Shown here: piece after piece, positions 1 through 64,000 of the stretch
How the letters are laid out: each line of letters starts with the position of its first letter
How positions within the stretch are numbered: position 1 is the stretch's first letter
NCBI GenBank assembly: GCA_965205385.1
Contig: CBDBGS010000008.1
Coordinates: 745,752-809,751, forward strand
DNA: 64,000 nt
Reading direction: 5' to 3'
Origin: Dehalococcoidia bacterium
Lineage (GTDB): Bacteria; Chloroflexota; Dehalococcoidia; Lucifugimonadales; UBA3495
Notes under the pieces: model-generated
What the model saw: only the letters and a program-made list of their open reading frames with translations
What the model was told of the DNA's origin: nothing
Databases searched by the model: none
Program-made: the position numbers and the translations under genes

Positions 1-42
1 TCAAAACTCGAGCCAGTCACATCATTCGGAGCCTGCCCCAAA

Positions 43-384
43 TTGGTCAAATCTCGAATTCTGTACTGGAAGGAAATTCCCGTCCAGGTCCAAATCCAGG
101 GCGAATCAGGTCAGGTATCCAGTCAATTGAATGACCGATTCCAGCAAGGTGTTGACGCCATCGCCATGTTCGACGGCAGCCAAGGCACCGATGACTACCT
201 GATGGCCTGGGAATGGGGCGAGCCCGTGGAAGAAAGCGGGTCTGCCGAGGAAGCCGCCGCGCGAATAGCCGACAGGTTCAACAAGAAGTTCCCCATGGAC
301 TTCGTCGCCAGGATCCGCGACTTGATCGAATCGGGACAGCGTGACCCGCGTCCGGGGTCCCTTGATCACTGGTGCGTCCGATGA
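43..384 (+). CDS. small hypothetical protein, first gene of the corrinoid methyltransferase cluster
   Basis: 113-aa ORF (TTG start in the track). Its stop overlaps the start of the next gene at 372. The frame is open back to nt 1, so the true N-terminus may lie upstream. No motif I can name. Confidence 0.4.
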   Translation: MVKSRILYWKEIPVQVQIQGESGQVSSQLNDRFQQGVDAIAMFDGSQGTDDYLMAWEWGEPVEESGSAEEAAARIADRFNKKFPMDFVARIRDLIESGQRDPRPGSLDHWCVR

Positions 385-1289
385 CCCAGGATAACTCGCC
401 GTCGCTCAAGGAACGCCTCGCTTCCGGAGAACTGCTGATCTCCGACGGGGCTACCGGCACTTACCTGCAAGATCACGGTCTCGAGCCGGGCGGGTGCCCT
501 GAAGAGTTCAACGCGGCGCATCCCGAAACAGTGCTGGGAATGGCGCGGGACTACTTCGCCGCGGGCTCTGAGATGGTGTTGACCAACTCGTTCGGAGCAA
601 ATCGGTTCATGCTGAAGAAATACGGCTTCGGCGGCCGGGTGGAGGAGTTCAACAAGTTGGCGGCCCAGCACGCTAGCAGCCAGCGAACTGCGGGGCAGTA
701 CGTCATCGGCTCGGTAGGACCTACTGGAGAGTTCCTGGAACCCCTCGGTCCCGTCACCCGGGAGGAGATGCTGGACGCCTTCGTCGAGCAGGTCACTGCG
801 CTGGAGGCGGGGGGTGCGGACGGTGTGGTTATCGAGACCATGTCCGCGGTGGAAGAGGCGGTGTTGGCCGTCGAGGCGGCGAAAGAGCACACGGGCCTGG
901 TGGTCATGGCCACCATGGTGTTTGACCGGGGGCCACGGGGCTTTTTCACCATGATGGGTGTCACGCCGGATCGGGCCGTCAAAGAGTTGGCCGCAGTGGG
1001 CGCCGACGTTACGGGAGCCAACTGCGGAAACGGCATCGACGTTATGGTCGAATTGGCCAGGGAGATGCGCCAAGCCACGGACGGTCCGCTGCTGGTCCAC
1101 TCCAACGCCGGAATTCCAGCCTATCAGGGGGGCGAGATCGTCTATCCCGAGTCACCGGACTACATGGTGGAACGCTTCGGGATTCTGGCGGACATGGGGA
1201 TAGACATCCTTGGAGGATGTTGCGGAACTGGCCCGGAGCACATTCGGGCGCTGGTCTCCGCGATGAAACCGGGTTCCCGGTCCGCGTGA
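372..1289 (+). CDS. homocysteine/thiol S-methyltransferase-domain protein (Hcy-binding TIM barrel, MetH N-terminal-module type)
   Basis: 305 aa. It has an N-terminal LISDGATGT motif. It also has GANCG and C-terminal GGCCGTGPEHI motifs, which are the zinc-ligand cysteines typical of MetH/BHMT/MmuM Hcy domains. Confidence 0.75.
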   Translation: MRPMTQDNSPSLKERLASGELLISDGATGTYLQDHGLEPGGCPEEFNAAHPETVLGMARDYFAAGSEMVLTNSFGANRFMLKKYGFGGRVEEFNKLAAQHASSQRTAGQYVIGSVGPTGEFLEPLGPVTREEMLDAFVEQVTALEAGGADGVVIETMSAVEEAVLAVEAAKEHTGLVVMATMVFDRGPRGFFTMMGVTPDRAVKELAAVGADVTGANCGNGIDVMVELAREMRQATDGPLLVHSNAGIPAYQGGEIVYPESPDYMVERFGILADMGIDILGGCCGTGPEHIRALVSAMKPGSRSA

Positions 1290-1304
1290 GACCGGACCGC
1301 CTCA

Positions 1305-2003
1305 TTGGCGGATCATGAACAAGGTGTCGTTGAAATGGTGACACGCCCGTCATTGCGTGTAGCGGAAGTGTTGGAACGCTACGGCTCCTGCCTGGAACTG
1401 GTGCCTATGGACGCTCATTTCCAGAGCATCAGTGTCGGCATATATAGCAAGGACGGTGTATTCACGGTCTGGAGTTTTAGCGGAAAGCCAGGCGTTCAAG
1501 AGAGGGTCGAGGCCATTCGCGACCAGTTGGTGTCTCTGGGCGGCCTTTCTCCCGTTCCCGGCTCCCACAACCAGGTCGCATTCTCCTGCGGCTTTTTCCA
1601 CCAGCGATTGATCAAATTCCTGCTGGCTCAGGCCGTAGGGAAGAGCCCCGATTACTCACCGCCTGAAGGGGAGATGTCCATCAGGGACACCAGGACCAGG
1701 TTGACCATTACCGCGGAGGCTGAAGAGTCTGATAGCCGTTGTTTGTACCGTGTCTCCGCAGCCGGGGACGCCCCGAACGTCCCGGCCAGGTTGCGGATGA
1801 TAGTGGCGGGTTTTCTGCGTTACGGAGAGATGGATAAGAAGGGTGACACCATGGTGGCCTTTCCTTGCGGCCAACGCCACGACGAGCTGGTCCGGTTGCT
1901 GCTGCCTTACTCCCGCAACGTGAGCAGCGTCGAAGGAATGCTGGAAGCCGAGGCCTTGCGCGGTCAGATGACCACCGGCACCCTAGGTTTCACCCCGACT
2001 TGA
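1305..2003 (+). CDS. hypothetical protein
   Basis: 232-aa ORF in the same orientation, wedged between two methyltransferase genes. No recognisable motif. An in-frame ATG at 1335 is an alternative start. Confidence 0.4.
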   Translation: MADHEQGVVEMVTRPSLRVAEVLERYGSCLELVPMDAHFQSISVGIYSKDGVFTVWSFSGKPGVQERVEAIRDQLVSLGGLSPVPGSHNQVAFSCGFFHQRLIKFLLAQAVGKSPDYSPPEGEMSIRDTRTRLTITAEAEESDSRCLYRVSAAGDAPNVPARLRMIVAGFLRYGEMDKKGDTMVAFPCGQRHDELVRLLLPYSRNVSSVEGMLEAEALRGQMTTGTLGFTPT

Positions 2004-2050
2004 CCATCCTGGCCCTGGCCGGGTAATCATACCGGAAGAGAGGAGTTACA

Positions 2051-3088
2051 ATGCCATTCGTTGAGACGATGACGCCCCGCGAGCGCGTCATGAACGCGTT
2101 GGCCATGAAAGCGGTGGACCGGCCGCCGGTGGCAAACCCCACCAATGTCGCCACCGTCGAGCTGATGGACCTGGTGGACGCGCCGTTCCCCCAGGCATGC
2201 CGTGAGCCGGAACTTGCGGCCAGGCTGGCGGCGACCGGCCACACGGAGCTGGGCTTCGACGCTGTGATGCCCTACTTCACCATCATCCAGGAGTCGTCCG
2301 CCCTTGGTTGCGAAATGCAATGGGAGGACAAAGACAATTGGCCGACGGTGCGGATGCAGAACCCAATCTGGAGCGGGCCCGACGACGTCCGCGTCCCTTC
2401 TGGGTTCCTGGAGCACCCCGATTGCCAGGCGATCATCAAGTCCATTGAGATGCTCAAGGCCGAATTCGGCGGCCGGGTGGCGGTTATCGGGAAGACCATG
2501 GGGCCGTGGACCCTGGCCTACCATGTATTTGGCGTGGAGCGTTTCCTCATAATGACCGTCGACGACCCCGATATGGTGATGCGCTGCCTTCATCGGCTCA
2601 AGGAGATCTCCGTCCTCTTCGGTGAAGCCCAGATCGCGGCCGGCGCCGACGCTTTGACCTTCCCCGATCATGCCACGGGAGACCTGGTCAGCGGCGACTA
2701 CTACCGCAGGTTTCTTCTGGAGATTCACCAGGAAATGGCCGAACGGCTACCCGCGCCGCTTATCCTTCATATCTGCGGCAACACGTTGGACCGTATGGAC
2801 TACATCGCCCAAACGGGAATGGCTTCGTTCCACTTCGATTCCAAGAACGACCCCCAGGCGGCGATGGATACGGTCTCCGGGAGGATCGGGTTGGTGGGCA
2901 ACATCAACAATCCGCAAACTCTCTATGCGCGGGGACCCGAAGAGGTGAGGCAAGAGGTGTTTCGTTGCCTCGACGCTGGGGTGCAGATGGTAGCTCCCGA
3001 GTGCGCCGTCCCCTTGGCGACCAAATTGGAGAACCTGATGGAGATTCCCAGGGCGGTGAAAGCCTGGTGCGAAGATAACTCGCCCTGA
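2051..3088 (+). CDS. MtaA/CmuA-type methylcobamide methyltransferase (uroporphyrinogen decarboxylase, URO-D, family)
   Basis: 345 aa. The N-terminus (TPRERVMNALAMKAVDRPPV) and overall length are typical of URO-D-fold corrinoid methyltransferases. It lies next to a corrinoid protein. Confidence 0.75.
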   Translation: MPFVETMTPRERVMNALAMKAVDRPPVANPTNVATVELMDLVDAPFPQACREPELAARLAATGHTELGFDAVMPYFTIIQESSALGCEMQWEDKDNWPTVRMQNPIWSGPDDVRVPSGFLEHPDCQAIIKSIEMLKAEFGGRVAVIGKTMGPWTLAYHVFGVERFLIMTVDDPDMVMRCLHRLKEISVLFGEAQIAAGADALTFPDHATGDLVSGDYYRRFLLEIHQEMAERLPAPLILHICGNTLDRMDYIAQTGMASFHFDSKNDPQAAMDTVSGRIGLVGNINNPQTLYARGPEEVRQEVFRCLDAGVQMVAPECAVPLATKLENLMEIPRAVKAWCEDNSP

Positions 3089-3214
3089 CCATGCCGCAAT
3101 CACAAAAGTAACGCCACCGTAGACAGGTCGCTTCTGGTAGAATTTCCACCTGGCCGTGGCCTACACTGTAGGTGACCACCCGAATATAGGAATCACGATT
3201 GCGAGTCTTTTTGA

Positions 3215-3973
3215 ATGCCGTTAATTAACGAAGGTCTGGAATCTGAGCTTGAGTTCATCAGTAACCCTTCTGAGAAGGGCCACATTAGGGGGCTGTTTGA
3301 GAACGCCGATCCCCTGATGCAGCAGATTTCATACCATCTCATCGTGGGCGACCATCACGAAGTGGACCGCTTGACCGTCCAGGCCCTCGATTCTGGATTC
3401 GAGGCGAATACTATTCTTGACGATGGGTTGATCGCGGGTATGGCCCTCGTGGGGATCAAGTTCCGGGACAACATCATCTTCGTCCCGGAGGTGTTGGTGG
3501 CGGCGCGAGCAATGAAATCCGGCATGGCCCACGTCGAGCCCATCTTGTCGGCATCCGGGATCGAGCCGCTTGGCACCGTGATCATGGGGACCGTCAAGGG
3601 AGACCTTCACGATATCGGCAAGAATCTCTGCATCATGATGCTCCGGGGAACGGGGTTTACCGTCCACGACTTGGGCGTAGACACCAAGCCGGAGGAGTTC
3701 ATGGACGCTGTCATGGAGCACGGAGCCCAGTTACTGGGCATGTCGGCATTGCTGACCACTACCATGCCGAACATGGGTAAGACAATCGAAGCATTTGAAG
3801 AGTTCGGGATGCGCGATCAGGTAAAGATCATGGTCGGCGGCGCCCCCCTAACCCAGGAATTCGCCGACGACATGGGGTCCGACGGCTATGGCAAGGACGC
3901 AATGGCTTGTGTGGAGTTGGCCGCGCGGTTGTTGGAAGAAGCCAAGGACGCTGATCGAGTACCGACAACCTGA
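3215..3973 (+). CDS. corrinoid (B12-binding) protein, MtmC/MtbC/MtaC-like
   Basis: 252 aa with a B12-binding helical cap followed by a Rossmann domain. It carries the DxHxxG signature (GDLHDIGKN), SALLTT and MVGGAP motifs. Confidence 0.85.
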   Translation: MPLINEGLESELEFISNPSEKGHIRGLFENADPLMQQISYHLIVGDHHEVDRLTVQALDSGFEANTILDDGLIAGMALVGIKFRDNIIFVPEVLVAARAMKSGMAHVEPILSASGIEPLGTVIMGTVKGDLHDIGKNLCIMMLRGTGFTVHDLGVDTKPEEFMDAVMEHGAQLLGMSALLTTTMPNMGKTIEAFEEFGMRDQVKIMVGGAPLTQEFADDMGSDGYGKDAMACVELAARLLEEAKDADRVPTT

Positions 3974-3985
3974 GCGGCTGTAGCG

Positions 3986-4228
3986 ATGGACCAGAAGATC
4001 GACATCGACCGTTACCGCCAGAGCATGGCCAGGCTGGAGTCCATTTTCCGGTCTATCAACGACACAGCCAACGACATCTCCACGCGGCGCTGCCCCTACG
4101 CCAACGCCCAAGACCGATGCACGGCCCGCTTCAAATGCCGCAACCAGAAAAAGACGTCCGGCAGTGACGAGCTCCCCCTCTGCATCGGGATCGACGATTT
4201 GGAATACCGCTCAGCTTGGCAGGTGTAG
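3986..4228 (+). CDS. small Cys-containing hypothetical protein
   Basis: 80-aa ORF between the corrinoid protein and its activator. It has four Cys (RRCPY, RCTARFKC, PLC). No family assignment. Confidence 0.35.
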   Translation: MDQKIDIDRYRQSMARLESIFRSINDTANDISTRRCPYANAQDRCTARFKCRNQKKTSGSDELPLCIGIDDLEYRSAWQV

Positions 4229-4272
4229 ACCCGGCGCCGGGCGTCCCTTCTCTCCCATGCTAGAATGGCCCC

Positions 4273-5895
4273 ATGTCTCCCCTGTACCACGCCGGACGCG
4301 AGCTTGCCCTGGTCCCCGGACGCACCATCTTCGACTATGCTGACGCCCTCAAGGTTCGCGTGCCCACTTCCTGCGGCAGGAACGGCGATTGTCACGAGTG
4401 CATTGTGGAAATCCGCCGGGGTATGGACGCTCTCAGCCCTTCTGCCGATTGCGAACACTTCCTGAGCGGTGACTACCGCCTGGCATGTCAGGCCGGGATC
4501 GTGGACATCGACGCTGCGGTGGAATTCGCCTTGCTGCGGCGTCAACCCAGGATACTCACCGACTCGGTCCACCTAGACTACCATCTTGCTCCCGCCGTTA
4601 CCCGCGACGGGGACTCGGTCTACTTCAATGACCGGCGGATTGACCGATACCAGGGCGGGATGTTTGGCCTCGCGATCGATATAGGGACCACCACGGTGGC
4701 GATGAACCTAGTCGACCTGGAGACTGGGCGCGTTCTGGCCACTCCCTCCTTCGAGAACCCGCAGAGGTTCGGTGGGAGCGACGTCATGCACCGCATTTCA
4801 TACGACGCCGGTCCTTCCTCGGGTGAGTTGCGGCAGGTGATGCTATCGGCGGTCAACTTTGAGATTGGAGAGTTGGCTCGACACCTTGGTTTCCACCGGA
4901 GGTTGATTTACGAGGTTGTGGTCGTCGGTAACTCGACCATGCGGGACATCTTCTTTGGTCTGGACGTTCAATCGATCGGAGAGAAGCCGTACCGCTCCAC
5001 CACAGAGACCGATCTTGAGATGGGTTTGAGGGAGACGACCGCGCTCCACGGTAGCGCGGAGGGATTGGGGCTCCGGGTATTTCCTGGCGCTCAAGTGTAC
5101 GGAGGAGCGTTAATAGGCAGTCACGTAGGGGCCGACGTGGTGGCCGGCCTGCTCGCGGTGGGGATGGAAAATGCGGAGGAAGTGGTGATGCTGGTGGACG
5201 TTGGGACGAATACCGAAGTCGTCGTGGGCAATCGCCACCGCATGATCGCCGCTTCCTGCCCCGCCGGTCCCGCCTTCGAGGGTGGCCAAGTGTCCCACGG
5301 TATGCCGGGGTATGAGGGCGCGATTGAGTCGGTGGAAGTCGGGGAAAGTGGCGTCAGTTACAAGACCATCGGCGGGTTCGACGCTCAGGGCATCTGCGGC
5401 TCCGGACTGGTGGACCTGCTGGCTGGACTGAGGGACAGCGGCCAGATGAACCAATTGGGGGTGCTGGAGGACGGAGCGCGGGATTTCGTATTCGCGCTGG
5501 ACAAAGGAATGGCCATTTCACGGGCAGATATCAGCGCCTTGTCCCAGGCCAAGTCGGCAAACTTCGCCGGACAATATATCCTCCTGCGAAACTACGGAGT
5601 TCACTTCGATCAGGTAGAGAGACTCTATCTGGCCGGTGGGTTCGCAAACTACCTGAACGTCAAGCGCGCCGTCGATATCGGGTTCATCGCCAACATTCCT
5701 CTGGACAAGATTGCCAAAGTGGGGAATGCTTCATTGGAAGGGGCAACCATGATGCTACTGTCCAGCGAGTCGAGGCGGAGATCGGAGCAGATGGCCCGCC
5801 GCATCGAGCATGTGGAGTTGGAAACCATCCCTGATTTCTTCGACATCTTCGTCGAAGGCTGCATGTTCAAGCCCATGCCCCAGAGCATCGAATGA
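4273..5895 (+). CDS. corrinoid reductive activation protein (RamA/RACo-like; 2Fe-2S ferredoxin domain + ASKHA ATPase domain)
   Basis: 540 aa. It has an N-terminal plant-type 2Fe-2S pattern (SCGRNGDCHECIV...LACQ). This is followed by DIGTTT and DVGTNTE phosphate-binding motifs of the ASKHA/DUF4445 fold. Confidence 0.8.
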   Translation: MSPLYHAGRELALVPGRTIFDYADALKVRVPTSCGRNGDCHECIVEIRRGMDALSPSADCEHFLSGDYRLACQAGIVDIDAAVEFALLRRQPRILTDSVHLDYHLAPAVTRDGDSVYFNDRRIDRYQGGMFGLAIDIGTTTVAMNLVDLETGRVLATPSFENPQRFGGSDVMHRISYDAGPSSGELRQVMLSAVNFEIGELARHLGFHRRLIYEVVVVGNSTMRDIFFGLDVQSIGEKPYRSTTETDLEMGLRETTALHGSAEGLGLRVFPGAQVYGGALIGSHVGADVVAGLLAVGMENAEEVVMLVDVGTNTEVVVGNRHRMIAASCPAGPAFEGGQVSHGMPGYEGAIESVEVGESGVSYKTIGGFDAQGICGSGLVDLLAGLRDSGQMNQLGVLEDGARDFVFALDKGMAISRADISALSQAKSANFAGQYILLRNYGVHFDQVERLYLAGGFANYLNVKRAVDIGFIANIPLDKIAKVGNASLEGATMMLLSSESRRRSEQMARRIEHVELETIPDFFDIFVEGCMFKPMPQSIE

Positions 5896-5903
5896 TCCTA
5901 TAA

Positions 5904-6182
5904 TTGCCTCCGGCGGTATGCGATAATGGGCGCATGGAAGTAACCGTCCGATTCTTTGCCCTCTACCGGGAGCGGGCGGGGTTGAGCAGCGCGTTAGTTG
6001 AGATTTCCGAAGGCGCTTCGGTTAACGACTTGACTGACAGTGTCAGGCGACGGTTTCCCCGTCTCGCACCCCCAGAGGTGAAGATCGTAGTTGCCGTCAA
6101 TGCTGAATATGCGGAACCGGAGCAAGTCCTCCGGCCGGGTGACGACGTGTGTCTCATCCCGCCGGTGAGCGGAGGATCATGA
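5904..6182 (+). CDS. moaD: MoaD/ThiS-family sulfur carrier (molybdopterin synthase small subunit)
   Basis: 92 aa ending ...LIPPVSGGS. It sits immediately upstream of, and overlaps, moaE. There is one residue after the Gly-Gly. Confidence 0.65.
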   Translation: MPPAVCDNGRMEVTVRFFALYRERAGLSSALVEISEGASVNDLTDSVRRRFPRLAPPEVKIVVAVNAEYAEPEQVLRPGDDVCLIPPVSGGS

Positions 6183-6643
6183 TGATTGAGCTTACCTTCG
6201 ACCCTCTCGATCCGGAGAAAGTCACCGGGAAGGTGCGCCGGAACTCCAACGGCGCGGTCGTAACCTTTCTGGGAACGACACGGGACAATTTCGAAGGTAA
6301 GCGCGTGGTCACCCTCGAATATGAAGCCTTCGACGAGATGGCCATCAAGGAACTTGAAAAGGTCCGCCAGCAGTTGATTGCCGAGTTTGGCATCGAAGAC
6401 CTCGCGATTTCCCATCGCATAGGGCGTGTGGATATCGGAGAAATTAGCCTGGTTGTGGCTGTTGCGTCGCCCCACCGGAACGAAGCGTTTTACGCATGCC
6501 ACCAGGCCGTAGACCGGCTCAAGGAAACGGTCCCCATCTGGAAGAAAGAGGTCTACGAGGACGGTTCCAGGTGGGTTGCATGTGAAGACCACGAGTTTGA
6601 CCACGAACACGCCGGAGTAGCCGACACAACAGGGGACTGCTAG
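6179..6643 (+). CDS. moaE: molybdopterin synthase catalytic subunit MoaE
   Basis: The track ORF starts at 6149. ATGATG at 6179, preceded by GGAGGA, gives a typical ~154-aa MoaE (MMIELTFDPL...GAVVTFLGTTRD...PIWKKE). Confidence 0.8.
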   Translation: MMIELTFDPLDPEKVTGKVRRNSNGAVVTFLGTTRDNFEGKRVVTLEYEAFDEMAIKELEKVRQQLIAEFGIEDLAISHRIGRVDIGEISLVVAVASPHRNEAFYACHQAVDRLKETVPIWKKEVYEDGSRWVACEDHEFDHEHAGVADTTGDC

Positions 6644-8100
6644 GCGGCGTTCCCGTCGCCTGCGGGCAGCGGGTGATTCTGGACTCTATCCTGGTCTGGT
6701 TCGCGGCTGCCGAGCGCCGCCCTTACCGCCTGCCGCACTGTCCGCACATACTCCAGACGCATCCCGTCAATTCCCAGGCCATCTTCTCGGTTGGTTTCGG
6801 GCAGAATGCAGCGTTCCATGGCCAACCTGCTGGCTTCCAACACCCGCCGTTGCGCTTGCGGCACCGAACGCAGTTCCCCGCTCAACCCCACCTCCCCGAA
6901 GGCCACAAGCCTGGGGTCCAAGGGCCTGTTGTAGAGGCTGGAGGCAATCGCCAGCACCAGGGCAAGGTCAACCGCCGGTTCATGTATCCGCAGCCCGCCC
7001 GCCACGTTCACAATGATGTCCTGCCCCGATAGGTCCAACGACGCCCGGCGGCTGGCCACCGCAGCAAGCATCAGAAGGCGGTTGTGGTCTATACCGTTGG
7101 CCACCCGGCGGGGCACCGGCAGTGGCGACGGAGAGGTCAATGCTTGAATCTCCAGTAGCAGCGGGCGGCTGCCTTCCACCACGGGGGCCAGCGCGGCCCC
7201 GACAGCCCTTTCGTACCTTTGCGCCAGAAGAGCGCTGGACGGGTCCGGGACCTCGACCAGGCCCTGGGCCGTCATCTCGAACACTCCCACCTCGTCAGTG
7301 GAGCCGAACCGGTTCTTCGCGCAATGGAGTGTGCGGACGGTCCCCGATTCTTGGGCTTCGAGGTAGGTTACGACGTCCACCATGTGCTCCAGGACCCTGG
7401 GCCCGGCGACGCTGCCGTCCTTGGTGACATGGCCCGCGACCAGGACAGGGACGTTCCGGGCTTTGGCCCAGCGCATCAGCCTCAACCCTGATTCTCTAAT
7501 CTGGACCACGCTCCCCGGACCCGAAGGAATGTCGCGGCTGTAGAGGGTCTGTATGGAGTCCACAATGGCGAGTCCAGGCCGCATCTCCTCCAACTTCTGT
7601 ACCACGATGTCGACGTCGGTCTCGGATAGGAGGAATACCTGGTCTCCGGGAAACTCCAAGCGTTGGGCACGCAGCTTGATCTGCTGCGGAGATTCTTCGC
7701 CGCTGACGTAGAGCACCTGTTGACCGCGGCTGGAGATGGACTGGGCGATTTGGAGCAATAGAGTGGATTTGCCTATGCCTGGCTCCCCCGCCAACAATAC
7801 GACGGAGCCCGGCACTATCCCGCCACCCAGGACACGGTTCAACTCCTGGCTGGGTAGCTGGACCCTTGGCTGGCTGTTCGCGTCAAGACGGGAGAGTTCC
7901 TGTACCGGCTCGGTAACGGCGTCTTGCCAACCTGTGCTGGTTGAGGGCGCGGTCCGGGCTGCTGGCGCCTCTACCAGGGGCCTCGGCGAGCCGCAAGAGG
8001 GTGATGGGCAGAAGCCCATCCACCGTGGGCTCTCATGACCGCAGTCCTGGCAATAAAAGACGGAACGTACGCGTTCCCTGGAGCGGTTAGAGGGGCGCAA
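6640..8100 (-). CDS. radA: DNA repair protein RadA/Sms
   Basis: 486 aa with an N-terminal C4 zinc finger (CQDCGHES...CPSPSC). It has Walker A GEPGIGKST, the KNRFG motif and a Lon-like C-terminal domain. Confidence 0.9.
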   Translation of the reverse strand: MRPSNRSRERVRSVFYCQDCGHESPRWMGFCPSPSCGSPRPLVEAPAARTAPSTSTGWQDAVTEPVQELSRLDANSQPRVQLPSQELNRVLGGGIVPGSVVLLAGEPGIGKSTLLLQIAQSISSRGQQVLYVSGEESPQQIKLRAQRLEFPGDQVFLLSETDVDIVVQKLEEMRPGLAIVDSIQTLYSRDIPSGPGSVVQIRESGLRLMRWAKARNVPVLVAGHVTKDGSVAGPRVLEHMVDVVTYLEAQESGTVRTLHCAKNRFGSTDEVGVFEMTAQGLVEVPDPSSALLAQRYERAVGAALAPVVEGSRPLLLEIQALTSPSPLPVPRRVANGIDHNRLLMLAAVASRRASLDLSGQDIIVNVAGGLRIHEPAVDLALVLAIASSLYNRPLDPRLVAFGEVGLSGELRSVPQAQRRVLEASRLAMERCILPETNREDGLGIDGMRLEYVRTVRQAVRAALGSREPDQDRVQNHPLPAGDGNAA

Positions 8101-8197
8101 CTGGGCCTCCTGGAGGTTTGGCCCATTATAACAGCAGAGGACCCCGGCTCAGCGGGGTCCTCTGTCAGTAGCCATAAACCGTTGTGCGCGCTGGACC

Positions 8198-10666
8198 TTA
8201 GACCGGGGCTGCCTCTGCCTCGGGAACCTTGTTGCGGATGACGATCTTGTCGTCTTCCATGTCGACTATCGCAGTGTCTCCGGCATCGAGGCTGCCACCG
8301 AGCACCTCGTCGGACAGGGAGTCTTCTACTTCGTTCTGGATCAACCGGCGCAGCGGCCGGGCGCCCAGTACAGGGTCGAAGCCCTTCTCGCCGAGCCATT
8401 GCCGGGCCGAGTCGGTGAGTTCTAGATCGATCTTCTTTTCCGCCAGTTCTTTCCTGACCATGTCAATCATCAGGTCAACGATAGCCAGAATCTCGGACTC
8501 GTCAAGTTGGTGGAAAACGACGGTAGCGTCGATGCGGTTAAGGAACTCGGGACGGAAGAAGCGCTTGACTTCGTCCATCACTTTTTCCTTCATGCGCTCG
8601 TAGGAACTGTCCCTGGTTTGGGCTAGGTCGGACTTGATGCTGAATCCCAGGGTGGTCTCGCGCTTGATCAGGTCGGAGCCCAGGTTGCTGGTCATCACCA
8701 GTATGGAGTTGCGGAAGTCTACCTTCCGGCCCCTGGCGTCTGTCAGCGTACCGGCGTCGAAAATCTGGAGCAGGATGTTGAACACTTCAGGGTGGGCCTT
8801 CTCGATCTCGTCGAACAGGACCGCGCAATAGTTCTTTCTGCGCACTCCCTCGGTCAACTGGCCTCCTTCATCGTAGCCGACGTACCCCGGAGGCGCTCCG
8901 ATCAGCCGGGCAACTGTGTGGCGTTCCTGGAACTCGGACATGTCCAGCCGAATCATAGCGTCTTCGTTGCCGAACATGAACTCGGCTAGGGCCCGAACGA
9001 GTTCGGTTTTACCCACGCCGGTGGGGCCAAGGAACATGAACACTCCGATGGGGCGCCGGGGGTCCTTCAGGCCGGCCCTGGCGCGGCGCACCGATTTGGC
9101 AACGCTGACGATGGCTTCGTCCTGGCCGATGATGCGCTTGTGGAGCTCCTGTTCCATGCGCAGCAGCCGCTCGGTCTCTTCCGAGGCCAGACGGGTTACC
9201 GGGATTCCGGTCCACATGCTGACCACTTCGGCGATATCGTCTTCCGTGACTACCGGACGTTCTTTGCCCTTGCCTTCCTGCCAGTCCTTCTCCAGGGTGT
9301 CCAGGTCTTCGCTCTGGCGCAGTTCGCGGTCCCGTAGCTCGGCTGCGGCCTCGTACTGCTGGGAGGCGATGGCCTCGTCCTTCTCCTTGCGGACCTGTTC
9401 CAAGACTTGCATCGCGTCTTTAACCGACGCGGGAGTCACGCTGCCCCGCAAACGGACCCGAGAGCCAGCCTCGTCGATGAGGTCGATAGCCTTGTCCGGG
9501 AGGAAGCGGTCGGAAATAAAGCGTGACGCCAGGTTGGCGGCGCTGTTGAGCGCCTCGTCTGTGATATCTACGTTGTGGTGGTCCTCATAGCGGCTTCTGA
9601 CGCCCTTGAGGATGTCGACCGTCTCGTCGCTAGAGGGCTCTTCCACCCGCACCGGCTGCAACCGGCGTTCCAGCGCGGGGTCTCTCTCCACGTACTTGCG
9701 GTAGTCGTCCAGGGTGGTCGCTCCGATGCACTGGAGTTCACCCCTGGCCAAAGATGGCTTCAGAATGTTGGAGGCGTCCACCGCGCCTTCGGCGGCTCCA
9801 GCTCCAACGATAGTGTGGATCTCGTCGATAAAGAGCACGCAGTTGCCTGAGCTCTTGATCTCTTCGATGACTTTCTTGAGCCGTTCCTCGAATTCGCCCC
9901 TGTACTTGGTGCCAGCCACTAGGGCTCCCATGTCAAGGGTAACGAGCCGTTTCCCTTGTAGGGTGTCGGGCACCTCTCCGCCGCCGATGCGCTGTGCAAG
10001 AGCTTCGACGATGGCGGTCTTACCTACTCCGGGTTCGCCGACCAGCACGGGGTTGTTCTTGGTGCGGCGGCTGAGTATCTGGACGACCCGTTGTATCTCC
10101 TGCTCACGACCGATGACCGGGTCTAGCTTGTCCGACCGGGCGGCTACCGTGAGGTCGACTCCGAGCTGGTCCAGGGTGGGGGTACGGGTGGTGGTGCGGG
10201 AACCCTGACTGCCCGTGCCCTGGTTGTGGCTGAGAATCCGGTGGGTCTCGGCCCGGACTTTATCCAGGGTGACACCCAGGCTTTCCAAGACGCCCGCGGC
10301 GACGCCTTCACCTTCACGGAGCAGGCCGATGAGAAGGTGTTCGGTCCCGATATAAGTGTGGTTCATCCGGCGCGCCTCATCGACGGCCAGTTCCACCACC
10401 TTCTTAGCTCTAGGGGTGAGCCCAATCTCACCCTGGGCCGGCTTCTCGCCTCGGCCAATAATAAACTCGACTGCGGAGCGGACCTTACTCAGGTCAACAG
10501 CCAGGCTGGAGAGGACTCTTGCGGCCACGCCCTCCGTTTCTCGGACAAGGCCAAGGAGGATGTGCTCGGTGCCGATGTAGTTGTGGTTGAAGCGCTGGGC
10601 CTCTTCCTGGGCAAGTGACAGAACTCTGCGGGCCCGTTCGGAAAACTTCTCGAATCTGCTACCCAT
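8198..10666 (-). CDS. clpC: ATP-dependent Clp protease ATP-binding subunit ClpC
   Basis: 822 aa with duplicated Clp_N repeats ([11 protein letters not shown] / [11 protein letters not shown]). It has two AAA+ modules ([18 protein letters not shown]) and a UVR-like linker. Confidence 0.9.
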
Positions 10667-10738
10667 AATTCCGCTCCTGGTGGTGGACGTGATGGGCCCT
10701 TACTTAACAATAAGGACGGACAATAGCCTGATCAGCCA

Positions 10739-10767
10739 ATTATAGGTTCAGGTAAACTGAGTGTAAA
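10739..10767 (-). promoter_or_regulatory. sigma70-type promoter upstream of clpC
   Basis: The minus strand reads TTTACA, a 17-nt spacer, then TATAAT. It lies about 70 nt upstream of the clpC start. Confidence 0.5.
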
Positions 10768-10913
10768 GGCGCTCAGTTGCGTCCAGATTGCGAATCTCGT
10801 GGGTTTTGGTCCACGGTTCGCGGGACCCAATGCCCCAAACTCAGGGACGTCCCCGGAACTAGGCTTGGGTGACGAGGTGTGGGACGATGAGAATCGTCTG
10901 GGGCTGGATGTAC

Positions 10914-11033
10914 CTCCCGGCGGTGACCTATTTTCCCACTCCGTCGCCAGAGCAGTATCGTCGGCGCTGGGGCGTTTCACTTCCGTGTTCGAGATGGGAA
11001 CGGGTGGGGCCACCTCGCTCAAACCACCAGGAA
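10914..11033 (-). rRNA. rrf: 5S ribosomal RNA (stand-alone, not next to a 23S gene)
   Basis: The minus strand reads CCTGGTGGTTTGAGCGAGGTGGCCCCACCCGTTCCCATCTCGAACACGGAAGTGAAACGCCCCAGCGCCGACGATACTGC...GGGAAAATAGGTCACCGCCGGG. This matches the bacterial 5S consensus blocks (CCCGTTCCCATC.CGAACACGGAAGT, GCGCCGA.G.TACT). The 5-prime and 3-prime ends pair as helix I. The ends are approximate to a few nt. Confidence 0.85.
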
Positions 11034-11049
11034 GTACTCCGATTGCCAG

Positions 11050-11078
11050 AGTATGCACTATTTTTCACAACCTGGCAA
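11050..11078 (-). promoter_or_regulatory. candidate promoter for the 5S rRNA gene
   Basis: The minus strand reads TTGCCA, a 17-nt spacer, then CATACT. It ends about 15 nt before the 5S 5-prime end. Confidence 0.4.
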
Positions 11079-11228
11079 GTGTATTTCCCCTCAAACTGAC
11101 CTTTTCTCGCTACTTTCACCCCGTTGCCAGGTGCGCTGATTCGAGCGTTCGATACTCATAATCCGAGGCTGAGATTTAACGCCAGGGCAGAGGACAAGTT
11201 CCGTGGGTCATGGCTGGATGAACCATGC

Positions 11229-11954
11229 TCACAGCGGCCTCTTGGCGGGCATTCCGGCGCGCCGGGGGTACTGTTCGGGCGTTGGGCCTATCTTTTCGAT
11301 CTCCAGCGCCACCCGGTTATCCTCCAACCCTGGTAAGTCCACATGGTGGATACTTTTGAAGCGGCCTCCCAGAATTGTGAGAGCACGCGACGCGGACTCG
11401 ATTTCGCCCTCGATTCCTCCGTGCTTGAGCGCGACTAATTTTCCGCTGATGCCGCAGAACGGAAGGGTGTATTCGGCCAGAGTCGGAAGTCTGGCCACCC
11501 CCCGCGATACGGCCAGATCGAACGATTCCCTGAGCCCCGGTTGGTGCGCGAGTTGCTCGGCCCTGCCCGTGTGTATTTCCATCTCCTCAAGCCCCAGTTT
11601 ATCGGTGATAAAGCGGAGGAATTCCGTCTTTTTCCCGGTGGATTCCAGCAGGGACACGCGGAGGTCGGGGAAGGCTATCTTGAGCGGAATCCCAGGCAAT
11701 CCGGCACCGGCCCCGACGTCGATCAACCGGCCGCCCGAAGGAAGGGGCCGGCCCGTCGCAATGCAAACGGTCAAGGAGTCCAGAAAGTGCTTTACCTGCA
11801 CCTCCTCGTAGTCGACTATGGATGTGAGGTTTATCCGCTGGTTCCACTCGGCCAGCTCGGCGTAGTAGGTCTGAAACTGGTCGATCTGGCGATCGTCCAG
11901 GCTTATGCCCAGCGCTTTCGATCCCTCGGTGAGTAGTCGCATTCGACGCTCCAT
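11229..11954 (-). CDS. rsmG: 16S rRNA (guanine527-N7)-methyltransferase RsmG (GidB)
   Basis: 241 aa with the SAM motif IDVGAGAGLPGIPLKI. The N-terminal YYAELAEWNQRINLT is typical of GidB. Confidence 0.85.
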   Translation of the reverse strand: MERRMRLLTEGSKALGISLDDRQIDQFQTYYAELAEWNQRINLTSIVDYEEVQVKHFLDSLTVCIATGRPLPSGGRLIDVGAGAGLPGIPLKIAFPDLRVSLLESTGKKTEFLRFITDKLGLEEMEIHTGRAEQLAHQPGLRESFDLAVSRGVARLPTLAEYTLPFCGISGKLVALKHGGIEGEIESASRALTILGGRFKSIHHVDLPGLEDNRVALEIEKIGPTPEQYPRRAGMPAKRPL

Positions 11955-12006
11955 TGGACTAGATTATAGTCATAAATATGTTCGTCACGAGGGCTCGCTG
12001 GGTCAA

Positions 12007-12035
12007 TTGACAGCCTAGTAGGCCCCTCGTAGAAT
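12007..12035 (+). promoter_or_regulatory. sigma70-type promoter
   Basis: TTGACA, a 17-nt spacer, then TAGAAT. It leaves a ~100-nt leader before the ORF at 12141. Confidence 0.45.
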
Positions 12036-12140
12036 TAGCCGAGTCTCGAGATTTTACGTAATCCGCATGGCATTCGGCGCATTTCCCAAGGGGAAGCCCC
12101 GGGTGCGGTCAATTGCCGGACTACGGGGGAAGGGTTTGCA

Positions 12141-12377
12141 ATGGCGACTAAAGCATACCTGTTGGTGGAGACCGCGGTAGGTCAGACCAGGGAAGTGGCA
12201 GATACCCTCAGGGGCATGGAAAATATCGAGACCGTCGACGTGGTCACCGGCCCATACGACATCATCGCGGTGATTAGTGGTGAAGATATGTCGGTGGTGG
12301 GCAACGTGGTTACCGGCAATATACACACGGTGGGCGGCGTAGTGCGGACCGTTACCTGTGTGGCTGTGGGCGGCTAG
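12141..12377 (+). CDS. stand-alone Lrp/AsnC ligand-binding (RAM) domain protein
   Basis: 78 aa. The sequence KAYLLVETAVGQTREVADTLRGMENIETVDVVTGPYDIIAVI is the AsnC_trans_reg fold pattern without an HTH. Confidence 0.7.
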   Translation: MATKAYLLVETAVGQTREVADTLRGMENIETVDVVTGPYDIIAVISGEDMSVVGNVVTGNIHTVGGVVRTVTCVAVGG

Positions 12378-12423
12378 ACTTTCTTCCCTCGGGCGGCGGC
12401 GGACATGTTGTTAGCGGTCCCCG

Positions 12424-13632
12424 TTGGCTTTTCCAGGCCCATTAAGGAGATTCGCTGTGGATTTCACGTTTAGCCCCGAAGACGATTCCTTCAGGCAGGA
12501 TGTCCGCCAGTTCATTCGCCGGGAGCTTCCCGCCGATTGGGAAGGCGGCGGCCGCTACCCGGAGGAAGACGACTGGGACCTAACGGTGCAGATCCGGAAG
12601 AAGATGGCTGACCGGGGCTGGCTGACGATGCATTGGCCCGAGGAATACGGCGGACAGGCGGCCTCTCAGGTCCGCTCCGCCATATTCAGCGAGGAACTGA
12701 CCTACAACCGGACGCCGGGCAGGGACATATTCGGTGTGCGGATGCTTGGCCCCACTTTGATGATCCACGGCTCGGAGGAACAGAAACAGGCCCATCTGCC
12801 GCCGGTGGCCAGGGGAGAGATCCAATGGTGCCAGGGTTACAGCGAGCCCGGCTCGGGGTCCGACCTCGCCTCCCTCAGCACCCGCGCCATTAAAGACGGC
12901 GATGACCTGGTGATCAACGGCAGCAAGATTTGGACCAGCATGGCCCACCACGCCGACTGGATAATGCTGCTGGCCCGCACGGACCCGGACGCCCCCAAGC
13001 ACAGGGGAATCAGCTTCGTCCTTGTGGATATGAAGAGTCCTGGGATTCAGGTGAGGCCCATCATCAACATGGCCAACCGCCACGAATTCAACCAGGTGAT
13101 TTTCGACAACGTCAGAGTGCCGGTGAGGAACATAGTTGGAGAGGAGAACCGGGGTTGGTACGTGGCCGTGACGTTGCTGGACTTTGAGCGTTCCGGAATA
13201 GACTACTCGGCTACCGGGCGCCGGCTGTTGGATGAGACGCTGGAGTATGCCACTGAGACGACCCGCAACGGCAAGCCATTGTCCGAGACCGGCTGGGTCC
13301 GGAACGCGTTGGCCGACCGGTACATCGAATGCGAAGTTGCCCGGCTCATGGCCTACAACGTGGCCTACATGCAGGGGCAAGGCCTGGTGCCCAACAAAGA
13401 GGCATCCATGAGCAAGGTCTTCGGAAGCGAGACCGTGCAGCGGATCACCAAGACCAGCTTGGACATCCTTGGCATGTACGGTTTCCTTGGGCGGGATGAG
13501 AAATGGGCGCCCCTGAAGGGAAGGATCCAGGAAAACTGGATGAGCGCCTTCTCCGGGACCATCGCCGCCGGGACCTCCGAGGTCCAGCGGAACATCATCG
13601 CCTCTCGGGGGTTGGGACTTCCCCGCGGGTAA
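12424..13632 (+). CDS. acyl-CoA dehydrogenase family protein
   Basis: 402 aa with canonical ACAD architecture and motifs (YSEPGSGSD, INGSKIWTS, C-terminal GTSEVQRNIIA). A GTG at 12457 (VDFTFSPEDD) is an alternative start. Confidence 0.85.
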   Translation: MAFPGPLRRFAVDFTFSPEDDSFRQDVRQFIRRELPADWEGGGRYPEEDDWDLTVQIRKKMADRGWLTMHWPEEYGGQAASQVRSAIFSEELTYNRTPGRDIFGVRMLGPTLMIHGSEEQKQAHLPPVARGEIQWCQGYSEPGSGSDLASLSTRAIKDGDDLVINGSKIWTSMAHHADWIMLLARTDPDAPKHRGISFVLVDMKSPGIQVRPIINMANRHEFNQVIFDNVRVPVRNIVGEENRGWYVAVTLLDFERSGIDYSATGRRLLDETLEYATETTRNGKPLSETGWVRNALADRYIECEVARLMAYNVAYMQGQGLVPNKEASMSKVFGSETVQRITKTSLDILGMYGFLGRDEKWAPLKGRIQENWMSAFSGTIAAGTSEVQRNIIASRGLGLPRG

Positions 13633-13665
13633 GCTCTCTCGATTAAGCGTTCTGGGACCTGTTTC

Positions 13666-14031
13666 TTAGGCCGCTAGGGCCTGCACCGCGTCCTGGTCCA
13701 TCTGGCACTCTGCTTCCCGGCAGCGGCGCATGATCCGGAAGATGGTCCGCACAGTCACCGAGAAACGCTCCGCCGCTTCTTCCGCCGTTAGCCCCTCTGA
13801 CTGGATCGTGTTCCACACCCTGAAGTCTTTCGCCAGGCGCCTTTGCTGTTGGAACCAGATGGGGTCATCGAACCTGCACTGAGGCAGCGGGCAGGTGAGG
13901 CAAGACGGGGATATCTCGCAACCCGTGTCGTAGTAATGGTAAAACTCCGGGACCGTATCGACTATCGCCGCAGTTGCCGTTGCTCTAACCATGACCAAAC
14001 TCCCAAACATGTGTTCTAATGCTGGGAGCAA
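13666..14031 (-). CDS. hypothetical Cys-rich protein with a C-terminal HTH-like segment
   Basis: 121 aa. It has a cysteine cluster (CEISPSCLTCPLPQC) followed by LTAEEAAERFSVTVRTIFRIMRR. The start is ambiguous (TTG 14031, ATG 14010 or 13992). Confidence 0.4.
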   Translation of the reverse strand: MLPALEHMFGSLVMVRATATAAIVDTVPEFYHYYDTGCEISPSCLTCPLPQCRFDDPIWFQQQRRLAKDFRVWNTIQSEGLTAEEAAERFSVTVRTIFRIMRRCREAECQMDQDAVQALAA

Positions 14032-14145
14032 GTATAGAACATGTGTTTCAGGGCCGTCAATGGGTTTTGGCCGGAAAGTAGAACGGAATTTCGAGTAATT
14101 CAGAACAAGGGTCTAGGTAGGAGTTGAAGAGGGAAACGAGGTGAT

Positions 14146-14475
14146 TCAGGATTCGAGTTGTGGCCGTGCGGCCTTTCCCAGGATCAGGCCATTGTCCAGT
14201 TCGATCCTCGCCCGCAGGTTGGTGAACAACAGGAACCGCCGGGAGTCTATGTACATGTTGGACGTGTGGTTGGCGAGGTCGGCGGCGATCAGAAGTTCCA
14301 CTCCGTCCTGATGGACCGGCACGTATTCCGTGGTGTCCCGCCGGCCTATGTGAGTATCGACCGATACTTCAACAATCGACCCGGATCAAGAAGAGTAGCA
14401 GAGTAGGTCTACAGCGGCCCTGCCACCCTTCTTCTGGATGTGGACAACCGCCTTTTCTCCCAGATTTAATTCCAT
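14146..14475 (-). CDS. candidate selenoprotein, HesB/IscA-like (in-frame TGA at codon 30)
   Basis: ATG at 14475 follows GAGGTG at 5-nt spacing. The frame reads MELNLGEKAVVHIQKKGGRAAVDLLCYSS-TGA-SGSIVEV... and stays open for 79 more codons to the TGA at 14146-14148. The internal TGA is at 14386-14388. The SS-U-SG context aligns with the GGCSG cysteine of IscA/HesB. The gene lies 10 nt downstream of the yqeK-like gene in the same operon. It is absent from the ORF track because the TGA splits it. Confidence 0.6.
14354..14367 (-). promoter_or_regulatory. SECIS-like hairpin downstream of the in-frame UGA
   Basis: The RNA reads GUAUC-GGUC-GAUAC, a 5-bp stem with a GGUC apical loop. The loop starts 26 nt after the U of UGA. 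A possible lower CCGG/CCGG stem flanks it. Confidence 0.45.
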
Positions 14476-14485
14476 GCCAGCACCT

Positions 14486-15133
14486 CTATGCGGTCCCGCT
14501 TGTGGTTTTGAGAGGCTCTTCCTGGACCTGTGTCAGAAGGTAGTTTCGCGTTTCAACCGTCACCGGATGGATGAACTCTCCCCGGTCGAGCCTTGGTGAC
14601 CTGATCTCCCGCGTCAGGAACTCCAGGATTGCCCTGTCCAGGTCTTCCTTGGCCATTTCCCGAAGTTGTGAGATGAAGGGGTAACGGTGTTGCTTGTTGG
14701 GGTCGAGTTTGTCTGCCAGAAACACGACCTTCCCCAGCGTGTCCTGGGTTGGGTGGCTGGTGGTGTGCCAGTATACGGCCTGGAGAAGGGAGGCATCATC
14801 CACGCCGTCGCTTTGCCGCAACAGCTCCGAGCCAACCGGTCCGTGCAACATGACGGGGACCTGCTGTTCGACCAGTCCAATGGGAACGCCCAACTCGGGC
14901 GCGAGGCGCAACTGCTCCTTCCCAGGCATGGCCCTGGCTACGTCATGGGCGAGCATTCCAACGGCGGCGCGCTCTTCGTCGAGACCGTGGCAATGGGCAA
15001 GCTCCCTGGCGATTTCGACTACCCTGTAAATGTGGGCCTGAAGCCCATCAGGCAGCCGGTCGACGCGCCGTTGGATGTGGCGCGTGTCCTGGTCCATTCC
15101 CTTGCCGCGGGAAATTTCCGGTTGAGTCGACAT
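14486..15133 (-). CDS. HD-domain phosphohydrolase, YqeK-like (bis(5-nucleosyl)-tetraphosphatase type)
   Basis: 215 aa with an HD motif (LAHDVARA). Conserved H residues lie in HIYRVVEIARELA and YWHTT, and FLADKLDP is typical of YqeK. Confidence 0.65.
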   Translation of the reverse strand: MSTQPEISRGKGMDQDTRHIQRRVDRLPDGLQAHIYRVVEIARELAHCHGLDEERAAVGMLAHDVARAMPGKEQLRLAPELGVPIGLVEQQVPVMLHGPVGSELLRQSDGVDDASLLQAVYWHTTSHPTQDTLGKVVFLADKLDPNKQHRYPFISQLREMAKEDLDRAILEFLTREIRSPRLDRGEFIHPVTVETRNYLLTQVQEEPLKTTSGTA

Positions 15134-15138
15134 GGCGG

Positions 15139-15486
15139 TTATCCTAGGGCTCCCAGTGGTCGTCCGCCCAGCAGGTGCATGTGCAAATGTTCAATTCCCT
15201 GACCGGAGTCGGGACCCTGGTTTAGGGCCAGCCGGTACCCGCTCAACGTGACGCCTTCTCTCCGGGCCATCTCCTCGGCCACCACGAACAGGTGTCCCAT
15301 GACCGGAATCTGACCGGGACCGATGTAGGCCAGGGAGGGAAGGTGCATGTTGGGGATAATCAGCAAGTGGACCTGGGCCGTTGGATTGATGTCGCGGACC
15401 ACGTAAACCTGGTCGTCGCGGTAGATGGGGGACTCGTGGGCCGAGTCCCGGGCCATGGCGCAGAACACGCAACCGCCTGTGCTCAT
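15139..15486 (-). CDS. HIT (histidine triad) family protein
   Basis: 115 aa with the histidine triad HLHMHLLGG and an N-terminal CVFC motif. Confidence 0.85.
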   Translation of the reverse strand: MSTGGCVFCAMARDSAHESPIYRDDQVYVVRDINPTAQVHLLIIPNMHLPSLAYIGPGQIPVMGHLFVVAEEMARREGVTLSGYRLALNQGPDSGQGIEHLHMHLLGGRPLGALG

Positions 15487-16625
15487 TTGGCAAATGCCTC
15501 CAGACGCCCAAGGGCAAGGTCCTTGTGAAAGTTGGAATCACCGTAGCTGAGTTGCTGGACTTTGGCCCGGCGGGTGTAGAGTTGCAAGTCGTGTTCCTTG
15601 GTGAAACCGATGGCCCCATGACACTGGTGGGACCGGGCGCACACCCTGTCGTAAGCCTCGCTTACCCACGCCTTGGCCACCGAGACCTCGCGCTGCGCGT
15701 CCACCCCCTCCGATATCTTCCAGGCCGCTTGATAGGCTACAGTTCGGCTGCCCTCTACGTCAGTGGCCATTTCGGAGCATGCGTGTTGGACCGCTTGGAA
15801 ACTGCCAACCGGCCGGCCGAATTGCGTCCGTTGTTTGACGTATTCGACGGTCATGTCCAGGATAGCTTCAGAGCCGCCCAGCATCTCCATGCACTTTCCG
15901 GCTATGGCCCGCTGCAGCGTCCGCTCCACCACCGGCCAACCTCCGTCTACCTGGCCTAGAACGGCGTCGGGACCTACACTCACACCTTCCAGCCTCACCT
16001 CGCACTGGTGGTCCGCGGCGATGGTGTTCAACGGCTGAACACTGACCCCACTGGAATCCGTCGGCACCAGAAACAGAGTGATCCCCCGTGAAGGGTCTTC
16101 CCCGGTGGAAGTGCGCGCCACGACCACCATCAGGTCTGCGGCCTGGGCGTCAGGAACGAATAACTTCGTACCATCTAGCACGAACCCATCACCCTCTGGC
16201 GCGGCGGCAGTCTCGATTCCCCACGGCTCGTACGTGGCCGAAGGTTCGGTCAGGGCCATCGTCATGAGCAGTTGCCCGCCGCACACCCTGTTTATCAATT
16301 CCTTCTTTTGTTCTTCTGTTCCGGCGTCGAGGACTGGCAGACCGCCCAGGACAACAGTTGAAAACAAGGGGCCGGGAAGGAGCGCCCGCCCCGTCTCTTC
16401 CAGCAGGACGGAGAGATCCATAAAGTCCCCGCCCGTGCCGCCGAGTTGTTCTGCGAAGACTACTCCCGTCCAGCCCAACTCCACGATCTGACGCCAAAGA
16501 TCATCGCTGTAGCCTCGGGGGTCTTCCTCAAGCTCGCGCACCAAGGTCAGTGGGCATTCCTGTGCCAAAAACTCCTGAGCGCTGCTCTTGAGCATTTGCT
16601 GGACTTCGCTAAGTCCCAGGTCCAT
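15483..16625 (-). CDS. acyl-CoA dehydrogenase family protein
   Basis: 380 aa with ACAD architecture. It has a 4-nt overlap with the downstream HIT gene. Confidence 0.85.
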   Translation of the reverse strand: MDLGLSEVQQMLKSSAQEFLAQECPLTLVRELEEDPRGYSDDLWRQIVELGWTGVVFAEQLGGTGGDFMDLSVLLEETGRALLPGPLFSTVVLGGLPVLDAGTEEQKKELINRVCGGQLLMTMALTEPSATYEPWGIETAAAPEGDGFVLDGTKLFVPDAQAADLMVVVARTSTGEDPSRGITLFLVPTDSSGVSVQPLNTIAADHQCEVRLEGVSVGPDAVLGQVDGGWPVVERTLQRAIAGKCMEMLGGSEAILDMTVEYVKQRTQFGRPVGSFQAVQHACSEMATDVEGSRTVAYQAAWKISEGVDAQREVSVAKAWVSEAYDRVCARSHQCHGAIGFTKEHDLQLYTRRAKVQQLSYGDSNFHKDLALGRLEAFAK

Positions 16626-16666
16626 ATATTTTGCCTCGTACTCTAGGGATTGCGAGTGAATTTACT

Positions 16667-17038
16667 TTAGCCGAAGCTCGCGGTTCTAAGACTGCCGGGG
16701 ATCGGAACCAATCGTTCGTTGTAAGGGTCGACGGCCAATAATGCGTTTTCCAGGGCCGTGACTCCGAGCAGTGGCGTAGTACCCTCCGGCGCGACTATCG
16801 TGAGAGCGAACACCTCTTTTTCCTCGAACCTAATCCTCAGATAGCCCACGGTGTATTCGACCTTGCTTTCGTCCGCGAGTACGAACTCCCGAGTCTCGGG
16901 CGACATCAGGGTGAGACCGGCGATCAAGTCCTCCGGGACCATTGTATAGACGGCTCCGGTATCCACCATGGCTTCGGTATGCGCGAAGTGGCTACTTGAG
17001 AGGTCTCCTATTTCTATTTGTACGGTAAACGTGCCCAC
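16667..17038 (-). CDS. retropepsin-like (clan AA) aspartic protease domain protein
   Basis: It has the VDTGA active-site motif (EAMVDTGAVYTMV). The track ORF (to 17209) overlaps the aminotransferase 3-prime end. A GTG at 17038 gives a non-overlapping ~123-aa product. Confidence 0.5.
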   Translation of the reverse strand: MGTFTVQIEIGDLSSSHFAHTEAMVDTGAVYTMVPEDLIAGLTLMSPETREFVLADESKVEYTVGYLRIRFEEKEVFALTIVAPEGTTPLLGVTALENALLAVDPYNERLVPIPGSLRTASFG

Positions 17039-17072
17039 TATGAACCTACATCCCGGTTGGAACCGCGTTCCC

Positions 17073-18239
17073 TCATAAGCTGCGAACGAACTGGTCCAAC
17101 TGGGATATCGCCTTTTGGATGTTCTCCTGGGAGTTGGCGTAGGAGAGTCTGACATAGCCCTCGCCGTATTCGCCGAAGGCCGCTCCGGATAGCAATGCCA
17201 CTCCGGCATCCGCCATGGCCCGTGCCTCGAACTCGGCGCTGGTCAGCCCCGTTTCCTTGATGCTTGGGAAGGCGTAAAATGCGCCCTCCGGTTCTGGGCA
17301 GTTGATCCCGGGTATGCTCCGTAGTCCGTCGGTAATCAGCCGCCGGCGCTGGCCAAACTCCGCCGCCATCGCCTGCACCTCATCTTGAGGTCCGTCCAAT
17401 GCGGCGATAGCTGCCCTTTGAGTGAACGAAGCCGCGCACGACACGCTGTTTACCGCCAAACGCACTACGTGGGGCACCAGTTCATCGGGCATGATGCCGT
17501 AGCCTAGCCTCCACCCAGTCATCGCGTAGCTCTTGGAGAACCCGTCGAGAATTATCGTGCGCTCCGCCATTCCGGGAAAGGCGGAGATTGTATGGTGTTC
17601 TCCCGTATACAGAATGTCCTTATAAATCTCGTCCGCCAACACATATAGATTAGGACGTTCCTTCACCAAGTCAGCGATCCGCTCCAGTTCTTCGCGGGTG
17701 AATACCGAACCGCAGGGGTTGTTGGGCGAATTTATGATGATGAGCCGGGTGTTGTCAGTTATCTTGCCGGCAAGGTCGTCCAGGTCCGGATGGTAACCTC
17801 GTTCCTCGATTAGCTGCATTGGCACGGCGGTTGCGCCTGAGAATTTCACCATCGACTCGTAGATCGGAAAGCCGGGGTTGGGGTAGATGATCTCGACGCC
17901 GGGTTCTCCCAAGGCCAGCATCACGTAAAACATGATGGGTTTGGCTCCGGGAGTCACTACGACCTGCGACGGCGCGGTGTCGACGCCCCGGACTTCCCTG
18001 CTATTCCTGGCGATGGCCTCGCGAAGCTCCGGTAGGCCGGGAGTGGGGCCGTAGTGGGTATACCCTTGGCGCAGGGCCTCAACACTAGCCTCCACGATGT
18101 GTTGGGGGGTGTCGAAGTCCGGTTCTCCGATTTCCATATGGATGATCTCCCGGCCTTGTGCCTCCAACTCCCTGGCTTTGGCCAGCACCTCGAAGGCGGT
18201 TTCGGTGCCCAGGTCGTTCATTCTCGCGGCTACTGTCAC
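17073..18239 (-). CDS. class I/II PLP-dependent aminotransferase (aspartate aminotransferase-like)
   Basis: 388 aa with the PLP-lysine motif SKSYAMTGWRLGY and NPCG / NPGFP blocks. Confidence 0.85.
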   Translation of the reverse strand: MTVAARMNDLGTETAFEVLAKARELEAQGREIIHMEIGEPDFDTPQHIVEASVEALRQGYTHYGPTPGLPELREAIARNSREVRGVDTAPSQVVVTPGAKPIMFYVMLALGEPGVEIIYPNPGFPIYESMVKFSGATAVPMQLIEERGYHPDLDDLAGKITDNTRLIIINSPNNPCGSVFTREELERIADLVKERPNLYVLADEIYKDILYTGEHHTISAFPGMAERTIILDGFSKSYAMTGWRLGYGIMPDELVPHVVRLAVNSVSCAASFTQRAAIAALDGPQDEVQAMAAEFGQRRRLITDGLRSIPGINCPEPEGAFYAFPSIKETGLTSAEFEARAMADAGVALLSGAAFGEYGEGYVRLSYANSQENIQKAISQLDQFVRSL

Positions 18240-18323
18240 TATGCCCCCTTATGGCTGAGGTGGTTGAGCGCCCGGAGGGGTAATCTTGCCCAGGTGCAAC
18301 TGAGAAGTCCTATTGCCTGTGCC

Positions 18324-19517
18324 TTAGGACTCTGGTTGGGCTTGACTCTGGGTGCGCACGGGCAGCCCGTATATGGAAATAAAACCGTTGGACGCAACGT
18401 GGTCGAACTTGTCTCCCCGGTCGTAGGTGGCCAATTCGTACTGGTAGAGGCTACCGGGCGCGGTCCGGCCTACGACGGTGCAAACGCCCTTGTGAAGCCT
18501 GACCCGGATGTCTCCCGTGACATGACGTTGGGTGCTGCTGAAGTATGCGTCCAGGTCGAGCCGGTGGGCGGTAAACCACAGGCCGTTGTAGACCATGTCG
18601 GCGTATTCCTGGGCGAGGCGCGCCTTGCTTCTGGACTGCTCCTTACTCAGGGTCATCGCTTCCAGGGCGTTATGCGCCGCGTGCAGCACGGTTGCGGCCG
18701 GAGCTTCATAGATCTCACGGGACTTGATACCAACCAAACGGTTTTCCACGTGGTCGATGCGCCCCAGACCGTGATGTCCGGCAATGTCGTTGAGGTGACT
18801 CACCAGGTCGACACCGCCCATGTGTTCCCCGTCAATGGCGGTCGGGACACCCTGATCGAAGTGGATTTCCAGATATACCGGGTCATCCGGCGCAGACGAA
18901 ACGGGGCTGGTCCACGAATAAGCCTCCTCCGGGGGTTCCATCCAGGGGTCTTCCAGTTCTCCGGCCTCCACGCTGCGGCCCCATAGGTTCTCATCGGTGG
19001 AAAAGCGGCTGTTTCCTGGATTGATAGGCAGATTCCGTTCCTTGGCGTACTCGATCTCCTGTTCCCGGTTCATGCCCCAATCGCGTATGGGGCCGATCAC
19101 CTTCAGGTCGGGATCGAGGGCGGCGACGCTAACCTCAATGCGCACCTGGTCGTTGCCCTTGCCGGTACAGCCGTGGGCCACGGTGTAGGCGTCTTCGGCG
19201 TGGGCCGCGTCGACCAGATATTTGGCGATTAAGGGTCGGCCCAGGGCAGTGGCCAGTGGGTATTGGGACTCGTACATCGCTCCGGCGCGCAGCGCGGGAT
19301 AGAGGAAGTCGTTGACCAGGGCCTCCCGTCCGTCGACGGTGAGGGCCTTGGACGCTCCAACCTGCAGGGCTCGCTGCCGGATCGCCTCCAGGTCAACCAT
19401 GCCAAGGTCTATGGTCAGGGTAATGACGTCGGCCCCGTAGTTCTCCTTGAGCCATGGAACGGCGACCGATGTATCGAGCCCGCCGCTATAGGCCAGGATT
19501 ATTTTATCGTTTGCCAT
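18324..19517 (-). CDS. argG: argininosuccinate synthase
   Basis: 397 aa with the N-terminal ATP motif AYSGGLDTS and conserved blocks (HGCTGKGNDQVR, STDENLW). Confidence 0.92.
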   Translation of the reverse strand: MANDKIILAYSGGLDTSVAVPWLKENYGADVITLTIDLGMVDLEAIRQRALQVGASKALTVDGREALVNDFLYPALRAGAMYESQYPLATALGRPLIAKYLVDAAHAEDAYTVAHGCTGKGNDQVRIEVSVAALDPDLKVIGPIRDWGMNREQEIEYAKERNLPINPGNSRFSTDENLWGRSVEAGELEDPWMEPPEEAYSWTSPVSSAPDDPVYLEIHFDQGVPTAIDGEHMGGVDLVSHLNDIAGHHGLGRIDHVENRLVGIKSREIYEAPAATVLHAAHNALEAMTLSKEQSRSKARLAQEYADMVYNGLWFTAHRLDLDAYFSSTQRHVTGDIRVRLHKGVCTVVGRTAPGSLYQYELATYDRGDKFDHVASNGFISIYGLPVRTQSQAQPES

Positions 19518-19544
19518 GAATGATTCCCTCGCGGGTCGGTGTTC

Positions 19545-19757
19545 CTAAAGTGCTGTCAAGAAATCTGTAATGGAAACGCGCGCGTCCCTTAATATCCTCA
19601 GGATCATGCCCCTGGATCCATGGTCCGGCACGGTGGTGGACCGGCCATCTGCGTGCCGCAAGCTGATATGACTCCCCCTTTGTCGTACCGCCTCGAACCC
19701 CAGCCGGTGTAGGGCTCGAATCAGCTCTCGGGCCCGAAGAATCGGGACACGAGTCAT
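19545..19757 (-). CDS. hicA: type II toxin HicA (mRNA interferase)
   Basis: 70 aa, LIRALHRLGFEAVRQRGSHISLRH, matching the YcfA/HicA pattern. It sits immediately downstream of a HicB-like ORF. Confidence 0.8.
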   Translation of the reverse strand: MTRVPILRARELIRALHRLGFEAVRQRGSHISLRHADGRSTTVPDHGSRGMILRILRDARVSITDFLTAL

Positions 19758-19763
19758 AGGATG

Positions 19764-19985
19764 TTAGACTTCGAGTCGCTGGATTCCTACGAATTCCAAT
19801 GTCTCAGTTTCGCTATCAACGTCCAACACATCGTCTAAGCAAAGGAGGATCACCTCCTTCATGTTTGCCATCAGGTCGTCAAGCGTATTGCCATAACTAT
19901 GGCAGGACTTCAACTGTGGGACTTCTCCGATCAGCACACCGTTTTCGTCCCTCTCAATGACGACATAGAAAGCTCTCTTTGACAT
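19764..19985 (-). CDS. hicB: type II antitoxin HicB (UPF0150 fold, no obvious DNA-binding extension)
   Basis: 73 aa. FYVVIERDENGVLIGEVPQLKSCHSYGNTLDDLMANMKEVI is typical of the HicB N-terminal domain. Confidence 0.75.
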   Translation of the reverse strand: MSKRAFYVVIERDENGVLIGEVPQLKSCHSYGNTLDDLMANMKEVILLCLDDVLDVDSETETLEFVGIQRLEV

Positions 19986-20010
19986 CGTTTCCGTACCCCG
20001 TGTGCCGGGC

Positions 20011-21201
20011 CTAAATTTTTGAGAGCGCGTTGCCCAACCGTTCCGCTGCCTCGTCGATCTCCTCCTTGGTTACGTTGAGCGGCGGCATGAAACGAATAGT
20101 GTGGGGCCGGGGGGCGTTCAGTAACAGACCGGCTTCGTTGGCGTTAGCCAACACCTGCCCGGAAATGTCGCTTTCGAAGTCCATCGCCGCCAGCAAGCCC
20201 TTTCCGCGCACCTCGGACACAAAGGAGAAGCGGGACTTGAGGTCATTGAGGGCTCCCAGCAGTGCGCCTTCCATCTCCTTGGCGTGGCCCGGAATGTCGT
20301 TCTCAATCAAGTATTGGGTACCTGCGAAAGCGGCGGCGGTGGTCAACGCGTTCCCCCCGAAGGTGGAGCCGTGGTCACCGGGCACCAACGCTTGGCAATG
20401 GGCCTTGGAAAGGAACGCGCCGATGGGGACACCGTAGCCGAGGCCCTTGGCTAGGGTCATTACGTCCGGCTCCACCCCAAACTCCTGGTAGCCAAACAAG
20501 CTTCCCAAGCGCCCCATCCCTGTTTGCACTTCGTCCAAGATGAGCAGAATGCCTTGACTGTCGCACCATTCGCGGACCCTTTGCAGGTAATCGTCATCGG
20601 GGATGATTACCCCCGCCTCGCCCTGAACCGGCTCCACCATGACGGCGGCTGTGCGCTCGTTGGTGGCATTCATGATTGCCTCGACGTCGTTATAGTCCAC
20701 ATGAACGAAGCCGGGAAGCAAGGGCGCGAAATTCTCCTGGTAGTGGGGCTGTCCGGTGGCGGCCACGGTCGCCTGAGTCCTTCCGTGGAAGGAGTTTAAG
20801 GCCGTGATAATCTCGTAAGCGCCGTCCCGGTTCAGCTTGCCGTAGCGGCGGGCCAGTTTCATCGCCCCTTCCACAGCCTCTGCCCCGCTATTGCCGAAGA
20901 AAACCAGGTCAAGGCAGCTATTCTCTATTAGCGTCTCGGCCAGTCGTAGCTGCGGCACGGTATAAAACTGGTTGGAAGTCTGAATCAAAGTGCCAGCCTG
21001 TTCTGTGATCGCCTGGGTGATCACCGGATGACTGTGGCCAAGCTGGTTCACCGCCCAACCGGCTACGAAGTCCAGGTATTGCTTGCCGTCGGCGTCCCAT
21101 ACCTCAGTGCCCTCTCCTCGTACTATCACCACCGGTTGGCGGCGCACCGTTTGCGCGTAGTATTTTTTCTCGATTGCTATCCACTCGCTGCTTTGGGTCA
21201 T
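20011..21201 (-). CDS. argD: acetylornithine aminotransferase
   Basis: 396 aa, class III aminotransferase. It has GNSGAEAVEGAMKLAR, LILDEVQTGMGRLG and TLAKGLG motifs, and sits in an arg gene context. Confidence 0.88.
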   Translation of the reverse strand: MTQSSEWIAIEKKYYAQTVRRQPVVIVRGEGTEVWDADGKQYLDFVAGWAVNQLGHSHPVITQAITEQAGTLIQTSNQFYTVPQLRLAETLIENSCLDLVFFGNSGAEAVEGAMKLARRYGKLNRDGAYEIITALNSFHGRTQATVAATGQPHYQENFAPLLPGFVHVDYNDVEAIMNATNERTAAVMVEPVQGEAGVIIPDDDYLQRVREWCDSQGILLILDEVQTGMGRLGSLFGYQEFGVEPDVMTLAKGLGYGVPIGAFLSKAHCQALVPGDHGSTFGGNALTTAAAFAGTQYLIENDIPGHAKEMEGALLGALNDLKSRFSFVSEVRGKGLLAAMDFESDISGQVLANANEAGLLLNAPRPHTIRFMPPLNVTKEEIDEAAERLGNALSKI

Positions 21202-23918
21202 TGATGGCTACCTCCCATGGATTGACGTAGGTCTTCGAGGGCTCCCTGCAGGTCGTCTACCGCCTGACTAAGTTCCGCTACCGCGTCTTGCATCCGGTCC
21301 AATTCCTCCGGTCCCGGCGGTGACCGGGAACCGAGGACACTCGCGGAGGTGGGTTGACCTTCTTCTCCGGAAAGCAGCATGGCCAAGCCTTCGTCTACTG
21401 AGTCGGCCATCACCACGCCACCGCCGTCGGCCATGATAATCTTCTTAAGCTCAGGGAATTCCAGCCCCTCCGATTGAAGGTACAGCGGCTCCAAGTACAG
21501 GATTGAACCGTCAATGGGGATGACCAAGAGCTGACCCCGAATTATCACGGACCCCGCCCCCTCCCAGAGTGTGAATTGTTGGGAGATCTGTTGGTCGTTC
21601 TCTATCCTGGCTTCTACTTGGCTTGGCCCGTCAACTTGAGGGTCGCTGGGCAAATGATAGCTCAATAACTCCCCGTAGTGGGGGCCGTCGTTTCGGGCCA
21701 TTAGCCAACCAACCAAGTTCTTCTTCTCCCCGGCGGGGGTGAAGGGGACCATGAGCACGAACTCTTCCTGTTCAGACTCCGGAGTCGGCAACAACAGGTA
21801 TGAGGGTCTCACCCGAACGCCCTGTTTTCCAAACCTGGTTTCCAGGGGTATTGCCCACTGCTCTGCCTGATTGAAGAACACATGCGGATCGGCGACATGG
21901 TATCGCAGGTACAATCGGGACTGGGCAGAGAAGAGACCTATCGGGTACCGGATGTGCTCCCGCAGGTCCTCGGGCATTTCGTCTAGCTCTTTGAACATGC
22001 TGGGAAACGCGCGGCGGTACATCATGAGCAACGGGTCGCCGGGCTGGACCGCGTAAAAATCAACCGTGCCATTATAGGCGTCCACCACCACTTTGACACT
22101 GTTTCGTATGTAGTTGACGCTCTCCTCAAGCCGTGTGGAATAGGGTATCCGGTTGGTCACGGTGTATGCGTCCTGGAGCCACCACAGTTTACCAGCCTGG
22201 TCGAGCACCGGATAGGGGTCACGGTCGAGATGAAGGAACGGGGCGATTGCCTGGACTCTGCTCTGGACGTCCCGCCGATATTGAAGGCGGCTTTCGGGGG
22301 TAACCTGGTCGCTGAGCATGATATTCACGTCGCCGAACTGCCAGGCGTACGCCATCCGGCGGGCCCGGGAGTTTAGCCGCACACCGCCATCTCCGGTGTA
22401 GTGCTGGAAGTCGCTGGCCGGGTCCACCTCTGGCAAGGCGCTATTCACGATTGCGAAATTGACCTGAGACTCACCGTAATAGAGTTCGGGCCTCTCTACG
22501 GGGAATTCGCCCTGGATGGGTATGTCCTGCACCAGGAACTCCGGGCGTCCCTCGCCCGGTGTGAAGCCGTTGGCCGGGCTCATTGCCACGCCATACCCGT
22601 GGGTGTATTGGAGCTGCTGGTTGACCCAGTTCCGGGCATCGTCGGGCAGGTTTTCCAAGCTGAGTTCCCGCGCGCCGATCAACACCTGACGTAGCTCGCC
22701 GTCGACCAAATAACGGTCGGAGTCCATGTTCAAAAAGTTGTAATAAAGCTCCATGAACTGGAGTTGGTTATAGGCGTCCTCCAGGGGCTGGAGGTCCCAT
22801 AGCCGGATGTTGTCTATCGTGGCCCGGTGGTCGCCAAAAGACACGGGGTTCAACCGAGGGGTGGATGGATAGGTGGCCTCCTTGATCTGGTCCAGTTCGT
22901 AGGATGCGCGGGTGGCCTCGATGTTCCGCTCGATGTATACCGTCTCCCGGGCAAACTCGTTGGGGTCCACCCTGAACCGTTGGAATAGGGAAGGGTAAGC
23001 AAGGTCCGCCAGCAGCAGGGCGATGACCCACAGGCTGAACGACCCCACCATGAGCCGAGGCCCGCCGAACAAATTGCTGACCGCGAACCCAGCGGCTGCC
23101 AGGGCCGCGATGCCGGTCAAGAGCCAAAGCGCGGGGATGCGGGCGTGTACATCGGTGTAGGTGGCGCCGAAAACCACGCCGTTGTCCGATAGCACCAATT
23201 CGAACACGTCAAACGCATGTCCTGCCGCGATTGCCACCATGAGGAACACGCCCAGGGCCGCACCATGCCGCATCATCCGTGGGGCCAATATAAAGGTCGT
23301 TCCCCTGAGGCTATAGGCCGCGATATATAGAGTTGCCGAGACCACTATGGCTGTGACGGCTAGACCCAATGACCATCCCTGGATGAAATGAAGGAGCCGA
23401 AGATCGACGACATAGAAGGACGTATCTAGACCGAATTGAGGCTCGATTGATCCGAAAGAGAGCTTGTTGAAGAAGAGGAGGAAGGTCTCCCAACGGCCTG
23501 CGGCTATTGAACCGAATACGGTCCCACCGACCAGGGCGGTTAGGCCCGCGCTGCCGACTACCGTGGCCCGCAATAACCTCAGAAAGTCCTGGGGAAGTCC
23601 CAGAGTTGACGGCCCCTTGGCTATGGACCAGGCGAAGTATAGGTTGACAGCGAGGACCGCCCCCGCGATGAGGGTTCCGCCCAGGAAGAGCCACATCTTG
23701 AGAAACAGGACCTTGACGTACACTGCGGTGAAACCGAGGGTGCCGAACCATAGCAGGTCCGTATAGACGCCGCGAGCCCACCAGAGGGCCAGCGCTAAAA
23801 CGACCAAGGCGGTTAGGGCTGGGAACCCTCTTTGTAGACGGCGTTGAGTTTCGGCGGAGATTCCGGGGAGCTTCGGCGCCGCGGGTAGTTCGGCGTCGTT
23901 GGAGAGGTTATAATTCAT
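21198..23918 (-). CDS. UPF0182 family large membrane protein
   Basis: 906 aa with about 7 N-terminal TM segments followed by a large soluble region. It has conserved blocks (NIRLWD, YTHGYG, YYGE). Its 4-nt overlap with the argD start suggests co-translation. Confidence 0.75.
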   Translation of the reverse strand: MNYNLSNDAELPAAPKLPGISAETQRRLQRGFPALTALVVLALALWWARGVYTDLLWFGTLGFTAVYVKVLFLKMWLFLGGTLIAGAVLAVNLYFAWSIAKGPSTLGLPQDFLRLLRATVVGSAGLTALVGGTVFGSIAAGRWETFLLFFNKLSFGSIEPQFGLDTSFYVVDLRLLHFIQGWSLGLAVTAIVVSATLYIAAYSLRGTTFILAPRMMRHGAALGVFLMVAIAAGHAFDVFELVLSDNGVVFGATYTDVHARIPALWLLTGIAALAAAGFAVSNLFGGPRLMVGSFSLWVIALLLADLAYPSLFQRFRVDPNEFARETVYIERNIEATRASYELDQIKEATYPSTPRLNPVSFGDHRATIDNIRLWDLQPLEDAYNQLQFMELYYNFLNMDSDRYLVDGELRQVLIGARELSLENLPDDARNWVNQQLQYTHGYGVAMSPANGFTPGEGRPEFLVQDIPIQGEFPVERPELYYGESQVNFAIVNSALPEVDPASDFQHYTGDGGVRLNSRARRMAYAWQFGDVNIMLSDQVTPESRLQYRRDVQSRVQAIAPFLHLDRDPYPVLDQAGKLWWLQDAYTVTNRIPYSTRLEESVNYIRNSVKVVVDAYNGTVDFYAVQPGDPLLMMYRRAFPSMFKELDEMPEDLREHIRYPIGLFSAQSRLYLRYHVADPHVFFNQAEQWAIPLETRFGKQGVRVRPSYLLLPTPESEQEEFVLMVPFTPAGEKKNLVGWLMARNDGPHYGELLSYHLPSDPQVDGPSQVEARIENDQQISQQFTLWEGAGSVIIRGQLLVIPIDGSILYLEPLYLQSEGLEFPELKKIIMADGGGVVMADSVDEGLAMLLSGEEGQPTSASVLGSRSPPGPEELDRMQDAVAELSQAVDDLQGALEDLRQSMGGSHQ

Positions 23919-23930
23919 CGCGGCTATAGG

Positions 23931-24803
23931 CTAGTGAGCGTCGGGGGGACTGGCGCCGCGGATGATAGTTGTGCCCGAGTGGCGTCCATTAAGACATTCC
24001 ATCAGTGCGCCGGGTTGCCTGCCGTCAATTATATCCGCCACTGGGGAACCTTCCAGGGCTCGAAGACACGCGGCAACTTTGGGTATCATTCCGCCGCGAA
24101 CGATGCCTGATTCGAATAGGGCTCCGGCCCTGGTCTGGTCCAAGCGGCGGATGACCCGCCCGGAGCCGTCCATCACGCCCGCAACGTTGGTCAGAAACAC
24201 GAGCCGACTCGCGCCCAGGGCGCGGGCCAACTCTCCGGCGACGGTGTCGCCATTGATGTTCAGCGCGGTCCCGGAATTCTCGGAACCGTCCTGGCAGTGT
24301 CTTGCCAGTGGAGCGACCATCGGGATGTAGCCGTTGGTGAGGAGCGCATCCAGGGGACCGCTGTTGACCTGGGTGATCTCACCCACAAAACCCAGTTCAG
24401 GGTTCGCGATGTAGGCGTCAAGAAGCCCGCCGTCGATACCGCTGATGCCAATTGCCCGGCCGCCCAGCTCGTGTAATTGGGACACAAGCTCCTTGTTGAT
24501 AAGACCGGTGAGCACCGCGACCACGATTTCAAGGCTCGCGGCGTCTGTAACGCGAAGACCGTTAACAAAGCGGGGCGGGATACCCTGGCGCTGCATCCAC
24601 TCAGAAATGACGTTGCCGCCGCCATGCACCACCACCACATCGACGCCAGCTTTTTGGAGGGCCACCAAGTCCTTCAGACTTGTGTCGTGACTGCCGAGGG
24701 TACTTCCTCCAATTTTGACCACGATCGGTGCGCCGGGCACGTTGCCATCCCTCAGGTAGTGTAGGCGCTGTTGATGATGACGTACTCTTCGGTCAGGTCG
24801 CAT
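23931..24803 (-). CDS. argB: acetylglutamate kinase
   Basis: 290 aa with IVVKIGGS and VVVHGGG motifs. The annotated 5-prime end overlaps argJ by 52 nt, so the true start is probably internal. Confidence 0.88.
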   Translation of the reverse strand: MRPDRRVRHHQQRLHYLRDGNVPGAPIVVKIGGSTLGSHDTSLKDLVALQKAGVDVVVVHGGGNVISEWMQRQGIPPRFVNGLRVTDAASLEIVVAVLTGLINKELVSQLHELGGRAIGISGIDGGLLDAYIANPELGFVGEITQVNSGPLDALLTNGYIPMVAPLARHCQDGSENSGTALNINGDTVAGELARALGASRLVFLTNVAGVMDGSGRVIRRLDQTRAGALFESGIVRGGMIPKVAACLRALEGSPVADIIDGRQPGALMECLNGRHSGTTIIRGASPPDAH

Positions 24804-25972
24804 CCCCAGGCGGTGGCGTCACCGTTTCCAAGGCCCAAATGAATGCGGAATGTGACCTCCGGGCCCCGCATCAGCGCGACAACCGCGTCCCGGTGGAACG
24901 GGATCGGGAGACCGCTCTGCATGATGCAGACACCGTTGACGAACAGGTCGACCTTGTTCTCCTCCACCCTCGCCCCGCTTCGACCCAGGGCCATCAATAT
25001 GCGTCCCCAGTTGGGATCCGCCCCGTAGACCGCCGACTTGACCAAGCTTGAACCGGCTATGGTTCGGGCGGCCATTCGCGCGTCAGTCACGTTCGCCGCC
25101 CCGGCGATCTCCACGGTGATCATGCGAGACGCGCCCTCGCCGTCCCGGGCTAGCTCTTTGGCCAGGTGGACGCAGACCTGGAGTAGGGCTTCCTTGAAAG
25201 TATCCGCGTAGGGACTATCCGCGTCGACGGGAGTGTTGCCGGCCCGGCCGTTGGCCATGACCAGCGCCGTGTCGTTGGTGCTGCTGTCGCCGTCCACGGT
25301 CATCATATTAAAGGATGAGTCGGCAACCTCCTTCAATGCGGCCTGAAGGAAGTCTTTGTCCACCGCCGCGTCGGTGGTGATGAAGGAGAGCATGGTGGCC
25401 ATATTGGGGTGGATCATCCCGGACCCTTTGACCACCCCACCCATGTCGACCTGACGCCCGTCCAGCTCGAAACGGACCGCCACCTCTTTGGGGTGCGTGT
25501 CGGTGGTCATCATGGCGCGGGCGACAGCGTGGCCGCCGTCGGTGGAAAGGTCGATTTGTTCCACGCCGGTGCGAATCAGCGACATGGGAAGTTCTACGCC
25601 GATGACCCCGGTACTGCAGACCAATACCTCGTCAGGCTGCAGCCCCAGCCGACGGGCCGTGAGAGTGGTCATCTCCTTGGCGTCAGTGTAGCCTTGCTCG
25701 CCGACGCAAGTATTGGCGATTCCTGCGTTTACGATGAGCGCTCGGACGGGACCGGCGTTGACGTTTTCTTGGGTCACGGTTACCGAGGGAGACCGGATGG
25801 CGTTGGTCGTGAACACTCCAGCCGTGGTGCAGGGAGACTCGGACAGGATGATGCCCAGGTCCAGCTTATCTTCGGAGTAAGTCTTCAGTCCGGCGTAGGT
25901 TGCGCCGGCCAGGAAGCCGCCGGGGTTGGTTACCGTCCCACCCTCTCTAAATTCAACTGCACCAGCCATCAA
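24752..25972 (-). CDS. argJ: bifunctional glutamate N-acetyltransferase / amino-acid acetyltransferase ArgJ
   Basis: 406 aa with the autoproteolysis site context ([14 protein letters not shown]) and the conserved C-terminus [10 protein letters not shown]. Confidence 0.9.
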
Positions 25973-26121
25973 AAACCGTCCCTCGGATCACGAAATCGCG
26001 TCTTGTACGGGGCTGGAGTATAACACAACCCCTTGGCCCCTGGGATTAATTTGCCCACCCTGAGTCCGGTTTGCGGCGCTCAGGATGGGCGGGAATCAGC
26101 ACAGCCAGCCAGGTCTTTCGG

Positions 26122-28419
26122 TTAGCCCTCCAGAGCCCCCTGCAAGGTACCGGGATTCAAGGGCAGGCCGTCTACTTCGATGCCTATGGCGTGGTGAATC
26201 GCGTTCGCGACCGCACCCATCGGAGGCACGATTGATGCTTCGCCAACTCCCCTGATGCCGAACGGGTGTCCAGGGTTGCCGATCTCCACGATTACCGTGT
26301 CGATCATGGGTAGGTCCAGGCTTGTCATCATTCGATAGTCCAGCAGGCTGGAGTTGAGAAGTTCACCCTTGTCGCTCATCACGTACTCTTCGTTGAGGGC
26401 CCAGCCGATGCCCTGGACGGTCCCACCCTGCATCTGGCCCTCGACGTAGCTGGGATGGATGGCCTTGCCCGCGTCCTGGAAGGCGGTGCACCGTAGCACC
26501 TGCACCTTGCCGGTTTCAGGGTCTACCTCGACGTCCACGAGGGTCGCTGTGACTGAACCACCAGCGCCCCTGGGATTCACGTTGCCGCGCCCCACAACTG
26601 GCCCGCCGGTGTCGTTCAACCTGGGGGCTATCTCCTTGAACGTCATTCGCAGCTCGGGGTCGGAGGTGTGTTGCAACGCGCCGTCGACGTATTCAACGTT
26701 TTCAGGGTCGGTCTCCCACAAGAGGGCGGCCCTTTGCGCGAGTTGACGCCGGATGTCCTGGCCAGCCTCATAAGCTGCCCAACCGGTCTTGAACGCCACA
26801 CCGCTGCCCGCGGTCAACGAGGTGTAGCCGATGGTGTCGGTGTCCACCACCTCGGGATAAACGTCCTCGACGCGGATGCCCAGCACCTCGGCCAGCTGCT
26901 GGGCGATGACCACCCGGGACCCGCCGATGTCCACGGAACCCTCAACCAACATGACTGTCCCGTCGGGGTTGACGTTGGCCACGGCACAGGAAGGTCCGGA
27001 GTTGTTTCGCCAGAAGCCGACTGCGACTCCCCTGCCTTGGTTCTTCCCGGTCAGTGGAGTGTTGTAATGAGGATGAGCCTTGACCGCCTCCATTACCTCG
27101 ACGCCGCCGATAATCGGGTTGACCGTGCCGTCGGCCCTGCGGGTGCCTTCCTTGGCCGCATTGCGGAGCCTGAACTCGATGGGGTCGATCTGAAGTTTCT
27201 CGGCCAATTCGTCCAGCAGGATTTCGATGGCAAAGCAACCTAGGGGAGCGCCGGGGGCGCGGTAGGCCGCTGTTTTCGGCTTGTTGTCCACCACGTCATA
27301 GCCATCCAACTGGACGTTCGGAATGTCATAAGGGGTGGTCATACAGGCTGTTGCGCCTCCGATGGGCGAGCCCGGATACGCGCCGGCTTCAAAGGCCAGG
27401 TAAGCTTTCACGGCTACGATTTTTCCGTCGTTGGTCGCGCCAATCTTAGCCGTCATGTGCGAGCCGGAAGTTGGGCCGGTGGCCTCCATCACGTCGGCGC
27501 GGCTCATGGACACCTTAACCGGGTGGCCCGTCTTCCTGGAGAGCACCGCCGCAACCGGCTCCAGGTAGGCCGCCAGCTTACCGCCGAAGCCGCCGCCGAT
27601 CTCCATGGGAACCAGTTTGATCTTGGAGGAGGAGAGGCCCAATATCCTCGCTACGTTGTCGCGAATTCCGAAGGGGTTTTGGGAGCTGTTCCAGACCGTG
27701 AGCCTGCCGTCGTGGCTCCAGGATGCCGTTGCGCTTTGGGGTTCGATATAGCCCTGGTGGACGGTCTTGGTCCTGAACTCGCGCTCGACTATTACATCAG
27801 CCTGGGAGAAACCTTCGTCCACGTCGCCCAGCGTTAGCTGTTGGTAGCTGGCGATGTTCGTCTTTTTGGGGAAGCGGTCATCAAAGCTGGATGTGGTCAT
27901 GTGTTCGTGGAGGATGGGTGCGTCGGCTTTCATCGCATCCTCGGCGGTGGTAACCGAGGGCAGCACCTCATAGTCCACTTCGATTAGTTTCAGGGCCTCT
28001 TCCGCGACGTGGGGATTCTCCGCGGCCACCGCCGCAACGGCGTGACCCTTGTACAGCGCTTTGTCCCCTGCCAGGACGTTGTTGCTCATGTACTTGAGGC
28101 TCAGGACGGCCTCTTCACCGATCTCCGCCAGAAGGTCGGGCACGGGGGCAAAGTCCGCGGCGGTGGCCACCGCCAGCATTCCCGGATGCGCCTCTGCCTT
28201 GGAGGTGTCAATGCCCTTGATACGGGCGTGGGCGTGGGGGCTGCGCAGCACCTTTCCGTGGAGGTGTCCGGGAAGGCGTATGTCGCCCCCGTACTGGGCC
28301 CTGCCGGTAACCTTGTCCACTCCGTCATGGCGGATGGGCCGCGTGCCCACCACCTTGTATTCCACATTAGAGAGCACTATGTTCGAGGTCATATTGAAGC
28401 TTATCCCCCTCGCAATCAT
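26122..28419 (-). CDS. xanthine dehydrogenase/aldehyde oxidase/CODH-family molybdopterin-binding large subunit
   Basis: 765 aa with the N-terminal a/b-hammerhead (GTRPIRHDGVDKVTGRAQY) and GGGFGGK and GVGE blocks. No small or medium subunit genes are adjacent. The ATG at 28392 is a likelier start. Confidence 0.85.
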   Translation of the reverse strand: MIARGISFNMTSNIVLSNVEYKVVGTRPIRHDGVDKVTGRAQYGGDIRLPGHLHGKVLRSPHAHARIKGIDTSKAEAHPGMLAVATAADFAPVPDLLAEIGEEAVLSLKYMSNNVLAGDKALYKGHAVAAVAAENPHVAEEALKLIEVDYEVLPSVTTAEDAMKADAPILHEHMTTSSFDDRFPKKTNIASYQQLTLGDVDEGFSQADVIVEREFRTKTVHQGYIEPQSATASWSHDGRLTVWNSSQNPFGIRDNVARILGLSSSKIKLVPMEIGGGFGGKLAAYLEPVAAVLSRKTGHPVKVSMSRADVMEATGPTSGSHMTAKIGATNDGKIVAVKAYLAFEAGAYPGSPIGGATACMTTPYDIPNVQLDGYDVVDNKPKTAAYRAPGAPLGCFAIEILLDELAEKLQIDPIEFRLRNAAKEGTRRADGTVNPIIGGVEVMEAVKAHPHYNTPLTGKNQGRGVAVGFWRNNSGPSCAVANVNPDGTVMLVEGSVDIGGSRVVIAQQLAEVLGIRVEDVYPEVVDTDTIGYTSLTAGSGVAFKTGWAAYEAGQDIRRQLAQRAALLWETDPENVEYVDGALQHTSDPELRMTFKEIAPRLNDTGGPVVGRGNVNPRGAGGSVTATLVDVEVDPETGKVQVLRCTAFQDAGKAIHPSYVEGQMQGGTVQGIGWALNEEYVMSDKGELLNSSLLDYRMMTSLDLPMIDTVIVEIGNPGHPFGIRGVGEASIVPPMGAVANAIHHAIGIEVDGLPLNPGTLQGALEG

Positions 28420-28540
28420 ATCTGTTTGACGCTGGATTCCAGCGGCGCTCTCATATATTACAACTTAGCAGCCGGGGACTCCAGTGGAGGAAGGCAGGCC
28501 ACGAGGCCCTTGGGTGCTTCGTCCGAACTGTGATTGATGT

Positions 28541-28603
28541 GATTGGATGATTACCATGATTTTTCGGGTCTGTAAGCGCCAGAATCATGGTAATCATCCA
28601 ATC
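28541..28603. repeat. 21-bp perfect inverted repeat (long hairpin) in the intergenic region
   Basis: GATTGGATGATTACCATGATT (28541-28561) and its exact reverse complement (28583-28603) are separated by a 21-nt loop. Imperfect pairing extends about 13 nt further on each side. Confidence 0.8.
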
Positions 28604-28623
28604 AGATAAATCACGGTTCAGAC

Positions 28624-28660
28624 AAAAAAATAGACCCCCGGTAAGGCCCTGCCGGGGGTC
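28624..28660 (-). terminator. Rho-independent terminator of the ABC transporter operon
   Basis: The minus strand reads GACCCCCGG-(10 nt)-CCGGGGGTC followed by TATTTTTTT. It lies 27 nt after the permease stop. Confidence 0.7.
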
Positions 28661-28686
28661 TTCGATCTCCTAGTTGAGATTCGCGA

Positions 28687-29676
28687 TTAGAACTGGATAC
28701 CGGCAGACTTGGACTCCTTGGTCTGCTTTAGCCAGCGCCAGCGTTGGAGGGGGTCGCTTACCGCCCGCATCCAGACGCCAAACAGGTTGAAGGAGAGGGC
28801 CGTCACGAAGATGGCGGATCCGGGAACCACCACCATCCACCAGGCTGAGGTGATATACGCGCGGCCCGAAGCTAACATGAGGCCCCAGGAGGACTCCGGC
28901 GGTTGGATGCCGAACCCGAGGAAGCTGAGCGCCGACTCGGTGAGGATTGTCGCCGGAACATCCAGGGCGGCCAGGGCCAGGACCGGGGTTATTAGATTGG
29001 GCAAAATGTGCCGCGCTAATATTCGCTGGTCGCTGGCGCCGATTGCCCGGGCCGCGTCGGTGAAGGTCTGCTCCCTCAAAGACATGACTACGCCCCGTGT
29101 GATCCTGCAGTAGAGCATCCATCGGGCGACGGCAAATACGATGATGATGTTCTTAAAGCTAGGCCCTAGTATAAATATCACCATCAGCGCTAAGAACAAC
29201 AGTGGCACCGTCATGAACACATCCACGGCCCGCATGATGATGTCGTCTACCGCGCCTCGGTAGTAGCCCGCCAATAGCCCCAGGAAAACGCCGATGGAGC
29301 CCGAAGCGAACACCCCGAGGAAGCCCACAGTGATCGAGATTCGCCCACCGTAGATCAGCCGGCTGAGCATGTCCCGGCCCACGTGGTCGGTGCCCAAGAG
29401 GTAGAAACGTTCCTCCTTCAGCCGCGCCGCGCCCGACTCCTTGATGATGGCGTTTCCTGTGGCTAGGGGCGGCAGGTGACGAAGAGCTACTTGTTGGTCG
29501 TTTGGGTCGTGGGGAGAGAATAATGGCGCGAATATCACGGCGAGTAGCGTGATTGCCAGGAAGATCCCGGATATGAGCGTTACTGTGTCGTTGAAGAACG
29601 CCTGAACCAGGGGCCGCTGGAAGACGGCCGCAATCGGGTTGACTCTTGGCTGTTGTAGGATTGTCGCGTCTCGCAT
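28687..29676 (-). CDS. ABC transporter permease (DppC/OppC type)
   Basis: 329 aa with a binding-protein-dependent transport inner-membrane component and an EAA-like loop (TDAARAIGASDQRILARHILPN). Confidence 0.85.
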   Translation of the reverse strand: MRDATILQQPRVNPIAAVFQRPLVQAFFNDTVTLISGIFLAITLLAVIFAPLFSPHDPNDQQVALRHLPPLATGNAIIKESGAARLKEERFYLLGTDHVGRDMLSRLIYGGRISITVGFLGVFASGSIGVFLGLLAGYYRGAVDDIIMRAVDVFMTVPLLFLALMVIFILGPSFKNIIIVFAVARWMLYCRITRGVVMSLREQTFTDAARAIGASDQRILARHILPNLITPVLALAALDVPATILTESALSFLGFGIQPPESSWGLMLASGRAYITSAWWMVVVPGSAIFVTALSFNLFGVWMRAVSDPLQRWRWLKQTKESKSAGIQF

Positions 29677-29718
29677 GTTGTAAGCTGTACCTCACGCCGG
29701 GGCATTGGGATAATCGGG

Positions 29719-30648
29719 CTATTTGTAAACGATCCGCGGATCCAGCCAGGTATAAACGAGATCCACCGTCAGGTTGACCAACATCACGATCAGGGCCACG
29801 GAGAAGAGAGCCGCCGTGACCACGGGCAGGTCCCGCGCCGAGATGGAGTCGACCAAGAGCTTGCCCATGCCGGGCCAACCGAAGATCGTTTCCGTGATAG
29901 TGGCCCCGTTCATGAACCCCGCTACCTCCGCCCCCATCACAGTGACGATGGCGATAGAGGCGTTCTTGAGGACATGACTCCAGAGTACGGTGCGCTCGGC
30001 CAGGCCTTTGGCCCGGGCGGTAGACACATACTGCTTGCCCATCTCCTCGATCATTACCGCCCTGGTGATTTGGGCATTGCGGCCCATCACCGTGGGCACC
30101 AGCGTAGCGGCGGGCAGGATGATGAACTTCCATCCCGAAGGCCCAAGCCCCTCGTAGCCGGAAGTGGGCAGCAATTCGAATTCGACCGACACGATCAAGA
30201 TCAGCATCAACGCTAGCCAGAAGCTTGGAATGGAGATGACGGCGAAGGACATGATGTTGACGGTGCGGTCCATGATGCCCCGGGGCCGTCTGGCCGCTAA
30301 CATGCCGATGGGGACCCCCAGAGCGCCGATTGCGAAAGATACGCCCCCAAGGAGCGCCGTATTGGGCAGACGTTCTAGAACCAGTTCGCGCGCTTCCGCT
30401 CCCAGCCGGTAGGACCGGCCGAAGTCCCCTTGAAGAATCCCGCCGAAGAAGTCCAGGAACCGTTTGTGAAGAGCTTCGTTGAATCCATAGATTTCCCGCA
30501 GGGCCTCTATCTGTCCTGGGGTAGCGTCGTCGTCCACCAACAGGTCGATGGGATCGCCTAGAACGTTCGTGGCGAAGAACAGCAATGCCATAAGTCCCAG
30601 GACAATAAAAACCGAGTGGGCCACACGCCGGATCATGTAGTTACGCAC
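29719..30648 (-). CDS. ABC transporter permease (DppB/OppB type)
   Basis: 309 aa. The N-terminus MIRRVAHSVFIVLG and the EAA loop (YVSTARAKGLAERTVLWSHVLKNA) match this type. Confidence 0.85.
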   Translation of the reverse strand: MRNYMIRRVAHSVFIVLGLMALLFFATNVLGDPIDLLVDDDATPGQIEALREIYGFNEALHKRFLDFFGGILQGDFGRSYRLGAEARELVLERLPNTALLGGVSFAIGALGVPIGMLAARRPRGIMDRTVNIMSFAVISIPSFWLALMLILIVSVEFELLPTSGYEGLGPSGWKFIILPAATLVPTVMGRNAQITRAVMIEEMGKQYVSTARAKGLAERTVLWSHVLKNASIAIVTVMGAEVAGFMNGATITETIFGWPGMGKLLVDSISARDLPVVTAALFSVALIVMLVNLTVDLVYTWLDPRIVYK

Positions 30649-30765
30649 GATTGTCCCTCAAATCAGCCATCGGCAAGACTCCGGGGGTCGTTGTTTCACA
30701 AACGACCGCGCCCCGGTCTGGTGGTCTCGGGGCACGGTCCTTTAGCCGGACGATCAGGTGTCCGA

Positions 30766-32673
30766 TTACTTGGTGAAGTAGACGGTGTTGGCCCTGAGCC
30801 TGGGCGCATAGTAGGGTTCCCATTCCAGGTCCGCGTCCATGGCGTAGACCACCACGTTTATAAAGTGGAACACGAAGTGAGCGTGATCGTGGGCGTGTTG
30901 GGCTATCTCCGCTAGCCGTTCGGTGCGCAGCGACCCCGTCGGCGTGGCAACCGCTATGTCAATCTTCTCCGTAAGGTCGCTTTCGCAGATTCGGCCGACA
31001 TAGTAGCACCAATTCCGCAGCAGGGCCTGCCTGGAATAGTCTAGCGATTCGGTAGACGTGCGAGTTGTGGTGAGACCGGACGTGGCCGCACTTGCGCCGC
31101 CTGCGGTGCTGGGCCCCAGGTTACGGCACTTCTCCTTGAGGTCCCTGCCTGGCGCACTATCGATCTCCGAGCGAGTGCGGCCATAGGCGCAATTGGAACG
31201 CCCAATGGTGCGGCGTACTGAGATGTCCGCCACGTTCAGTGTGACGTTCATCCCGATTTCCTTCCAGTAGTTCACCGCGGCCTCGGCGTACTCGATGCTC
31301 TTAGGGTAGTCGGCCACTCCGATGGTCAAGACGATCTCATTGGCGGGATCGTAATTGGCCACCTCCAAGAGCCGCTTGGCTTCCTCCGGATCATAGCCCA
31401 GGTAGGAAGAGTTGCTCTCATTGATACCTACCGTTCCCCGCTGGGCTATATTGCCGTAGCAGGTGAACAGATTATTGTAAAGCTGCTCCACCAGAGTCTC
31501 GCAGTCCAAACCCAAGTTCAGGGCCATTCGGACCTCGAATTTGGACAACTCCGGGTGGTAGATAGTGTCGATAGGGTAATTGATCGCCTCGTTGTTGGTG
31601 GTCACCTTGTACTTCGGCACCTTGTCGATATCGTCCAGGGAGATTTCAGTCAGATCTGCTTCCCCGGCTGCTATCATGGAAGCCCGTACCAGGTCTTCGT
31701 TGCGCCAGAACTGGATTACGTGTTGAATGATGGGCGCGCGGCCGTCTACGGCCTTAGGGTTGGGCTTGTAGTTTTCGTAGGCTTCCAGGACTATCCGCTG
31801 CTCCCGCTCCCAGTTGATGATCTTGTATGGGCCAAGGCCCGGGCCCTGGGTGTGGATCTCATCCTCCGTGGCGGCCTCGAACCAGTCCTTATCTAAGAAC
31901 TTGGTGAAGATGGTGGTGCGCGGCAGGATGGGGCAAGCGTCTTTGCAGTGGATGTCGAGAGTCAACGGGTCGACTGCTTCTCCCGTGAACGAGCCGTGGA
32001 ATGTGTAGTCATTTCCGAAGCCGTGCCCTCTTGTCTCGTCATCGCCGGCGTAGCTGATCCAGAAGGCCGCGTGATCTGCGTTCCACTCCGTCCCGTTATG
32101 GAAGGTCACGCCGTCCCGCAGTTTGAAGCGCCAAGTCTTGGGGTCAAGCTGCTCCCAGTCCTCAAAACCCTGTAACGGAACGATCTCGAAGGTCTCGTTG
32201 TCGACCCAGGTCAGGGGGTCGCTAGAAATGTCGTCGCATACCGTCTCAGCGAAGCTGCCACTGCAAAGCACATGCGCACCGCCCACGGTATCCGGCTCCA
32301 CCGCCGTTACGAACTTGAAGGTGTCTCTGGCACTGGTAATATCCTCATGGCCTGGCGCAACGGCAGCGGCGGGTGCCGTTGTTGGCTGCTCCATTCCGGC
32401 CTCGGGTTTCTTTGCGGTGTCGGCCTTCTTGGCCGAAGTGTCTGCCTTCGTCTCGGTCTTGGCGGTTGTATCCGCAGCCTTCTCCTGTGGCGCAGGCGTA
32501 TTGGCGATACCCTGCTTGGGGATGGCATCGGGTACCTTGGTGGCCTCCTGCTGTTGCGCGGGAGCGGCGGGCTGTTCGGCGGCCCCGCCGCAGGCAACCA
32601 GGACCAGGGTCATTAGGGCTACCAGGGTCATGGTCCACGCGGTCCAATGAAGTTTGTGCGTCGGTCTCAACAC
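30766..32673 (-). CDS. ABC transporter substrate-binding lipoprotein (family 5, peptide/nickel type) with a long low-complexity linker
   Basis: 635 aa with a lipobox (LVLVACGG). An ~80-aa Ala/Pro/Thr/Lys-rich linker follows, then an SBP_bac_5-like body. Confidence 0.8.
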   Translation of the reverse strand: MLRPTHKLHWTAWTMTLVALMTLVLVACGGAAEQPAAPAQQQEATKVPDAIPKQGIANTPAPQEKAADTTAKTETKADTSAKKADTAKKPEAGMEQPTTAPAAAVAPGHEDITSARDTFKFVTAVEPDTVGGAHVLCSGSFAETVCDDISSDPLTWVDNETFEIVPLQGFEDWEQLDPKTWRFKLRDGVTFHNGTEWNADHAAFWISYAGDDETRGHGFGNDYTFHGSFTGEAVDPLTLDIHCKDACPILPRTTIFTKFLDKDWFEAATEDEIHTQGPGLGPYKIINWEREQRIVLEAYENYKPNPKAVDGRAPIIQHVIQFWRNEDLVRASMIAAGEADLTEISLDDIDKVPKYKVTTNNEAINYPIDTIYHPELSKFEVRMALNLGLDCETLVEQLYNNLFTCYGNIAQRGTVGINESNSSYLGYDPEEAKRLLEVANYDPANEIVLTIGVADYPKSIEYAEAAVNYWKEIGMNVTLNVADISVRRTIGRSNCAYGRTRSEIDSAPGRDLKEKCRNLGPSTAGGASAATSGLTTTRTSTESLDYSRQALLRNWCYYVGRICESDLTEKIDIAVATPTGSLRTERLAEIAQHAHDHAHFVFHFINVVVYAMDADLEWEPYYAPRLRANTVYFTK

Positions 32674-33055
32674 TCTTACCTGGCCTCCTTAACGAATGCT
32701 AGCAGTGAAGGATTGCGTTGCTGCGTACCAGCCACCATGGGCTGCGTATGGTGACGGAATATACATCATCATGGAAGAAGATGTCAATAGAGCATAAATT
32801 GTGGCTATATGGCGAATATCAATCAAGCTATGGCTAGAATACGTTAGAAACATGAGACTATATGCTTAGTATTAAACTGCCGTGCGACGGGTATCGCAGT
32901 GAGTGCTATGAGTCGGATAGACTATAGGTATTTCTTATCCAGATCATCATTTCGTAACAAGTACGTGACGATCAGGCGGCAAATCAGACATGCCAAAAGT
33001 AGGAGCCTAAACGGAGACGCGTGGGGAGGCCATCGTAATCGGGAAGCTAGATGGT

Positions 33056-33130
33056 TGGTCGGGGCGGGCAGACTCGAACTGCCGACCTCCTGGTCCCAAA
33101 CCAGGCGCCCTACCGCTGGGCCACGCCCCG
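33056..33130 (-). tRNA. tRNA-Pro (anticodon UGG), CCA encoded
   Basis: The minus strand folds as acceptor CGGGGCG with D, anticodon and T arms, with anticodon loop TTTGGGA and T arm GGCAG-TTCGAGT-CTGCC. The 3-prime end is CGCCCCG-A-CCA. Full 75-nt cloverleaf. Confidence 0.9.
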
Positions 33131-33315
33131 TCCAGATGGTGGATCAGGGGAAAGAGTTGAATCAGCTCTGTCCCCGACCCAATTAAGTTTACTGTAGATG
33201 AAGCCGATGCACTACCATAGGACCCTGCTCTTAATCATGCTTGTGATGGTTTCAGGTGTTATCCTCGAGACAGTTCAGAGTTTCGAAGTCTGACGGATGT
33301 GGGCAGAATGCAAAT

Positions 33316-33552
33316 ATGGCAGTGCAGATTACGATAAAAAACGTCCCAGAAGCAGTCCGCGATGGACTCAAGGCCCGCGCCGCGTCCGAGGGCAAGTCCA
33401 TGCAAGAGTTATTGCTCGGGGAACTCGAACTCATTGCGTCGCAGGTTTCCATGAAGACGTGGCTCAAAGAAGTCCGGGAGTTAAAAAAGGCTCGCGGCAT
33501 CGACGTGCCCACTTGGAAGATATTAGAGGCTCGAGACCACGACCGGAAGTGA
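33316..33552 (+). CDS. vapB: type II antitoxin, ribbon-helix-helix (VapB/FitA-like)
   Basis: MAVQITIKNVPEAVRDGLKARAASEGKSMQELLLGEL is an Arc/MetJ-type RHH. I chose the internal ATG of the 33256 track ORF. Its stop overlaps the toxin start (GTGA). Confidence 0.7.
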   Translation: MAVQITIKNVPEAVRDGLKARAASEGKSMQELLLGELELIASQVSMKTWLKEVRELKKARGIDVPTWKILEARDHDRK

Positions 33553-33962
33553 CGTCGGTCGTTGATGCGTCAGTGTTCGTCTCCGCACTAGTTGACCCTG
33601 GTCCGGAAGGCCAATGGTCGGAGATTGCCATGATCAGTGATGATCTGGCCGGTCCCGAATTGGCCTTGGCGGAAGCCTGCAATCTTTTGCGTCGATTAGA
33701 GCAATCCATCCTAATCACGCGTTCAGAGGCTGACAGGCTTCATGAACAGCTGCTTAGGGTCGAGATCAGGCTCTTTGGGTATGGGCCCTATGCCGAGAGA
33801 ATATGGCAGCTACGTTCGAATTTGACCTGCTATGACGCCTGGTACGTTGCCCTAGCCGAGGACCTAGACTGCCCTCTGATCACACTTGACCTCAGGCTCA
33901 GCCGCTCCACCGGACCGAGCGGCGAGTTTGTCACGCCACCGCCTAGGCAGACAAGCGAATAA
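33549..33962 (+). CDS. vapC: type II toxin VapC (PIN domain RNase)
   Basis: A GTG start at 33549 gives ~137 aa. The acidic PIN residues sit in VVDASVF, LALAEACN, CYDAWYVALAE and LITLD. Confidence 0.7.
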   Translation: MTSVVDASVFVSALVDPGPEGQWSEIAMISDDLAGPELALAEACNLLRRLEQSILITRSEADRLHEQLLRVEIRLFGYGPYAERIWQLRSNLTCYDAWYVALAEDLDCPLITLDLRLSRSTGPSGEFVTPPPRQTSE

Positions 33963-34054
33963 GCGGGTGGGCAACCTGAAGCGGGGCGATTCTGGGAGGG
34001 TCTGTGGGTCGTGGAAGCCGCAAACTATGTTCTCGGCCGCGAAGTTAGCGGTGG

Positions 34055-34077
34055 TACCAAAGGAGTGAATCGCACTC
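34055..34077. repeat. degenerate direct repeat of the tRNA-Arg 3-prime end (putative distal att site)
   Basis: TACCAAAGGAGTGAATCGCACTC matches TACCCCCGGAGAGAATCGAACTC at 49950-49972 at 18 of 23 positions, in the same orientation. Confidence 0.45.
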
Positions 34078-34106
34078 CTTCCTACTTATAGCTATCAGGG
34101 CCGTAT

Positions 34107-34129
34107 ATTACCACACCGTTTACCACACC
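34107..34129 (+). promoter_or_regulatory. two arm-type repeats (ATTACCACACC / TTTACCACACC)
   Basis: The same motif occurs 5 times at 49838-49900, in the same orientation. These are putative integrase or excisionase arm-binding sites. Confidence 0.5.
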
Positions 34130-34253
34130 AAGGCCGCTTGTCTAGGCTTACCTATTCCCTTTTGCGTTGGTAAAATAGGTTCAATCTTGTAAGGGATGGT
34201 GAACGATGCAATGGAAGCTGAGTACATAACCACATTGGAAATAGCCAAGATGC

Positions 34254-34404
34254 TAAACCAATACCAAGGTGGGATGTGCATTTCGGTGGTCTTGACGAGG
34301 ACCGAAAGGAATCCATTGTTCCTCATATCACCTCAAGGCCCCAACTGGGTAGGCACCGACAGTGCCGTATGGCGATATGTACATTTCACCTTGGCTTTAG
34401 TTTA
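34254..34404. mobile_element. MITE-like element (~147 bp) flanked by TA
   Basis: The terminal inverted repeats TAAACCAATACCAAGGTGGGATGTGCAT and ATGTACATTTCACCTTGGCTTTAGTTTA match at 22 of 28 positions. It has no coding capacity and sits inside the xis reading frame. Confidence 0.55.
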
Positions 34405-34408
34405 GTAC

Positions 34409-35065
34409 TCAGTCAACCGTAAAATCGGAAGGGTAAAGGCGGTGAAGTTTGGTTCGTGCGTCCCGGGTGTTGAACCGCCAGTTGATGGTGGCTCTGGCGG
34501 CGTTGCGCTCCGTGACCAGAGCATCGACTTCCCGCCGGAGGGCCTCCTCGCCGGAGAGCCGCTGCTTCAGGCAGGAGCGGGACAGGACGCTGAACTCGAT
34601 CTCCGCCATATTCAGCCAACTCCCGTGCTTGGGGGTGTAATGAAACTCCAGCCGCCTGGCTATCCGCCGGGCTTCCTCAGCCGGGAAAGTCTCGTACAGC
34701 GATGCCCGGCGATGGGTGTTCAGATTGTCCAGGACAACCCTTACCACCTCGGCTTCCGGGTAGGCTTCATCCGCCAGCCAGCGCATCCGGCGGGCGAAGT
34801 CTTGCATCGTGCGTCGCTCCGTGACCGCCACCTCTCGCCAACCTGCCAAGGGCTCGCAGGCCAAGAACAGGTTGCGGGTACCCTCCCGCCGGTATTCGTA
34901 GTCCTGCCGCAGCGGAAGTCCCGGCCGGGGCGGCAGAGCGGGCCGGGTCTCCGCCAACAACTGGGTGGATGTCTCGTCAAAACAGACCACCGGACGTTGG
35001 GGATCATAGGGTTCGGCGTAGAGATCCAGGACATCCTCCATGTTAGCCACAAATTCCGCGCTCAC
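34409..35065 (-). CDS. IS630 transposase, DDE catalytic part (orfB)
   Basis: 218 aa with the DDE_3 pattern (VVCFDETS...VLDNLNTHR...WLNMAEIEF). The -1 frame upstream reads ...KKNALKPWQKKEWCIPKVSAEF, the usual contiguous IS630 sequence. Confidence 0.8.
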   Translation of the reverse strand: MSAEFVANMEDVLDLYAEPYDPQRPVVCFDETSTQLLAETRPALPPRPGLPLRQDYEYRREGTRNLFLACEPLAGWREVAVTERRTMQDFARRMRWLADEAYPEAEVVRVVLDNLNTHRRASLYETFPAEEARRIARRLEFHYTPKHGSWLNMAEIEFSVLSRSCLKQRLSGEEALRREVDALVTERNAARATINWRFNTRDARTKLHRLYPSDFTVD

Positions 35066-35580
35066 CTTGGGAATGCACCACTCCTTCTTCTGCCACGGCT
35101 TGAGGGCGTTTTTTTGAGACGCTGGCGCACCCCCTCGTGGGACATGGAGGGCGTCAGCCCCAACTCGACCACCTTCCCGGCCAACAGACGCAGGGTCCAG
35201 TGGTCATGCCCTTCCGGCGGCGGGCTGCAGGCCAAGGCGATCAGGTGGGCTTCGCCACGGTCGTCCAACTTCCGGGGCCGGTTGGCCTGGGGACGGTCCT
35301 GCAAAACCCCCTCCAACCCTTCTTCGGCAAAGCGCTGCTTGACCCGGTATACGGTGCTCAGGGCCACATCCAAAGCTTCGGCCACTTGGGGCGCCGCCCA
35401 ACCGTCGTCGCTCTTTAGGAGAATCTGCGCCCTGGCGGTCACTCGGGCTGAGCTTTTCCCAACCCGGATCAGTCGCTGGAGTTCTTCCCGTTGTTCCTGT
35501 GCCAGCCCCACTGCGTACTTGTCCCTCATCATGACGCCACCCTCCACCATCAACACTTCCCACCAGGCAGGATAGCTCAA
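35062..35580 (-). CDS. IS630 transposase, N-terminal HTH part (orfA)
   Basis: 172 aa with HTH and winged-helix segments (LSTVYRVKQRFAEEGLEGVLQDRP). It ends shortly after an A7 run. Confidence 0.8.
   Translation of the reverse strand: MSYPAWWEVLMVEGGVMMRDKYAVGLAQEQREELQRLIRVGKSSARVTARAQILLKSDDGWAAPQVAEALDVALSTVYRVKQRFAEEGLEGVLQDRPQANRPRKLDDRGEAHLIALACSPPPEGHDHWTLRLLAGKVVELGLTPSMSHEGVRQRLKKTPSSRGRRRSGAFPR
35109..35115 (-). other. A7 slippery run joining transposase orfA and orfB (-1 frameshift site or frameshift mutation)
   Basis: The minus strand reads CTC AAA AAA ACG. A -1 slip after the second AAA yields L-K-K-N-A-L-K-P-W, the canonical IS630 junction. Confidence 0.5.
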
Positions 35581-36363
35581 TTGGCCCCTTTCTTAAATAA
35601 ATACCAAAACCAAGTTGACTGACTACTAGGGATTAGCCGTCAAACTATCTACAACTGGGGGAATCGGGGCAAGCTGCCGCCGTGCTACATCCTGGGGCGG
35701 CGGACTCGGCGATGGAACCGCAAGGAATTTATGGAATGGCTCGAAGCACGGCGGGTTAGGCGGGAATATGACGAACAGCGAACCTAAAACAATCTGTTGG
35801 CGGACGGGAAGAAATCGCGCCGGGACGCAACCGGCGCGAAATCAACCGTGGAAGTGTCTACCAATGCGAGACAGGTCCATACCAAGTCTAGCCTAACGTC
35901 AATCCCGCTACCGCCTACGCCGGCACGTTTCCGGTGGGCGCTCATGGTCAACGGGATAGGCGTTAGGTATGACGTTCGCGGCCTACGCAATCAAGCACAG
36001 CTACCCGGCAAGGAAGAATGGACAGACATTACGGATGGCGTAGCAGCCAAGATACGGGAAACCCTGGCAACCGTGCCATTCCCGATACGCAACCGGGACG
36101 GGTTTATAGAGGATGCGGGCGGGATACTCCAAACCAATACCCAACACTTCCATGAATTGATGGTCAACGCCTGCGCGTTCAATGCGGCGGACCCTTTGAT
36201 CGAATACTTCGACGATCTACCGCGTTGGGACGGTCTGCCGCGCCTTGGAGCGTGGCTTTTCCATTGTTTCGACGTTGCCGACGAATCCCTAGAGTTATCG
36301 GAGTGGGCGGGAACGTTCGTGTTCCTCGGTTCGGTATGGCGGGCAAAGCAACCCGGCGTCAAG

Positions 36364-37777
36364 CTAGTACTACAGTCGCAGATTAAAAACGGATAGAATT
36401 GGGGCAATCAGCGGGTGGTGAGGTGAGGCTGTGGTTGTTGTGAGGGATGAGGTTGCGGAAGTGGCTCGGTGGGCCGAGGGCATCGAGCGGGTACACGAGT
36501 GCATCGGTGGACGGTTCCGGCGTCCGGAGCCGCGGCGGCGGGCGCTGGACTATCTGAAGGGGTTGCTCAGCCCGGTGGAGCGCAAGAACGGCTGGCAATT
36601 GGCGGAGCGGGCAGGCGACGCCACTCCCGATGGGGTGCAGCGCCTGTTGTACAACTACCAGTGGGACGCGGACCTGGTTCGCGATGACTTGAGGAGCTAC
36701 GTGATCGAGCGTCTGGCCGACGCTGCGGCAGTTCTGGCGGTGGATGAAACCGGATTCCTCAAGAAAGGAGACAAGTCGGTTGGGGTGCAGCGTCAGTACA
36801 GCGGCACGGCGACGGATCGAGAACAGTCAGATTGGCGTATTCTTGGCCTATGCCAGTGCCAGGGGGAGGACGCTGCTGGACCGGGAGTTGTACCTGCCCC
36901 AGGTGTGGGCGGAGGACTTGGAGCGCCGGCGGGAGGCCGGTGTGCCGGAGAGTGTCGGCTTTCGGACCAAGCCGCAACTGGCGCAGCTGATGCTGGAGCG
37001 GGCGGTTGAGTCGGGAGTGCCCTTCGGCTGGGTGGCCGGGGACGAGGTCTACGGCAACGACCGCAACCTGCGGCTGTGGCTGGAGCGAGAGGGCGTTCCC
37101 CACGTGCTGGCCATCAAACGCAGCGAGAAGCTATGGGCTTTGACGGACAGGGGGCCGCGACAGGTGAGGGCCGACCGTCTGGCCTCAGGGGTTGAGGAAT
37201 GCGCTTGGGTGAGGTGCAGCGCCGGGGACGGAGCCAAGGGACCACGGATCTACGACTGGGCCACTGTGGAAATACGTCCCCTGAGGGAGCCTGGCAAGGG
37301 CTATTGGCTGCTGGCCCGGCGCAGTCTGGCCAACCCGGGGGAGCTGGCCTACTACGTCTGTTACGGCCCGGCGGGAACGACCCTGGAGGAACTGGCGAGG
37401 GTGGCCGGGACCCGGTGGGCCATAGAGGAGTGCTTCGAGGAGGCCAAGGGACAGGTGGGGCTGGACCAGTATGAAGTGCGGAGGTGGGACGGCTGGTACC
37501 GGCACATCACGTTGGCGATGTTGGCCCACGCGTATCTGTCCGTGATCAAGCATCAGGCCATGGAACAGGGAGAAAGGGGGGCTACTACGGCCCGGATGAA
37601 GAGCTGATTCCCATGACAGCGCCGGAAGTGCGCCGACTGCTCACCCGCCTCGTATGGACGGAGAACCAACTGCCTGATTTCATCCTGTATTGGTCGTGGT
37701 GGAGACGACGCCACCAAGCCAGAGCCCGGCGTTGCCATTACCAACGACGACTTTCTAATCTGCGACTGTAGTACTAG
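36364..37777 (+). mobile_element. IS701-family-like insertion sequence with CTAG target duplication
   Basis: The ~25-bp terminal inverted repeats are TAGTACTACAGTCGCAGATTAAAAA and the reverse complement of TTTCTAATCTGCGACTGTAGTACTA. CTAG is present at both junctions (36364-36367, 37774-37777). Confidence 0.8.
36431..37607 (+). pseudogene. IS701-family DDE transposase, frameshifted
   Basis: ORF 36431-37009 ends its meaningful part at ...[27 protein letters not shown] 36744-37607 carries on with [15 protein letters not shown]...WAIEECFEEAKGQVGLDQYEVR in another frame. The junction at about 36810 lacks 2 nt (or has 1 extra) relative to the usual QYSGTAGRIEN. Confidence 0.7.
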
Positions 37778-38564
37778 ACGAAATGCCAGTAATCACCGGG
37801 AAGGGCGGTATCGGCAAGTCTACCGCCTTGCGGTGTGTCCTACCGCCATCGCTCCAGTACACATTCACGGATGGGCTGAACCTAGCGGCCAACCCGAAGG
37901 AACGTATCGAAGCGTTACAGGGGCGCTCCATCGTGGAAGCGGCGGAGATGCAAGGCGCAAGGCGAGCCGATATTGAATCTCTCAAGGCGTTCCTATCGCG
38001 TACCGACGATGGCAGCACGCGGCTATCCTACCGCCACAACCCGGAACCAATGCCCAGGCGGTGCATAATCGTAGGCACAGCCGACCGGCCCGACCCGCTA
38101 CCCGATGATCCCAACCTACGCCGATTCGTTCCGATCACACTCACAGGCGGAAGCCCGCAAGACGTTATGGAATTTCTGGACGAATGGCGGGACCAACTCT
38201 GGGCCGAGGCACTCTACCTTTACGATCACGGCGAGAGCGCACGGCTACCAGATGAATTGAAAGCACTACAGAAGGAAGCCACCGAGTCCGCACGTTCCCG
38301 CGATTCCGTGCTTGAAGATTTGATAGAGCGATGGCTAGAGGATGGACGTGACCTATTCACCATTGAAGCGGTAGCCACAGGCATAGGACTAACAGACATG
38401 GGTAAGTCCGCTAGGCTATCGCCCTATGACACCAAGCGCATATCGGGAGTGCTACGGCAAAAGGGCTTTGCATCAGTGTCCAAGCGCATCGACGGCAAGA
38501 CAGTACGCCGATGGGCGTTACTACCCGTTACAGATTCAGACCAATTCTAGGCACGATTGACCAA

Positions 38565-38733
38565 GTGTAACGGGTGTAACGGGTTGTAACGGCTAACTTT
38601 GGAGGGAAAGCAAGGAAATAATCCGTTGTGGGATATAGACGTGGGTAGGGCATAAATAAATAGTTAATAGCCCTACAGTATAAGACTCAAATCATCTCAA
38701 GAATTACCCGTTACACCCGTTACACCCGTTACA
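38565..38733. promoter_or_regulatory. iteron-flanked AT-rich region (putative island replication origin or operator)
   Basis: Three tandem (G/T)TGTAACGG(G/C) units occupy 38565-38593. Three perfect tandem CCCGTTACA units (the reverse complement) occupy 38707-38733. They flank ~110 bp of AT-rich DNA containing a GTAGGGC...GCCCTAC hairpin. One more CCCGTTACA copy lies at 38524-38532. The region sits directly 3-prime of the virE-like gene. Confidence 0.55.
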
Positions 38734-38754
38734 CACTGAATGGGAGGATGAACA

Positions 38755-39120
38755 ATGGCAACACATCTAATCTACGGCAAAGCCACGAACCGTATCAGAG
38801 GTGCGTCGGAAATTCACACATATTGCGGTGAGGTAATAGCCGAAGATCACCCAGATTTCGCCGCTTTGCGTGATTACGAGCCGGATCACACAGCCACCTT
38901 TTTCGCGACCATCTTCAACGACATACCTGACCTGTGTGAAGCGTGCCACCAAAAGGTTTTATCGCCGAGGATATACCACATTGACTCGGATAACGGACTG
39001 ACATATTGTGGATTGGATGCGGCCGAGGTTTGGACTGGCGGCCCGTTCATCTCCCCCTTATGCCAACCATGCCGCAATGGCTTGATTTCCGAACATCCGC
39101 TGTTTGGTGCTGCCAACTAG
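38755..39120 (+). CDS. hypothetical Cys-rich protein (island)
   Basis: 121 aa preceded by a GGGAGGA RBS. It has CxxC-like pairs (CEACHQK, CQPCRNG). No family assignment. Confidence 0.45.
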   Translation: MATHLIYGKATNRIRGASEIHTYCGEVIAEDHPDFAALRDYEPDHTATFFATIFNDIPDLCEACHQKVLSPRIYHIDSDNGLTYCGLDAAEVWTGGPFISPLCQPCRNGLISEHPLFGAAN

Positions 39121-39212
39121 CCCGGTTATGGCACCGCCGAAAATCCTTGGAGGGGCGTACCAGCGTTGGGCGGAGTGACGAACTACGTAGATACAAGAAA
39201 GAGGGAGGCAAG

Positions 39213-39572
39213 ATGAACAGACAAGGCAGCGATATGACCATTGGGCATGCTTTTGCGGCCCGATGGCTTGTCAGGAAATATGCTGAATACAAGAGCAATC
39301 CCAGAATGCAGCAGCGACAACCTGAACTTCCTCAGCCTGACGAGCTTGCCCAGCGAATTGCTGATGCTGTCGATTCCCATGTAGAACAGAAAATTCTTGA
39401 GCTTCGCATCAAGTTGCACGCTGTTGCTGTAGAGGTGGCGGATGGGACAGAGGGTTCCAAAGACCAAGTTGTGATCAGTTCGGATGAATTACTACAAGAC
39501 CGAGCTTTGGTACAGGTGGCCCACGAGTGCTTAAACACAACCTTAAGCGCGATGCACAAATTTCCCGTCTAA
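39213..39572 (+). CDS. hypothetical protein, positional candidate for a small terminase subunit
   Basis: This uses the internal ATG of track ORF 39006, preceded by AGAGGGAGG. It is 119 aa and sits directly upstream of, and overlapping, TerL. The call is positional only. Confidence 0.35.
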   Translation: MNRQGSDMTIGHAFAARWLVRKYAEYKSNPRMQQRQPELPQPDELAQRIADAVDSHVEQKILELRIKLHAVAVEVADGTEGSKDQVVISSDELLQDRALVQVAHECLNTTLSAMHKFPV

Positions 39573-41068
39573 TAGCCAGTCTTGAGTCCGCACCAGTAGG
39601 AGACGGCGATCTGGTGGGGCAACCGTTCAAGTGTCTGCCCTACCAGCGGCGTTTCCTTCGCGGTGCGTTCAAGCCGGGTGTGCTTCGGGCTGGCCTGAGT
39701 CTGGCCCGTGGTGGCGGTAAGAGTGGCTTGGCGTCGGCCTTGGCCCTGGACGCCATCCGGCCCGCCGGGGTGCTGCATCGCCAAGGCTTCGAGGTGGTGC
39801 TGATAGCGTCATCATTCCAGCAGGCCAGGATTATTTTTGAGGCGGTGCGGACTTCCCTGGAGCTAATGGGCGAAGATGGCGACTACCGCATCCGCGACCA
39901 GCAGAACCTTGCGGACATTCAGCACCGGGAGACAAAGGCGCGGTTGCGGGTTGCCGGTGCTGACAACCGGAGGGCGCACGGCTGGCGCGTCAATCTCGTG
40001 ATCGGCGATGAACCTTCACAGTGGGGTCCAAGGGGCGAGCTACTGGCGGCTGCTATCCGCACGGCATTGGGCAAGCGGAAGGATGCGCGGGCGCTGTTCA
40101 TAGGTACCCGGCCAGCGAGTGATGCTCACTTTTTCGCCAGGTTGCTTGAGGAAGATGACCCTTCCGTTTTCTCACTTGTCTATGCCGCCGATATGGATGG
40201 CAATCCTTTCAGCGCGAAGACCTGGCGCAAGGCCAACCCCGCCCTGAGCTACGGGTTGCCAGACATGGAAGTGTTGCGGGCTGAGGCGCGGCTTGCGAAG
40301 CGCGATCCTGCGGAGTTGGCGACGTTCCGCAGTCTCCGGTTGAATCAAGGCACCAGTGAAGTCGAATCTCGGATGCTCATTGACGCAATGACCTGGCGAG
40401 AGGTGGAAACGGAGGAACTGCCGCCACGCGAAGGACCGGTGAGTTTCGGTGTCGATCTTGGTGGAACTGCTGCCTTCAGTGCTTGTGCCGCCTACTGGCC
40501 GCGTTCGGGAAGGCTTGAAGGCTTCGTAGCCTGTGGCAATGATCCCGTATTGCCGGAAAGGGCGCTGGCCGATGGTGTCAGTGGCGTTTATGAAGCGATG
40601 CGTGACGCCGGTGAACTGGTGCAGCTTGGCGGGCGCGTGGTGCCCGTTGGCCCGTTCCTAGTGGAGTCGGTGCTGCGGTACGGGAAGCCGCAAGCGGTGG
40701 CGGCTGACCGTTGGCGATCCGGTGAACTTGAAGACGGTGTGCGCGAGGCGAGGTTGAGTCTGCCTGAACCAACATGGCGCGGGCAGGGGTGGCGTGATGG
40801 TGGCGTTGACGTGCGGCTGTTCCGGTCTGCGGTGCTGGAGGGGAAGGTGGCGGCACCTGTAAGCCTAGCCATGCGCGCGGCTCTTGCTGAGGCTAGGACG
40901 GTGGCGGACAACAGTGCCAACGAGAAGCTGGCGAAGTCCGGCGAAGGGCAACATAGGCGGCGCGGTAGAGATGATCTGGCAGCCGCTATCGTGCTGGCCG
41001 TTGCTGAGGGAACACGGCGTGAGGCGTCCAGGGAAGTCAAGAAGTGGCGTTATCGGGGCGTGGCGTGA
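39527..41068 (+). CDS. terL: phage terminase large subunit (Terminase_1-like)
   Basis: 513 aa with Walker A LARGGGKSG and Walker B LVIGDEPSQW. It has the LPYQRRFLRG N-terminal block and a C-terminal RNaseH-like nuclease half. The exact start is uncertain. Confidence 0.75.
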   Translation: MLKHNLKRDAQISRLIASLESAPVGDGDLVGQPFKCLPYQRRFLRGAFKPGVLRAGLSLARGGGKSGLASALALDAIRPAGVLHRQGFEVVLIASSFQQARIIFEAVRTSLELMGEDGDYRIRDQQNLADIQHRETKARLRVAGADNRRAHGWRVNLVIGDEPSQWGPRGELLAAAIRTALGKRKDARALFIGTRPASDAHFFARLLEEDDPSVFSLVYAADMDGNPFSAKTWRKANPALSYGLPDMEVLRAEARLAKRDPAELATFRSLRLNQGTSEVESRMLIDAMTWREVETEELPPREGPVSFGVDLGGTAAFSACAAYWPRSGRLEGFVACGNDPVLPERALADGVSGVYEAMRDAGELVQLGGRVVPVGPFLVESVLRYGKPQAVAADRWRSGELEDGVREARLSLPEPTWRGQGWRDGGVDVRLFRSAVLEGKVAAPVSLAMRAALAEARTVADNSANEKLAKSGEGQHRRRGRDDLAAAIVLAVAEGTRREASREVKKWRYRGVA

Positions 41069-41352
41069 GCTGGCGAAAGGGACCGCCGATCAACCGGAGA
41101 CGGTGGGCGATAGTCCGCCGCCTTGTTTTTCAGCGCGACGGCTATAGATGCGTGGACTGCTCAAAGCCTGGACGCCTCGAATGTGACCATGTGGTGCCGC
41201 TTCACGTCAACCCTACCCAAGACCCTTACGACCTGGACGGGCTGAGAACACTTTGCCGGTCTTGCCATATCAGACTCACGGCGGAACAGAACCGCAAACC
41301 CAACCCTGGGCGTGACGCATGGCGAAAATTGATTGCGGAAATCGTAGTGTGA
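41065..41352 (+). CDS. HNH endonuclease
   Basis: A GTG start overlaps the TerL stop (GTGA). The sequence VFQRDGYRCVDCSKPGRLECDHVVPL...LRTLCRSCHI is the HNH motif. Confidence 0.8.
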   Translation: MSWRKGPPINRRRWAIVRRLVFQRDGYRCVDCSKPGRLECDHVVPLHVNPTQDPYDLDGLRTLCRSCHIRLTAEQNRKPNPGRDAWRKLIAEIVV

Positions 41353-41380
41353 TAAAATGTAGATAGTTAGTATTACATCT

Positions 41381-42673
41381 ATGGATAGACCTGAGAGAAG
41401 AGAAATGACAGCAAGCCAACGCATTACCCTTCGTTTGTCCGCAGTCCGCAGCCGCTTGAACGAAATCGCCGGGGTAGAGGGTGACGACTTCACACCCGAA
41501 ATCAGGTCTGAGGCGGAAGCACTCCAACGGGAATACTCAGACCTGGAAACCCGCTACCGCTCCGCCACCATTGCCGAGTCCGCCGAAACCGAAACCCGCC
41601 AACACGACGAACCCGACCGGGAACTGCGGGAACGCATCGAACTGCGGGAACGGGCCACGCTCACCAACTACCTCCTGTCCGCTGCCCAGGGCCGGATGCC
41701 CCACGGCGCGGAACTGGAGCTACAGCAGGCGGCGGGCGTATCGGGAATCCCCGTTGAGCTTTTCGAGGTGCGCCAGCGCGAAACCCGCGCCGATGCGCCC
41801 ACAGGTTCACCCAGCACCGTGGGCGTCAACGTGGACCCGATTCGCCCGATGATCTATGCCCGTGCGGTGCTGCCCCGGTTGGGAGTGGCCATGCCTCGCG
41901 TGGAATCCGGCACCTACGCCACCATGACCATCACGGCGGACCTCAGTGCCGGGGCAATGGCGGCTGGGGCTGCCCGTGAGTCAACGGCGGCGACACTGAC
42001 GCCCAAGACCACCACCGCGCACCGGGTAAGCGGAAGGCTTTCCATCCGCATTGAGGACGTGGCCACCGTAGGCGTGGGCAACTTCGAATCCAGCTTGAGG
42101 CAGAACCTGACGCTTGTAATGTCTGACGAATTGGACAAGCTGGGTCTGACGGGTGATAACCAGGCTCCCAACCCGCAAGGACTGTTGCCCCAACTGACGG
42201 ACCCGACCGACCCGACCGATGCCGTCAACTTCGATGCCTTTGTCGAGGCGGTGGCCGGTGGAATCGACGGCGGGCCGTGGGCCGAATCCATGACGGCGGT
42301 GATGCTGCTGGTGAACCCGGAGACGCTGCGGAAGGCTGAAACCACCTTCCAGAGCGCCACCAACTACAAGGGTGAACTGAGCGCAGCCGCCTACATCCGG
42401 GCCAACAGCGCGGGTTTCTTTTCCAGCCGCTGGATGCCCGTCACGGCCAGCACAATAGCCCAAGCAATCCGCTACCGGCGCGGCACCATGGGCCTGGACG
42501 GGGTGGACGCCATGCGGACGGCGGTATGCCCGATGTGGAACGAAGTCAGCATTGACGACATATACTCCGATTCTGCCAGCGGTATCCGCCATTTCACGCT
42601 CCACAACCTGATAGGCGACGTGCTGATTGAGCAAACCGACGCCTATGAGCGGATAGACCTGAAGTTGGCATAG
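41381..42673 (+). CDS. HK97-fold major capsid protein with an N-terminal coiled scaffold (delta)-like domain
   Basis: 430 aa. The first ~130 aa are charged and helical. The rest has Phage_capsid-like blocks, and the gene is followed by a prohead protease. Confidence 0.7.
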   Translation: MDRPERREMTASQRITLRLSAVRSRLNEIAGVEGDDFTPEIRSEAEALQREYSDLETRYRSATIAESAETETRQHDEPDRELRERIELRERATLTNYLLSAAQGRMPHGAELELQQAAGVSGIPVELFEVRQRETRADAPTGSPSTVGVNVDPIRPMIYARAVLPRLGVAMPRVESGTYATMTITADLSAGAMAAGAARESTAATLTPKTTTAHRVSGRLSIRIEDVATVGVGNFESSLRQNLTLVMSDELDKLGLTGDNQAPNPQGLLPQLTDPTDPTDAVNFDAFVEAVAGGIDGGPWAESMTAVMLLVNPETLRKAETTFQSATNYKGELSAAAYIRANSAGFFSSRWMPVTASTIAQAIRYRRGTMGLDGVDAMRTAVCPMWNEVSIDDIYSDSASGIRHFTLHNLIGDVLIEQTDAYERIDLKLA

Positions 42674-42682
42674 AGGCCAGCG

Positions 42683-43339
42683 ATGGACTACCCGATATTT
42701 GACGGTGAGCTTGCTGTTGAAACTCGCCAAGATGGGGAGGGGCGGACTATCCGCGCCAGCTTCCCGTATAACCGCGTGGCCACCATCTCCTCGACCGGGC
42801 GCACAAGAAAAGAGGTGTTCCGCAGCGGTAGTCTTTCATGGCAAGTCCGCGAGTTTGAAAAGCTCCAACAGCAACTATCGGACACCATATCCGGGACGAT
42901 TTCCCGGTTTCAGCGTGACGCGGTGGAGGATGCCCTGGAAAAGCGAAATACGTTCCTGTTGGTGGGCCACGACTACAACCGGGCAATTGCCGACATGCGA
43001 TCCGGGACGTTGGCCGTGACGCATACCGATGATGCGGTCCTGCTACGCGCCGACATACCGGCTGAGGGGAAAGCGCCTAGCTGGGTAGAGGACGCCGTTA
43101 AGGGAATCAACGGCGGGCAAGTCCGGGGCGTGAGTCCTGGATTCCAAGTCCCGGCGCGACGTGGCGGGGAACGGCTGATACCGGAAGAGGGAGACGGCGG
43201 CGCGATGATGCGCGAGATCACGGACGCCGTAGCTTTCGAGTATTCGTTGCTGGCCCGCCCCGCGTACAGTGGCACCACCGTAGACGCCCGCGCCGATGAT
43301 CCCGCGCTGGTGCCACCTCGGAGACGGGTATGGCTCTGA
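42683..43339 (+). CDS. HK97-family prohead (maturation) protease, S78/U35 type
   Basis: 218 aa. LLVGHDYNRAIA...GQVRGVSPGF...EYSLLARPAY fits the prohead protease His/Ser block pattern. Confidence 0.7.
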   Translation: MDYPIFDGELAVETRQDGEGRTIRASFPYNRVATISSTGRTRKEVFRSGSLSWQVREFEKLQQQLSDTISGTISRFQRDAVEDALEKRNTFLLVGHDYNRAIADMRSGTLAVTHTDDAVLLRADIPAEGKAPSWVEDAVKGINGGQVRGVSPGFQVPARRGGERLIPEEGDGGAMMREITDAVAFEYSLLARPAYSGTTVDARADDPALVPPRRRVWL

Positions 43340-45279
43340 TAACCGCAGACGAATTCAGGGCTGCCCTTCGGCTTGGTGACGCACCGGAAGAAGTGGCCGA
43401 GGCCAACAGAATCTACACCTATGCTGTCGAGGCGGTAGAGAAGTACGCCTCCGGTGCCAGTGAGGCGGCGAAGTCTGAGGCGACCATCCGGCTAGGCTCC
43501 TACCTCTACGACCAACCCACTTCCAGCCGTGGCGACCACTACGCCGCAGCGGGACGAAACTCCGGTGCATGGGCCATCCTTGCGCCATACAGAATACGCC
43601 GGGCCGGGACCATAGGCGAGGCGGTCCAGATTGCCCGTGAGAGCGGTTCGCCAGGCAACCCCGTTATCGGCGTGGACGTTACAGGCGATATCCTGACCGT
43701 GACGTTTGCCGATGGGAGTATGGAAACCCACACTCTACCCGACACCGGCGTTGACCAAGTGGCGCGGGATAGCGCAGCGATGGCGGAAGCGACGGCGGCA
43801 GGGGCCGTTACGGACGCGGCCACCAACGCCTTGGCAGTTAGCGCGGCGCAGAGTACGGCGGATGGCAAGATAGACGAAGCCGATGCAAACATCCTGATAG
43901 CGGCGCACGCGGCCATAGTTACGGCGCACCATACGCCTCCCACTGGAGGCGCACCTACCTATACCCTGTTGGGTAGGGCATCTCTCACCACTAACCATTT
44001 TCTGTTCAGTGTGGAGCATGGAAACGTTCTCGCCGAAGAACTGATAAACGGCGAGGCGGAATCCCTTTTGCTTACGTTGACGGACTTCAACCGTCACTAC
44101 CATATATGGGAAATTCCGCTCCGGTGGCGCGACTACACCTACGGCCCTAACTACGAGTTTTACAAGGAATATGTCAACAATTCGACGGGCGCGGTTTCGG
44201 GCATGAACCTGGCGGTGGAGCGTAACACGTCCACAGCCGACACAACGGCCATTCTTAGCATGTTGACAACGGCGGTATTCGACACTGGCACACAATGCGC
44301 GGTGTACTCGGTAACTGGCGCTGGCGGAAGCGGTGGCGGCGGTGGCGGCGGGATGTTCTCTGGCACAGACCAACTAGCCAGAGACGCGGCGGCAACGGCG
44401 CAAGGTGAGATAGACACGCACGAGGCCAGCACTCATAACACCGACATAACGGCGCAAAGTACGGCGCTGAACGCACGGCAGACGGCGGAACAGGCGCAAA
44501 CCACGATTGAGACTCACGAGGCCAGCACCCATAACCACGACGCCACGGCGCGTACAGCGGCGGGGGCGGCGCAAAGTGAAATAGACGTGCATGAGGCGTC
44601 AACCCATAACCACGATGCCGGGGCACGTACAGCGGCGGCGAACGCACAGATAACGGCAGACACGGCGCAATCGGCTGCATCGGGCGCGCAATCCGATGCT
44701 GATACCGCGCAGACTACCGCCGGGCAAGCGCAAGCGACGGCGACGGCGGCGCAGACTGATATTGACAATCACGAGGCGTCAACCCACAACACCGATGCCG
44801 GGGCGCGCACGGCGGCGGCAAATGCTCAATCCGCTATCGAAGATCACGGACGCACAACCCATAACACCGATACCGTTGCCAGGAACGCGGCGGCGGCGGC
44901 GCAAACGGCGGCGGAAGCGGCGGCGGGCGGGCGGCCTACCGTGCTGTATGAAGCGGCAACGGCGGCGATTGGCGGGAGTACGGGGTTGATAACTGGCAAC
45001 GTGGTTTGCCCGGAAACTGGCGAGCTTGAATTCTATTTCGAGGGATTGACCGGCTCTCGGCAGGGCGGCGTTGCCTACGCTCGGATACCGGCGGCAAGGA
45101 TACGGGGCGCGGTGTCTGCGCTTACGACTGCCTACAACAATGACAATGAAAACGTGCTGGTAATCGCGCACGGGGCAAACCGTGGAATTGGGATAGCAGT
45201 ACAAGCGACCACCAACTATCTAATGCTGAACGCGCAGGCGGCGGGAAACCATTACATTCGCATATCGCACATAGCCTAG
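43330..45279 (+). CDS. gp6-like head-tail connector domain fused to a 550-aa repeat-containing extension
   Basis: The N-terminal ~100 aa (ITADEFRAALRLGD...IRLGSYLYDQ...ILAPYRIRR) fit Phage_connect_1. A globular segment and a poly-Gly tract (GAGGSGGGGGGG) follow. Then come five I(D/E)xHEASTHN(T/H)D...AR(T/N)AAxxAQ repeats and a C-terminal domain. The stop TAG is part of the CTAG target of the IS. Confidence 0.6.
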   Translation: MALITADEFRAALRLGDAPEEVAEANRIYTYAVEAVEKYASGASEAAKSEATIRLGSYLYDQPTSSRGDHYAAAGRNSGAWAILAPYRIRRAGTIGEAVQIARESGSPGNPVIGVDVTGDILTVTFADGSMETHTLPDTGVDQVARDSAAMAEATAAGAVTDAATNALAVSAAQSTADGKIDEADANILIAAHAAIVTAHHTPPTGGAPTYTLLGRASLTTNHFLFSVEHGNVLAEELINGEAESLLLTLTDFNRHYHIWEIPLRWRDYTYGPNYEFYKEYVNNSTGAVSGMNLAVERNTSTADTTAILSMLTTAVFDTGTQCAVYSVTGAGGSGGGGGGGMFSGTDQLARDAAATAQGEIDTHEASTHNTDITAQSTALNARQTAEQAQTTIETHEASTHNHDATARTAAGAAQSEIDVHEASTHNHDAGARTAAANAQITADTAQSAASGAQSDADTAQTTAGQAQATATAAQTDIDNHEASTHNTDAGARTAAANAQSAIEDHGRTTHNTDTVARNAAAAAQTAAEAAAGGRPTVLYEAATAAIGGSTGLITGNVVCPETGELEFYFEGLTGSRQGGVAYARIPAARIRGAVSALTTAYNNDNENVLVIAHGANRGIGIAVQATTNYLMLNAQAAGNHYIRISHIA

Positions 45280-47069
45280 AAACCGGGCCGAAAAGTCCTG
45301 GTTGGGTAGGGGGATTTGGGCAATAAAGCCGACGTGAGCAGGATCACGGACCACAGTTGTCCGAGCCGGACCGCGCAGAAATTGGCCGCAGCATGGGCGA
45401 CAACAAAGGGGACAATATTGAGGACGACGCTGCGGCCTGTTGCGCCGCCACCGGTACGGCCCGACCGCCCGAGTTTCCCGGCCACCAGGGTCAGGTTGGC
45501 TACCGTGGCAGCCAGATACAGCTGGAATCGCGTCTTGACCCTGCCGAAATAGCGGGACTGGCGAATGCCCAACTGGACCAGCCGGGCCAACCGGTGTTCC
45601 ACCACCACTCGGCGCACTCGATATTCGTCATAATGAGTGCTTTGCTGCAACGCTCGGGCCTGCTGCAGCAGGGCTTCCTGGGGATGGATCAGCACCCGCC
45701 GCCCCCTACTCCCCTTGGCTGCGATGCACTGGGACCGCAGTGGACATGTCCGACATTCGGCCCCGTCGAACTGGAAGGCCTGCAAGCGGTGGACCCGCCC
45801 TGTGCGACCCGTCCGCTTTCCCGCCGGCACGATGGTGTGGGTAACCTGTCCGGCGGGACAGGTGCAACTGCCCGCGGCCAGGTCAATATGGAAGTCCTCT
45901 TTCGGAAAGTGCTTCCGGTCGGGCCGTCCCGGCACTCTGGCCACCAACCGGCGTCCCGCATCGGCGAATGCCTGCCTGGTATCGCCATCCCCATAGGCGG
46001 CGTCGCCCATGGCTTCCTCCACCGGCACACCGGTGTTGGCCTCGCTCTGCTCCACCAATTCCAGCGATCCCAGGTTGTCCGGAGCGTTGCCGGGCAATAC
46101 CTCCACCGCGGTGATCAGCTGGGAGTCGGTGTCCACCACGATGGCCGCCTTGTGTCCGTCGAACCGTCTACTGCTGCTCTTGTGGCCGTGGCGCATCTCC
46201 GGGTCATGCACCGACATCATCCGGTCCCGGCTCACCCCGTCCTTGAGATTCACTCCGTCATCGGTCCGCTCCACGTCCTGGAGCAGCAACTGCCCCAGCA
46301 GTTCCGCCGCCGCCACTATCTGCTGCCGCTCAGCGCTATCCTCCCCCAATTCCCTCTGCGCCTGCCGCGACAACTCCAACAACCGGTCGGCGTCTCTCAC
46401 AATCTCGGCCAGCAGGGCCTGCCGCGCCCGTTTGTCGCTCCAGTCGATGGCCGACTCACCCTTCACGCTGGAACCCAGGTACCGCTCATATCCCCGGGCC
46501 TTGGCCCATTCTTTGACGCTGGACTTCTCCACTGCCGCCAGCGCCCGCAACAGCTTGACGATCCCGTCCGCCAACAGATTGTAGGTGTCCTTCACCGCGC
46601 CACGGCCCAGGATGTTGGTCGTGTCCAACGCCACCCGCATCCCGCGCCCTTTCAGATACCCCGACTCCCGGGCCAAACGCAGGCTGGACTCGAACACCTC
46701 CCGCACCTTGCCGTGCAGTATCAGCTGGGCGCGGAACACCTGCAGCGTGCTCTTGGCGAAGGGACGGTCTTCCACCTCAATCCCCAAGGCCACCTTCCAC
46801 CGGATGTCGAAGTCGGCCCGGGCCTTGGCCTCAGCGTCGCTCACCTTGTCGTGGGACTGGAGCAGGAGCGCCGTCGCCAGCAGGCTGGGCGGCACGCTGT
46901 CCCGGCCGTTGTCGGCGCAGTAGAACCCGGCGAAATCGGGGTCCCGGAACAGGCGGCCCCGCAGCGAGGCCAGCAGACCGTAGAAGGTGTCCCGCCCCAC
47001 GTGGTCCAGATACAACCGGTCTGCTTCCCAGAGGCCCCTCTGGTCCGACCGCTCTCCCAGCATGCTCAA
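45276..47069 (-). CDS. IS1182-family transposase (DUF772 N-terminal + DDE domain)
   Basis: 597 aa. GRDSVPPSLLATALLLQSHDKVSDAEAKARADFDIRWKVALGI is the DUF772 block. It also has the zinc-ribbon-like CTCPAGQ...CRTCPLRSQC and a C-terminal DDE region. Confidence 0.8.
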   Translation of the reverse strand: MSMLGERSDQRGLWEADRLYLDHVGRDTFYGLLASLRGRLFRDPDFAGFYCADNGRDSVPPSLLATALLLQSHDKVSDAEAKARADFDIRWKVALGIEVEDRPFAKSTLQVFRAQLILHGKVREVFESSLRLARESGYLKGRGMRVALDTTNILGRGAVKDTYNLLADGIVKLLRALAAVEKSSVKEWAKARGYERYLGSSVKGESAIDWSDKRARQALLAEIVRDADRLLELSRQAQRELGEDSAERQQIVAAAELLGQLLLQDVERTDDGVNLKDGVSRDRMMSVHDPEMRHGHKSSSRRFDGHKAAIVVDTDSQLITAVEVLPGNAPDNLGSLELVEQSEANTGVPVEEAMGDAAYGDGDTRQAFADAGRRLVARVPGRPDRKHFPKEDFHIDLAAGSCTCPAGQVTHTIVPAGKRTGRTGRVHRLQAFQFDGAECRTCPLRSQCIAAKGSRGRRVLIHPQEALLQQARALQQSTHYDEYRVRRVVVEHRLARLVQLGIRQSRYFGRVKTRFQLYLAATVANLTLVAGKLGRSGRTGGGATGRSVVLNIVPFVVAHAAANFCAVRLGQLWSVILLTSALLPKSPYPTRTFRPGF

Positions 47070-47142
47070 GCCCTCGCTATTTCTTGATGGCTCAAGTATA
47101 GCTGACCACCCGGCTGAAGCCAGTTTCCGGCCACGTTTCTAG
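45276..47142 (-). mobile_element. IS1182/IS5-superfamily insertion sequence in the intergenic CTAG
   Basis: The imperfect terminal inverted repeats are CTAGAAACCGGGCCGAAAAGT (45276-) and the reverse complement of CAGTTTCCGGCCACGTTTCTAG (-47142). CTAG is at both ends. Removing the element restores ...ISHIA-TAG followed by an AGGGG RBS and the next gene's ATG. Confidence 0.7.
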
Positions 47143-47151
47143 AGGGGTGTT

Positions 47152-47496
47152 ATGCCAGCCGACCGCCTAATCACCGTCAACCTCACAGGGGAAGGTATGC
47201 GGAACCAATACGGGGAATACGTCGAGGGCGAAGTTACGCCTATACGGACGTGGACAAGGCGGCGTGACAAGACACAAGAGGATATTGAATCTGAGGGGGG
47301 CGTCCTAACGAGTGTGCAACGTACTTGGCGCATTAGGTGGGACAGCAGGATAGCGGACGTTCCAGTGGTGCGCATCGAGGTGGTGGATGGGCCGTACACC
47401 TTCAACGTACTGAATCAAGTTGAGGTCACCGAGCAACGAGGCGGGCCAGACCTGCGGCGCAGGTTCATAGACATTGAAGGAGTGTACACCAGCTAA
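47152..47496 (+). CDS. phage head closure / head-tail adaptor protein
   Basis: 114 aa. Size, position and the TWRIRWDSRI...Y.F.V block are typical of the Phage_H_T_join family. Confidence 0.55.
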   Translation: MPADRLITVNLTGEGMRNQYGEYVEGEVTPIRTWTRRRDKTQEDIESEGGVLTSVQRTWRIRWDSRIADVPVVRIEVVDGPYTFNVLNQVEVTEQRGGPDLRRRFIDIEGVYTS

Positions 47497-48557
47497 TGCG
47501 TTTCCCATGGCAAAAGCGTGAAACAAGGCAAAGCGGCGGTGACTTCTCCGATGCCGTTGTCAGACTGATTGAAGCTCAGGCGGCGGGAACTGCTGCGGAC
47601 GCTTCCAGCACGGCGGCGGTGGAGGCGGCGTCTGGTGCGCTTTCACGGGCGTTTGCCATTGCCGAGGTAGTTGGAGACGGTTGGGTACAGGAAGCCGTGT
47701 CTCCGGCGTTCCTGGCGCAAGTGGGGCGTGATCTGGTTAGGTCGGGCGACTCATTGCATGTCATCGAAATGGACGGCAAGGGCAACGTGACCCTGTTGCC
47801 GTGTTCTTCATGGCACTTCGAGGGTGACGCTCACCCGGACACCTGGACCGTGCGGGCCACCTACTACGGGCCTAGCAGCAGCAGCACTCGGCACCTGCCC
47901 TTTAGCGGCGTGGTGTTCGTGAAGTGGGGCAGCACACCCGGTCAACCCTACACCGGCACGGGACCGCTATCGTGGGCGCATACCACCGCCAGACTTCAAT
48001 CCGAAACCGAACGCAGCCTTACCGACGAGGTACAAGGTCCATTGGCGCAAATCATAGCCATACCGCAAGATGGAGGTGACGGCGGCGAAGATGATCCGCT
48101 GGCGGAACTGAAAGCCGACATTCGGACGGCAAGAGGCCGCGCCCTGTTGGTGGAGACGGCGGCGGCGGGTTGGGGTGAGGGCAGAGGTGCCGCACCACAA
48201 CGCGACTGGCAAGCAAGCCGCCTTGGGCCGATGCCGCCGGAGAGCATGGCCACCATACGCAAGGACTCCTTTGGTTCGGTGGTGGCGGCGTGTGGCGCAT
48301 CGCCCGCCCTGTTCGACGACTCCGACGGCACCAGCAAGCGGGAAGCACTGAGACAGTGGCACATGGGAACGGTGCGGCCATTGGCGCGGCTGTTGGAAAC
48401 GGAGCTTACCGCCAAGCTGGAAACGCCGGTCAAGCTGACATTCGACGCCTACTCCCTGGACATCGCGGGGAGGGCGCAGGCGTTCAAGGCTTTCGTGGGC
48501 GGCGGGATGGACGTTAACGAGGCGTTGGTCAAGACGGGGTTGATGGACCCGGACTAA
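47496..48557 (+). CDS. HK97-family phage portal protein
   Basis: 353 aa. The start overlaps the previous stop (TAATG). It has Phage_portal-like central and C-terminal blocks (...ESMATIRKDSFGSVVAACGASPALF..., LETELTAKL). Confidence 0.65.
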   Translation: MRFPWQKRETRQSGGDFSDAVVRLIEAQAAGTAADASSTAAVEAASGALSRAFAIAEVVGDGWVQEAVSPAFLAQVGRDLVRSGDSLHVIEMDGKGNVTLLPCSSWHFEGDAHPDTWTVRATYYGPSSSSTRHLPFSGVVFVKWGSTPGQPYTGTGPLSWAHTTARLQSETERSLTDEVQGPLAQIIAIPQDGGDGGEDDPLAELKADIRTARGRALLVETAAAGWGEGRGAAPQRDWQASRLGPMPPESMATIRKDSFGSVVAACGASPALFDDSDGTSKREALRQWHMGTVRPLARLLETELTAKLETPVKLTFDAYSLDIAGRAQAFKAFVGGGMDVNEALVKTGLMDPD

Positions 48558-48587
48558 CCCTTCCTTCTGTAAGCCACGCACAGGCGC

Positions 48588-48630
48588 GAAACTAGGGGCG
48601 GTGGAGCCGAATGCCACCGCCCCTAGTTTT
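48588..48630. terminator. bidirectional Rho-independent terminator between portal and integrase
   Basis: A 13-bp perfect stem CTAGGGGCGGTGG / CCACCGCCCCTAG has AAA upstream and TTTT downstream. It lies between convergent genes. Confidence 0.75.
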
Positions 48631-48651
48631 CAGACCATGCCTAGCGCCTTA

Positions 48652-49845
48652 TTAGAAGGGCGATTGATCGGGAGCCACCATATCGCCCCACGCTTCCATG
48701 ATCGGACGCCGCTGGTCGATTAGGTCTGACCGAAAGTACGCCGCTTCCACCGCGCCTAGCGGATTATGACTAAGGCAATACTCAATCGCTACGCGGTCGT
48801 ATGTTCCTTGTTCCGCTGCCCAATCTCGGAAGCTGGAGCGGAAGCCGTGCGGGTGTGCGCCGATATTGTTGACGCGGGCAAACTTGGATAGGCAATTTTC
48901 CGATGGTGCCTTGCCGAGCTTCGGGAACACCAAACCCGTACTATCCGCCAACTTCCGCTTGGCTTCCCGGAGAACATCGACGGCGGCGCGGGATAGTGGC
49001 TTGCGGTGTTCCTTGCAATCCTTGGAGCGGTCCGCCGGGATTGACCATACCCGATGGTCAAGGTCGATTTCTTCCCAACGTGCGCCGCGTGCTTCGGCAG
49101 ACCGTGAAGCGGTCAGAATTAGGAATTCAAAACACAACCGCGTTACGGTCATAGCTTCCGAATCCCGGATGGTGTTGATTGCGTCTGGAACCTGCGAGTA
49201 GTGAAGGGCGGTAAAGTGGCCTTGAATCTTGGGGATTGGCGGCAACGCTGCGCTGATAACTTCGCCAGCGGGATTTACGTCTATGTGACCTTCCGCCATC
49301 GCGTACCGGCAGACCTTGGACATCGCCTGGCGCATCTTCCGGGAGGTTTCAACCTTGGATACCCGGAGTCCCTTTAGGATGCAAATCACGTCCTGGCGGC
49401 TAACTTCGGTGATCGGGATATCGCCAATGACCGGGAGGACGTGCAATTCCATCTGCTGTATCCAAGTCTTACGCGCCTTGTCAGACCGCCAGCGGTTCGC
49501 GTAAACGTCCTGGACCGTGTACGTCAAATCCCGGAAGGTTGGGACGCCTTTGGATTCTTCGGACTGGACGCGAAGTTTGCCAGTGGCCCAAGGATTCCCA
49601 CCACCAGCAACAACTACGCGGTTGGCAAGGGCAAGGTCACGCGCCTTACTGAGCGAAATATCCTTGACGGAGCCGAGACCCTTATCTGTGCGCGTGCCGT
49701 CAACGGTGATTCTCTGGACCCAACTTTTGGAACCGCTAGGCGAGATGTTCAGGTATAGGCCGTTACCATCGCCATATCTTCCCGGTTCTTTTAGACTCTT
49801 TACCTTTGCCGCTACCAGTGCCATTTTGCCCACTCCCTTTACCAC
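48652..49845 (-). CDS. int: tyrosine recombinase, P4-type integrase with DUF4102 arm-binding domain
   Basis: GDGNGLYLNISPSGSKSWVQRI is the DUF4102 block. The catalytic region contains ...TASRSAEARGARWEEID..., HGFRSSFRDWAAE and LSH...AY. The likely true start is the ATG at 49824 (MALVAAKVKSLK). The start is about 105-125 nt from the tRNA 3-prime end. Confidence 0.85.
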   Translation of the reverse strand: MVKGVGKMALVAAKVKSLKEPGRYGDGNGLYLNISPSGSKSWVQRITVDGTRTDKGLGSVKDISLSKARDLALANRVVVAGGGNPWATGKLRVQSEESKGVPTFRDLTYTVQDVYANRWRSDKARKTWIQQMELHVLPVIGDIPITEVSRQDVICILKGLRVSKVETSRKMRQAMSKVCRYAMAEGHIDVNPAGEVISAALPPIPKIQGHFTALHYSQVPDAINTIRDSEAMTVTRLCFEFLILTASRSAEARGARWEEIDLDHRVWSIPADRSKDCKEHRKPLSRAAVDVLREAKRKLADSTGLVFPKLGKAPSENCLSKFARVNNIGAHPHGFRSSFRDWAAEQGTYDRVAIEYCLSHNPLGAVEAAYFRSDLIDQRRPIMEAWGDMVAPDQSPF

Positions 49846-49900
49846 GTTACCACTTGAGTTTTACCACGCTATTTACCACACCACGCGGAATTTACCACAG
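49838..49900 (+). promoter_or_regulatory. five arm-type repeats (T)TTACCAC between int and the tRNA
   Basis: Copies start at 49838, 49846, 49859, 49872 (TTTACCACACC, identical to 34119-34129) and 49891. All share one orientation. Confidence 0.55.
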
Positions 49901-49949
49901 ATTAGGCGTGGAAATCTATACCTAGAAGGGGCAAATACTGACCAATAAG

Positions 49950-50021
49950 TACCCCCGGAGAGAATCGAACTCTCGTCTCTGGCTCCGGAGGCCAGCACTC
50001 TATCCGCTGAGCTACAGGGGC
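49950..50021 (-). tRNA. tRNA-Arg (anticodon CCG), no encoded CCA
   Basis: The minus strand folds as acceptor GCCCCTG with D, anticodon and T arms, with anticodon loop CTCCGGA and T arm GAGAG-TTCGATT-CTCTC. The 3-prime acceptor strand is CGGGGGT followed by A. The acceptor stem has G-U pairs. Confidence 0.85.
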
Positions 50022-50095
50022 ACGCTGCAACCTAGAATATCATGCCCAATTGGGGCGAACAAGGCGGGGCGGGGCAGGCGGGTTAGGCGGACGGC

Positions 50096-51313
50096 TTATC
50101 CCGAATAAATCACCCCGGCCACTGATACCAAGGAGCCGAATTCCTCATCCGCCGGGCACTGGTCGTAGTTGACTATCTTTCCCGAAACGTCTCCCAGGAT
50201 GGTCATCATATAAAGGACAGGGCTCACACCGCAGATCCGCGTTGGATCGCCGTTGCTTCGCAGGTGCTCTTCCATCAAAGTCCTATCTCCCGAGCAAGCG
50301 ATCTCCAACCAGGCTTCGTCCGATTCCCGGACCCTCGCCTTGGCCGGGCCGTCGAAGGGAGATGGGTCCCCAAACGCCGGTCCCACGTGACTAATGTCAC
50401 CGGCGGCGACCAACAGGGTGGGCTGCTGCCGGGTGGCCTCAGACAAAAGGGATAAAGCCGCCTCGATATTGGGGCTATTCCCTTCGTTGTTCCCTGCGAG
50501 AATTTCAGGGAAACCGCAAAGCACGGGCAGGACCCGTTTGGGTTTCCCACCCGCCATGTAATGAAGCCAGACTGCGGCCAACTCGACTGAATGCTCGCCT
50601 ATGTGGTGGACTTCCTCGTCGAAGGCCGCTTCCTGGCCCAAAACCTCAACCAGCCGGTCAACCAGGTCTGTGTCCGTCGGCAGGTGGCCCCAGGGCGTCC
50701 CGTAGCTCTGACGGGTCAACGTGAACTTTCCAGGCGAACCGGAGTGGTCGGTGCCCAGAATAATCACCAATTCCGCCGCTTCAACCGCGCCTCTGGCAGG
50801 CTCCCAAGCCTGAACATAGGACCTCCACCCCCGGTAGTAGTCGATGTGGGGGCTAATGAGACCTACCACGGGCGAGCCGGGCACAAAGCTGCCGCGGTCC
50901 GCACCCTTGCAGTATTCATCGAAGGTGGCGGTTAGCTCCGCTTCGTCGGCCGGATAGACTTCCCCGGCGAAGGCCGGCGTGCGGAAGGGGGTGGAACGGT
51001 AGCGTTCAAGTACTTCGTCCAGCGCGAGGTGGAACCGTCGGCTATCCAGGAGGCGGGCTTCGTCCAACTGATGAATAAATTCCTCCATCTGTGCGGGGGT
51101 CAAATGGACCCCGGTCCGGAGTCCAAAACCTACCCGCAGGGCGTCCAGGTCCCGTGAGCCATCAAGCAGACCAAGCAGAGGCGCAATCGACTCCGGCACC
51201 ATGAGAGAAGAATCCGCCAGGCGCAATGGGTCCTGTAGCGTGAGCATTGTTTGCCCGTGTACCTGTACCGACCGTAGGTTTAGGGGACGGAGCTTTGGCA
51301 GATCTGATTGCAT
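50096..51313 (-). CDS. AmmeMemoRadiSam system protein B (MEMO1 family) with an N-terminal extension
   Basis: 405 aa with SPHIDYYRG, ILGTDHSG and AAGDISHVGP motifs typical of Memo-like proteins. Confidence 0.7.
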   Translation of the reverse strand: MQSDLPKLRPLNLRSVQVHGQTMLTLQDPLRLADSSLMVPESIAPLLGLLDGSRDLDALRVGFGLRTGVHLTPAQMEEFIHQLDEARLLDSRRFHLALDEVLERYRSTPFRTPAFAGEVYPADEAELTATFDEYCKGADRGSFVPGSPVVGLISPHIDYYRGWRSYVQAWEPARGAVEAAELVIILGTDHSGSPGKFTLTRQSYGTPWGHLPTDTDLVDRLVEVLGQEAAFDEEVHHIGEHSVELAAVWLHYMAGGKPKRVLPVLCGFPEILAGNNEGNSPNIEAALSLLSEATRQQPTLLVAAGDISHVGPAFGDPSPFDGPAKARVRESDEAWLEIACSGDRTLMEEHLRSNGDPTRICGVSPVLYMMTILGDVSGKIVNYDQCPADEEFGSLVSVAGVIYSG

Positions 51314-51583
51314 AGGCAGCGATTATATATGAACCCACGTCGCGACCGCCATTTGGGACGCTCCATCACAGGGTCTATTAATTGTCGGTCCATTCGCCCA
51401 TTCTCCCCCTTTCGAAAAAGGGGATTAAGGGGGATTTCTCCCCTGCTCGAGTCTGCGTTCGCGAAAATCGAGAATAATTGGCCCTGTTCCATTTCACTAA
51501 TCTTAAAGACGAGTCTCGTTCTAGGCGCACAGTGACCTCGGCGGTCCTGACCGGTGCGGTACTGATTGGCGGTACTTACGATT

Positions 51584-51610
51584 AAAAGGCCCCGTCTCCA
51601 TCAGCGGGGG
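51584..51610 (-). terminator. candidate Rho-independent terminator
   Basis: The minus strand reads GCCCCG-(10 nt)-CGGGGC followed by CTTTTAAT. It lies just after the stop of the 89-aa ORF. Confidence 0.4.
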
Positions 51611-51613
51611 CAA

Positions 51614-51883
51614 TCACACACCGCGGTACCAGCCGCCGGTGACATGGTTTTTCAAGACCATCAACTGCGACCCATCCGCAAGGGCTAACTTGTACTGAGT
51701 CTTGACCACCTGCTCACCCCCAACCATCCGTTGCTTGTCATCGTGGGCAGATTCTACCCTTTCCACCGATATCCAAATGCCGTTCAATCTCAAATGCTTG
51801 GGAGTTCCCCCGCCATCCTCCCTGACGCGTACCGGTATCCAAACCATCTTCGGTCCGCCGCCTGAATCCTGCGAGCCGTCCAT
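51614..51883 (-). CDS. small hypothetical protein
   Basis: 89-aa ORF. An internal MVWIPVRV start is possible. No motif recognised. Confidence 0.35.
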   Translation of the reverse strand: MDGSQDSGGGPKMVWIPVRVREDGGGTPKHLRLNGIWISVERVESAHDDKQRMVGGEQVVKTQYKLALADGSQLMVLKNHVTGGWYRGV

Positions 51884-52048
51884 CTGCCCTCCGATTGACC
51901 CTTTTACCCTTTGACGCTGGTATCGACGGCAAACTCTAGAGACTGGTCACACGACAAGGCAAGCCGGCTTTGTCATCCTTGCGGACCGGATGCGTTTCTG
52001 TTGTACTGGCCAGGACGTTTCCTCCCAGACCAAAATCCATAAGGAGAC

Positions 52049-52918
52049 ATGCCCGCCATGCCAGACCGCAAGGTGTTGTTAACCGGCTCCACGGGATACG
52101 TTGCATCCCAGCTCCTGCCTACCTTCCGCGAGAATTACGAAATGACGCTGGTGGATGTAAAGGAGACCGACAGGGATGGCAGGCAGGTGGCCGGAGTGGC
52201 TATCTCCGACCTGAGTGGACCGGACCTTGGAGGATACGCTCACCTGTTCCAGGGCCAGGACGCGGTGGTGCATTTGGCATACAAGCGGAGGCGCGGAACG
52301 CCACTGGACGACTTCTATGACGAGCAGGTTAACGTCGCCATGGCCTACAATGTTTTCCGCTCGGCCTACGACGCCGGGGCGCGCCGGGTGGTGATGGCTA
52401 GCTCCAACCACGCCGCCGACTGGTACGAACATTCATTGGTCCACGCTCGCAAGCTGGAGAACCTTAACCCCTACAAATTGCCCCTGTCCGATAACTTCTA
52501 TGGTTGGGCCAAAGCAACCTACGAGCACATCGGGTTCCTGTTTGCGTCCGGCGTGTTCGGACGGAAGATGGACGTGGTGATGGTGAGGATTGGCGCTCCC
52601 AGGGAGATTCGGGTTGAGGACTTTCCCGATGACCCGGAAACGTACAAGAGGGACCTGGGAGCCTACATCAGCCCCCGCGACTTGACCCAACTATTCACGA
52701 AAGCACTCGAGGCCCCTTCTATAGAGAACGAACACGGGATTCCGTGGCTGGTCGTATACGGAATCAGCGACAATGCGCGGAGCTTTTGGTCGCTTACCAG
52801 CGCCCGCAGATATCTGGACTATCAACCTCAAGACGACTCGGAGATCAAATACGCGGATGACATCCGAGCGTTTTTGACGAGCCAGGGCGGTCTTGGCGGT
52901 CCAGGTCGGGTTGGGTAA
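52049..52918 (+). CDS. NAD-dependent epimerase/dehydratase (extended SDR) family protein
   Basis: 289 aa with the Rossmann motif LLTGSTGYVASQL and the catalytic YGWAK (YxxxK). Confidence 0.75.
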   Translation: MPAMPDRKVLLTGSTGYVASQLLPTFRENYEMTLVDVKETDRDGRQVAGVAISDLSGPDLGGYAHLFQGQDAVVHLAYKRRRGTPLDDFYDEQVNVAMAYNVFRSAYDAGARRVVMASSNHAADWYEHSLVHARKLENLNPYKLPLSDNFYGWAKATYEHIGFLFASGVFGRKMDVVMVRIGAPREIRVEDFPDDPETYKRDLGAYISPRDLTQLFTKALEAPSIENEHGIPWLVVYGISDNARSFWSLTSARRYLDYQPQDDSEIKYADDIRAFLTSQGGLGGPGRVG

Positions 52919-52934
52919 TGGATAACGGAGGAGG

Positions 52935-53777
52935 TTAAGCCGCCCGGTAGGTCATACCCTGTTCCACGGCGGCGACCTGTCCCTCGTCTTCTAGCTTCTT
53001 CAGGTGGGATACCACTTGGTGCCGCGCCAACCACAGGCGGCGCTGGCTGGAGTCGCCGTAGATCCGGGCCACCAGGTCGTCGACCCCGCCCATGCCCTCT
53101 CGTACCATTATCAGAATCTGCTCTTCCCGTTCCAGCCTGTGCCGCACCAACTCTGGAATCTGGGTGAGGGGATCGTTCATCACTGGACCATGACCCGATA
53201 CGACGGTCGTGATGCCCATGTCCAGCAGGACTTCCAGCGACTTAATGTGCTGGGCCATCGAGCCTCCCTCGTCGCTCCTCACGACCACCGTTCCTTGGCC
53301 CATGATGTGGTCCCCGGTAAACAGGATGCCCTCATCCTGTACCAGATAGCACATGGTCCCGGAGGTGTGGCCGGGAGTTGCGACCGCCCGCACTACGCGG
53401 CCACCCAAGTCGAATTGTTCGCCGCCGGTCAGGGGTAAATCGACGACTCCCGTGCCTTCCCCCACGTCGGTCTCGACGGCTTCGGCGTCATCCCGGCCTA
53501 CACCTATCTGGCAGCCCGTGGTTTCCTTGAGAATCTTGACTCCTCCCGCGTGCTCGTAGTGGCGGTGGCTAACCAGGACCCAACTCGTGGGAAAGCTGTC
53601 CAGGGGGCCGCGCCAGTAATCGAGGATGGGCTGAGTGCGGGGCAAGTCAGGGAAACCTGCGTCGATGAAGAGGCCCGTCTCCGTGCCCTTTACGTAGAAC
53701 GCGCTTACTGACGGGCCACCCTCCGTTGCGCCGGTCTCCCCCAGCTCAATTCGGTAAATCCCGTCCAAGATTTCCAT
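52935..53777 (-). CDS. MBL-fold metallo-hydrolase with a C-terminal winged-helix-like tail
   Basis: 280 aa with a metal motif region (VLVSHRHYEHAGG) and TPGHTSG. Confidence 0.75.
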   Translation of the reverse strand: MEILDGIYRIELGETGATEGGPSVSAFYVKGTETGLFIDAGFPDLPRTQPILDYWRGPLDSFPTSWVLVSHRHYEHAGGVKILKETTGCQIGVGRDDAEAVETDVGEGTGVVDLPLTGGEQFDLGGRVVRAVATPGHTSGTMCYLVQDEGILFTGDHIMGQGTVVVRSDEGGSMAQHIKSLEVLLDMGITTVVSGHGPVMNDPLTQIPELVRHRLEREEQILIMVREGMGGVDDLVARIYGDSSQRRLWLARHQVVSHLKKLEDEGQVAAVEQGMTYRAA

Positions 53778-53799
53778 TCCTTGCTCCTATGTCGCACAA

Positions 53800-54486
53800 T
53801 TAAGGTTCTAATTCGTCAGAAAGCGTTTGTGATGATTGTATATCGTCTCGACGGCGATAAGCAGATGTCACTGCAGCATTCTCTATATCGGTTCGAAACC
53901 AGTCTACCAATTGAATTATTTCGCTATGTAGATCGTTATAATCAACGGGATCGATCTCTGGTCGCTCCCCATGAGCTACCAAGTTCCGATTGGCCAATAG
54001 CCGATGATCTAGCAATGCTCCCTTTGGCGAATATGCCTTCCCGTCTAGACCCAAGAGGAAAAACACTTCGTTTAATACCTTAGAATTCAGGTTCCCACGT
54101 GTCTCAAAGGCGTTCTCCCACCCTAATATAGCCGTGTCCGAGAGCCCTGCCGTGAGTCTCGTAATCAGCTCTGTGCGTAGGGATGGGAGGTTAGACTGCC
54201 CTGCTTGTCGGATCTGCTCTCGCAGACCTATCGCTACGAAGTTTGGAGTAAGGTCTCGATATCGCAGATTGCGGGAGGCTACGAAGGATAAGTAACTGGT
54301 CGCTGCTGCTTTGATAAACCCTTCCCAATAGGCGTAGAGTAGGCATATTCCTGCGCGCAAGAGCAACATTCTCTCGTGTGGTCGAGACTTGCCTAGCATA
54401 AACCTGAGTGTTGTCAGTTCTTTCTTTCGCCACGCAAGCTCCGAGTCCAGAAACTCTGACAACTCGATAAGGGTACGAATCCTCAC
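53800..54486 (-). CDS. HEPN-domain protein, RiboL-PSP / MAE_28990-like predicted RNase
   Basis: 228 aa with LLYAYWEGFIKAA near the N-terminus and the Rx4H HEPN motif in LANRNLVAHGE. The GTG start overlaps the upstream stop (GTGA). The gene is low in GC. Confidence 0.6.
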   Translation of the reverse strand: MRIRTLIELSEFLDSELAWRKKELTTLRFMLGKSRPHERMLLLRAGICLLYAYWEGFIKAAATSYLSFVASRNLRYRDLTPNFVAIGLREQIRQAGQSNLPSLRTELITRLTAGLSDTAILGWENAFETRGNLNSKVLNEVFFLLGLDGKAYSPKGALLDHRLLANRNLVAHGERPEIDPVDYNDLHSEIIQLVDWFRTDIENAAVTSAYRRRDDIQSSQTLSDELEP

Positions 54487-55595
54487 GTACCAAATAGGTT
54501 TCGGCCGAGAGGGATGGTCGTGGTAATTCGGGACGAAGCTCGAACTCCCATGCCGATGTTAGCCAGAAACGTAGTGTCTGACCAAAGTGATTTGGAAACT
54601 TGTACGACATTGGGATCTTTGGAGCCGTCAGCATAGAATGAGTAATGGTGACCCAAACCGATGGCTAAGGGTTCGAAAGCCGATATCAAGAATCCGCCGA
54701 GATACCGGCCTCTGTCTTGATCAAATCTACGAAAGCTACTGTCAGACAGGGATTTTGCAAGGGTCTCAAACGTGAATCTGAAAGCATGTTCCTCTTCCGC
54801 CTTGATCTCTTGAAATTTGTCGCATTCCGCGATCTTGACGATCCTATCAGTGAGGAAATCTCCGATGTCGCCCATGGCGCGTAGTTCCTGCTCTTCGAGA
54901 TTCCTAAAAACTAAGAAACGGACAACCAGTTCGAGGTGGTATTGCTCCGAACGCTGCCGGTCAGATAGGGCCACACAGGTTTGGAAGTTGTCATCATCGG
55001 CGAGATCTCTAACCCATTGATAGGCCTCGCGATTGACCATAATGAGAATCACATTTCTCACTTCTTGTTCCGATAGGAAAGACCCTCCAGTGTTCAGTCT
55101 TTGAAAAAGCTCGTATTTGGTTGACTCACTGCTTTCGCGGAGTATTACCTTAACATCAATTTTTGAGCGCCTAATGATGAGCTGATTAGTGCTGCCGATT
55201 GACAAGGATGGGTCCTCAGCTTCCCATATCCTGCCTTCCAGAGAAGGAAGGTATTTGGTGCCCTTTAGCATCAAGGGATCGACTGGGTTTCCCTTCTCAT
55301 CCTTCAAGTGCCCGACTAGCTGGAAGATGGTCGCCAACCTCTGTAATCCATCAATCACATCCCAAACGCCATCCTCTCTTTGAGAAACAAATATTGATGG
55401 CAGGGGAATTCCCAGCAATATTGATTCGATTAGCCGGGACTTCTGATGATCATTCCATCTGTAGAACCTTTGAAATTCCGGATGGATATCTAACTCACCG
55501 TCTCTATATATATTTATGAGCTCACCGATGGACATCGGGTAACCATCACTACGAATTTCGGCACGCTTTGATTCAATTTCTTGGTCGAGGCTCAT
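54483..55595 (-). CDS. DUF262 (ParB-like nuclease/NTPase domain) protein
   Basis: It has the DUF262 hallmarks IHPEFQRFYRW and VIDGLQRLATI. I chose the ATG at 55595 (MSLDQEIE), which has a GGAG RBS; the track ORF starts at 55634. There is no DUF1524/HNH C-terminal domain. Confidence 0.7.
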   Translation of the reverse strand: MSLDQEIESKRAEIRSDGYPMSIGELINIYRDGELDIHPEFQRFYRWNDHQKSRLIESILLGIPLPSIFVSQREDGVWDVIDGLQRLATIFQLVGHLKDEKGNPVDPLMLKGTKYLPSLEGRIWEAEDPSLSIGSTNQLIIRRSKIDVKVILRESSESTKYELFQRLNTGGSFLSEQEVRNVILIMVNREAYQWVRDLADDDNFQTCVALSDRQRSEQYHLELVVRFLVFRNLEEQELRAMGDIGDFLTDRIVKIAECDKFQEIKAEEEHAFRFTFETLAKSLSDSSFRRFDQDRGRYLGGFLISAFEPLAIGLGHHYSFYADGSKDPNVVQVSKSLWSDTTFLANIGMGVRASSRITTTIPLGRNLFGT

Positions 55596-55847
55596 ACCAA
55601 TGCTCCAAAGAGTGATTCGTGAGGAACCGTGCACTGCCCGTAAGATCCGCCTCGAGTTCTAACCAGAGCCATCGCAAGTCCGTCCATTGGAGATCTAGAT
55701 CGACGCTTCCAAAGACGGATCAACCACTAAGACTGATCTTTAGGATTGTCTCTGTCCTGGTCCTCAGGAATTTGAGGGACGAGATACCAAAGGATCTGAA
55801 TGGAACTCCTTGCCGAGGTGTTCCAGCAGTCTCCGCTTTGGGCGAGA

Positions 55848-56405
55848 TCAGGCGTGGGAAAAACCGGGAGAGCTCCGGTCGAGAGGGTCCTGGCCAAGGC
55901 CCAGGTACTTGTGCCGGAGGCGGTCCCAAAGGTCCAATCGGTCCCATTCCGGGTCCTTGATGATCGTTTGTTCGTCGGTAAGGAATGGGTTCGGAAGCAT
56001 GAAAGTGATTTGTTGCTCATCCGCGCCGTTGAACAGCCGCAACCCCCAGTCACCGGGTTTGCCGTTGCTGAGACGACGGTAGAGCTCGGCACGGGCTGTC
56101 TGGCGCCGCTTGGCAAGCTCTGGTGGGGATCCCTTGTGTTCCCCGATGCAGATGTGAAAGTGCCAGTCCTGGAAGTCGATGGTGGCATAACCGTCGAAAG
56201 TCTTGATCCTTGGCTTGCGGGGAGGACGAATCTCCCAGGCTGCCCCCTGAATCAGCGGACCGATGTGAAGGTGTTCCCACTCCTCAAAGCAGTCTTCGAA
56301 TATCGCCAGTAGGGTGGCTTCATCGTTCGGCAAGGGGAACATCTCGAAAACTCCGTCTTCTTCCTGGACGATGTTCCCTCGCTGGCCTGTTTGTTGGGAG
56401 CTCAT
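55848..56405 (-). CDS. hypothetical protein
   Basis: The ATG at 56405 (MSSQQTG...) is preceded by GGAG. It is ~185 aa, rich in acidic and aromatic residues, and I recognise no family. Confidence 0.45.
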   Translation of the reverse strand: MSSQQTGQRGNIVQEEDGVFEMFPLPNDEATLLAIFEDCFEEWEHLHIGPLIQGAAWEIRPPRKPRIKTFDGYATIDFQDWHFHICIGEHKGSPPELAKRRQTARAELYRRLSNGKPGDWGLRLFNGADEQQITFMLPNPFLTDEQTIIKDPEWDRLDLWDRLRHKYLGLGQDPLDRSSPGFSHA

Positions 56406-56600
56406 TCTTACGTCTCCTGGACCCGCGAGGCTCGCGGGTGGTAGGAATGCGGAACAAGCCAAATTCTAACCCCTACCTGGTTGCGTTGCCTAGCGGCGGC
56501 GTCTTCAGCCCTCACCATTCGCCGTTGACAGCCTCAACGGCCGCCCATACACTCGCCTACACGTCCCGTAATCCCCTGACCCCTGGAGGAAAACCGGAAC

Positions 56601-57305
56601 ATGAAGAACAAGATATACGCGAGTTTCGACGAAGCCGTGGCCGACATTCCCGACGGCTCCACTATCATGTTTCCGGGTTTCGGAGTCGGCTCCCCCCAAA
56701 ACCTGATCTCCGCGCTCAACCGCCAGGGCGCAAAACAGCTCACGGGAATCTCCAACGGTCATGGCGGGACTACTGGACGGGTCGACGTCGGCACCCTCAT
56801 CGAGGCCGGTCAAGTCAGGAAGATGATCTGCGCCTTTACGGCGCCGACCCACCCGTCGCGGATTACACCCTTCGTCCAGAAGTACAACGATGGTGAGATG
56901 GAAGCTGAGCTTCTTCCTCAGGGCACCCTGGCCGAGCGCATCCGTTCCGCCGCCGCCGGCATCGGGGGCTTCTTCACTCCCGCCAGCGTCGGCACCGAGC
57001 TTGCGGAGGGAAAAGAACACCGGGAGATTAACGGGCGCACTTATGTCCTGGAGTTTCCCCTCCACGCCGACTACGCGTTCATCAAGGCGTGGAAGGCCGA
57101 TACCTTCGGCAATTTACAGTTCCGGCTGGCCCAACGAAACTTCAATCCAATAATGGCCATGGCCGCGAAGACCACAATAGTCGAGCTGGAAAACGAGGTA
57201 GTTCCCATGGGGGAGTTGGACCCCGACAAAATCCATGTCCCTGGTATATACGTGGACCGGATGCTCACTATCCCGGCCGATGGCATATGGGAAACGGGTC
57301 CATAA
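56601..57305 (+). CDS. 3-oxoacid CoA-transferase subunit A (AtoD/ScoA family)
   Basis: 234 aa. The N-terminus KIYASFDEAVADIPDGSTIMFPGFG is typical of subunit A. No subunit B gene follows. Confidence 0.8.
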   Translation: MKNKIYASFDEAVADIPDGSTIMFPGFGVGSPQNLISALNRQGAKQLTGISNGHGGTTGRVDVGTLIEAGQVRKMICAFTAPTHPSRITPFVQKYNDGEMEAELLPQGTLAERIRSAAAGIGGFFTPASVGTELAEGKEHREINGRTYVLEFPLHADYAFIKAWKADTFGNLQFRLAQRNFNPIMAMAAKTTIVELENEVVPMGELDPDKIHVPGIYVDRMLTIPADGIWETGP

Positions 57306-57436
57306 TCGGGCGTTAATCCAGGGTTAATTCAACGCCCGTTGACACCCCCAAACCCAAGGAGTAGTGTGGCGGCAGACCACGCCGGGAGTCATACCACCGG
57401 GAAAATCAACCCATTCAAACCGCAAAGAAGAATTAG

Positions 57437-58246
57437 ATGCAAGGGCGAACTATCTTTGGCGGCTCTACTCCAATGGGTTTGTGGGTCAGTGTCTTCCTAA
57501 CGGTAGGAATCGCGCTACCTTTGGCTGGATTCTTCGCCTCGCCTAGCGCAACCCTAGCGACATGCGCCGTCTCTGAGGGAGATGACCAGGACTATAAGTA
57601 CGGTGGATTTTACTATTCTGGAGGATTATCCGGCTCAGGTTATGCAATACGGGCCGACCTTTGGAATTACAACCCTTCCCCCGTCTTCGAGGGAACGGCG
57701 TTCTGGGTTATGTGGGAAAATTCGTTCGCGTATGCTCAAGTGGGTTGGGCCAAGGAAGACGATGATTCAGCCGAGTATGTATTCTTACAATATACCGATG
57801 AAGATGGCGAAAACGTGTGGACGAGATACTATAATGCATCCACAGACTTATGGGTGAGAAGCCCTGCCACACAGCCGTCTAGTTCCAAAGAATACACGGT
57901 TACCTGGGTAGCGGGGAGTGGAGGCGGCGAGCCTCATCAATTCCAGTTCGTATATGACGGCGGGAAGATCTATGCCGCCAACCCTGATTGGGAACCGGAG
58001 GGGTGGCAGGTTATGGCGGAAACACTGAATTTCAGAAGCGTTTCCCCGACGGACAAGGGTGACCACGCGGCAGGAGATACTACAAATAAGATCCACGCCG
58101 ATGATATAGAACTCTACGATACTGCTGTGGGATGGCACGATGTGGAGTATTACATTAATATAAAGCCCGAAGGTAACCACGACACCGATACTGTGGGAGT
58201 CACAGATACAGGTTTCAGAGTATGGGATAAACGATGCGCCAGCTAA
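57437..58246 (+). CDS. secreted/membrane-anchored hypothetical protein
   Basis: 269 aa with an N-terminal hydrophobic segment. It is Trp/Tyr/Asp-rich, lower in GC than the surroundings, and has no recognised family. Confidence 0.45.
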   Translation: MQGRTIFGGSTPMGLWVSVFLTVGIALPLAGFFASPSATLATCAVSEGDDQDYKYGGFYYSGGLSGSGYAIRADLWNYNPSPVFEGTAFWVMWENSFAYAQVGWAKEDDDSAEYVFLQYTDEDGENVWTRYYNASTDLWVRSPATQPSSSKEYTVTWVAGSGGGEPHQFQFVYDGGKIYAANPDWEPEGWQVMAETLNFRSVSPTDKGDHAAGDTTNKIHADDIELYDTAVGWHDVEYYINIKPEGNHDTDTVGVTDTGFRVWDKRCAS

Positions 58247-58288
58247 AGTTTGGCACGAAAATAGTTCTTTATGAGTGAGTAGGTAATT

Positions 58289-58783
58289 ATGCTTAAGACA
58301 ATTGGGATACTCACCTTAATCTCAACCATGACCATTTTGGCCGCCGTTGTTTTCGGTGGGTGGGTTCTTGGGGGAGAATCAGAAACTACCAAGGATATTG
58401 GCGCCAGAGTTCCCGGAGACGTGGAGCTCTCGCCGGACTCCTTTGTACCTAAGCTAAGCAGAGAGGAAGGGCTCTCAATAGCCAGAGAGGATGCGGCGAA
58501 AGGATTCAATATACCCAGGTCTGAAATTGACGATCTGCCCGTGGAAACCACCATAGCGGCATTCACCGGCAAGACCGATGTGCCCGGCCCGAATTTAACC
58601 AATCACAGGGTTCGCGTGGTTGTGTTCAGGGACTTCGACTATGTGTCTGCCTTCGTACCTCGCGGCTTCAGCGCTAGGTACGGAGACCCCAGATACACCC
58701 TGGTGTTGGATGACGCTACTGGAGAGGTGATTTACGGCTCGGCAACTCACCGGAAGCTAAAATCGGGAGATGATTCACCATAG
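58289..58783 (+). CDS. membrane-anchored hypothetical protein (PepSY-like C-terminal region?)
   Basis: 164 aa with a single N-terminal TM helix. The C-terminal YTLVLDDATGEVIYG resembles PepSY-type domains. Confidence 0.4.
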   Translation: MLKTIGILTLISTMTILAAVVFGGWVLGGESETTKDIGARVPGDVELSPDSFVPKLSREEGLSIAREDAAKGFNIPRSEIDDLPVETTIAAFTGKTDVPGPNLTNHRVRVVVFRDFDYVSAFVPRGFSARYGDPRYTLVLDDATGEVIYGSATHRKLKSGDDSP

Positions 58784-58880
58784 TTTCCCCGGGAAAGGCA
58801 ATCGCGTGGGGCGGCAGCCCAGCCGGAGCGCCAACAACCCTAAAATGAACTCAGGGAAAACACAAAAAGAGGAGGAACTG

Positions 58881-59696
58881 ATGGCCAGGTATGAAGGGAT
58901 GCTTGCCGAGACGGTGAGAATTCAAGGACACAATGGCGACGAGATCGACGCATACCTCGCTCGCCCCCTGGGGCCCGGACCTTTCGGAAGCGTGGTGTTG
59001 ATTCACCACATGCCGGGATGGGACGCGGCATCCAAGGAGATGGCCCGCAAGCTCGCGGCCAACGGGTTTGCCACTATTTCCCCGGATATCCATTACCGTG
59101 TGCGGGAGAAGGTCGGGTTCGGTGCATCCCACGAAGAGGTCAGCGGCGCCGTCCGTGAGGGCGGGATGATTCCCGACTCCCAGTGCATCGGCGATGTGGA
59201 AGCCTCGATGCGCTATCTTCGCTCTCTGCCCTACACAAACGGCAAGGTGGGAGTGATCGGGTTCTGCTCCGGTGGCCGGCAGGTCTACCTGGTGGCCTGC
59301 AACATCCCCAGCCTTGACGCCGCTGTGGACTGCTGGGGTGGTGGTGTAACCGCCCGCGATTCGGAAGCGCCCACCGATTCCATGCCTGTAGCCCCCATCG
59401 AGATGACCGCCAACATGAATTGCCCGTTGCTGGGAATATTCGGGAATGAGGACGCTCGACCTTCACCCGAGGAAGTGGACCTTACCGAGTTGGTCCTCAA
59501 GCAGAACAACAAGGTCCATGACTTCCACCGGTACGATGACGCAGGCCACGGCTTCTTCGCCGTCGACCGCCCCAGCTATCGCCAGGCTGCCGCAACGGAC
59601 GCCTGGGACAAGGTAATAGGCTTCTACAACCAATACCTGAGCACCCCCACCGGCGCTCCGGAGGTCCGGGAGGCCGTAGCCGCCGACGACAATTAG
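58881..59696 (+). CDS. dienelactone hydrolase family protein
   Basis: This uses the internal ATG (MARYEGML...) of track ORF 58770. It has the nucleophile motif GVIGFCSGGR and a C-terminal DAGHGF, typical of the DLH family. Confidence 0.75.
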   Translation: MARYEGMLAETVRIQGHNGDEIDAYLARPLGPGPFGSVVLIHHMPGWDAASKEMARKLAANGFATISPDIHYRVREKVGFGASHEEVSGAVREGGMIPDSQCIGDVEASMRYLRSLPYTNGKVGVIGFCSGGRQVYLVACNIPSLDAAVDCWGGGVTARDSEAPTDSMPVAPIEMTANMNCPLLGIFGNEDARPSPEEVDLTELVLKQNNKVHDFHRYDDAGHGFFAVDRPSYRQAAATDAWDKVIGFYNQYLSTPTGAPEVREAVAADDN

Positions 59697-59799
59697 CCTA
59701 TAACCAGTCCGTAATAGGGTCTCATAACAACACCTCCGGACACTCCGGGGGTGTTGTTACATCTCGGCCTATCGGGATTCCCCGCCAGAAGGAGAGAAA

Positions 59800-60597
59800 A
59801 TGGCCACCGATACGAAGATACAGCGGACCGCCGAATTATTGGCCGCACAATACCGGGATGGACAGCGGTATAGCCTGGACGATGAGTCCGCTCCCAAAAC
59901 AATGGACGAGGCCTATGCGATTCAGGCGGCCTATCAGGAGCTGCTAGCGGAATCCAGGGGCTCCATTGCCGGTTACAAGATCGCGTATACAACCACGACC
60001 ATGCGCCAGAATTCAGGCATAACCGAGCCTGGCGCGGGCATCGTCCTGGCTAATACTGTCTACAATTCCCCCGCGAGGGTCCACAGCGGGGACTACCTGC
60101 GCCTGGGCATCGAATGCGAGGTTGCGGCGCGCCTGGGGGAAGACCTCCCCGCTTCCGGCGCCCCTTACGACCGGAGCCGCGTGGAAGAGGCCGTTGACGC
60201 GGTGATGGCGGCCTTCGAGATCATAGACGGGCGGGGCTCTGAAATTCAAGACCCGCAAGCGCGGTTGTTGGCGGGCATCGCCACCAACATATCCAACGCG
60301 GGGGTCGCGTTGGGTCCCGCGGTCACTGACTGGCGCACCGTGGACCTGGCGGCATCCCGCGGTTCAATGACCATCAACGGGGAGTTGGTCGGTGAAGGGC
60401 TAGGCTCAGACGTAATGGGACACCCGCTGGAGCCGTTGGTGTGGCTGGTGAACATGCTTGCGGCGAAAGGGTCTGGCCTCTCAGCGGGCATGGTTGTGAT
60501 CACCGGGAGCATCGTCACCCCCAAGTTCTTGAATGCCGGAGACCATGCCGTCGTGGCGGTGGAAGGTCTGGGCGAGGCGGTCCTGGACGTGACCTAG
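59800..60597 (+). CDS. 2-keto-4-pentenoate hydratase / 2-oxohepta-3-ene-1,7-dioate hydratase family (FAH fold)
   Basis: 265 aa with the EAYAIQ block, GYKIAYTT and ITGS near the C-terminus. Confidence 0.7.
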   Translation: MATDTKIQRTAELLAAQYRDGQRYSLDDESAPKTMDEAYAIQAAYQELLAESRGSIAGYKIAYTTTTMRQNSGITEPGAGIVLANTVYNSPARVHSGDYLRLGIECEVAARLGEDLPASGAPYDRSRVEEAVDAVMAAFEIIDGRGSEIQDPQARLLAGIATNISNAGVALGPAVTDWRTVDLAASRGSMTINGELVGEGLGSDVMGHPLEPLVWLVNMLAAKGSGLSAGMVVITGSIVTPKFLNAGDHAVVAVEGLGEAVLDVT

Positions 60598-61201
60598 CCG
60601 CTGGGAATATCAGTAGTCGGCCGTGCCCGCTCACCCTGAACGCGGCTAAGTGAAGCCGCAGGCGTAACGCGGCGGAGTCGAAGGGCCATCCTCAATGAAG
60701 CATGTCCTTCGTCTACGCCGCGTTACGGTCGGGATGATCACGGTCGGGATGAGCGAGGTAGCCTCCTTGATCGGCAATTGGCCATGAAAACCTAGAGACC
60801 CTGCCCTCTCACCAGGGTCTTTCAATTCTCCGAGACCCCCGCCATTCGCCCTTCCTCAGAATCCAAAACCTTGGCAATCGTCCTAAACCATAAGCGTGAG
60901 GTCTCCCGCCCCGCGCCTCCCAACTGACATTTCCCCCTTCCCATTCCGCGTTGCACCTCTCTACCATCCATATCACTCAACATCTCCGAACACTAGCCTG
61001 GACCCGAATCCCATCCCACAAGGAGGCGCATGTCCCAAAATGTCTCAGTTTGACTCAAAACAAAAAACTCCGGCCTCTCCGCCAGGCGCCGAACAGCCGG
61101 TTCCCCATGCCCGCCGCCGTAGCCGAAGCCCCACTCGCCCCCGTCCGACCCCAGGGTCTCCATAACGCCCTCACAATCAAGACCCGCCAGGAGAAATATC
61201 T

Positions 61202-61582
61202 ATGACTCTCGGCCAAATAAATTCCGAAATCCGCCGCCTCCAGCGTAAACTGGCCCGTCCATTGGCCCAAGTCGCCATCCAACGCATGTCCCAGGAGCTG
61301 TGCGATGAGTGGTCCTGCACCCTGCTGGAAAAGGAGCTCTTACCGGATGCCCAACCCTTCATTCAACGGGTTGTGGACGCGGGTTTCCGTCTCTCCACCT
61401 TCGCCTCAGTCAGACGTTACCTGGACGAATGCCGCAACAACGGAGAGGTCCCGCTCCTCAAACCCCTTCTCCGCACCCACCCAGCTCCATATCGAATAAG
61501 TGGGATGTGGTTGAAGAAATGTGGACAGGTCCTACGATGGCCTATCTCCCGTCAGGAATATCTCCGTCCCAGGCTTCTTTAG
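61202..61582 (+). CDS. hypothetical protein (weak call)
   Basis: 126-aa ORF. Its 3-prime end overlaps the convergent lipoprotein gene by ~50 nt. No motif recognised. Confidence 0.3.
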   Translation: MTLGQINSEIRRLQRKLARPLAQVAIQRMSQELCDEWSCTLLEKELLPDAQPFIQRVVDAGFRLSTFASVRRYLDECRNNGEVPLLKPLLRTHPAPYRISGMWLKKCGQVLRWPISRQEYLRPRLL

Positions 61583-62515
61583 CGCCTCAAGTAGACCCTC
61601 ACCAATGAGGATTTGGACCGTCTCTGGCTCCTTCTTAGCGAGCCGCTCCAACTCGGAAATCCAAGCGGCGTCTTGGGCGTCGAACAATCCGTTTTTCTTG
61701 GCGCAGGACTGGGACGGCTCCCGCAACTCGGCGCGAAGCTCCTTATCCGCCTCCGTCAGCCTCGATTCGCGCTCCTTCAGGTCCCTTGGGTCGTCGAATC
61801 TCTGCCAACTGAACAGCAGGTCGAGATTGACCTTCTCATATCCTAGTTCCTCCAGGCAGGTAGTGACGTCCTTCATAGCCCTCACCACCTCCGCATCGCC
61901 ATCCGCTCCGATCTGGACCTTAGCCGATGCCTCCCAGACCTTCTCGAATGCCTTATCTATGTCATTCCCAGACTGCTCAACGCATTCCCTAATGGCTTCA
62001 CTTCCTGATGGTAGTCCGAAGCATTTATACGGACTCTCTTTGATGCTGAACGACTTGTAGTCGGAGACGACTTCCCTCCCACAGGCAAGTTGCGTCTCGG
62101 TCGTGGTTCTCTCGGAGCACGTCGAAGAGACATGCTTCTCAAGTCCTTCTGTACACCATGGCAGATATTTCAGGTCCTCTGAAGGACTGAATATGGTCCA
62201 CTCATGACACGCCTCCATACCTCCCGGATGCGATAGGATGGGAGTCGGGGAAGGCTGCGGAGTGACCAGGGGCAGTTTGGGCGGTATGGGGGAGGGTATC
62301 TCCTGGGTCGGCAAGGGAGGCTTGGTTGGCAGGGGGGTGGGGGTATCGGCAGGCGGCGGGGAGGTGGGTGTAGGCGTTGCTTCCTCTGACGAGGCCGTAT
62401 CCCCTGGGGATGACTGAGGCGCATTTCCCTGCCCGGCCGTTGGCCCGCAGGCCAATGATGTTAAAGCCAGCAGCGCGAGGGCGACGAGTGCGGCAACGAA
62501 CAATCGGTAAACCAT
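61532..62515 (-). CDS. lipoprotein with a Pro/Thr-rich linker, unknown function
   Basis: 327 aa with a lipobox (LTSLACG). A ~90-aa Pro/Thr/Ser linker is followed by a Cys-containing helical domain. Confidence 0.6.
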   Translation of the reverse strand: MVYRLFVAALVALALLALTSLACGPTAGQGNAPQSSPGDTASSEEATPTPTSPPPADTPTPLPTKPPLPTQEIPSPIPPKLPLVTPQPSPTPILSHPGGMEACHEWTIFSPSEDLKYLPWCTEGLEKHVSSTCSERTTTETQLACGREVVSDYKSFSIKESPYKCFGLPSGSEAIRECVEQSGNDIDKAFEKVWEASAKVQIGADGDAEVVRAMKDVTTCLEELGYEKVNLDLLFSWQRFDDPRDLKERESRLTEADKELRAELREPSQSCAKKNGLFDAQDAAWISELERLAKKEPETVQILIGEGLLEALKKPGTEIFLTGDRPS

Positions 62516-62816
62516 TTAACTGGTCCCGCTTTTGATGGGCCCGGCATTCACAACCGCCAGGTGGGTGTTAGCCCTGCATTTGCCAAACGGCAGCTCCTAT
62601 CGGCTTTTCAAAGTCTTTACCTATGGCGCAATCCTGCCCCCAACCGGCAATCCCGCGAAAGTGGGAATCTATACGTGACGAGTATAAGGAACGTGACCTC
62701 GCAAAGGCCCTACCCTAGTCGAAAATGCTGGCGCAGCCCGGCTTCTTGCCCCTAAAATCCAGTACCGCGAGTGGCGTGCCGTACTTACTCTCCCATCCGT
62801 TGCAAAGGACACCAAG

Positions 62817-63017
62817 ATGACCTTTGAAATCTCGGCGCCGACAACTCCAGGCTATAGCGAGTGGAGCGACTCCAACGGCCAGATAAGAAGCCATTACTCC
62901 AACATCGCGAAAGTCGCCGGGCCTTTCGGCCCCGCCGGGTTGATGGAGCGGTGGGGTGGGGACCAAAGACAGACTGGCCTGGATGTGTTCGCCTTCTATC
63001 TGGACCCCAAGGCTTAA
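62817..63017 (+). pseudogene. possible 5-prime fragment of a circularly permuted ATP-grasp type 2 gene
   Basis: This 66-aa ORF, ...YSEWSDSNGQIRSHYSNIAKVAGPFGPAGLMERW...GLDVFAFY, resembles the N-terminus of that family as I remember it, then stops. Low confidence. Confidence 0.25.
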
Positions 63018-63259
63018 CGCCTTACTCCCACCGATTGGGCGCCTGGTGTAATTCCTCCAGACTATCGGCCAGCCATCGAAACTGTGGACGGGCTATGTTA
63101 TACGTCCACCCAGGAAGCCGAGGCGCTTGTAGATAGCATACTGGGAATTGTCGATGACCCGCATGGATGCAAAGAGGAAGCCTGGTTCCATTTCGAAGCG
63201 TTGTCGGAGGAAGAGGTCTATCGCCAGTTCCTCCTGCAGCAGTAGTCTGCGCCGAGGTC

Positions 63260-63547
63260 TTAACCGGCTACTTCGAACCGTTCCGACTCCGGAGACTGAG
63301 ACCAGAGTTCTTCGGCCCCGGCCATTGCCACCGACCTTTCCGGGCTGGCCCTCCAGGCGTCGTAAATTTCGTTGCTGTCCCACGTAACTAGAGTGGTTAT
63401 CTTGGCGGGGTCTGACAGTGAGTACAGGGTCTCCCTAGACCCGAAGCCGGGGGCCTTGCTCTGGGCCAGGCCGTTGCCGTCCAGGAGCTTCCGGGCGTCT
63501 TCGATCTTATCGGACTTGGCCCAGTGGTGCGTCAGCACTCCGATCAT
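63260..63547 (-). CDS. antibiotic biosynthesis monooxygenase (ABM) domain protein
   Basis: 95 aa. The ferredoxin-like dimeric alpha-beta barrel pattern shows in IGVLTHHWAK...TTLVTWDSNEIYDAW. Confidence 0.65.
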   Translation of the reverse strand: MIGVLTHHWAKSDKIEDARKLLDGNGLAQSKAPGFGSRETLYSLSDPAKITTLVTWDSNEIYDAWRASPERSVAMAGAEELWSQSPESERFEVAG

Positions 63548-63711
63548 TGCGGTCCCTCCGGGGTTTCAATCTTGTTTGGCGTCTCCGCGCTTGGGAATCA
63601 TGTGAGCGCGTTGTGTGGCTGGATTCGACCTATAGATTATATCGGCGCGCGGGGCCTTCGGGCCACCGCGCATCTGCCGGAACGTCGGCCGTCCGCTAAG
63701 AGGTTCCGGCC

Positions 63712-64000
63712 TTACTCTTGAGGCGGGTCCGCGCCGTCCTTCACCCTCAGCAAGGCTCCAGCTCCCAGCGCGAGAAAGGCGACAAGCCCGCTAAGCACCG
63801 CCCCCATCTTCGCGGGCTCCTGGAAGGGAGGCCCTGCAAATGCCTTGCCCGCCACGAACAGGGCGACGGTTAGCCCTATTCCCGCGATGAGCCCAGCCAC
63901 TGCCAGATGCCTTACCCCCATGCCGTTGGGCAAAGGGAATCCCATCCAGACCCCGGCCATGGAGAACAGGGTTATGCCCATTGTTTTGCCCACGATCAGG
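63712..64000 (-). CDS. nhaA: Na+/H+ antiporter NhaA, C-terminal part (gene runs off the window)
   Basis: GKTMGITLFSMAGVWMG...GIGLTVALFVAGKAF is the conserved NhaA C-terminal TM region. The frame is open to nt 64000. Confidence 0.75.
   Translation of the reverse strand, partial: LIVGKTMGITLFSMAGVWMGFPLPNGMGVRHLAVAGLIAGIGLTVALFVAGKAFAGPPFQEPAKMGAVLSGLVAFLALGAGALLRVKDGADPPQE

Follow-up and report, generated by a model that had tools for sequence, protein, structure and literature searches.

In Escherichia coli fdhF, the TGA at codon 140 is followed within the coding region by a SECIS hairpin, GCA-GGUC-UGC, whose GGUC apical loop, correctly noted in the first-pass annotation of the locus described here, is placed at +21 from the U. 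At the protein level, a 2026 review of the prokaryotic selenoproteome treats CC/Se (NF041239) and HesB-like (TIGR01911) proteins as separate known families and gives the CC/Se motif as CxxU (PMC13188914). The main text of the two sources cited by that review for the CC/Se family, the GOS paper (PMC2398784) and Peng et al. 2016 (PMC5029168), contains no mention of it, and no mention of NF041239 beyond PMC13188914 was found in the literature searched. Members of the CC/Se family (NF041239, 'Moor_selen_rel'; PF28096) are about 100 aa long and functionally uncharacterised. The HesB-like selenoprotein (TIGR01911; PMC1794560) is a small protein of the IscA/HesB fold in which Sec stands for the first conserved cysteine, within the motif UxGP, and the SECIS lies directly 3'. 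The Chloroflexi were scored as Sec users in 2006 (PMC1794560), and in BSepDB two Dehalococcoidia MAGs, with 49 and 46 genes, are among the ten selenoprotein-richest bacteria (PMC13326102, Table 2).

The stretch analysed here, referred to as the window, comprises 64,000 nt of contig CBDBGS010000008.1 (assembly GCA_965205385.1) from a Dehalococcoidia bacterium. It contains a candidate selenoprotein gene that resembles each of these systems in part and departs from each in defined ways.

Architecture of the candidate gene

The candidate gene occupies positions 14475-14146 of the minus strand and comprises 109 codons before its stop, including a predicted Sec codon at position 30. Its ATG start codon (14475-14473, minus strand) is preceded, across a 5-nt spacer, by a Shine-Dalgarno-like GAGGTG (14481..14486, minus strand) that overlaps the last base of the stop codon of the upstream yqeK gene. 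The N-terminal coding part (codons 1-29, MELNLGEKAVVHIQKKGGRAAVDLLCYSS; 14389..14475, minus strand), which is conserved in frame in all homologues, leads to an in-frame UGA at codon 30 (14386..14388, minus strand), the predicted Sec codon, after which 79 sense codons (codons 31-109, SGSIVEVSVDTHIGRR...PQLES; 14149..14385, minus strand) extend to a genuine TGA stop (14146..14148, minus strand). The read-through product is MELNLGEKAVVHIQKKGGRAAVDLLCYSS-U-SGSIVEVSVDTHIGRR...PQLES, and its Sec-site peptide reads ...DLLCYSS-U-SGSIVEVSVDTHIGR. This layout, from the ribosome-binding site and start codon through the TGA after 29 sense codons to the end of the 79-codon continuation, had been proposed in the first-pass annotation and holds at every point, as does the antisense competitor named there, a TTG-started 82-aa ORF (14158-14406); a 56-aa GTG ORF, also on the opposite strand, is the only other competing frame.

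TGA serves as the ordinary stop of 17 of the approximately 60 ORFs in the window, the selenoprotein gene itself included, and is therefore not reassigned genome-wide. Two scans across the window revealed no further convincing TGA-interrupted gene. Downstream of the TGA at codon 30, the first start codon in the window protein lies 22 codons on, within the fold described below.

Conservation of the UGA across homologues

Forty-nine homologous loci were compared, drawn from 11 genomic loci, 35 metagenomic contigs and several contigs reached through individual proteins. The genomic loci all belong to Dehalococcoidia, SAR202 or Chloroflexota MAGs, and nearly all of the 49 derive from Dehalococcoidia/SAR202 genomes or marine metagenomes. 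Codon 30 is TGA in 47 of them, CGA (Arg) in two and a Cys codon in none. The TGA, the reading frame on both of its sides and the hairpin downstream recur together in 47/49 loci, down to 44% protein identity, a recurrence that is, on the aligned loci, far beyond chance.

The substitution pattern is that of a coding sequence upstream of the UGA (entropy of 0.77/0.52/1.47 at the three codon positions), with corresponding values of 0.75/0.43/1.15 downstream, where the C-terminal motifs EVSVDT, IGRR and QDGVELL are kept among homologues. In nearly all 49 loci the upstream start is preceded, at the corresponding position, by a GAGG/GGAGG-type Shine-Dalgarno motif, and no start or Shine-Dalgarno motif is conserved 3' of the UGA. 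Homologues with a true stop or frameshift and no conservation beyond it, which the earlier annotation had named as counter-evidence, were not seen among these loci: both flanks remain in frame.

The CGA codon replaces the Sec TGA in two distinct marine lineages, represented by proteins P0001 and P0011 (Arg-form loci L003, positions 514-819, L004, L019, positions 533-838, and L020). Sec-to-Arg requires a one-base change and is an unusual replacement. The hairpin is intact in both lineages, and their stems differ, one carrying GUA/GAU and the other GUG/GAC.

A SECIS-like hairpin follows the UGA

Immediately downstream of the UGA, the transcript can form a SECIS-like hairpin (14352..14370, minus strand), GUAUC-GGUC-GAUAC, with a 6-bp stem that includes an extra A-U pair. 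On the minus strand, the stem is built from 14368-14363 and 14358-14353 and closed by the GGUC tetraloop at 14362-14359, whose first base lies 26 nt after the U of UGA, exactly as had been read from the sequence beforehand. A possible extra G-C pair (14370/14352, minus strand) across a one-base 5' bulge is absent in some sequences.

Across 40 distinct sequences, all six stem pairs show standard pairing in every one of the 240 cells. The evidence for covariation comes from two of these pairs. The first, pair 36-45, links a Val and an Asp codon through their third positions and never mismatches, 24 sequences having A-U and 16 G-C; the second, pair 33-48, joins Glu and Thr third positions and is G-C in 34, A-U in four and G-U in two. 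The switch between A-U and G-C recurs across distinct clades; the two Arg lineages, for instance, differ in this way. None of 500 shuffles reached the covariation observed, and sliding the partner strand lowered pairing to 27-57%. Within the loop, G40 and U41 are invariant, and the flanking synonymous third positions are 95% conserved. The hairpin is encoded over the strongly conserved peptide EVSVDT, and part of its conservation is therefore protein-derived.

Two loci (L018 and L046) carry the tetraloop CGUG in place of GGUC, reached through synonymous changes of Ser and Val codons. The central G-U of these loops is unchanged, which fits a role of these two bases as putative functional loop contacts.

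An additional lower stem, GCCG...CGGC, noticed by eye, was considered and rejected: it shifts register between sequences and is not predicted by RNAalifold. The possible extra G-C pair (G31-C49 in alignment columns) is broken in sequences with A at column 49. Rfam gave no match to a SECIS family, either at gathering thresholds or at E<=10 on the region; the sole Rfam match at E<=10 was a sub-threshold chance hit to mir-761 overlapping the UGA region. Bacterial SECIS elements of this fdhF-like type are not represented by any Rfam model.

Compared with the fdhF element, the hairpin shares its location in the coding region 3' of the UGA, its GGUC tetraloop and its one-base 5' bulge. It differs in the position of the loop (+26 here versus +21 in fdhF), in an upper stem of 6 bp with another sequence, and in that a conserved lower stem was not found.

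Public gene models are truncated at the UGA

The effect of the in-frame UGA on public gene models is pervasive. In a first protein search, nine of ten matches start exactly at 'MEVSVDT', directly past the UGA site, and in a profile search approximately 98 of 103 matches are post-UGA fragments of 58-72 aa. An exhaustive search of 1.84 billion representatives returned 93 matches, nearly all beginning at profile position 35-37, together with a few 29-residue peptides that end exactly ahead of the UGA. Public gene calls systematically cut the gene short or misread its UGA as Trp.

The Trp misreading concerns three proteins (P0012-P0014) that appear 'full-length' with Trp at the Sec site and have TGA in their DNA, evidently a gene-calling artefact of genetic code 4. 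The misread loci, L017 (928-1236) and L018 (296-613), derive from JGI/ENA calls, and P0012 is in addition fused to its upstream gene, giving 191 aa.

Relation to known selenoprotein families

When NCBIfam was searched with the window protein, one relevant model matched: NF041239 ('CC/Se motif family (seleno)protein'), with 24.7 bits where the cutoff is 40. The match is colinear and full-length (residues 1-88 against profile positions 1-87 of 91), relatives score 30.5-33.4 bits, and the distant Cys form P0190, which carries GCCGG, is a true member at 70.8 bits. In the copy of Pfam-A searched, which lacked PF28096, the window protein had no match; many of its homologues carry precomputed matches to PF28096 (CC_Se_fam).

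Distant full-length homologues carry a conserved Cys in the Sec column, namely the Cys of VGCGK forms and the second C of GCCGG in P0190. The alignment to Cys-containing proteins that the first-pass annotation had suggested as a check therefore comes out in its favour. The Cys forms (P0117, P0122, P0128, P0142, P0161, P0169, P0184 and P0190) are all distant, at 22-32% identity, and none occurs among close relatives. As aligned, a predicted Sec falling on a conserved Cys is the Sec/Cys signature.

The surroundings of the Sec residue set the clade apart from its curated neighbours. All 38 distinct Sec-clade proteins have SS-U, SN-U or ST-U, and with Ser, Asn or Thr before Sec, the CC/CU dipeptide from which the CC/Se family takes its name is absent; the Cys-Cys/Cys-Sec dipeptide is here a criterion inferred from the family name and P0190 rather than a curated one. 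A nearby Cys stands at -4 in 19 of the 38 and at -3 in five, while 14 have none nearby. The CxxU motif is thus satisfied by the five proteins with Cys at -3 (for example L011-L014, C-S-S-U) and not by the window protein, whose Cys is at -4. Ten of the 38 contain no Cys at all, and only three have one within the last 15 residues; by contrast, the Cys forms of the CC/Se family have a Cys in the C-terminal region, which the Sec forms of the SAR202 clade lack. The group, confined to SAR202/Dehalococcoidia, also has invariant motifs of its own, EVSVDTHIGRR and QDGVELL. With its similar length, colinearity and shared Sec/Cys column, and a function as uncharacterised as that of the CC/Se family, the predicted protein and its SAR202/Dehalococcoidia relatives are, by sequence, a sister branch of that family lying below its score cutoff.

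The HesB-like selenoproteins form a different family. Likeness is seen in small size, in the IscA/HesB fold, in Sec for the first conserved cysteine and in a SECIS directly 3' of it. The motif differs, being UxGP in that family and U-S/A-G-x in the present clade (U-S-G-S in the window protein), and neither the window protein nor nine relatives matched TIGR01911 at E<=1.

The predicted fold is that of an A-type iron-sulfur carrier

Structure prediction used P0001, an Arg-form homologue sharing 49% identity with the window protein, and a 38-row alignment. The AlphaFold2 model (pLDDT 88.3, pTM 0.78) shows the predicted product as a single domain that extends across the UGA site and adopts the A-type iron-sulfur carrier fold (IscA/SufA/HesB). 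Its N-terminal part supplies the first strand, first helix and second strand of the IscA fold, at pLDDT 94-95. Foldseek against the PDB placed SufA (2d2a) at the top together with IscA (1r94, 1x0g, 1s98), HI1723 (2apn) and AQ_1857 (1nwb); TM scores were close to 0.6 for SufA and IscA, at a probability of 1.0, and 0.41-0.45 for 2apn and 1nwb, and the probabilities of all these matches spanned 0.87-1.0. An unrelated integrative model, 9a4q_B, ranked seventh (TM 0.43), and nothing else was comparable.

The cluster ligands of the A-type carrier IscA of E. coli are Cys35, Cys99 and Cys101. In the model, the Sec position lies in the loop joining strand 2 to strand 3, at the place of the first cluster-ligand cysteine (IscA Cys35). 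Alignment by hhalign to E. coli IscA, using a sequence 100% identical to the annotated iscA, likewise sets Sec on Cys35 with a weak score (8% probability, against this single IscA sequence), and P0001 reaches PF01521 at E=0.05, below threshold. The Foldseek matches to SufA and IscA make the earlier label 'HesB/IscA-like' right at the level of the fold, and the placement of Sec at the first IscA cysteine stands with it; the part of that label that does not hold is membership in the HesB-like selenoprotein family.

An alternative to be weighed is a canonical A-type Fe-S carrier with the function of IscA/SufA/ErpA and Sec as one ligand, to which the fold and the Cys35 position lend support, along with the shared N-terminal pattern and weak matches of relatives to TIGR00049 and NF038090. 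It is nevertheless unlikely. Of the three ligand positions just the first survives, as Sec, and the C-terminal CxC is absent in a clade where Cys-free proteins and proteins without a C-terminal Cys are as frequent as described above; in addition, similarity to PF01521 is not significant, no significant Pfam or NCBIfam match to the carriers was obtained, and isc/suf genes are not found nearby. The missing C-terminal ligand cysteines and the third of homologues without a nearby Cys make both a standard Fe-S carrier and a CxxU thiol-selenol oxidoreductase unlikely.

Genomic context

The candidate gene is the last in a block on the minus strand. Directly upstream lies yqeK (14486..15133, minus strand), encoding an HD-domain bis(5'-nucleosyl)-tetraphosphatase identified by TIGR00488 (105.7 bits against a cutoff of 70.15), whose TAG stop (14488-14486) ends 10 nt ahead of the selenoprotein start. 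It is preceded by a HIT-family (HinT-like) gene (15139..15486, minus strand) and by a pimD-like acyl-CoA dehydrogenase gene (pimeloyl-CoA dehydrogenase small subunit; 15483-16625, minus strand). The gene context of acyl-CoA dehydrogenase, HIT and YqeK described in the first-pass annotation is thereby confirmed, with YqeK supported above its model cutoff. This ACAD-HIT-YqeK-selenoprotein block is retained in most genomic and metagenomic loci, with variable content downstream. In most loci yqeK is directly upstream of the homologue, and the YqeK-less loci L007, L044 and L054, from three clades, have no common alternative context. The carriers are all related Chloroflexota, so inherited synteny and functional linkage are inseparable here. 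Gene context suggests that in most SAR202/Dehalococcoidia the predicted selenoprotein would be expressed together with YqeK and HIT.

Several further features of the surroundings were recorded. A pimC-like acyl-CoA dehydrogenase gene (pimeloyl-CoA dehydrogenase large subunit; 12424-13632, plus strand) lies on the other side, so that pimC-like and pimD-like genes on opposite strands flank the HIT-YqeK-selenoprotein block, a synteny seen clade-wide. Downstream, a 121-aa protein (13666-14031, minus strand) is kept in most related loci at variable distance and has no NCBIfam match; a Cys-rich motif (C..SPSCLTCPLPQC) precedes a helix-turn-helix-like segment, RTIFRIMRRC, in this protein, which could be a small regulator that senses redox state. 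A clan AA aspartic protease ORF (16667-17209, minus strand; TIGR03698 at cutoff), patchy among related loci, overlaps as listed the 3' end of an aminotransferase gene (17073-18239, minus strand) by 137 nt, and its start probably lies further downstream than listed. A lone 5S rRNA gene (10915-11031, minus strand; Rfam, 84.5 bits) is present, no 23S or 16S gene was detected in the 64 kb, and the rRNA genes appear unlinked here. Two intervals, 51314-52048 (735 nt) and 60598-61201 (604 nt), contain no convincing ORF and no Rfam match at gathering thresholds.

Neither the window nor 418 kb of related loci (~1% of a genome) yielded selA, selB, selD or tRNA-Sec in searches by tblastn with E. coli SelA, SelB and SelD and by ARAGORN, a result expected by chance for such a fraction.

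Discussion

Taken as a whole, 14475-14146 is very probably one gene for a 109-residue predicted selenoprotein whose UGA-30 is read as Sec. Three of the features by which a selenoprotein gene is recognised are present: an in-frame UGA conserved with coding constraint on both of its sides, a hairpin 3' of it with a 6-bp stem, a GGUC loop at +26 and two covarying pairs, and homologues, distant ones only, with Cys in the Sec column. Translation would initiate at ATG 14475 and would probably be coupled to that of the upstream yqeK. At UGA-30, the hairpin at 14370-14352 would recruit SelB with Sec-tRNA(Sec), in the manner of the E. coli fdhF SECIS, and selenocysteine would be inserted in place of termination.

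The role of the product is approached more tentatively. A single-selenol ligand or carrier is the likeliest role, at somewhat less than even odds. One possibility is a homodimer whose two Sec residues face a metal, a cluster or a chalcogen; another is a transient Se-S bond between the selenol and a partner protein. A more far-reaching proposal, and a doubtful one, is that the clade represents a separate, obligately Sec-dependent IscA-fold branch in which a lone selenol performs an undescribed chemistry tied to the YqeK Ap4A hydrolase and the HIT nucleotide hydrolase; its substrate might, for example, be a metal or a nucleotide adduct of selenium or sulfur, in place of Fe-S transfer or thiol-disulfide exchange. 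The basis for this proposal is that close relatives have no Cys equivalent and that Arg is the sole replacement seen.

If the UGA were decoded without Sec, by a suppressor tRNA or by hairpin-stimulated near-cognate readthrough that inserts Trp, Cys or Arg, the same gene would yield a selenium-free full-length protein. Such a reading would accommodate the Sec machinery not being among the genes found in the window and 418 kb, the retention of the hairpin in the two Arg (CGA) lineages and the absence of a close Cys form. It is quite improbable nonetheless: the loop, bulge and spacing of the hairpin are those of a SelB-binding SECIS, the residue in the same column of distant homologues is Cys, the usual counterpart of Sec, and 47/49 loci retain TGA although a sense codon would be the simpler way to Trp or Arg. 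Moreover, the closest curated family is a known selenoprotein family (PMC13188914), and the lineage is rich in selenoproteins (PMC13326102). Barely credible is the reading of the TGA as a true stop, in a decayed gene or between two ORFs (29 aa and ~58-72 aa) with the hairpin a by-product of EVSVDT, to which gene callers lend support by annotating the downstream fragment only and by the GTG that follows the UGA in many homologues and is callable as a start, but against which stand the identical TGA codon in 47 loci with flanks in frame and third-position-dominated substitutions, the first start of the window protein only 22 codons on and inside the fold, the conserved Shine-Dalgarno motif before the upstream start only, a confident model that requires residues 1-28 (strand 1, helix 1 and strand 2), and synonymous-site covariation and invariant loop third positions that protein constraint alone cannot give.

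With UGA-30 read as Sec, what is apparently new is the assignment of the IscA/SufA fold to the obscure CC/Se family, as well as the loss of all partner cysteines in its SAR202/Dehalococcoidia branch, the Sec-to-Arg variants and a very clean fdhF-like SECIS. Nothing known about selenocysteine decoding is overturned, and the main practical value lies in annotation and in the SECIS as a seed: being highly conserved, it could seed a search model for SECIS elements of the Chloroflexota. NCBI's own family model misses the SAR202 clade by score, and together with the post-UGA fragments and the false Trp calls, this means that the selenoproteomes of SAR202 are undercounted. The predicted proteins define a Sec-only branch in an abundant deep-ocean lineage.

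Follow-up and report, generated by a model that had tools for sequence, protein, structure and literature searches.

The island described here, a mobile element of 11 kb, lies in a genome of the Chloroflexota and carries the genes for a complete virus head. We consider it, with a probability of roughly 75%, to be integrated and to belong to a family of elements of conserved size (~10.5 kb) that specify all that is required for building and filling a small HK97-type head, without tail or lysis genes, that is, a capsid-forming satellite resembling the cf-PICIs. Within the window, the 64-kb stretch of DNA that was analysed, the island extends from a degenerate tRNA fragment (34.05 kb) to tRNA-Arg(CCG) (49.95 kb). 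All of the features listed in the initial annotation were found at or close to where it had placed them, and they are given below together with those added here.

~34053-34080: distal att remnant, a degenerate copy of the tRNA-Arg 3' end (19/25 bases identical to 49949-49973)
34108-34130, + strand: predicted left arm-type integrase-binding repeats, TTACCACACCG TTTACCACACCA (repeat family D6)
34196-34255, + strand: 5' part of xis/alpA, which joins 35629-35787
34253-34405: MITE inside xis, with 33-nt terminal inverted repeats (79% complementary)
34403-35628, - strand: IS630-family element inside xis (DDE_3, HTH_32/HTH_29), with 15-nt terminal inverted repeats and TA junctions
35629-35787, + strand: 3' part of xis/alpA
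35797-36367, + strand: N-terminal part of a vapE-type replication helicase (phrog_256/1313 DNA helicase, 1e-7)
36364-37777, + strand: IS701-like element splitting vapE at CTAG (DDE_5, PF13546), with 26-nt terminal inverted repeats (96% complementary)
37778-38550, + strand: C-terminal P-loop part of the vapE-type helicase (PF05272 VapE-like, 6e-35; phrog_256, 3e-40)
38514-38734: candidate replication origin, with three GTGTAACGGGT iterons, an AT-rich spacer of ~110 bp and three inverted iterons, plus one further copy upstream
38755-39120, + strand: Cys-rich 121-aa ORF, with no match in Pfam or PHROG and no homologue in related loci
39213-39572, + strand: 119-aa ORF directly upstream of TerL, whose position alone makes it a TerS candidate, with no match in any search
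39527-41068, + strand: large terminase TerL of HK97 type (phrog_9, 2e-58; weak Pfam matches to TerL nuclease and ATPase)
41044-41352, + strand: HNH endonuclease, packaging accessory (PF01844, 1e-7; phrog_144, 8e-16), retained beside TerL in 43 loci
41381-42673, + strand: major capsid protein (MCP), HK97 fold, with an N-terminal helical delta-like domain
42683-43339, + strand: S78 prohead serine protease (PF04586, 1e-11)
43330-45279, + strand: adaptor-fibre fusion, 649 aa
45276-47142, - strand: IS5/IS1182-like element (DDE_Tnp_1_6, DDE_Tnp_1, DUF772), with 19-nt terminal inverted repeats
47152-47496, + strand: head-closure protein (family profile to PDB 'Head-closure protein' 9c39_E, 1e-4)
47496-48557, + strand: portal (PF04860, 1e-11, above cut-off; phrog_12, 4.5e-10)
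48589-48629: perfect 16-bp inverted repeat, a terminator-like hairpin between the convergent portal and int genes
48652-49845, - strand: P4-type tyrosine integrase (PF13356 Arm-DNA-bind_3, PF22022 Phage_int_M, PF00589 Phage_integrase; phrog_1, 3.5e-45)
49838-49898, + strand: predicted right arm-type integrase-binding repeats, four TTTACCAC copies
49949-50021, - strand: tRNA-Arg(CCG), the integration target (ARAGORN)

The location of a P4-type integrase next to tRNA-Arg, as first proposed, is supported by both coordinates and domain matches. The five exact TTTACCAC sites of the window all lie at the ends of the element (34119; 49838-49898), a number reached in 0 of 100 shuffles, and in relatives the att repeats at the corresponding position are exact and 13-60 nt long. 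The bidirectional terminator suggested between portal and int holds as regards the inverted repeat, but this repeat was left unflagged by a scan for T-run terminators. Exact GTAACGGGT iterons are likewise confined to one place, with all six copies of the window at 38523-38732 on either side of the AT-rich spacer.

Removal of the three IS elements and the MITE leaves an element of 11,248 bp, in line with the earlier estimate of about 11.3 kb, and restores the reading frame of both xis (72 aa; HTH_17, 3e-15; Phage_AlpA, 1.3e-6) and vapE, the latter encoding 447 aa after excision of the IS701-like element. The IS630 transposase is present in two frames (34409-35065 and 35062-35580) and that of the IS701-like element is frameshifted. 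The third IS has a CTAG target that includes the stop codon of the adaptor-fibre gene and breaks no ORF, however it splits the closure and portal genes off from the upstream operon and is probably polar. With xis and vapE interrupted and the last two head genes cut off in this way, the window copy is most likely immobile, in agreement with the inactivation initially proposed from the IS hits in xis and the replication gene.

The head and packaging genes matched the families to which they had been assigned, with the HNH endonuclease, S78 protease and portal passing Pfam cut-offs. The capsid match (PF05065, 4e-5) falls just under the Pfam cut-off and PDB sequences gave no match to the profile of this protein, however its AF2 model (pLDDT 79.8) clearly predicts an HK97 fold, with a Foldseek probability of 1.00 to HK97-fold capsids. 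Its true start is probably M9 at 41405. The head-closure protein aligns with HK97 gp7 (hhalign E 0.0025), and its counterpart in a syntenic sister copy of the element has a weak PF05521 match. The unusual order capsid-protease-connector-closure-portal, with the portal last, is borne out by the gene coordinates. No TerS, cos site, or repressor or inducer-sensing gene was recognised in the element.

The protein previously called a gp6-like connector is more complex than this name implies. An adaptor-sized domain is present (approximately residues 1-93), homologous to a 100-120-aa protein at the same position in relatives, but it is fused to a 555-aa fibre-like extension in which there are helical HEASTHN repeats and a C-terminal domain that is conserved. 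Profile searches gave no significant match for an adaptor role, and the putative assignment is based on where the gene lies and on its conservation in the family. For the extension, the AF2 model was of low confidence and had no matches. In at least 120 proteins of this sub-lineage the adaptor domain is fused to a fibre-like extension that varies apart from the conserved C-terminal domain, whereas most family members carry the plain 100-120-aa adaptor.

Apart from this fibre-like extension, the reported lack of a tape measure, tail tube, baseplate, fibre, holin/endolysin or CI-like repressor was confirmed, as the element contains no tail, lysis or CI-type gene. One alternative is that the island is what remains, as a head module, of a tailed prophage that decayed and whose tail, lysis and immunity genes were deleted, a reading which would suit both the ordinary HK97-type head genes and the visible decay of a copy with three IS elements and a MITE in 16 kb. 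Between the att sites, however, there are no tail remnants or pseudogenes, and a replication helicase with an iteron origin occupies the place of a prophage early region. Its relatives also argue against such decay. Searches of genome contigs identified 50 loci that share the core TerL-HNH-MCP-protease-adaptor-(closure)-portal, and these define a previously unnamed family of ~10.5-kb elements in at least seven bacterial phyla, with hosts in Chloroflexota, Gemmatimonadota, Acidobacteriota, Actinomycetota, Binatia, Nitrospira and Alpha-/Gammaproteobacteria; several of the hosts are metagenome bins, and many loci lie on Mb-scale contigs. Integrases were present in 35 of the 50. In 17 independent loci, at different tRNAs and in different phyla, att repeats bound the element from a tRNA 3' end to a site 8.6-12.5 kb away (16.6 kb in one IS-laden copy), and 14 of these head-only elements span 9.8-11.2 kb, the others being 8.6 kb (one), 12.0-12.5 kb (two) and the IS-laden copy.

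Besides int and a replication module, the 17 att-bounded relatives contain TerL, HNH, MCP, protease, adaptor, closure and portal, with little else. Their non-core ORFs matched primases, helicases, HNH and transposases, as well as a single neck-terminator family, and no tail-tube, tape-measure, baseplate or lysis family is among the 25 most frequent families listed. Contiguous tail or lysis modules, which in IS-free relatives would have pointed to a truncated prophage, were thus found in none of the 17, and the sister copy has the same content as the window copy. A rare single tail-like gene may nevertheless occur in some relative, and one does carry a neck or tail terminator domain. In the other 33 loci the large flanking ORFs are host genes, primases and transposases. 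In addition, an IMG/VR contig of 10,029 bp (L054), which has a terminal repeat of 99 bp and carries the same head genes, represents a complete 9.9-kb genome. On the basis of the conserved size, the att boundaries, this complete relative and purifying selection on the head genes, we rejected the decayed-prophage reading as highly improbable.

Evidence for this selection comes from the sister copy (L056), which has the same gene content at the same chromosomal site in a second genome, with flanks 87-95% identical. Between the two copies dN/dS is 0.15-0.17 for TerL, MCP, protease and portal, compared with 0.07-0.18 for flanking host genes, and the head genes are under purifying selection. The shared site and the selection, together with an IS-disrupted replication gene but intact head genes in both copies and an RcGTA capsid among the Foldseek matches, would also fit a cluster of head genes that the host has domesticated, in a GTA-like or other way, and keeps for its own benefit. 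We consider this quite unlikely, as the family shows the hallmarks of selfish elements: its members carry integrases and variable replication modules and origins of their own, have att repeats at many different tRNAs and are found several times per genome. Swaps of the replication module, closure gene and fibre extension distinguish the two syntenic copies and show that recombination with an external pool is ongoing, and the IS insertions look recent, given that the IS5-like element has a 99.7% identical copy at a different position in the sister element. Moreover, known GTAs encode tails and lack integrases.

Elements of the family often have their closest relatives in other phyla, and modules have been exchanged between them, including across phyla. 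Such cross-phylum exchange of head modules is hard to explain by helper tails of narrow host range. It would be compatible with an autonomous tail-less or minimally tailed element in which the capsid and portal-proximal proteins, here a 12-fold adaptor-fibre, deliver the DNA; the many adaptor-extension fusions, mosaics of a kind typical of host-recognition proteins, and the absence of an integrase from the complete L054 genome point the same way. Against this, most of the family has the plain adaptor, a head-closure ('stopper') protein goes with heads that dock onto pre-assembled tails, and nozzle, needle, tailspike and lysis genes were not found in the element. The extension model, of low confidence and without matches, also speaks against this reading, and no HK97-fold bacterial virus is known to lack a tail. 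An autonomous life cycle therefore appears unlikely.

Under the preferred reading of a capsid-forming satellite, the element most likely spreads with tails that it borrows from other phages. We infer helper-phage dependence, induction, a small capsid size, cos packaging and tail borrowing by analogy with the cf-PICIs. The element would be derepressed by a signal, whose source is probably a tailed phage that is co-resident or infecting, Int and the AlpA-type Xis would excise it from tRNA-Arg, and the iteron/AT-rich origin would be fired by the adjoining VapE-type helicase. The single same-strand operon could then supply the S78 protease, the portal and a capsid protein that has a scaffolding-like domain of its own at the N terminus, for assembly into small procapsids, into which TerL, HNH and a putative small subunit would cut and package unit-length genomes of ~10-11 kb. 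Adaptor and head-closure proteins would seal the portal, and the filled heads would be joined to sipho- or myovirus-type tails from another phage. No prophage was found within the window, and these 64 kb of the genome yielded no helper phage or compatible tail-side neck gene.

The initial annotation described the island as a member or analogue of the cf-PICIs (cfPICI), whose prototype is EcCIEDL933 of E. coli (PMC10085698; He et al. 2025, bioRxiv 10.1101/2025.02.11.637232). Gene content across the 50 loci supports a functional analogue in a separate lineage, but membership of the cf-PICI clades was not demonstrated. Like the cf-PICIs, the element is integrative, with a tyrosine integrase and AlpA-type HTH protein, and has a replication initiator and an origin of its own. 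Both have an HK97-type packaging and head set, in which HNH, TerL, portal and prohead protease are combined with head-tail joining proteins and a capsid whose N-terminal domain is cleavable; tail and lysis genes are lacking, the size is in the satellite range and the hosts are many and unrelated. The cf-PICI packaging operon derives from the HK97 system, whereas the gene order of the family is permuted (TerL-HNH-capsid-protease-adaptor-closure-portal, or rotated as capsid...portal-TerL-HNH); the family also differs in its size (~10.5 kb against 15.5 kb), in having no recognisable TerS and in the adaptor-fibre fusion of this sub-lineage. Neither capsid nor portal had a tblastn match in 50,697 phage records. 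The hosts extend beyond Proteobacteria and Firmicutes, and the proposal of a cf-PICI-like lifestyle in a different phylum agrees with the Chloroflexota host: a SatelliteFinder survey reported satellites mostly in those two groups, few in Actinobacteria and none in Chloroflexota (PMC10085698).

Among cultured phages HK97 is the closest relative by TerL (25% identity over 91% of the protein). It shares HNH-assisted packaging, an HK97-fold capsid whose N-terminal domain is delta-like, the lack of a separate scaffold gene, an S78-type protease, a PF04860 portal and gp7-like head closure, however HK97 is a tailed phage of 39.7 kb in which the genes run TerS-TerL-portal-protease-capsid-adaptor-closure-tail, while in the element the portal is last and genes for tail, lysis and immunity are absent. 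P4-like satellites and classical PICIs/SaPIs resemble the element in the P4-type integrase at a tRNA, the AlpA-type protein, the initiator by an iteron origin and the size of ~11 kb, but they redirect helper capsid proteins through Sid/Psu or CpmAB and encode no capsid, portal, protease or TerL. Marine VEIMEs are also environmental integrative satellites, with integrases, AlpA, primase/helicases and sometimes HNH, but unlike the family they lack a gene for the major capsid protein, and full-size capsids of the helper enclose them as concatemers (PMC9618062). The Streptomyces satellites MulchRoom and MiniFlayer do encode their own head set (terminase, portal, capsid and head-tail adaptor), and MiniFlayer its own portal-vertex appendage; they lack replicases and have direct terminal repeats, low GC and virulent helpers (PMC10690885), in contrast to the integrases, att sites, replication modules and host-like GC content of the family. 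These two satellites have no sequence homology to cf-PICIs (PMC10690885) and show that satellites encoding a capsid have more than one origin.

The initial annotation described a P4-type integrase abutting the 3' end of tRNA-Arg, with the rest of the element forming one same-strand block convergent on it, and both parts of this description were confirmed. ARAGORN calls the tRNA, the adjoining gene carries three Pfam integrase domains of the P4-type set, and the plus-strand genes face it across a perfect inverted repeat. The features of the element, in order along the window, are as follows.

about 34053-34080, no strand: degenerate copy of the tRNA 3' end at the left end, 19 of 25 bases matching
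34253-34405, no strand: MITE, within xis
34403-35628: IS630-family element, within xis
35797-36367 and 37778-38550, plus strand: VapE-type helicase in two pieces (PF05272 VapE-like/DUF5906, 6e-35)
36364-37777: IS701-like element, within vapE
39527-41068, plus strand: TerL (phrog_9, 2e-58)
41044-41352, plus strand: HNH nuclease (PF01844, 1e-7)
41381-42673, plus strand: capsid protein (PF05065, 23.4 bits against a 24.2-bit cut-off; phrog_10, 2e-7)
42683-43339, plus strand: S78 prohead protease (PF04586, 1e-11)
45276-47142: IS5/IS1182-like element, on a CTAG containing the stop codon of the upstream 649-aa gene
47152-47496, plus strand: head-closure protein, 114 aa (no direct match; family profile to PDB 'Head-closure protein' chains, 1e-4)
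47496-48557, plus strand: portal (PF04860, 44.9 bits against a 39.1-bit cut-off)
48589-48629, no strand: perfect 16-bp inverted repeat separating the integrase from the plus-strand block
48652-49845, minus strand: tyrosine integrase, 397 aa (Arm-DNA-bind_3, Phage_int_M and Phage_integrase; PF13356, PF22022 and PF00589; phrog_1, 3.5e-45)
49949-50021, minus strand: tRNA-Arg(ccg), called by ARAGORN

The 64-kb window has five exact TTTACCAC sites, each of them at one or other end of the element, against a chance expectation of about 0.9, and a count of five was not reached in any of 100 shuffles; these sites behave like putative arm-type integrase sites. Scans for promoter and terminator consensus sequences gave matches at or below chance. 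Four insertions were delimited by their terminal inverted repeats, and the hits in xis and the replication gene that had been recognised at the outset could both be restored in frame, with excision of the MITE and IS630 at TA junctions yielding a 72-aa Xis reading frame and removal of the IS701-like element at its CTAG duplication yielding a 447-aa VapE ORF. The IS5/IS1182-like insertion leaves all reading frames unbroken and cuts the closure and portal genes off from the rest of the operon. Freed of insertions the element measures 11,248 bp, close to the earlier estimate of about 11.3 kb, and is occupied by int, xis, rep, two small ORFs and the head genes. All the transposase-bearing insertions that we noticed in the window fall within the 16-kb element (three IS elements and the MITE).

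The assignments of xis, the P-loop replication gene, TerL, HNH, capsid, protease, closure and portal were upheld by Pfam, PHROG, profile or Foldseek matches, the capsid, portal, protease and terminase ORFs each falling into the corresponding family. As the capsid profile had no match among PDB sequences we used a fold search instead. In the AF2 model, built on 88 homologues (pLDDT 79.8), about 130 N-terminal residues form a helical domain that a disordered linker joins to an HK97-fold body, and Foldseek returned 352 PDB matches at E<=1e-3, of which all those listed are HK97-fold shells, including HK97 itself, other phage capsids, the RcGTA capsid and encapsulins. In BFVD the model matches HK97-family capsids over their full length. 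The 114-aa ORF is with moderate confidence a head-tail connector or head-closure protein, given its family profile match, a weak hhalign match to HK97 gp7 (E 0.0025) and a weak PF05521 match of its counterpart in L056, the sister copy of the element. TerL is 25% identical to that of HK97. When capsid and portal were searched by tblastn against 50,697 phage records neither gave a match, and Pfam and PHROG scans of the window element found no tail, lysis or CI-type genes, as had been reported from the sequence.

Reconstructed Xis matches HTH_17 (3e-15) and Phage_AlpA (28.6 bits against a 21-bit cut-off). A candidate replication origin lies directly 3' of vapE, where three GTGTAACGGGT iterons and three inverted ones flank an AT-rich spacer of about 110 bp; the iteron core occurs six times in exact form in the window, each time at this site. 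No separate primase domain was detected in the element by Pfam and PHROG scans. Between the origin and TerL are two small ORFs (121 and 119 aa) with no match in Pfam, PHROG or iterative HMM searches. Clustering of all ORFs upstream of TerL across the family gave no conserved TerS; the ORFs at the position of the 119-aa ORF, which itself matches nothing, are not conserved among relatives.

The gene annotated as a gp6-like connector needs revision. Residues 1-93 of its product are indeed homologous to a short protein that stands between the protease and closure genes in relatives, an adaptor-sized family of 100-120 aa kept in 35 loci between protease and closure/portal, but the ORF encodes 649 aa and carries a 555-residue extension. 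The adaptor N-terminus is predicted to be helical (AF2, pLDDT about 90), and its profile comparisons were not significant, with an E of 0.55 to phrog_442, an hhalign E of 0.3 to HK97 gp6 and no PDB sequence match. At least 120 proteins of 316-781 aa are homologous to the remaining 555 residues, and with few exceptions they begin with the adaptor domain and a conserved segment at residues 100-200, followed by a variable middle domain, a variable number of HEASTHN-motif repeats of about 25-32 residues each and a conserved C-terminal domain of about 125 residues. In the AF2 model of the 649-aa protein, confidence is fair for the N-terminus, for a small beta domain and for long helices; the middle and C-terminal domains are modelled poorly, and Foldseek with this model (pLDDT 60) returned only noise and was set aside. 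As a reasonable guess, the adaptor-fibre protein may form a ring of neck fibres; the fusion itself brings something structurally new to the portal vertex that is concrete and can be tested. At the DNA level five diverged tandem-like repeats of about 75-96 bp (44387-44903) encode the HEASTHN helical repeats.

In the protein collection more than 1000 entries are homologous to the capsid, and the 120 best matches share 55-95% identity with it. Neither these 120 nor the 120 closest homologues of the adaptor-fibre extension in public sources bear a functional name, so current annotation appears to leave the family unnamed. Taking one genome per species we obtained 50 loci, for which the core was defined by tblastn and ORF clustering, and gene counts refer to 51 loci, being the 50 distinct fetched loci plus the window. 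The capsid is present in all 51, the protease in 48, TerL in 46, the portal in 45, HNH in 43, and the integrase and the adaptor-sized protein (100-120 aa) in 35 each. Core genes lie on the same strand and in the order of the window, with a rotated order (capsid...portal-TerL-HNH) in four loci (L017, L034, L035 and L043), so the non-canonical arrangement noted originally, which in the window ends with the portal, is kept, the same or rotated, in relatives. In 17 loci an exact repeat of 13-60 nt joins the tRNA 3' end to a site just past the far end of the block. Measured from att to att, fourteen loci span 9.8-11.2 kb and two others 12.0 and 12.5 kb; one spans 8.6 kb, and one transposase-carrying copy 16.6 kb.

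Comparison of gene content supports a head-only make-up for the 17 att-bounded elements. Their 80 non-core ORFs match primases, helicases, AAA_25, DUF3102, HNH and transposases, together with one neck-terminator domain and one DruA domain, and among the 25 commonest families listed there are no tail-tube, tape-measure, baseplate or lysis families. For the other 33 loci the large neighbouring ORFs belong to the host or encode primases, integrases and transposases, again for the 25 commonest families listed. Three relatives were found in IMG/VR, one of which, L054 (IMGVR_UViG_3300009898_000002; 10,029 bp), begins and ends with a direct repeat of 99 bp, which indicates a complete genome of about 9.9 kb, and encodes a D5_N/DUF5906 primase-helicase together with TerL, HNH, capsid, S78 protease and portal. 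An integrase was not detected in L054, which may be a non-integrating or plasmid-like family member. Several genomes carry two or three different members, as with L003 and L042 on one contig (CBDEGN010000002.1) and L013, L025 and L048 in one isolate (78a68249). Contigs of about 10 kb that bear the capsid gene were considered as free genomes and rejected, their names (ctg..._1x_l) suggesting single long reads. A Phage_tail_terminator_9 'neck terminator' domain (2.5e-13) in one att-bounded relative may mark an additional neck adaptor, and a DruA (Druantia) protein in one relative may be defence cargo.

The sister copy L056, on a 73-kb contig at 47x coverage, occupies the same chromosomal site as the window element, with the order SBP_bac_5, FitA/PIN, element, Memo, epimerase. 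Host flanks are 87-95% and the TerL-to-adaptor block 94% identical between the two. The xis-replication-origin module, the fibre extension and the closure gene are not alignable or only 53% identical, which indicates module replacement between the two elements. Between window and L056 dN/dS is 0.17 for TerL, capsid and protease alike, 0.15 for the portal and 0.12 for the integrase, compared with 0.07-0.18 for flanking host genes, and these values imply that the head genes have been kept functional. L056 has an intact xis and a replication gene interrupted by two insertions, an IS3-family element and an IS5-like element. Neither the window nor the related loci gave a second copy of the MITE or of any of the three IS elements; in the pairwise comparison the IS5-like copy at L056 5181-7047 is 99.7% identical over 1867 bp to that at window 45276-47142 and lies at a different position. 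The IS insertions in the element look recent. The replication gene was struck by IS elements independently in the two genomes, and the head genes are intact in both.

As an alternative it had been suggested that the island is the head module left behind by a decayed prophage. This reading we rejected, since head-only relatives of about 10 kb are bounded by att sites, L054 is complete at about 9.9 kb and the head genes have dN/dS of 0.15-0.17; unlike a tailed temperate prophage, the element has no contiguous tail, lysis or immunity modules inside its att sites, and none appear among the families listed for its relatives. Gene transfer agents of the RcGTA type combine a head and tail cluster at a fixed, vertically inherited chromosomal locus with no integrase or att sites, whereas this family has integrases, att repeats at many tRNAs and several copies per genome, along with variable replication modules and no tail genes. 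P4-like satellites have no capsid genes of their own and rely on Sid/Psu/Delta capsid redirection and an alpha primase-helicase, and share with the element only the P4-type integrase and an AlpA-like protein; capsid, portal, protease and TerL are all supplied by the element's own genes. Judged from its genes, the element is most readily described as an integrative satellite, of a new lineage, that forms a capsid and has no tail, and the window copy has most likely been disabled by its IS insertions.

The closest known counterpart would be the phage-inducible chromosomal islands that form their own capsids (cf-PICIs), for which the cfPICI model of SatelliteFinder lists eleven components and forbids tails and holins (PMC10085698). 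Nine of the eleven were found in the window element: integrase, an AlpA/MerR/Stl-type regulator (Xis, whose gene is broken by the MITE and IS630 in this copy), primase-replicase (the VapE-like helicase adjoining the iteron origin), HNH, TerL, portal, protease, capsid and connector/closure; the forbidden tail and holin classes are absent. As for the other components, no TerS was recognised and the adaptor is a candidate by position. The packaging operon of cf-PICIs derives from the HK97 system, and the prototype EcCIEDL933 (15.5 kb) makes T=4 heads from this operon and its tail-less capsids, once released, acquire tails from different phages (10.1101/2025.02.11.637232). By the experimental definition in that work a cf-PICI responds to induction by a helper phage, produces small capsids filled with the island alone and requires nothing but phage tails for its transfer. 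The head and packaging genes of the element, in the order TerL-HNH-capsid-protease-adaptor-closure-portal, do not follow the order TerS-TerL-portal-protease-capsid-adaptor-connector, the reference being HK97's own order. On paper the family resembles the cf-PICI prototype, with differences in gene order, size, sequence and host phyla. Tail borrowing, induction and capsid size would follow only by analogy. VEIMEs lack capsid genes (PMC9618062), and the Streptomyces satellites MulchRoom and MiniFlayer encode heads and have neither replicases nor att sites (PMC10690885). Phage satellites are poorly documented outside Proteobacteria and Firmicutes, a few being known from Actinobacteria (PMC10085698), and among the top-ranked results of our literature search no paper tied cf-PICIs to the carrier phyla.

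Genome labels of the carriers are Dehalococcoidia, Longimicrobiales, Bryobacterales, Vicinamibacterales, Binatia, Alpha- and Gammaproteobacteria and Candidatus Spongiisociaceae (Actinomycetota), with one capsid homologue from a Nitrospira MAG, and the names of many of the MAGs hint at sponge symbionts. The window's RadA shares 67-71% identity with named Chloroflexota and SAR202 proteins, which gave the host phylum; an NCBIfam scan of host genes carried no taxonomic signal. The TerL of the window and its counterparts in Dehalococcoidia loci are 80% identical. In about one third of the nearest-neighbour pairs for capsid, TerL or portal the two members belong to different phyla or classes; capsids of an alphaproteobacterium and a Binatia genome are 80% identical, and portals of the window Chloroflexota element and a Longimicrobiales element 75%. 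The related locus L001 is 89% identical to the window in capsid and 90% in protease and portal but only 32% in TerL (L001 2616-4040 against window 39527-41068), so modules are mosaic, the packaging enzyme being exchanged independently of the shell genes.

Taken jointly, the family could be one of unrecognised, independently evolved capsid-forming satellites in at least seven bacterial phyla, apparently of sponge-type symbionts, in which the sub-lineage of the window would build twelve satellite-encoded neck fibres per capsid from the mosaic fibre-like adaptor extension, its own device for host recognition or helper docking, with the helper tail maybe dispensable; we consider this full reading rather unlikely as a whole, at a probability of roughly 0.2. 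If true, head modules 75-80% identical in different phyla would be natural evidence of trans-phylum transfer by tail piracy. Independently of that reading, the family would carry the capsid-forming, tail-borrowing lifestyle to Chloroflexota, Gemmatimonadota, Acidobacteriota, Acidimicrobiia, Binatia and Nitrospira symbionts. To our knowledge almost nothing is known about the mobile-element biology of those symbiont groups. The family's att-bounded elements, dozens in number, about 10.5 kb long and with head modules that have moved between phyla, are a natural data set for asking whether tail-less capsids do get across very wide host boundaries.

To the right of the element the window holds no phage genes, only host genes and a GmrSD/HEPN pair, in which a GmrSD_N (DUF262) gene (54483-55634, minus strand) is followed by a RiboL-PSP/MAE_28990-type HEPN gene (53800-54486, minus strand). 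This patch (53800-55634) has about 49-50% GC compared with about 60% elsewhere, lies about 4 kb from the element and has the look of a small defence pair that was acquired. Immediately beyond the left att site is a PIN-domain toxin gene (33297-33962, plus strand), and at L056 1159-1799 a PIN toxin is paired with a FitA-like RHH antitoxin.

Follow-up and report, generated by a model that had tools for sequence, protein, structure and literature searches.

The Rep proteins of SaPIs are self-loading initiator-helicases whose winged-helix C-terminal domain binds iterons of 5-7 nt, and these iterons are situated immediately downstream of rep, in opposite orientations around an AT-rich region (PMC9371898, bioRxiv 10.64898/2026.10.17.759575). 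In SaPI5, the origin starts within the last rep codons and contains tandem 7-mers separated by AA (L2-L4), giving a period of 9 bp (bioRxiv 10.64898/2026.10.17.759575). For PICIs, the origin has been defined by two iteron sets flanking an AT-rich stretch after the initiator gene, and the function of the EcCICFT073 origin was shown by plasmid maintenance tests (PMC6092414).

The organization found at 38524-38733 of the window (i.e., the whole 64-kb stretch of DNA that was analysed) agrees in its main traits with these systems and, as judged from sequence and by analogy, very probably represents a PICI-type replication origin that is now orphaned through a broken initiator. As in the SaPI Rep1 and PriRep5 origins, it adjoins the 3' end of the initiator gene, the last codons of which already belong to it; opposed short iterons, with at least two copies per side, surround an AT-rich region, and the initiator is an SF3 protein with a (here predicted) C-terminal winged helix. 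The 9-bp tandem period is shared with iterons L2-L4 of SaPI5. Despite this general similarity, there are several differences: the iteron of the window is nine bases long and has GTTAC as its core, whereas SaPI iterons are 5-7-mers; the origin measures about 210 bp as opposed to about 300 bp in SaPIs; it is accompanied by neither a separate nor a fused primase gene, and its initiator is disrupted by an IS; the host belongs to Chloroflexota, not to Firmicutes; and the island carries capsid, portal, protease, and TerL genes of its own. The pri-rep-ori of Gram-negative PICIs (EcCICFT073) likewise has an AT-rich stretch between two iteron sets just behind the initiator gene, and these elements are also integrase-bearing satellite islands with the order replication module, origin, and packaging/interference genes. 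Their initiators, however, are primase-replicase fusions, and in EcCICFT073 function is known from plasmid maintenance, whereas the origin of the window is predicted from sequence.

In satellite phage P4, the alpha protein is a primase-helicase that carries its own primase domain and recognises short octamer repeats at the P4 origin through its C-terminal domain; two cis regions at separate places, ori and crr, are required by P4. The present locus would resemble P4 in being a satellite replicon in which the C-terminal domain of a helicase meets short repeats at its own origin, whereas it differs in its single compact dyad origin and in the lack of a primase. Classical iteron-plasmid origins (RepA, pi, TrfA) consist of direct repeats of 17-22 bp about one helical turn apart, and their WH1-WH2 Rep recruits DnaB. 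This class was rejected for the present locus: the repeats are 9 bp long with a 9-bp period and form a dyad, and the adjacent gene encodes an SF3 helicase, not a protein of the RepA type.

The features of the origin and of its immediate surroundings are the following:

38524-38532, plus strand: outlying iteron CCCGTTACA, within the last codons of the VapE ORF, forming an inverted pair with the left set
38545-38557: conserved non-iteron box TTCTAGGCACGAT (TTTAGCTACGAAT in relatives), between the outlying iteron and the left set, from the alignment of relatives
38548-38550, plus strand: stop codon TAG of VapE
38566-38593, minus strand: left iteron set, three reverse copies (TGTAACGGG, TGTAACGGG, TGTAACGGC) at steps of 9 and 10 bp
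38566-38574 and 38575-38583, minus strand: exact reverse complements of CCCGTTACA within the left set
38585-38593, minus strand: third copy of the left set, GCCGTTACA, with one mismatch and after a 10-bp step
38593-38604: conserved inner box CTAACTTTGGAG, imperfect dyad partner of CTCAAGAATTA at 38696-38706
38594-38706: AT-rich core, presumed DNA-unwinding element, GC 0.39 versus about 0.6 in the flanks
38707-38715, 38716-38724, and 38725-38733, plus strand: right iteron set, three perfect tandem copies of CCCGTTACA with a 9-bp period
38742-38747, plus strand: RBS GGGAGG
38755-39120, plus strand: first ORF of the packaging block, 121 aa, without family match
39006-39572: second small ORF downstream, 188 aa, without family match

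All six exact copies of CCCGTTACA present in the 64-kb window are situated within these 210 bp, together with one copy carrying a single mismatch; elsewhere in the window, matches with one mismatch occur at chance level (13 found versus 12.4 expected), and no further occurrence of the tandem pair CCCGTTACACCCGTTACA was found across the whole 4.5-Mb genome. A repeat search detected arms of 20 nt, perfectly complementary and 121-130 nt apart. The original prediction had described a tandem left set, a triple perfect tandem at 38707-38733 as its reverse complement, an extra copy inside the 3' end of the virE-like ORF, and an AT-rich core with a hairpin of 7-bp stem, each of which is indeed present (the left set at 38566-38593 with two exact copies and one with a mismatch, the extra copy at 38524-38532, and the hairpin at 38645-38676).

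Concerning the core, the least stable 40-mer of the neighbourhood starts at 38652-38653 and spans about 38652-38692 (dG -42.9), and only 0.01% of the 40-mers of the window are equally unstable. The hairpin (stem GTAGGGC at 38645-38651 and GCCCTAC at 38670-38676, with an A/T loop of 18 nt) folds no better than shuffled sequence (z = -1.4), such that no role is assigned to it, and no Rfam match was obtained for 38300-39000. The two boxes TTCTAGGCACGAT and CTAACTTTGGAG are unique in the window. Boxes TTTAGCTACGAAT/TTCTAGGCACGAT and CTAACTTTGGAG are kept in the Chloroflexota-type island origins (loci L170-L176 and L009) despite differing iterons; since the boxes are conserved where the iterons differ, they point to a further conserved binding factor, or to a site that serves packaging or a host factor. 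In many relatives, the cores of the origins contain alternating purine-pyrimidine, GC-rich palindromes (CGCGCGCTACGCGCGTATATGCGCGCG; ACGCACATACGCACGCATATATACACGCATA) instead of plain AT-rich DNA (L009 at 6905-6955, L170 at about 9405-9425, the cores of L174 and L176, and, downstream of the iterons, L011 and L102); the core of the window itself has no such GC-rich alternating palindrome.

The gene preceding the origin is split into two parts:

35797-36367, plus strand: 5' part of the VapE/Rep1-like gene, N-terminal domain up to ...QPGVKL, with partial matches to Pfam VapE-like_dom and to the PHROG 'DNA helicase'
36368-37773, plus strand: IS with DDE_5 transposase, IS701-like, 1406 bp, with 18-bp terminal inverted repeats TACTACAGTCGCAGATTA
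37778-38550, plus strand: 3' part of the VapE/Rep1-like gene, SF3 ATPase core and C-terminal winged helix, 255 aa

The 5' part aligns with the N-terminal half of full-length homologs, and the 3' part matches Pfam PF05272 (E=5.7e-35). A profile built from 71 homologs yielded a single match in the PDB, chain A of 7PDS (E=2.4e-31), i.e., SaPI1 Rep1 bound to DNA (PMC9371898). The 255-aa C-terminal fragment was modelled by AlphaFold with a mean pLDDT of 80.5, and residues ~173-246 of the model form three helices and a beta-hairpin (pLDDT 84-91), for which a winged-helix domain is predicted. In a Foldseek search of the PDB, the best matches were again chains of 7PDS (E=6e-10), and the NrS-1 SF3 helicase came next. 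Homology of the VapE of the window to SaPI1 Rep1 is thus detectable both in sequence and in the predicted fold, and by prediction the protein is an initiator of the SF3/MCM hexameric-helicase type with a C-terminal winged helix.

The IS is flanked by a target duplication (CTAG at 36364-36367 and 37774-37777), and its conceptual removal restores the junction ...VKL-DEMPV... (conserved KLDEMPV) and a protein of 447 aa; the interruption of the virE-like gene, as originally predicted, is hence borne out by the 1406-bp element with its 18-bp inverted repeats, by the duplication, and by the restored frame. Because this IS is present in seven near-identical copies (97-100% identity) in the same genome, its insertion into vapE was probably recent. 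The other copies align over 1408-1409 bp as compared with 1406 bp here, a difference that may explain why the transposase is frameshifted in this copy; a relative of the IS with 73-77% identity is present in about a dozen further copies in the genome. No second copy of vapE was found in the host genome, and no recognisable primase is encoded by the island.

The island itself has the following boundaries:

About 34055-50021: satellite-like island, about 16 kb including insertions, at a tRNA-Arg of a Chloroflexota (Dehalococcoidia-related) genome
34055-34077: att copy, a degenerate tRNA 3' end (18/23 match)
48652-49845, minus strand: tyrosine integrase, beside the tRNA-Arg

Searches of Pfam and PHROGs returned no family for the 121-aa and 188-aa ORFs, and a small terminase was not identified among them; past these ORFs follow TerL, a capsid-like gene, an S78 prohead protease, a long ORF, a second IS, portal, and the integrase. 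No tail genes were found in the island. As integrase and att, TerL, capsid-like, protease, and portal genes are present and tail genes absent, the element looks like an integrative, tail-less, capsid-encoding phage satellite. In its gene content it agrees with PICIs and cf-PICIs, which are characterised by an integrase with a specific att site, a replication module, packaging or capsid genes in the absence of tail and lysis genes, and a size of about 10-15 kb; in an IS-free relative (L171) the distance from int to portal amounts to about 10.5 kb. It is similar to cf-PICIs as a small island with HK97-type packaging and capsid genes, integrase, and replication genes but no tail (bioRxiv 10.1101/2025.02.11.637232), whereas cf-PICIs have been described in Proteobacteria and Firmicutes, and the order of the head module in the window differs (TerL, HNH, capsid-like, protease, adaptor fusion, portal).

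Three further observations concern the island and its border. Repeats of the type TTACCACACC are situated near both island ends (34108-34130 and 49827-49883) and are probably arm-type sites of the integrase, distinct from the origin iterons; the possibility that the origin repeats themselves are such arm-type sites was rejected, given that the arm-like repeats of the island consist of this different word. The 649-aa ORF at 43330-45279 contains five imperfect tandem repeats of 75-96 nt at 44387-44903 (60-79% identical), and a PIN-domain gene (33297-33962) is located between a tRNA-Pro (33056-33130) and the left island end.

The same layout was looked for in relatives drawn from 60 related genomes (three loci), from the GTDB collection (one locus, by a single-protein query), and from metagenome assemblies. 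The VapE stop codon is surrounded by it in eight of the nine relatives examined, whose VapE proteins are 42-71% identical to that of the window and whose repeat words are island-specific. It consists of one or two forward copies, the TTTAGCTACGAAT box (TTCTAGGCACGAT in the window), and two to four reverse copies, followed by the CTAACTTTGGAG box, an AT-rich or palindromic core, and three to four forward copies in tandem. The repeat words are:

Window: ACCCGTTAC
L170 (VapE 70% identical): AGGTGTTAC, the origin word also being written GGTGTTAC
L171 (VapE 65% identical): GCGTTACA
L172: AGGGGTAAC
L173: CCTAACACC
L174: CCTGTTACA
L176: ACGTGTTAC
L009 (VapE 57% identical): GCCACCCT
L008 (VapE 42% identical): GGTTGCCCC

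In L170, L171, L172, and L176, forward copies occur at or just after the stop codon, similar to the outlying iteron of the window, and the hairpin region at the C-terminus of VapE (R-I-D-G-K-x-V-R-R-W in the window) varies in parallel with the words. The islands of L171 and L176 are free of ISs and share the gene order of the window. L170 has kept all of its repeats even though a transposase gene comes next. Iteron architecture beside homologous virE genes, the comparison by which the original prediction was to be judged, is accordingly conserved in these eight relatives, with differing words. In the ninth, L090 (VapE 45% identical, GC 0.70), no clear iteron cluster was found in the GC-rich downstream region. 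Concerning the neighbouring genes, TerL directly follows the origin in the IS-free relatives L009 (6757-7085) and L176 (2797-3132), with no ORF of small-terminase size in between. On L090, a viral contig of 15 kb, the ORF of the terminase large subunit (6318-9257) comprises 979 aa, about twice the normal length, with a central insertion that resembles an intein or a homing-endonuclease-like block, as seen by eye from the translation only.

A further 160 loci with VapE domains of 30-45% identity, mostly within phage primase-helicase fusions of 800 aa, were obtained by scanning viral and metagenome contigs. The region from -40 to +260 around the vapE stop was scored in 134 distinct loci and compared with 3680 control windows and 117 other intergenic gaps. 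At least three copies of an 8-mer were present in 80% of the vapE-stop windows, but in only 3.6% of the controls and 10% of the other intergenic gaps; for at least four copies, the corresponding values are 66%, 0.4%, and 1.7%. The latter difference between vapE stops and intergenic gaps corresponds to an odds ratio of 110 with p=2e-30, a value that overstates the evidence because the loci are not phylogenetically independent, the effect being nevertheless very large. Copies in both orientations were found in 69 of the 88 positive loci, and the vapE-stop region is AT-richer than its own locus in 129 of 134 (GC 0.38 versus 0.50). The gene downstream of vapE is most often an SNF2-like helicase (73 of 145 loci) or a small VRR-NUC-like protein (25 of 145), and a terminase takes this place in just three loci, namely the window, L009, and L090. 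Since terminases are so rare there, the repeats belong to vapE and not to the packaging genes. A simple rule suggests itself: iterons clustered where a VapE-family gene stops mark a candidate origin, and they do so for about two thirds to four fifths of the VapE-carrying phages and satellites sampled.

If the C-terminus of VapE reads the iterons, both should co-vary. Among 7750 locus pairs, the sharing of words correlates with VapE identity to a similar extent for the tail (rho 0.38) and for the core (rho 0.36); the two are not separable, and at fixed core identity the tail identity hardly differs, such that the global correlation does not discriminate, because tail and core both follow phylogeny. 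A replacement comparison was therefore made between near-identical elements with different words, by means of sliding-window DNA identity. The proteins of L011 and L102 are 95-100% identical in almost every block of 40 residues over their first ~720 residues (one block with 87%), whereas the last three blocks are about 90%, 67%, and 0% identical, and the words are GACAACAGT and GGAAACG(C/G), respectively. In L057 and L148, the blocks show 87-100% identity (mostly 95-100%) until the last ~100 residues, with the words AATGTTGC and AATGTTACC, and the same pattern is found in L041 and L040. In all three pairs, DNA identity is about 90-100% through vapE, drops to 25-60% only between about -250 and +150, and then returns to 90-98%; a fourth pair, L126 and L163, is with about 80% DNA identity overall too divergent for a bounded trough. 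Although the words differ, the positions of the repeats and the spacer between the sets are unchanged in the swap pairs. With the divergence limited to this stretch around the stop, the exchanged unit comprises the VapE C-terminal tail and the repeats together, and such joint exchange is what a specificity pair of initiator and origin predicts. The co-variation of iterons and C-terminal domain, proposed earlier as a check, is in this way seen in near-identical phages; these swap pairs are distant gut-phage homologs (30-40% identical), whereas the Chloroflexota clade shows only parallel variation of words and tails.

Another explanation would be that the cluster serves as operator or promoter of the downstream packaging operon, with a transcription factor or Rep as regulator, and plays no role in replication. 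Between the right set and the ATG at 38755 there are 21 nt, which include the RBS, and the same juxtaposition is found in L171, L172, and L174; furthermore, the AT-rich core could hold a promoter. A scan for promoters and terminators, however, yielded no terminator and no promoter-like site on the plus strand, but only a weak sigma-70-like match on the minus strand that overlaps the left set. In L009, L170, L173, and L176, moreover, the last iterons are at least 100 bp away from the next ORF (in L170 that of the transposase), and across the wider family the cluster follows vapE whatever gene comes next. VapE is the only conserved DNA-binding gene that accompanies the repeats, and the repeats co-vary with its tail. 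A purely regulatory function, which the original prediction had offered as its alternative, is therefore improbable and not needed to account for the repeats, the downstream gene being a non-packaging gene in most VapE loci. An additional regulatory role on the ORF 21 nt downstream or on the packaging genes is possible, because the right set abuts the RBS in the window, L171, L172, and L174.

In lambda-type cosB, repeated and partly inverted binding sites adjoin the terminase genes. The layout of the window, with repeats upstream of small ORFs and TerL, resembles this arrangement, and cf-PICIs are known to use HK97-type cos packaging (bioRxiv 10.1101/2025.02.11.637232), such that a cos- or pac-like site bound by the small terminase subunit of the island was also considered. 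It is very improbable: the cluster tracks vapE, with no terminase downstream in 142 of 145 loci; one iteron lies within the vapE ORF; L170 keeps the full set although a transposase has replaced the adjoining packaging genes; and in L009 and L176 no small-terminase ORF is situated between the repeats and TerL. The class of terminase-associated repeats was rejected for the same region, as the cluster follows vapE also in front of SNF2-like, VRR-NUC-like, or transposase genes. A cos site could be located elsewhere in the same intergenic region, e.g., at the conserved boxes. Least probable of all is a relic or chance cluster without present function, such as slippage might produce in AT-rich DNA. 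With its initiator broken and several ISs inserted into the island, the region is probably unused at present in this genome, but the six exact 9-mers in 210 bp with none elsewhere in 64 kb, their precise dyad arrangement, the conservation of orthologous positions in independent islands with different words, and the recency of the IS with its seven near-identical copies argue against it.

That the cluster is the cognate origin of the VapE-like initiator, as originally predicted, is in all likelihood correct, being supported by the homology to Rep1, the predicted winged helix, the conserved layout, and the cassette swaps. By analogy to SaPI Rep1 and PriRep5, the adjacent SF3 helicase of the VapE family would be the origin's own initiator, its C-terminal winged helix reading the 9-bp iterons. 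The left trio of reverse copies and the right trio of forward copies would each receive a hexamer, so that two complexes stand opposed on either side of the core. Melting of the AT-rich core would come next, possibly together with the 33 bp that separate the outlying copy (38524) from the first reverse copy (38566), and the helicases would then load themselves. Since the island encodes no primase, priming for replication would depend on that of the host or of a helper phage. In this genome, the origin is intact in sequence, but it is orphaned, because the initiator is split by the IS and neither a second gene nor another iteron copy exists in the genome, and it is presumably silent at present.

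The island hence appears as a recently disabled replicon, with an intact origin, an IS-split initiator, and no copy in trans. Phage satellites or cf-PICIs in Chloroflexota were not found described in the literature searched, and the present locus would extend the replicon design of SaPIs and PICIs, i.e., a self-loading SF3 helicase with a dyad iteron origin at the 3' end of its gene, to this phylum. [quoted passage not shown] More tentatively, and with considerable doubt, it might be supposed that the winged helix of VapE and the iterons at the stop codon constitute a portable specificity cassette that spans phyla, from phages of gut Firmicutes to islands of Chloroflexota, and that the Chloroflexota origins are in addition set in a conserved TTTAGCTACGAAT/CTAACTTTGGAG scaffold read by a second conserved factor, be it a host protein or the packaging machinery. 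If this were true, replication would be coupled to packaging in a lineage of primase-less, capsid-forming satellites not yet described in Chloroflexota, and a general rule based on sequence would be available for finding origins and for predicting replicon incompatibility wherever a VapE-family gene occurs.

Follow-up and report, generated by a model that had tools for sequence, protein, structure and literature searches.

A head-tail adaptor extended by a fibre-like knotted rod in a probable phage-satellite island of a Dehalococcoidia bacterium

The window analysed here, a stretch of 64,000 nucleotides from a Dehalococcoidia bacterium, contains an island between chromosomal flanks, with its primase, packaging, head and neck genes on the forward strand. 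The replication module is represented by a VapE-like primase (35797-38550), split into two pieces (35797-36396 and 37783-38550) by a DDE_5 insertion sequence (IS; 36431-37607). Two small ORFs on the 5' side of the terminase gene (38755-39120 and 39006-39572) gave no Pfam match. The large terminase TerL (39527-41068) and an HNH endonuclease (41044-41352) together occupy 39527-41352 and are followed by an HK97-type major capsid protein (41381-42673), assigned by a weak PF05065 match and synteny, and an S78 prohead protease (42683-43339; PF04586). The protease gene overlaps by 10 nt the start of the ORF of interest (43330-45279), which encodes 649 aa from an ATG start to a TAG stop.

Directly behind this ORF, a second IS element is inserted on the reverse strand (45280-47138), between the ORF and the head-closure gene. 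It carries a DDE_Tnp_1_6/DUF772 transposase ORF (45276-47069) and inverted repeats (45276-45294 and 47124-47142), and is bordered by a CTAG target duplication (45276-45279 and 47139-47142). The gp7-type head-closure gene (47152-47496), the presumptive partner of the adaptor, was assigned by synteny and by its orthologues in the related islands L001 and L031, both of which match PF05521 (Phage_HCP) above the cut-off. A portal gene (47496-48557; PF04860, phrog_12) and a tyrosine integrase on the reverse strand (48652-49845), adjoining a tRNA-Arg gene (49949-50021), complete the right end. In agreement with the first-pass annotation, which had described an element without tail genes of its own, no tail or lysis domains were found in the island or its flanks, nor were tail or lysis genes found in L001 or the 9-kb contig L029. 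With its split primase and the IS on the 5' side of the head-closure gene, this copy of the island is decaying and may no longer be expressed; in L001, the VapE and integrase genes are intact.

The ORF itself is intact. The first-pass annotation had noted a connector frame running on without a stop into a long extension, and the fusion is genuine: the same in-frame architecture is common to more than 120 metagenomic homologues, whose contigs reach up to 4 Mb, with the order adaptor (~93 aa), linker and β-hairpin unit, Gly hinges, knotted coiled-coil rod and knob (~115 aa), and the junction ..RAG-T/S-x-GEAV..GNPV is kept across the fused homologues. An artefact, be it through loss of a stop codon, misassembly or IS-made read-through onto an unrelated downstream ORF, could be suspected from the IS abutting the 3' end, from the decay of this island copy and from the stand-alone adaptors of ~95 aa in relatives. 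Read-through caused by the IS was rejected, as the CTAG target already held the stop codon of the ORF; the rebuilt pre-insertion sequence has the same TAG stop together with the ribosome binding site and ATG of the next gene, and L001 shows the same gene arrangement uninterrupted by an IS. Relatives with a stop after ~100 aa, which the earlier annotation had regarded as potentially fatal to its reading, do exist. They go straight on to the head-closure gene and contain no fibre-coding DNA, so that the 649-aa form is not the product of a point-mutated stop. GC3 is uniform along the entire ORF, including the orphan module described below (aa 207-329), and more than 120 independent homologues hold one continuous frame and the junction sequence. 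We therefore regard an artefact as effectively refuted already, with hardly any probability left to it.

The N-terminal domain (aa 1-93, 43330-43608), ending in ..LAPYRIRRAG, is an autonomous module, as it occurs as a stand-alone protein of 90-110 aa (96-108 aa measured) at the same position in syntenic sister islands. Its assignment as a head-tail adaptor of the Ad1/gp6 position relies on PHROG matches of family members and on synteny, which is a weak point. Among 27 family N-termini, 11 matched phrog_40 'Ad1' (best E 8.5e-6), 8 matched phrog_137 'Ad1' (best E 5.7e-5), 10 matched phrog_442 'adaptor' and 6 matched phrog_5938 'connector', while the window protein itself matched phrog_442 as its only adaptor family, at E 0.032. 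AlphaFold2 (AF2) predicts an all-helical fold with a pLDDT of ~90 at aa 1-60. Like HK97 gp6 and SPP1 gp15 (PHROG Ad1; PF05135, Phage_connect_1), the domain would thus have an all-helical core of ~95 aa, and its gene lies right after the capsid and protease genes and right before that of a gp7-type head-closure protein, as for a helical adaptor of ~100 aa. In contrast to HK97 gp6, which has 108 aa in total, it carries a covalent C-terminal extension of ~555 aa, and it remained undetected by several comparisons with known adaptors. With E limits as loose as 1-10, PF05135 was matched neither by the query nor by any of 22 family N-termini and 9 stand-alone relatives; the score of HK97 gp6 against this profile is itself no higher than 25.6 bits. 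An hhalign comparison with the single HK97 gp6 sequence gave a probability of 0.1, and Foldseek searches of PDB and BFVD with a model of aa 1-141 (pLDDT 79.7) returned nothing at E <=0.001, the top matches aligning the hairpin only. The earlier label of a gp6-type connector is hence backed by the PHROG matches of the family and by synteny, but not by Pfam or Foldseek.

What had been described as one globular segment behind the connector consists of four parts, of which one is a globular module. A linker helix (aa 94-106) leads into a three-strand β-hairpin unit (aa 107-137, SPGNPVIGVDVTGDILTVTFADGSMETHTLP; both together 43609-43740), in which AF2 reaches a pLDDT of 85-94 and residues G106, N110, V112 and D128 are invariant across the family. 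The HMM of the hairpin unit also matches fibre-type proteins without an adaptor, namely P0208 (two copies), P0196, P0183 and P0197, and a weak match to phrog_8780 'minor tail protein' covers aa 96-187. A hinge and a first coiled-coil segment follow (aa 138-206, 43741-43947), starting with GVDQVARD and ending in an AHHTPPTG junction, with a long helix predicted at aa 142-199; relatives repeat both the start (DQxARD) and the junction (AHH[TV]PP.G) motifs. The aromatic-rich globular module behind it (aa 207-329, 43948-44316) is an orphan insert for which no relative was found among 5.8 billion proteins; comparisons with the knob of this protein and with those of other islands showed no resemblance either, and its AF2 model has a pLDDT of ~30. 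The rods of other family members contain inserts of other kinds. The Gly run seen in the first reading is present as the hinge GAGGSGGGGGGG (aa 330-341, 44317-44352), and in relatives each restart of a coil is likewise preceded by a Gly hinge.

The rod (aa 342-533, 44353-44928), delineated by DNA repeats, the AF2 model and the spacing in the family, is made of Ala/Gln/Thr-rich heptad spacers and five 11-residue elements, which we call His knots. These are DTHEASTHNTD (aa 362-372, 44413-44445), ETHEASTHNHD (aa 394-404, 44509-44541), DVHEASTHNHD (aa 419-429, 44584-44616), DNHEASTHNTD (aa 479-489, 44764-44796) and EDHGRTTHNTD (aa 504-514, 44839-44871). The five His-rich repeats originally placed at about 44404-44910 were recovered both at the protein level, as five instances of [DE]xHxxxxHNxD at 44413-44871, and at the DNA level, as five 91-nt copies (44387-44903) with 60-79% identity. 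Their length, first put at ~30-40 aa, had to be revised, as the knots follow each other at distances of 25, 32 and 60 aa. In 121 family proteins the knot motif occurs 321 times with the two His, the Asn and the Asp essentially invariant, and in the window protein every spacing is congruent to 4 mod 7; the repeats are therefore far beyond chance. The copy number of the knot, as [DE]xHExxxHNxD, ranges from 0 to 6 per family protein, and the spacing is 7n+4 family-wide, with 149 of 202 intervals being 25 or 32 aa.

The heptad spacers are invariant at A3, R4, A7, A10, Q11 and I/L14, with the core positions 3, 7, 10 and 14 occupied by Ala, Ala, Ala and Ile (Leu) in a 4-3-4 pattern. Between knots of the form [DE]xHExx[TP]HNTD, the number of heptads is exactly 2, 3 or more, and the core position that comes next is taken by the first His of the knot. 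According to AF2, the helices of the rod are interrupted only at the knots, by 6-residue loops at S-T-H-N-T-D. As judged by this phasing and the predicted helices, the rod is a phased coiled coil with an Ala/Ile core, and it shows the heptad periodicity with short non-helical inserts that is characteristic of fibritin-like proteins; a comparison with PDB sequences found no relative. The analogy first drawn with the HxH sites of T4 gp37-type fibre tips did not hold, as the motif is H-x4-H-N-x-D between helices. Among the 321 instances, position 10 of the knot, following the Asn, is occupied by Thr 262 times and by His 43 times, and H-N-H is present in just 2 of the 5 knots in the window.

At the C-terminus, a knob domain (aa 534-649, 44929-45279 including the TAG stop) was delimited by its conservation across islands and fibre-like proteins. 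The earlier description of a β-rich C-terminal domain stands as to a well-defined, conserved domain, but the β-rich character is not confidently modelled (pLDDT <50). Where the capsids and portals of two islands share 29-38% identity (capsids about 30%), their knobs share 70-88%, as expected of a horizontally exchanged fibre module. It is carried by 72 representative clusters, which include proteins of 900-1850 aa, and L12, P34, R50, N90, R91 and G112 (domain numbering) are invariant. In P0180, P0183, P0185 and P0202 it is internal, with 150-500 residues beyond it. In P0197 (1846 aa), which matches phrog 'tail fiber protein', it forms the tip; the gene lies just after tape-measure and distal-tail-sized genes on a phage-like contig, and P0197 is the only large knob-bearing protein whose genome position (a tail module after the tape measure) was checked. 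Both P0197 and P0208 (1714 aa) share with the window protein a homologous C-terminal knob, the hairpin unit, Gly hinges and DQxARD-type coil starts, but differ in having no adaptor domain and D-H-x-H type motifs in place of the HExxxHNTD knot. The knob has no Pfam match at E up to 10, no solved fibre or foldon sequence in the PDB is similar to it, and a Peptidase_S74 Pfam domain is absent from it and from eight large knob-bearing proteins.

Syntenic islands (Int…TerL-HNH-capsid-protease-X-head closure-portal) are found in metagenome-assembled genomes of many phyla, their hosts being uncultured Chloroflexota, Acidobacteriota, Binatia, Thermodesulfobacteriota and others, and on two IMG/VR contigs of 9.1 and 9.5 kb. 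X stands alone in about half of them, as a protein of 90-110 aa with the head-closure gene directly behind it; the compared islands comprise ~13 stand-alone and ~14 extended forms. The extension is therefore an accessory module. Its separation from the connector as a gene of its own in homologous islands, which the first reading had thought worth looking for, was never found: all four 'knob-only' ORFs inspected are fragments, produced by a frameshift (L031), by IS insertions (L032, L036) or as the remnant of a truncated island (L037).

Measured against the components of capsid-forming phage-inducible islands (cfPICIs) in the SatelliteFinder definition (PMC10085698), the island has an integrase and a primase (the latter IS-split here, both intact in L001) as well as TerL, HNH, portal, prohead protease, capsid, head-tail adaptor and connector, and none of the components that the definition forbids, tail and holin genes, was found. 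It thus resembles cf-PICIs, which make tail-less capsids (PMC10085698; bioRxiv 10.1101/2025.02.11.637232), in being an integrase-bearing island of ~10 kb with primase, TerL, HNH, capsid, protease, portal, adaptor and connector and without tail or lysis genes. It differs from them in a gene order with the portal last, in that no TerS or AlpA was recognisable from Pfam matches, and in its hosts, as known cf-PICIs reside in Enterobacteria or Firmicutes and the present islands in the uncultured hosts listed above. The tail compatibility of cf-PICIs depends on their adaptor and connector proteins (bioRxiv 10.1101/2025.02.11.637232). The cf-PICI literature searched held no description of an adaptor bearing a fibre. 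The island is probably a phage parasite.

T4 fibritin (wac) and the lactococcal 'neck passage structure' or collar-whisker are neck fibres with a presumed accessory role in adsorption. The extension would resemble them as a head-tail-junction fibre of segmented coiled coil with short non-helical inserts and a distal globular domain. However, neck whiskers and collar fibres, with which the neck fibres of cyanophage A-1(L) (PMC10966104) are grouped as comparable fibres, are separate proteins docked non-covalently, whereas fibre and adaptor form one polypeptide here. No sequence similarity was found between the extension and solved fibres. A further comparison concerns the HxH-Fe sites of the T4 gp37 needle and the tips of gp12 and the P2 and phi92 spikes. 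The regularly spaced, invariant His pairs along a presumed trimeric fibre make an axial metal site plausible; unlike the HxH of an interdigitated β-needle, the H-x4-H-N-x-D motif lies in a helical coiled-coil context, and the HxH form (HNH) appears in only 43 of 321 knots.

The extension behind the adaptor is an accessory built from phage-fibre blocks, namely a hairpin unit, Gly hinges, heptad coils and a knob. Its fibre-like nature, as first suggested, is borne out by the heptad-quantised coiled-coil spacers, by the knob of P0197 in tail-fibre position and by the occurrence of the hairpin unit in fibre-like proteins. On balance we favour the view that the ORF product is a head-tail adaptor with a covalent, modular neck fibre in a tail-less, capsid-forming island of the cfPICI type. 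Once the DNA is packaged, the portal would be encircled by twelve adaptor domains, the head-closure ring would dock below, and a helper-phage tail would then join. The twelve extensions would project from the neck and might come together, in the simplest case as four three-chain fibres. In these, the His/Asn/Asp knots could form polar or metal-binding layers on the axis and staple the otherwise weak coiled coil with its Ala core. The knob, together with the orphan module in this copy, may contact a cell-surface or matrix ligand, so that a satellite head with a borrowed tail would gain an adhesion step encoded by the satellite, comparable to that of neck whiskers or collar fibres. We infer the trimeric state as well as metal and receptor binding, and the fact that twelve covalent chains do not simply map onto trimeric fibres is a point against the proposal. 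Moreover, receptor-binding tips tend to be hypervariable, in contrast to the knob. Its conservation would be explained no less well by a role as folding or trimerisation nucleus, or by a ligand that is shared and non-specific, than by specific receptor binding.

The extension might be a structural fibre or decoration only, either folding back onto the capsid as cement or decoration or making up an inert collar, with the knob as a foldon- or chaperone-like nucleus for folding or trimerisation that binds no ligand. No other part of the protein is conserved as strongly as the knob across islands whose hosts belong to different phyla, and one knob is reused at the tips of, or inside, very different fibre proteins, a pattern familiar from phage-fibre domains that serve in C-terminal chaperoning or trimerisation (Peptidase_S74-type, T4 foldon). 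The failure of AF2 to fold it as a monomer is also as expected of an obligate intertwined oligomer. On the other hand, neither Peptidase_S74 nor another chaperone domain was matched in Pfam, and the internal position of the knob in P0180, P0183, P0185 and P0202 is unlike that of a terminal, cleaved chaperone. As about half of the sister islands have no extension, it is dispensable for capsid stability, and the variable inserts of the rod resemble adaptive binding modules more than cement. We consider a purely structural role rather unlikely, though it is the foremost alternative to a neck fibre that binds cells.

Less probable still is a tail-capture device, which would bind free helper tails or side fibres and guide them to the neck, raising the efficiency or breadth of 'tail piracy'. 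The capsids of cf-PICIs leave tail-less and need free tails, with adaptor and connector determining compatibility (10.1101/2025.02.11.637232). The fusion partner is exactly this tail-choice protein, and modules common to phage tail fibres could permit homotypic contacts. However, no precedent for such a device is known; a rod of more than 190 residues that ends in a distal knob leads away from where the tail would dock, half of the sister islands do without the fibre, and docking normally proceeds via a separately encoded head-closure or stopper ring. That the adaptor-fibre and the head-closure protein form a rudimentary, podovirus-like tail for self-sufficient delivery without a helper tail appears highly improbable. 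The islands lack tail genes and are yet widespread and constant in size, as the two IMG/VR contigs illustrate, and the encoded fibre has a tip of the tail-fibre type, but neither the island nor L001 was found to contain nozzle, needle, tape-measure or lysis genes. The bare adaptor of ~95 aa in about half of the islands implies that the fibre is not the general delivery device. Head-closure proteins of the gp7 type, as in HK97 and SPP1, are docking platforms for long tails, which also speaks against such a role.

With the adaptor-linked neck fibre as the preferred reading, a satellite that borrows its tail may still bring its own cell-binding device. Tentatively, the adaptor of these cross-phylum satellites could be a display platform for phage-derived fibre or receptor-binding modules, with the rod as a previously undescribed Ala-cored coil whose His/Asn/Asp knots, at 7n+4 spacing, might bind metal on the axis. 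If this possibility were true, host recognition or retention by the satellite would be independent of whichever tail it pirates.

The 649-aa open reading frame (43330..45279, + strand) is single and uninterrupted. Its start overlaps the 3' end of the S78 prohead-protease gene by 10 nt, and the genes 5' of the protease encode an HK97-type capsid protein, an HNH endonuclease and the large terminase. An insertion sequence (IS, 45280-47138) with a DDE_Tnp_1_6/DUF772 transposase ORF on the minus strand (45276-47069) abuts its 3' end; the inverted repeats of the element lie at 45276-45294 and 47124-47142, with CTAGAAAC at either end. The TAG stop of the ORF falls within the duplicated CTAG target site, and excision of the IS in silico yields ...ATAGCC-TAG-AGGGGTGTT-ATG, in which the unchanged stop precedes a ribosome-binding site and the ATG of the next gene. 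Exactly this order of stop, ribosome-binding site and ATG is present in the homologous island L001, which has no IS. Hence, the IS neither shortened nor lengthened the ORF, and an IS-truncated or IS-extended frame was rejected on account of the stop codon inside the target-site duplication. The element sits precisely at the CTAG boundary between the fibre-gene stop and the ribosome-binding site for head closure, and probably exerts a polar effect on the expression of the head-closure and portal genes. In agreement with the first-pass annotation, the protein contains a glycine run (GAGGSGGGGGGG, aa 330-341) and five His repeats (at aa 362, 394, 419, 479 and 504), the latter visible in the DNA as five diverged 91-nt repeats (44387-44903).

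The protein belongs to a family. Among 5.8 billion proteins searched we found 324 significant matches, the best 120 of which are 360-781 aa long and bear neither names nor Pfam domains; no database names were found for the NCBI members either. The family shares with the window protein the first ~200 residues, the last ~115-140 residues and the His repeats in varying number, and the in-frame junction after the adaptor is conserved (..L-P-Y-R-[IV]-H-R-A-G-S-T-G-E-A-V-A-A-A-Q-E-A-V-G-T-x-G-N-P-V..). Scanning one genome per species revealed 27 loci, all in MAGs and many on megabase-sized contigs, from Dehalococcoidia/Chloroflexota, Alpha- and Gammaproteobacteria, Bryobacterales, Vicinamibacterales, Binatia, Thermodesulfobacteriota, Acidimicrobiia and Latescibacterota. 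All 27 have the same gene order, Int ... TerL-HNH-capsid-protease-X-head closure-portal, with X the slot of the adaptor gene. In ~13 islands X is short (85-116 aa), its stop lying a few residues past the RAG motif and the head-closure gene immediately next, and in ~14 it is extended (147 to >660 aa) with diverse C-terminal parts; the form with His repeats and the C-terminal domain, hereafter the knob, occurs at only 3 of the 27 loci.

None of the 27 loci has the knob as a second, separate gene. The protein database holds ~40 short 'knob-only' ORFs, which we rejected as genuine separate genes, since all four that were inspected are pieces of disrupted long genes: L031 has a frameshift within a GC-rich Ala-codon run, L032 an IS insertion inside a His knot, L036 an IS insertion, and L037 is a truncated island remnant. 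The first-pass annotation had named relatives with a stop after ~100 aa as grounds for refuting the fusion. Such relatives do exist, but they satisfy this condition in form only, for they contain no fibre DNA. As judged by sequence comparison, the long form has no lost stop and is a fusion conserved in its own right, and an artefactual origin of the long ORF is exceedingly improbable and effectively excluded.

Fusions to the adaptor are not restricted to one type of extension. On a 9.5-kb IMG/VR contig (L030:3664-5934) the adaptor is joined to an unlike, β-rich extension of ~650 aa, and the proteins P0193 (909 aa) and P0202 (1118 aa) combine it with very long multi-module fibres in which the knob is internal. 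The C-terminus of the adaptor is a general fusion hot spot. A tblastn search of 50,697 phage genomes gave no match, nor did a scan of IMG/VR with the rod and knob; with the adaptor, the IMG/VR scan returned two contigs only, of 9.1 and 9.5 kb.

The N-terminal domain had been proposed to be a gp6-type connector. Its assignment as a head-tail adaptor is kept here; strict membership of the Pfam gp6 family is not supported. Pfam searches with the whole protein and five segments gave no match at E up to 10, and neither the family N-termini nor the stand-alone relatives matched PF05135. No match was obtained in a PDB profile search with the domain, the alignment of its profile with a single HK97 gp6 sequence by hhalign was negative, and Foldseek found nothing significant in PDB or BFVD for the model of aa 1-141 (pLDDT 79.7). 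The PHROG profiles matched by the 27 family N-termini were phrog_40 'head-tail adaptor Ad1' (11/27, best E 8.5e-6), phrog_442 'head-tail adaptor' (10/27), phrog_137 'Ad1' (8/27) and phrog_5938 'head-tail connector' (6/27), the window copy itself reaching E 0.032 at best. The module is predicted to be a helical domain of ~95 aa, and its gene occupies the position of HK97 gp6, directly 5' of the head-closure gene, whose orthologues score above the Pfam cut-off for Phage_HCP, the gp7 head-closure family. Taken together, the PHROG matches, the helical anatomy and the gene position make the assignment as a head-tail adaptor well supported.

The adaptor is followed by a linker helix and a three-strand β-hairpin unit (aa 94-137), which is highly conserved (GNPV-x-G-V-x-V-x-G-x-x-L-x-V-T-F-A-D-G-[TS]-x5-L-P) and confidently modelled. 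An HMM of the hairpin unit also detected it in large adaptor-less proteins, with two copies in P0208 and one each in P0196, P0183 and P0197. Behind a hinge lies a first coil (aa 138-206), which begins with GVDQVARD and finishes at the junction AHHTPPTG; both motifs are found again in relatives. The subsequent aromatic-rich module (aa 207-329) is an orphan. It has no relatives among the 5.8 billion proteins, which led us to reject a derivation from known phage proteins, and no detectable similarity to the knob or to the knobs of other islands, so that the two globular parts were also rejected as paralogues. No AF2 fold was obtained for it, and its GC3 equals that of the rest of the gene. A Foldseek search with the full-length model was uninformative because most of this model is of low confidence. 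In other family members the rod bears globular inserts of other kinds; hence the insert slot is variable.

After the glycine run the rod (aa 342-533) restarts with GTDQLARD. Its hallmark is an 11-residue His knot, [DE]-[AT]-H-E-[AR]-[ST]-[TP]-H-N-T-D, with 321 instances in 121 family proteins and zero to six copies per protein; H3, H8, N9 and D11 are essentially invariant across the family. The first-pass annotation had likened the repeats to the HxH sites of T4 gp37, an analogy that fails at the level of the motif, as the knot consensus is H-E-x-x-x-H-N-T-D. From knot to knot the family spacings are 18, 25, 32, 39 and 46 residues, i.e. 7n+4, with 149 of 202 intervals in the 25- and 32-residue classes, and a minor class of 61, 68 and 75 residues likewise advances in steps of seven. 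The spacings in the window protein (32, 25, 60 and 25) are each congruent to 4 modulo 7. Within the spacers A3, R4, A7, A10, Q11 and I/L14 are invariant or nearly so, which gives a 4-3-4 core rhythm, and the first His of the following knot falls on the next core position. AF2 predicts helices whose sole breaks are six-residue loops at S-T-H-N-T-D. Spacing, core residues and the AF2 model are the signature of a continuous, phased coiled coil with regular polar knots; PDB searches with the rod gave no match.

The rod leads via an AAGG hinge to the knob (aa 534-649), the most conserved of the parts compared between the window and L001. The identity of the knobs is 70%, against 53% for the adaptor domain, 41% for TerL, 38% for the portal and 29% for the capsid protein; with the knobs of the family islands L003 and L007 it is 72% and 88%. 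When 1.84 billion cluster representatives were searched exhaustively with a knob profile, 72 clusters proved to contain the knob. Some of these are further adaptor fusions, among them P0193 and P0202, and others are adaptor-less modular proteins of 530-1850 aa that have Gly hinges and D-H-x-H fibre motifs and carry the knob at their C-terminus or close to it. The clearest of the latter is P0197 (1846 aa), encoded on a 70-kb phage-like contig (L034:179-15541) and matching a PHROG 'tail fiber protein' family. Upstream of it are a tape-measure gene (PF10145), four + strand genes of distal-tail size (160-484 aa) and a short cluster of small opposite-strand ORFs; the region downstream of the tape measure is the usual place of tail-fibre genes. 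P0197 has many Gly-hinged repeats with D-H-x-H motifs of the type 'SRSDHVHEDRG', its terminal knob is the one found in the window protein, and its contig is a candidate relative of the helper phages. Another knob-terminated protein, of 995 aa, belongs to a small phage-like genome on the 29.8-kb contig of P0188 (L035), where a gene block of 145, 346, 395, 360, 178, 134 and 119 aa at both ends suggests a circular or concatemeric assembly. The broad knob alignment has invariant L, P, R, N-R (the 'GANR' motif) and G; no Pfam relative was found, nor a PDB relative with narrow or broad profiles. Since knob and hairpin recur in tail-fibre-like proteins, the extension is a composite of phage tail-fibre building blocks.

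The island reaches from a VapE-like primase gene to an integrase gene adjoining tRNA-Arg, encodes otherwise only head and packaging functions, and is flanked by ordinary chromosomal genes. A DDE_5 transposase insertion (36431-37607) divides the primase gene into two pieces (35797-36396 and 37783-38550), and a further DDE_3 IS lies at ~34409-35575; the window copy looks immobilised and decaying. A search for att repeats of at least 14 nt shared by the tRNA-Arg region and the left part of the island was negative. Near its ill-defined left end a PIN-domain gene (33297-33962) adjoins tRNA-Pro (33056-33130). A low-GC patch at 54000-56000 (0.49 vs ~0.59 elsewhere) with a GmrSD-type restriction endonuclease gene (54483-55634, minus strand) is possibly a small defence islet. 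Intact relatives measure ~9-10.5 kb and include L001 and the two IMG/VR contigs. Loci L002-L028 carry the head-only island of ~10 kb in the chromosomes of MAGs that span at least eight phyla or classes; several of these MAGs are labelled 'Langseth' (Arctic sponge ground) and many others have symbiosis-project-style isolate IDs, a distribution and labelling that suggest a cross-phylum satellite family with a putative link to habitat. One alphaproteobacterial MAG contig (L015:2600-18900) has two family islands in tandem, with TerL-HNH-capsid-X-portal twice in 20 kb.

Capsid-forming PICIs (cf-PICIs), satellites that make their own capsids and take helper tails, are defined by int, primase, terL, HNH, portal, protease, capsid, adaptor and connector genes, with tails and holins forbidden (PMC10085698). 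The gene content of the island fits this definition, while gene order and host taxa differ; neither TerS nor AlpA was identified in the island. The tail-less capsids of cf-PICIs are released and join free tails later, and their adaptor and connector proteins set which tails fit (10.1101/2025.02.11.637232). No satellite whose adaptor carries a fibre came to light in the literature searched. The nearest functional counterparts are the whiskers and collar fibres of phage necks, namely T4 fibritin, the neck passage structure of lactococcal phages and the A-1(L) neck fibres; these are separate proteins, whereas the fibre described here is covalently attached to the adaptor. New is the combination of an adaptor as covalent display platform, a cf-PICI-like satellite, a rod with phased His knots and a knob that lacks annotation and recurs in phage tail fibres. 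It is a variation on known kinds and not a new category.

A tail-less capsid-forming island thus encodes an adaptor with a conserved, covalently attached fibre of phage-fibre modules. After packaging, twelve adaptor domains would bind the portal, and the head-closure ring and then the helper tail would dock below them. The extensions would project from the neck and associate into rods, most simply into trimers and hence four fibres, in view of the Ala/Ile core and the threefold build usual in phage fibres. The His/Asn/Asp knots may stack as polar or metal layers on the fibre axis and so stabilise coiled-coil segments that are very short and weakly hydrophobic. A surface ligand would be bound by the knob, and in this copy also by the orphan module, in an accessory adsorption step. 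We regard this overall picture of a neck-borne adaptor-fibre as somewhat favoured; the fusion as such and its character as a fibre are considerably firmer, the putative adhesive role and metal binding less so.

The main rival is a structural fibre, with the knob acting as a folding or trimerisation nucleus only. The high conservation and reuse of the knob would suit such a role, but the knob is internal in some proteins and the whole extension is dispensable in half of the islands, and we consider this explanation unlikely. A use of the fibre as a tail-capture device appears improbable, and tail-independent delivery more improbable still. The window copy sits in a decaying island, and the biology is better pursued in an intact relative.

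Three widely reused, uncharacterised fibre modules without Pfam, PDB or database name are defined here, the phased His-knot coiled coil, the hairpin unit and the 'GANR' knob, and they are targets for structural work and for tail-fibre annotation in uncultured phages. The adaptor C-terminus tolerates fusions of 50 to >1000 residues, which is useful for display engineering on phage or satellite particles. The host range of satellites that build their own heads and steal tails is thought to be wholly inherited from the stolen tail. If the proposed function is true, a neck fibre would let the satellite itself influence to which cells or surfaces its particles attach, and would alter the view of how such elements spread, in particular across the very different bacterial phyla that host this island family.
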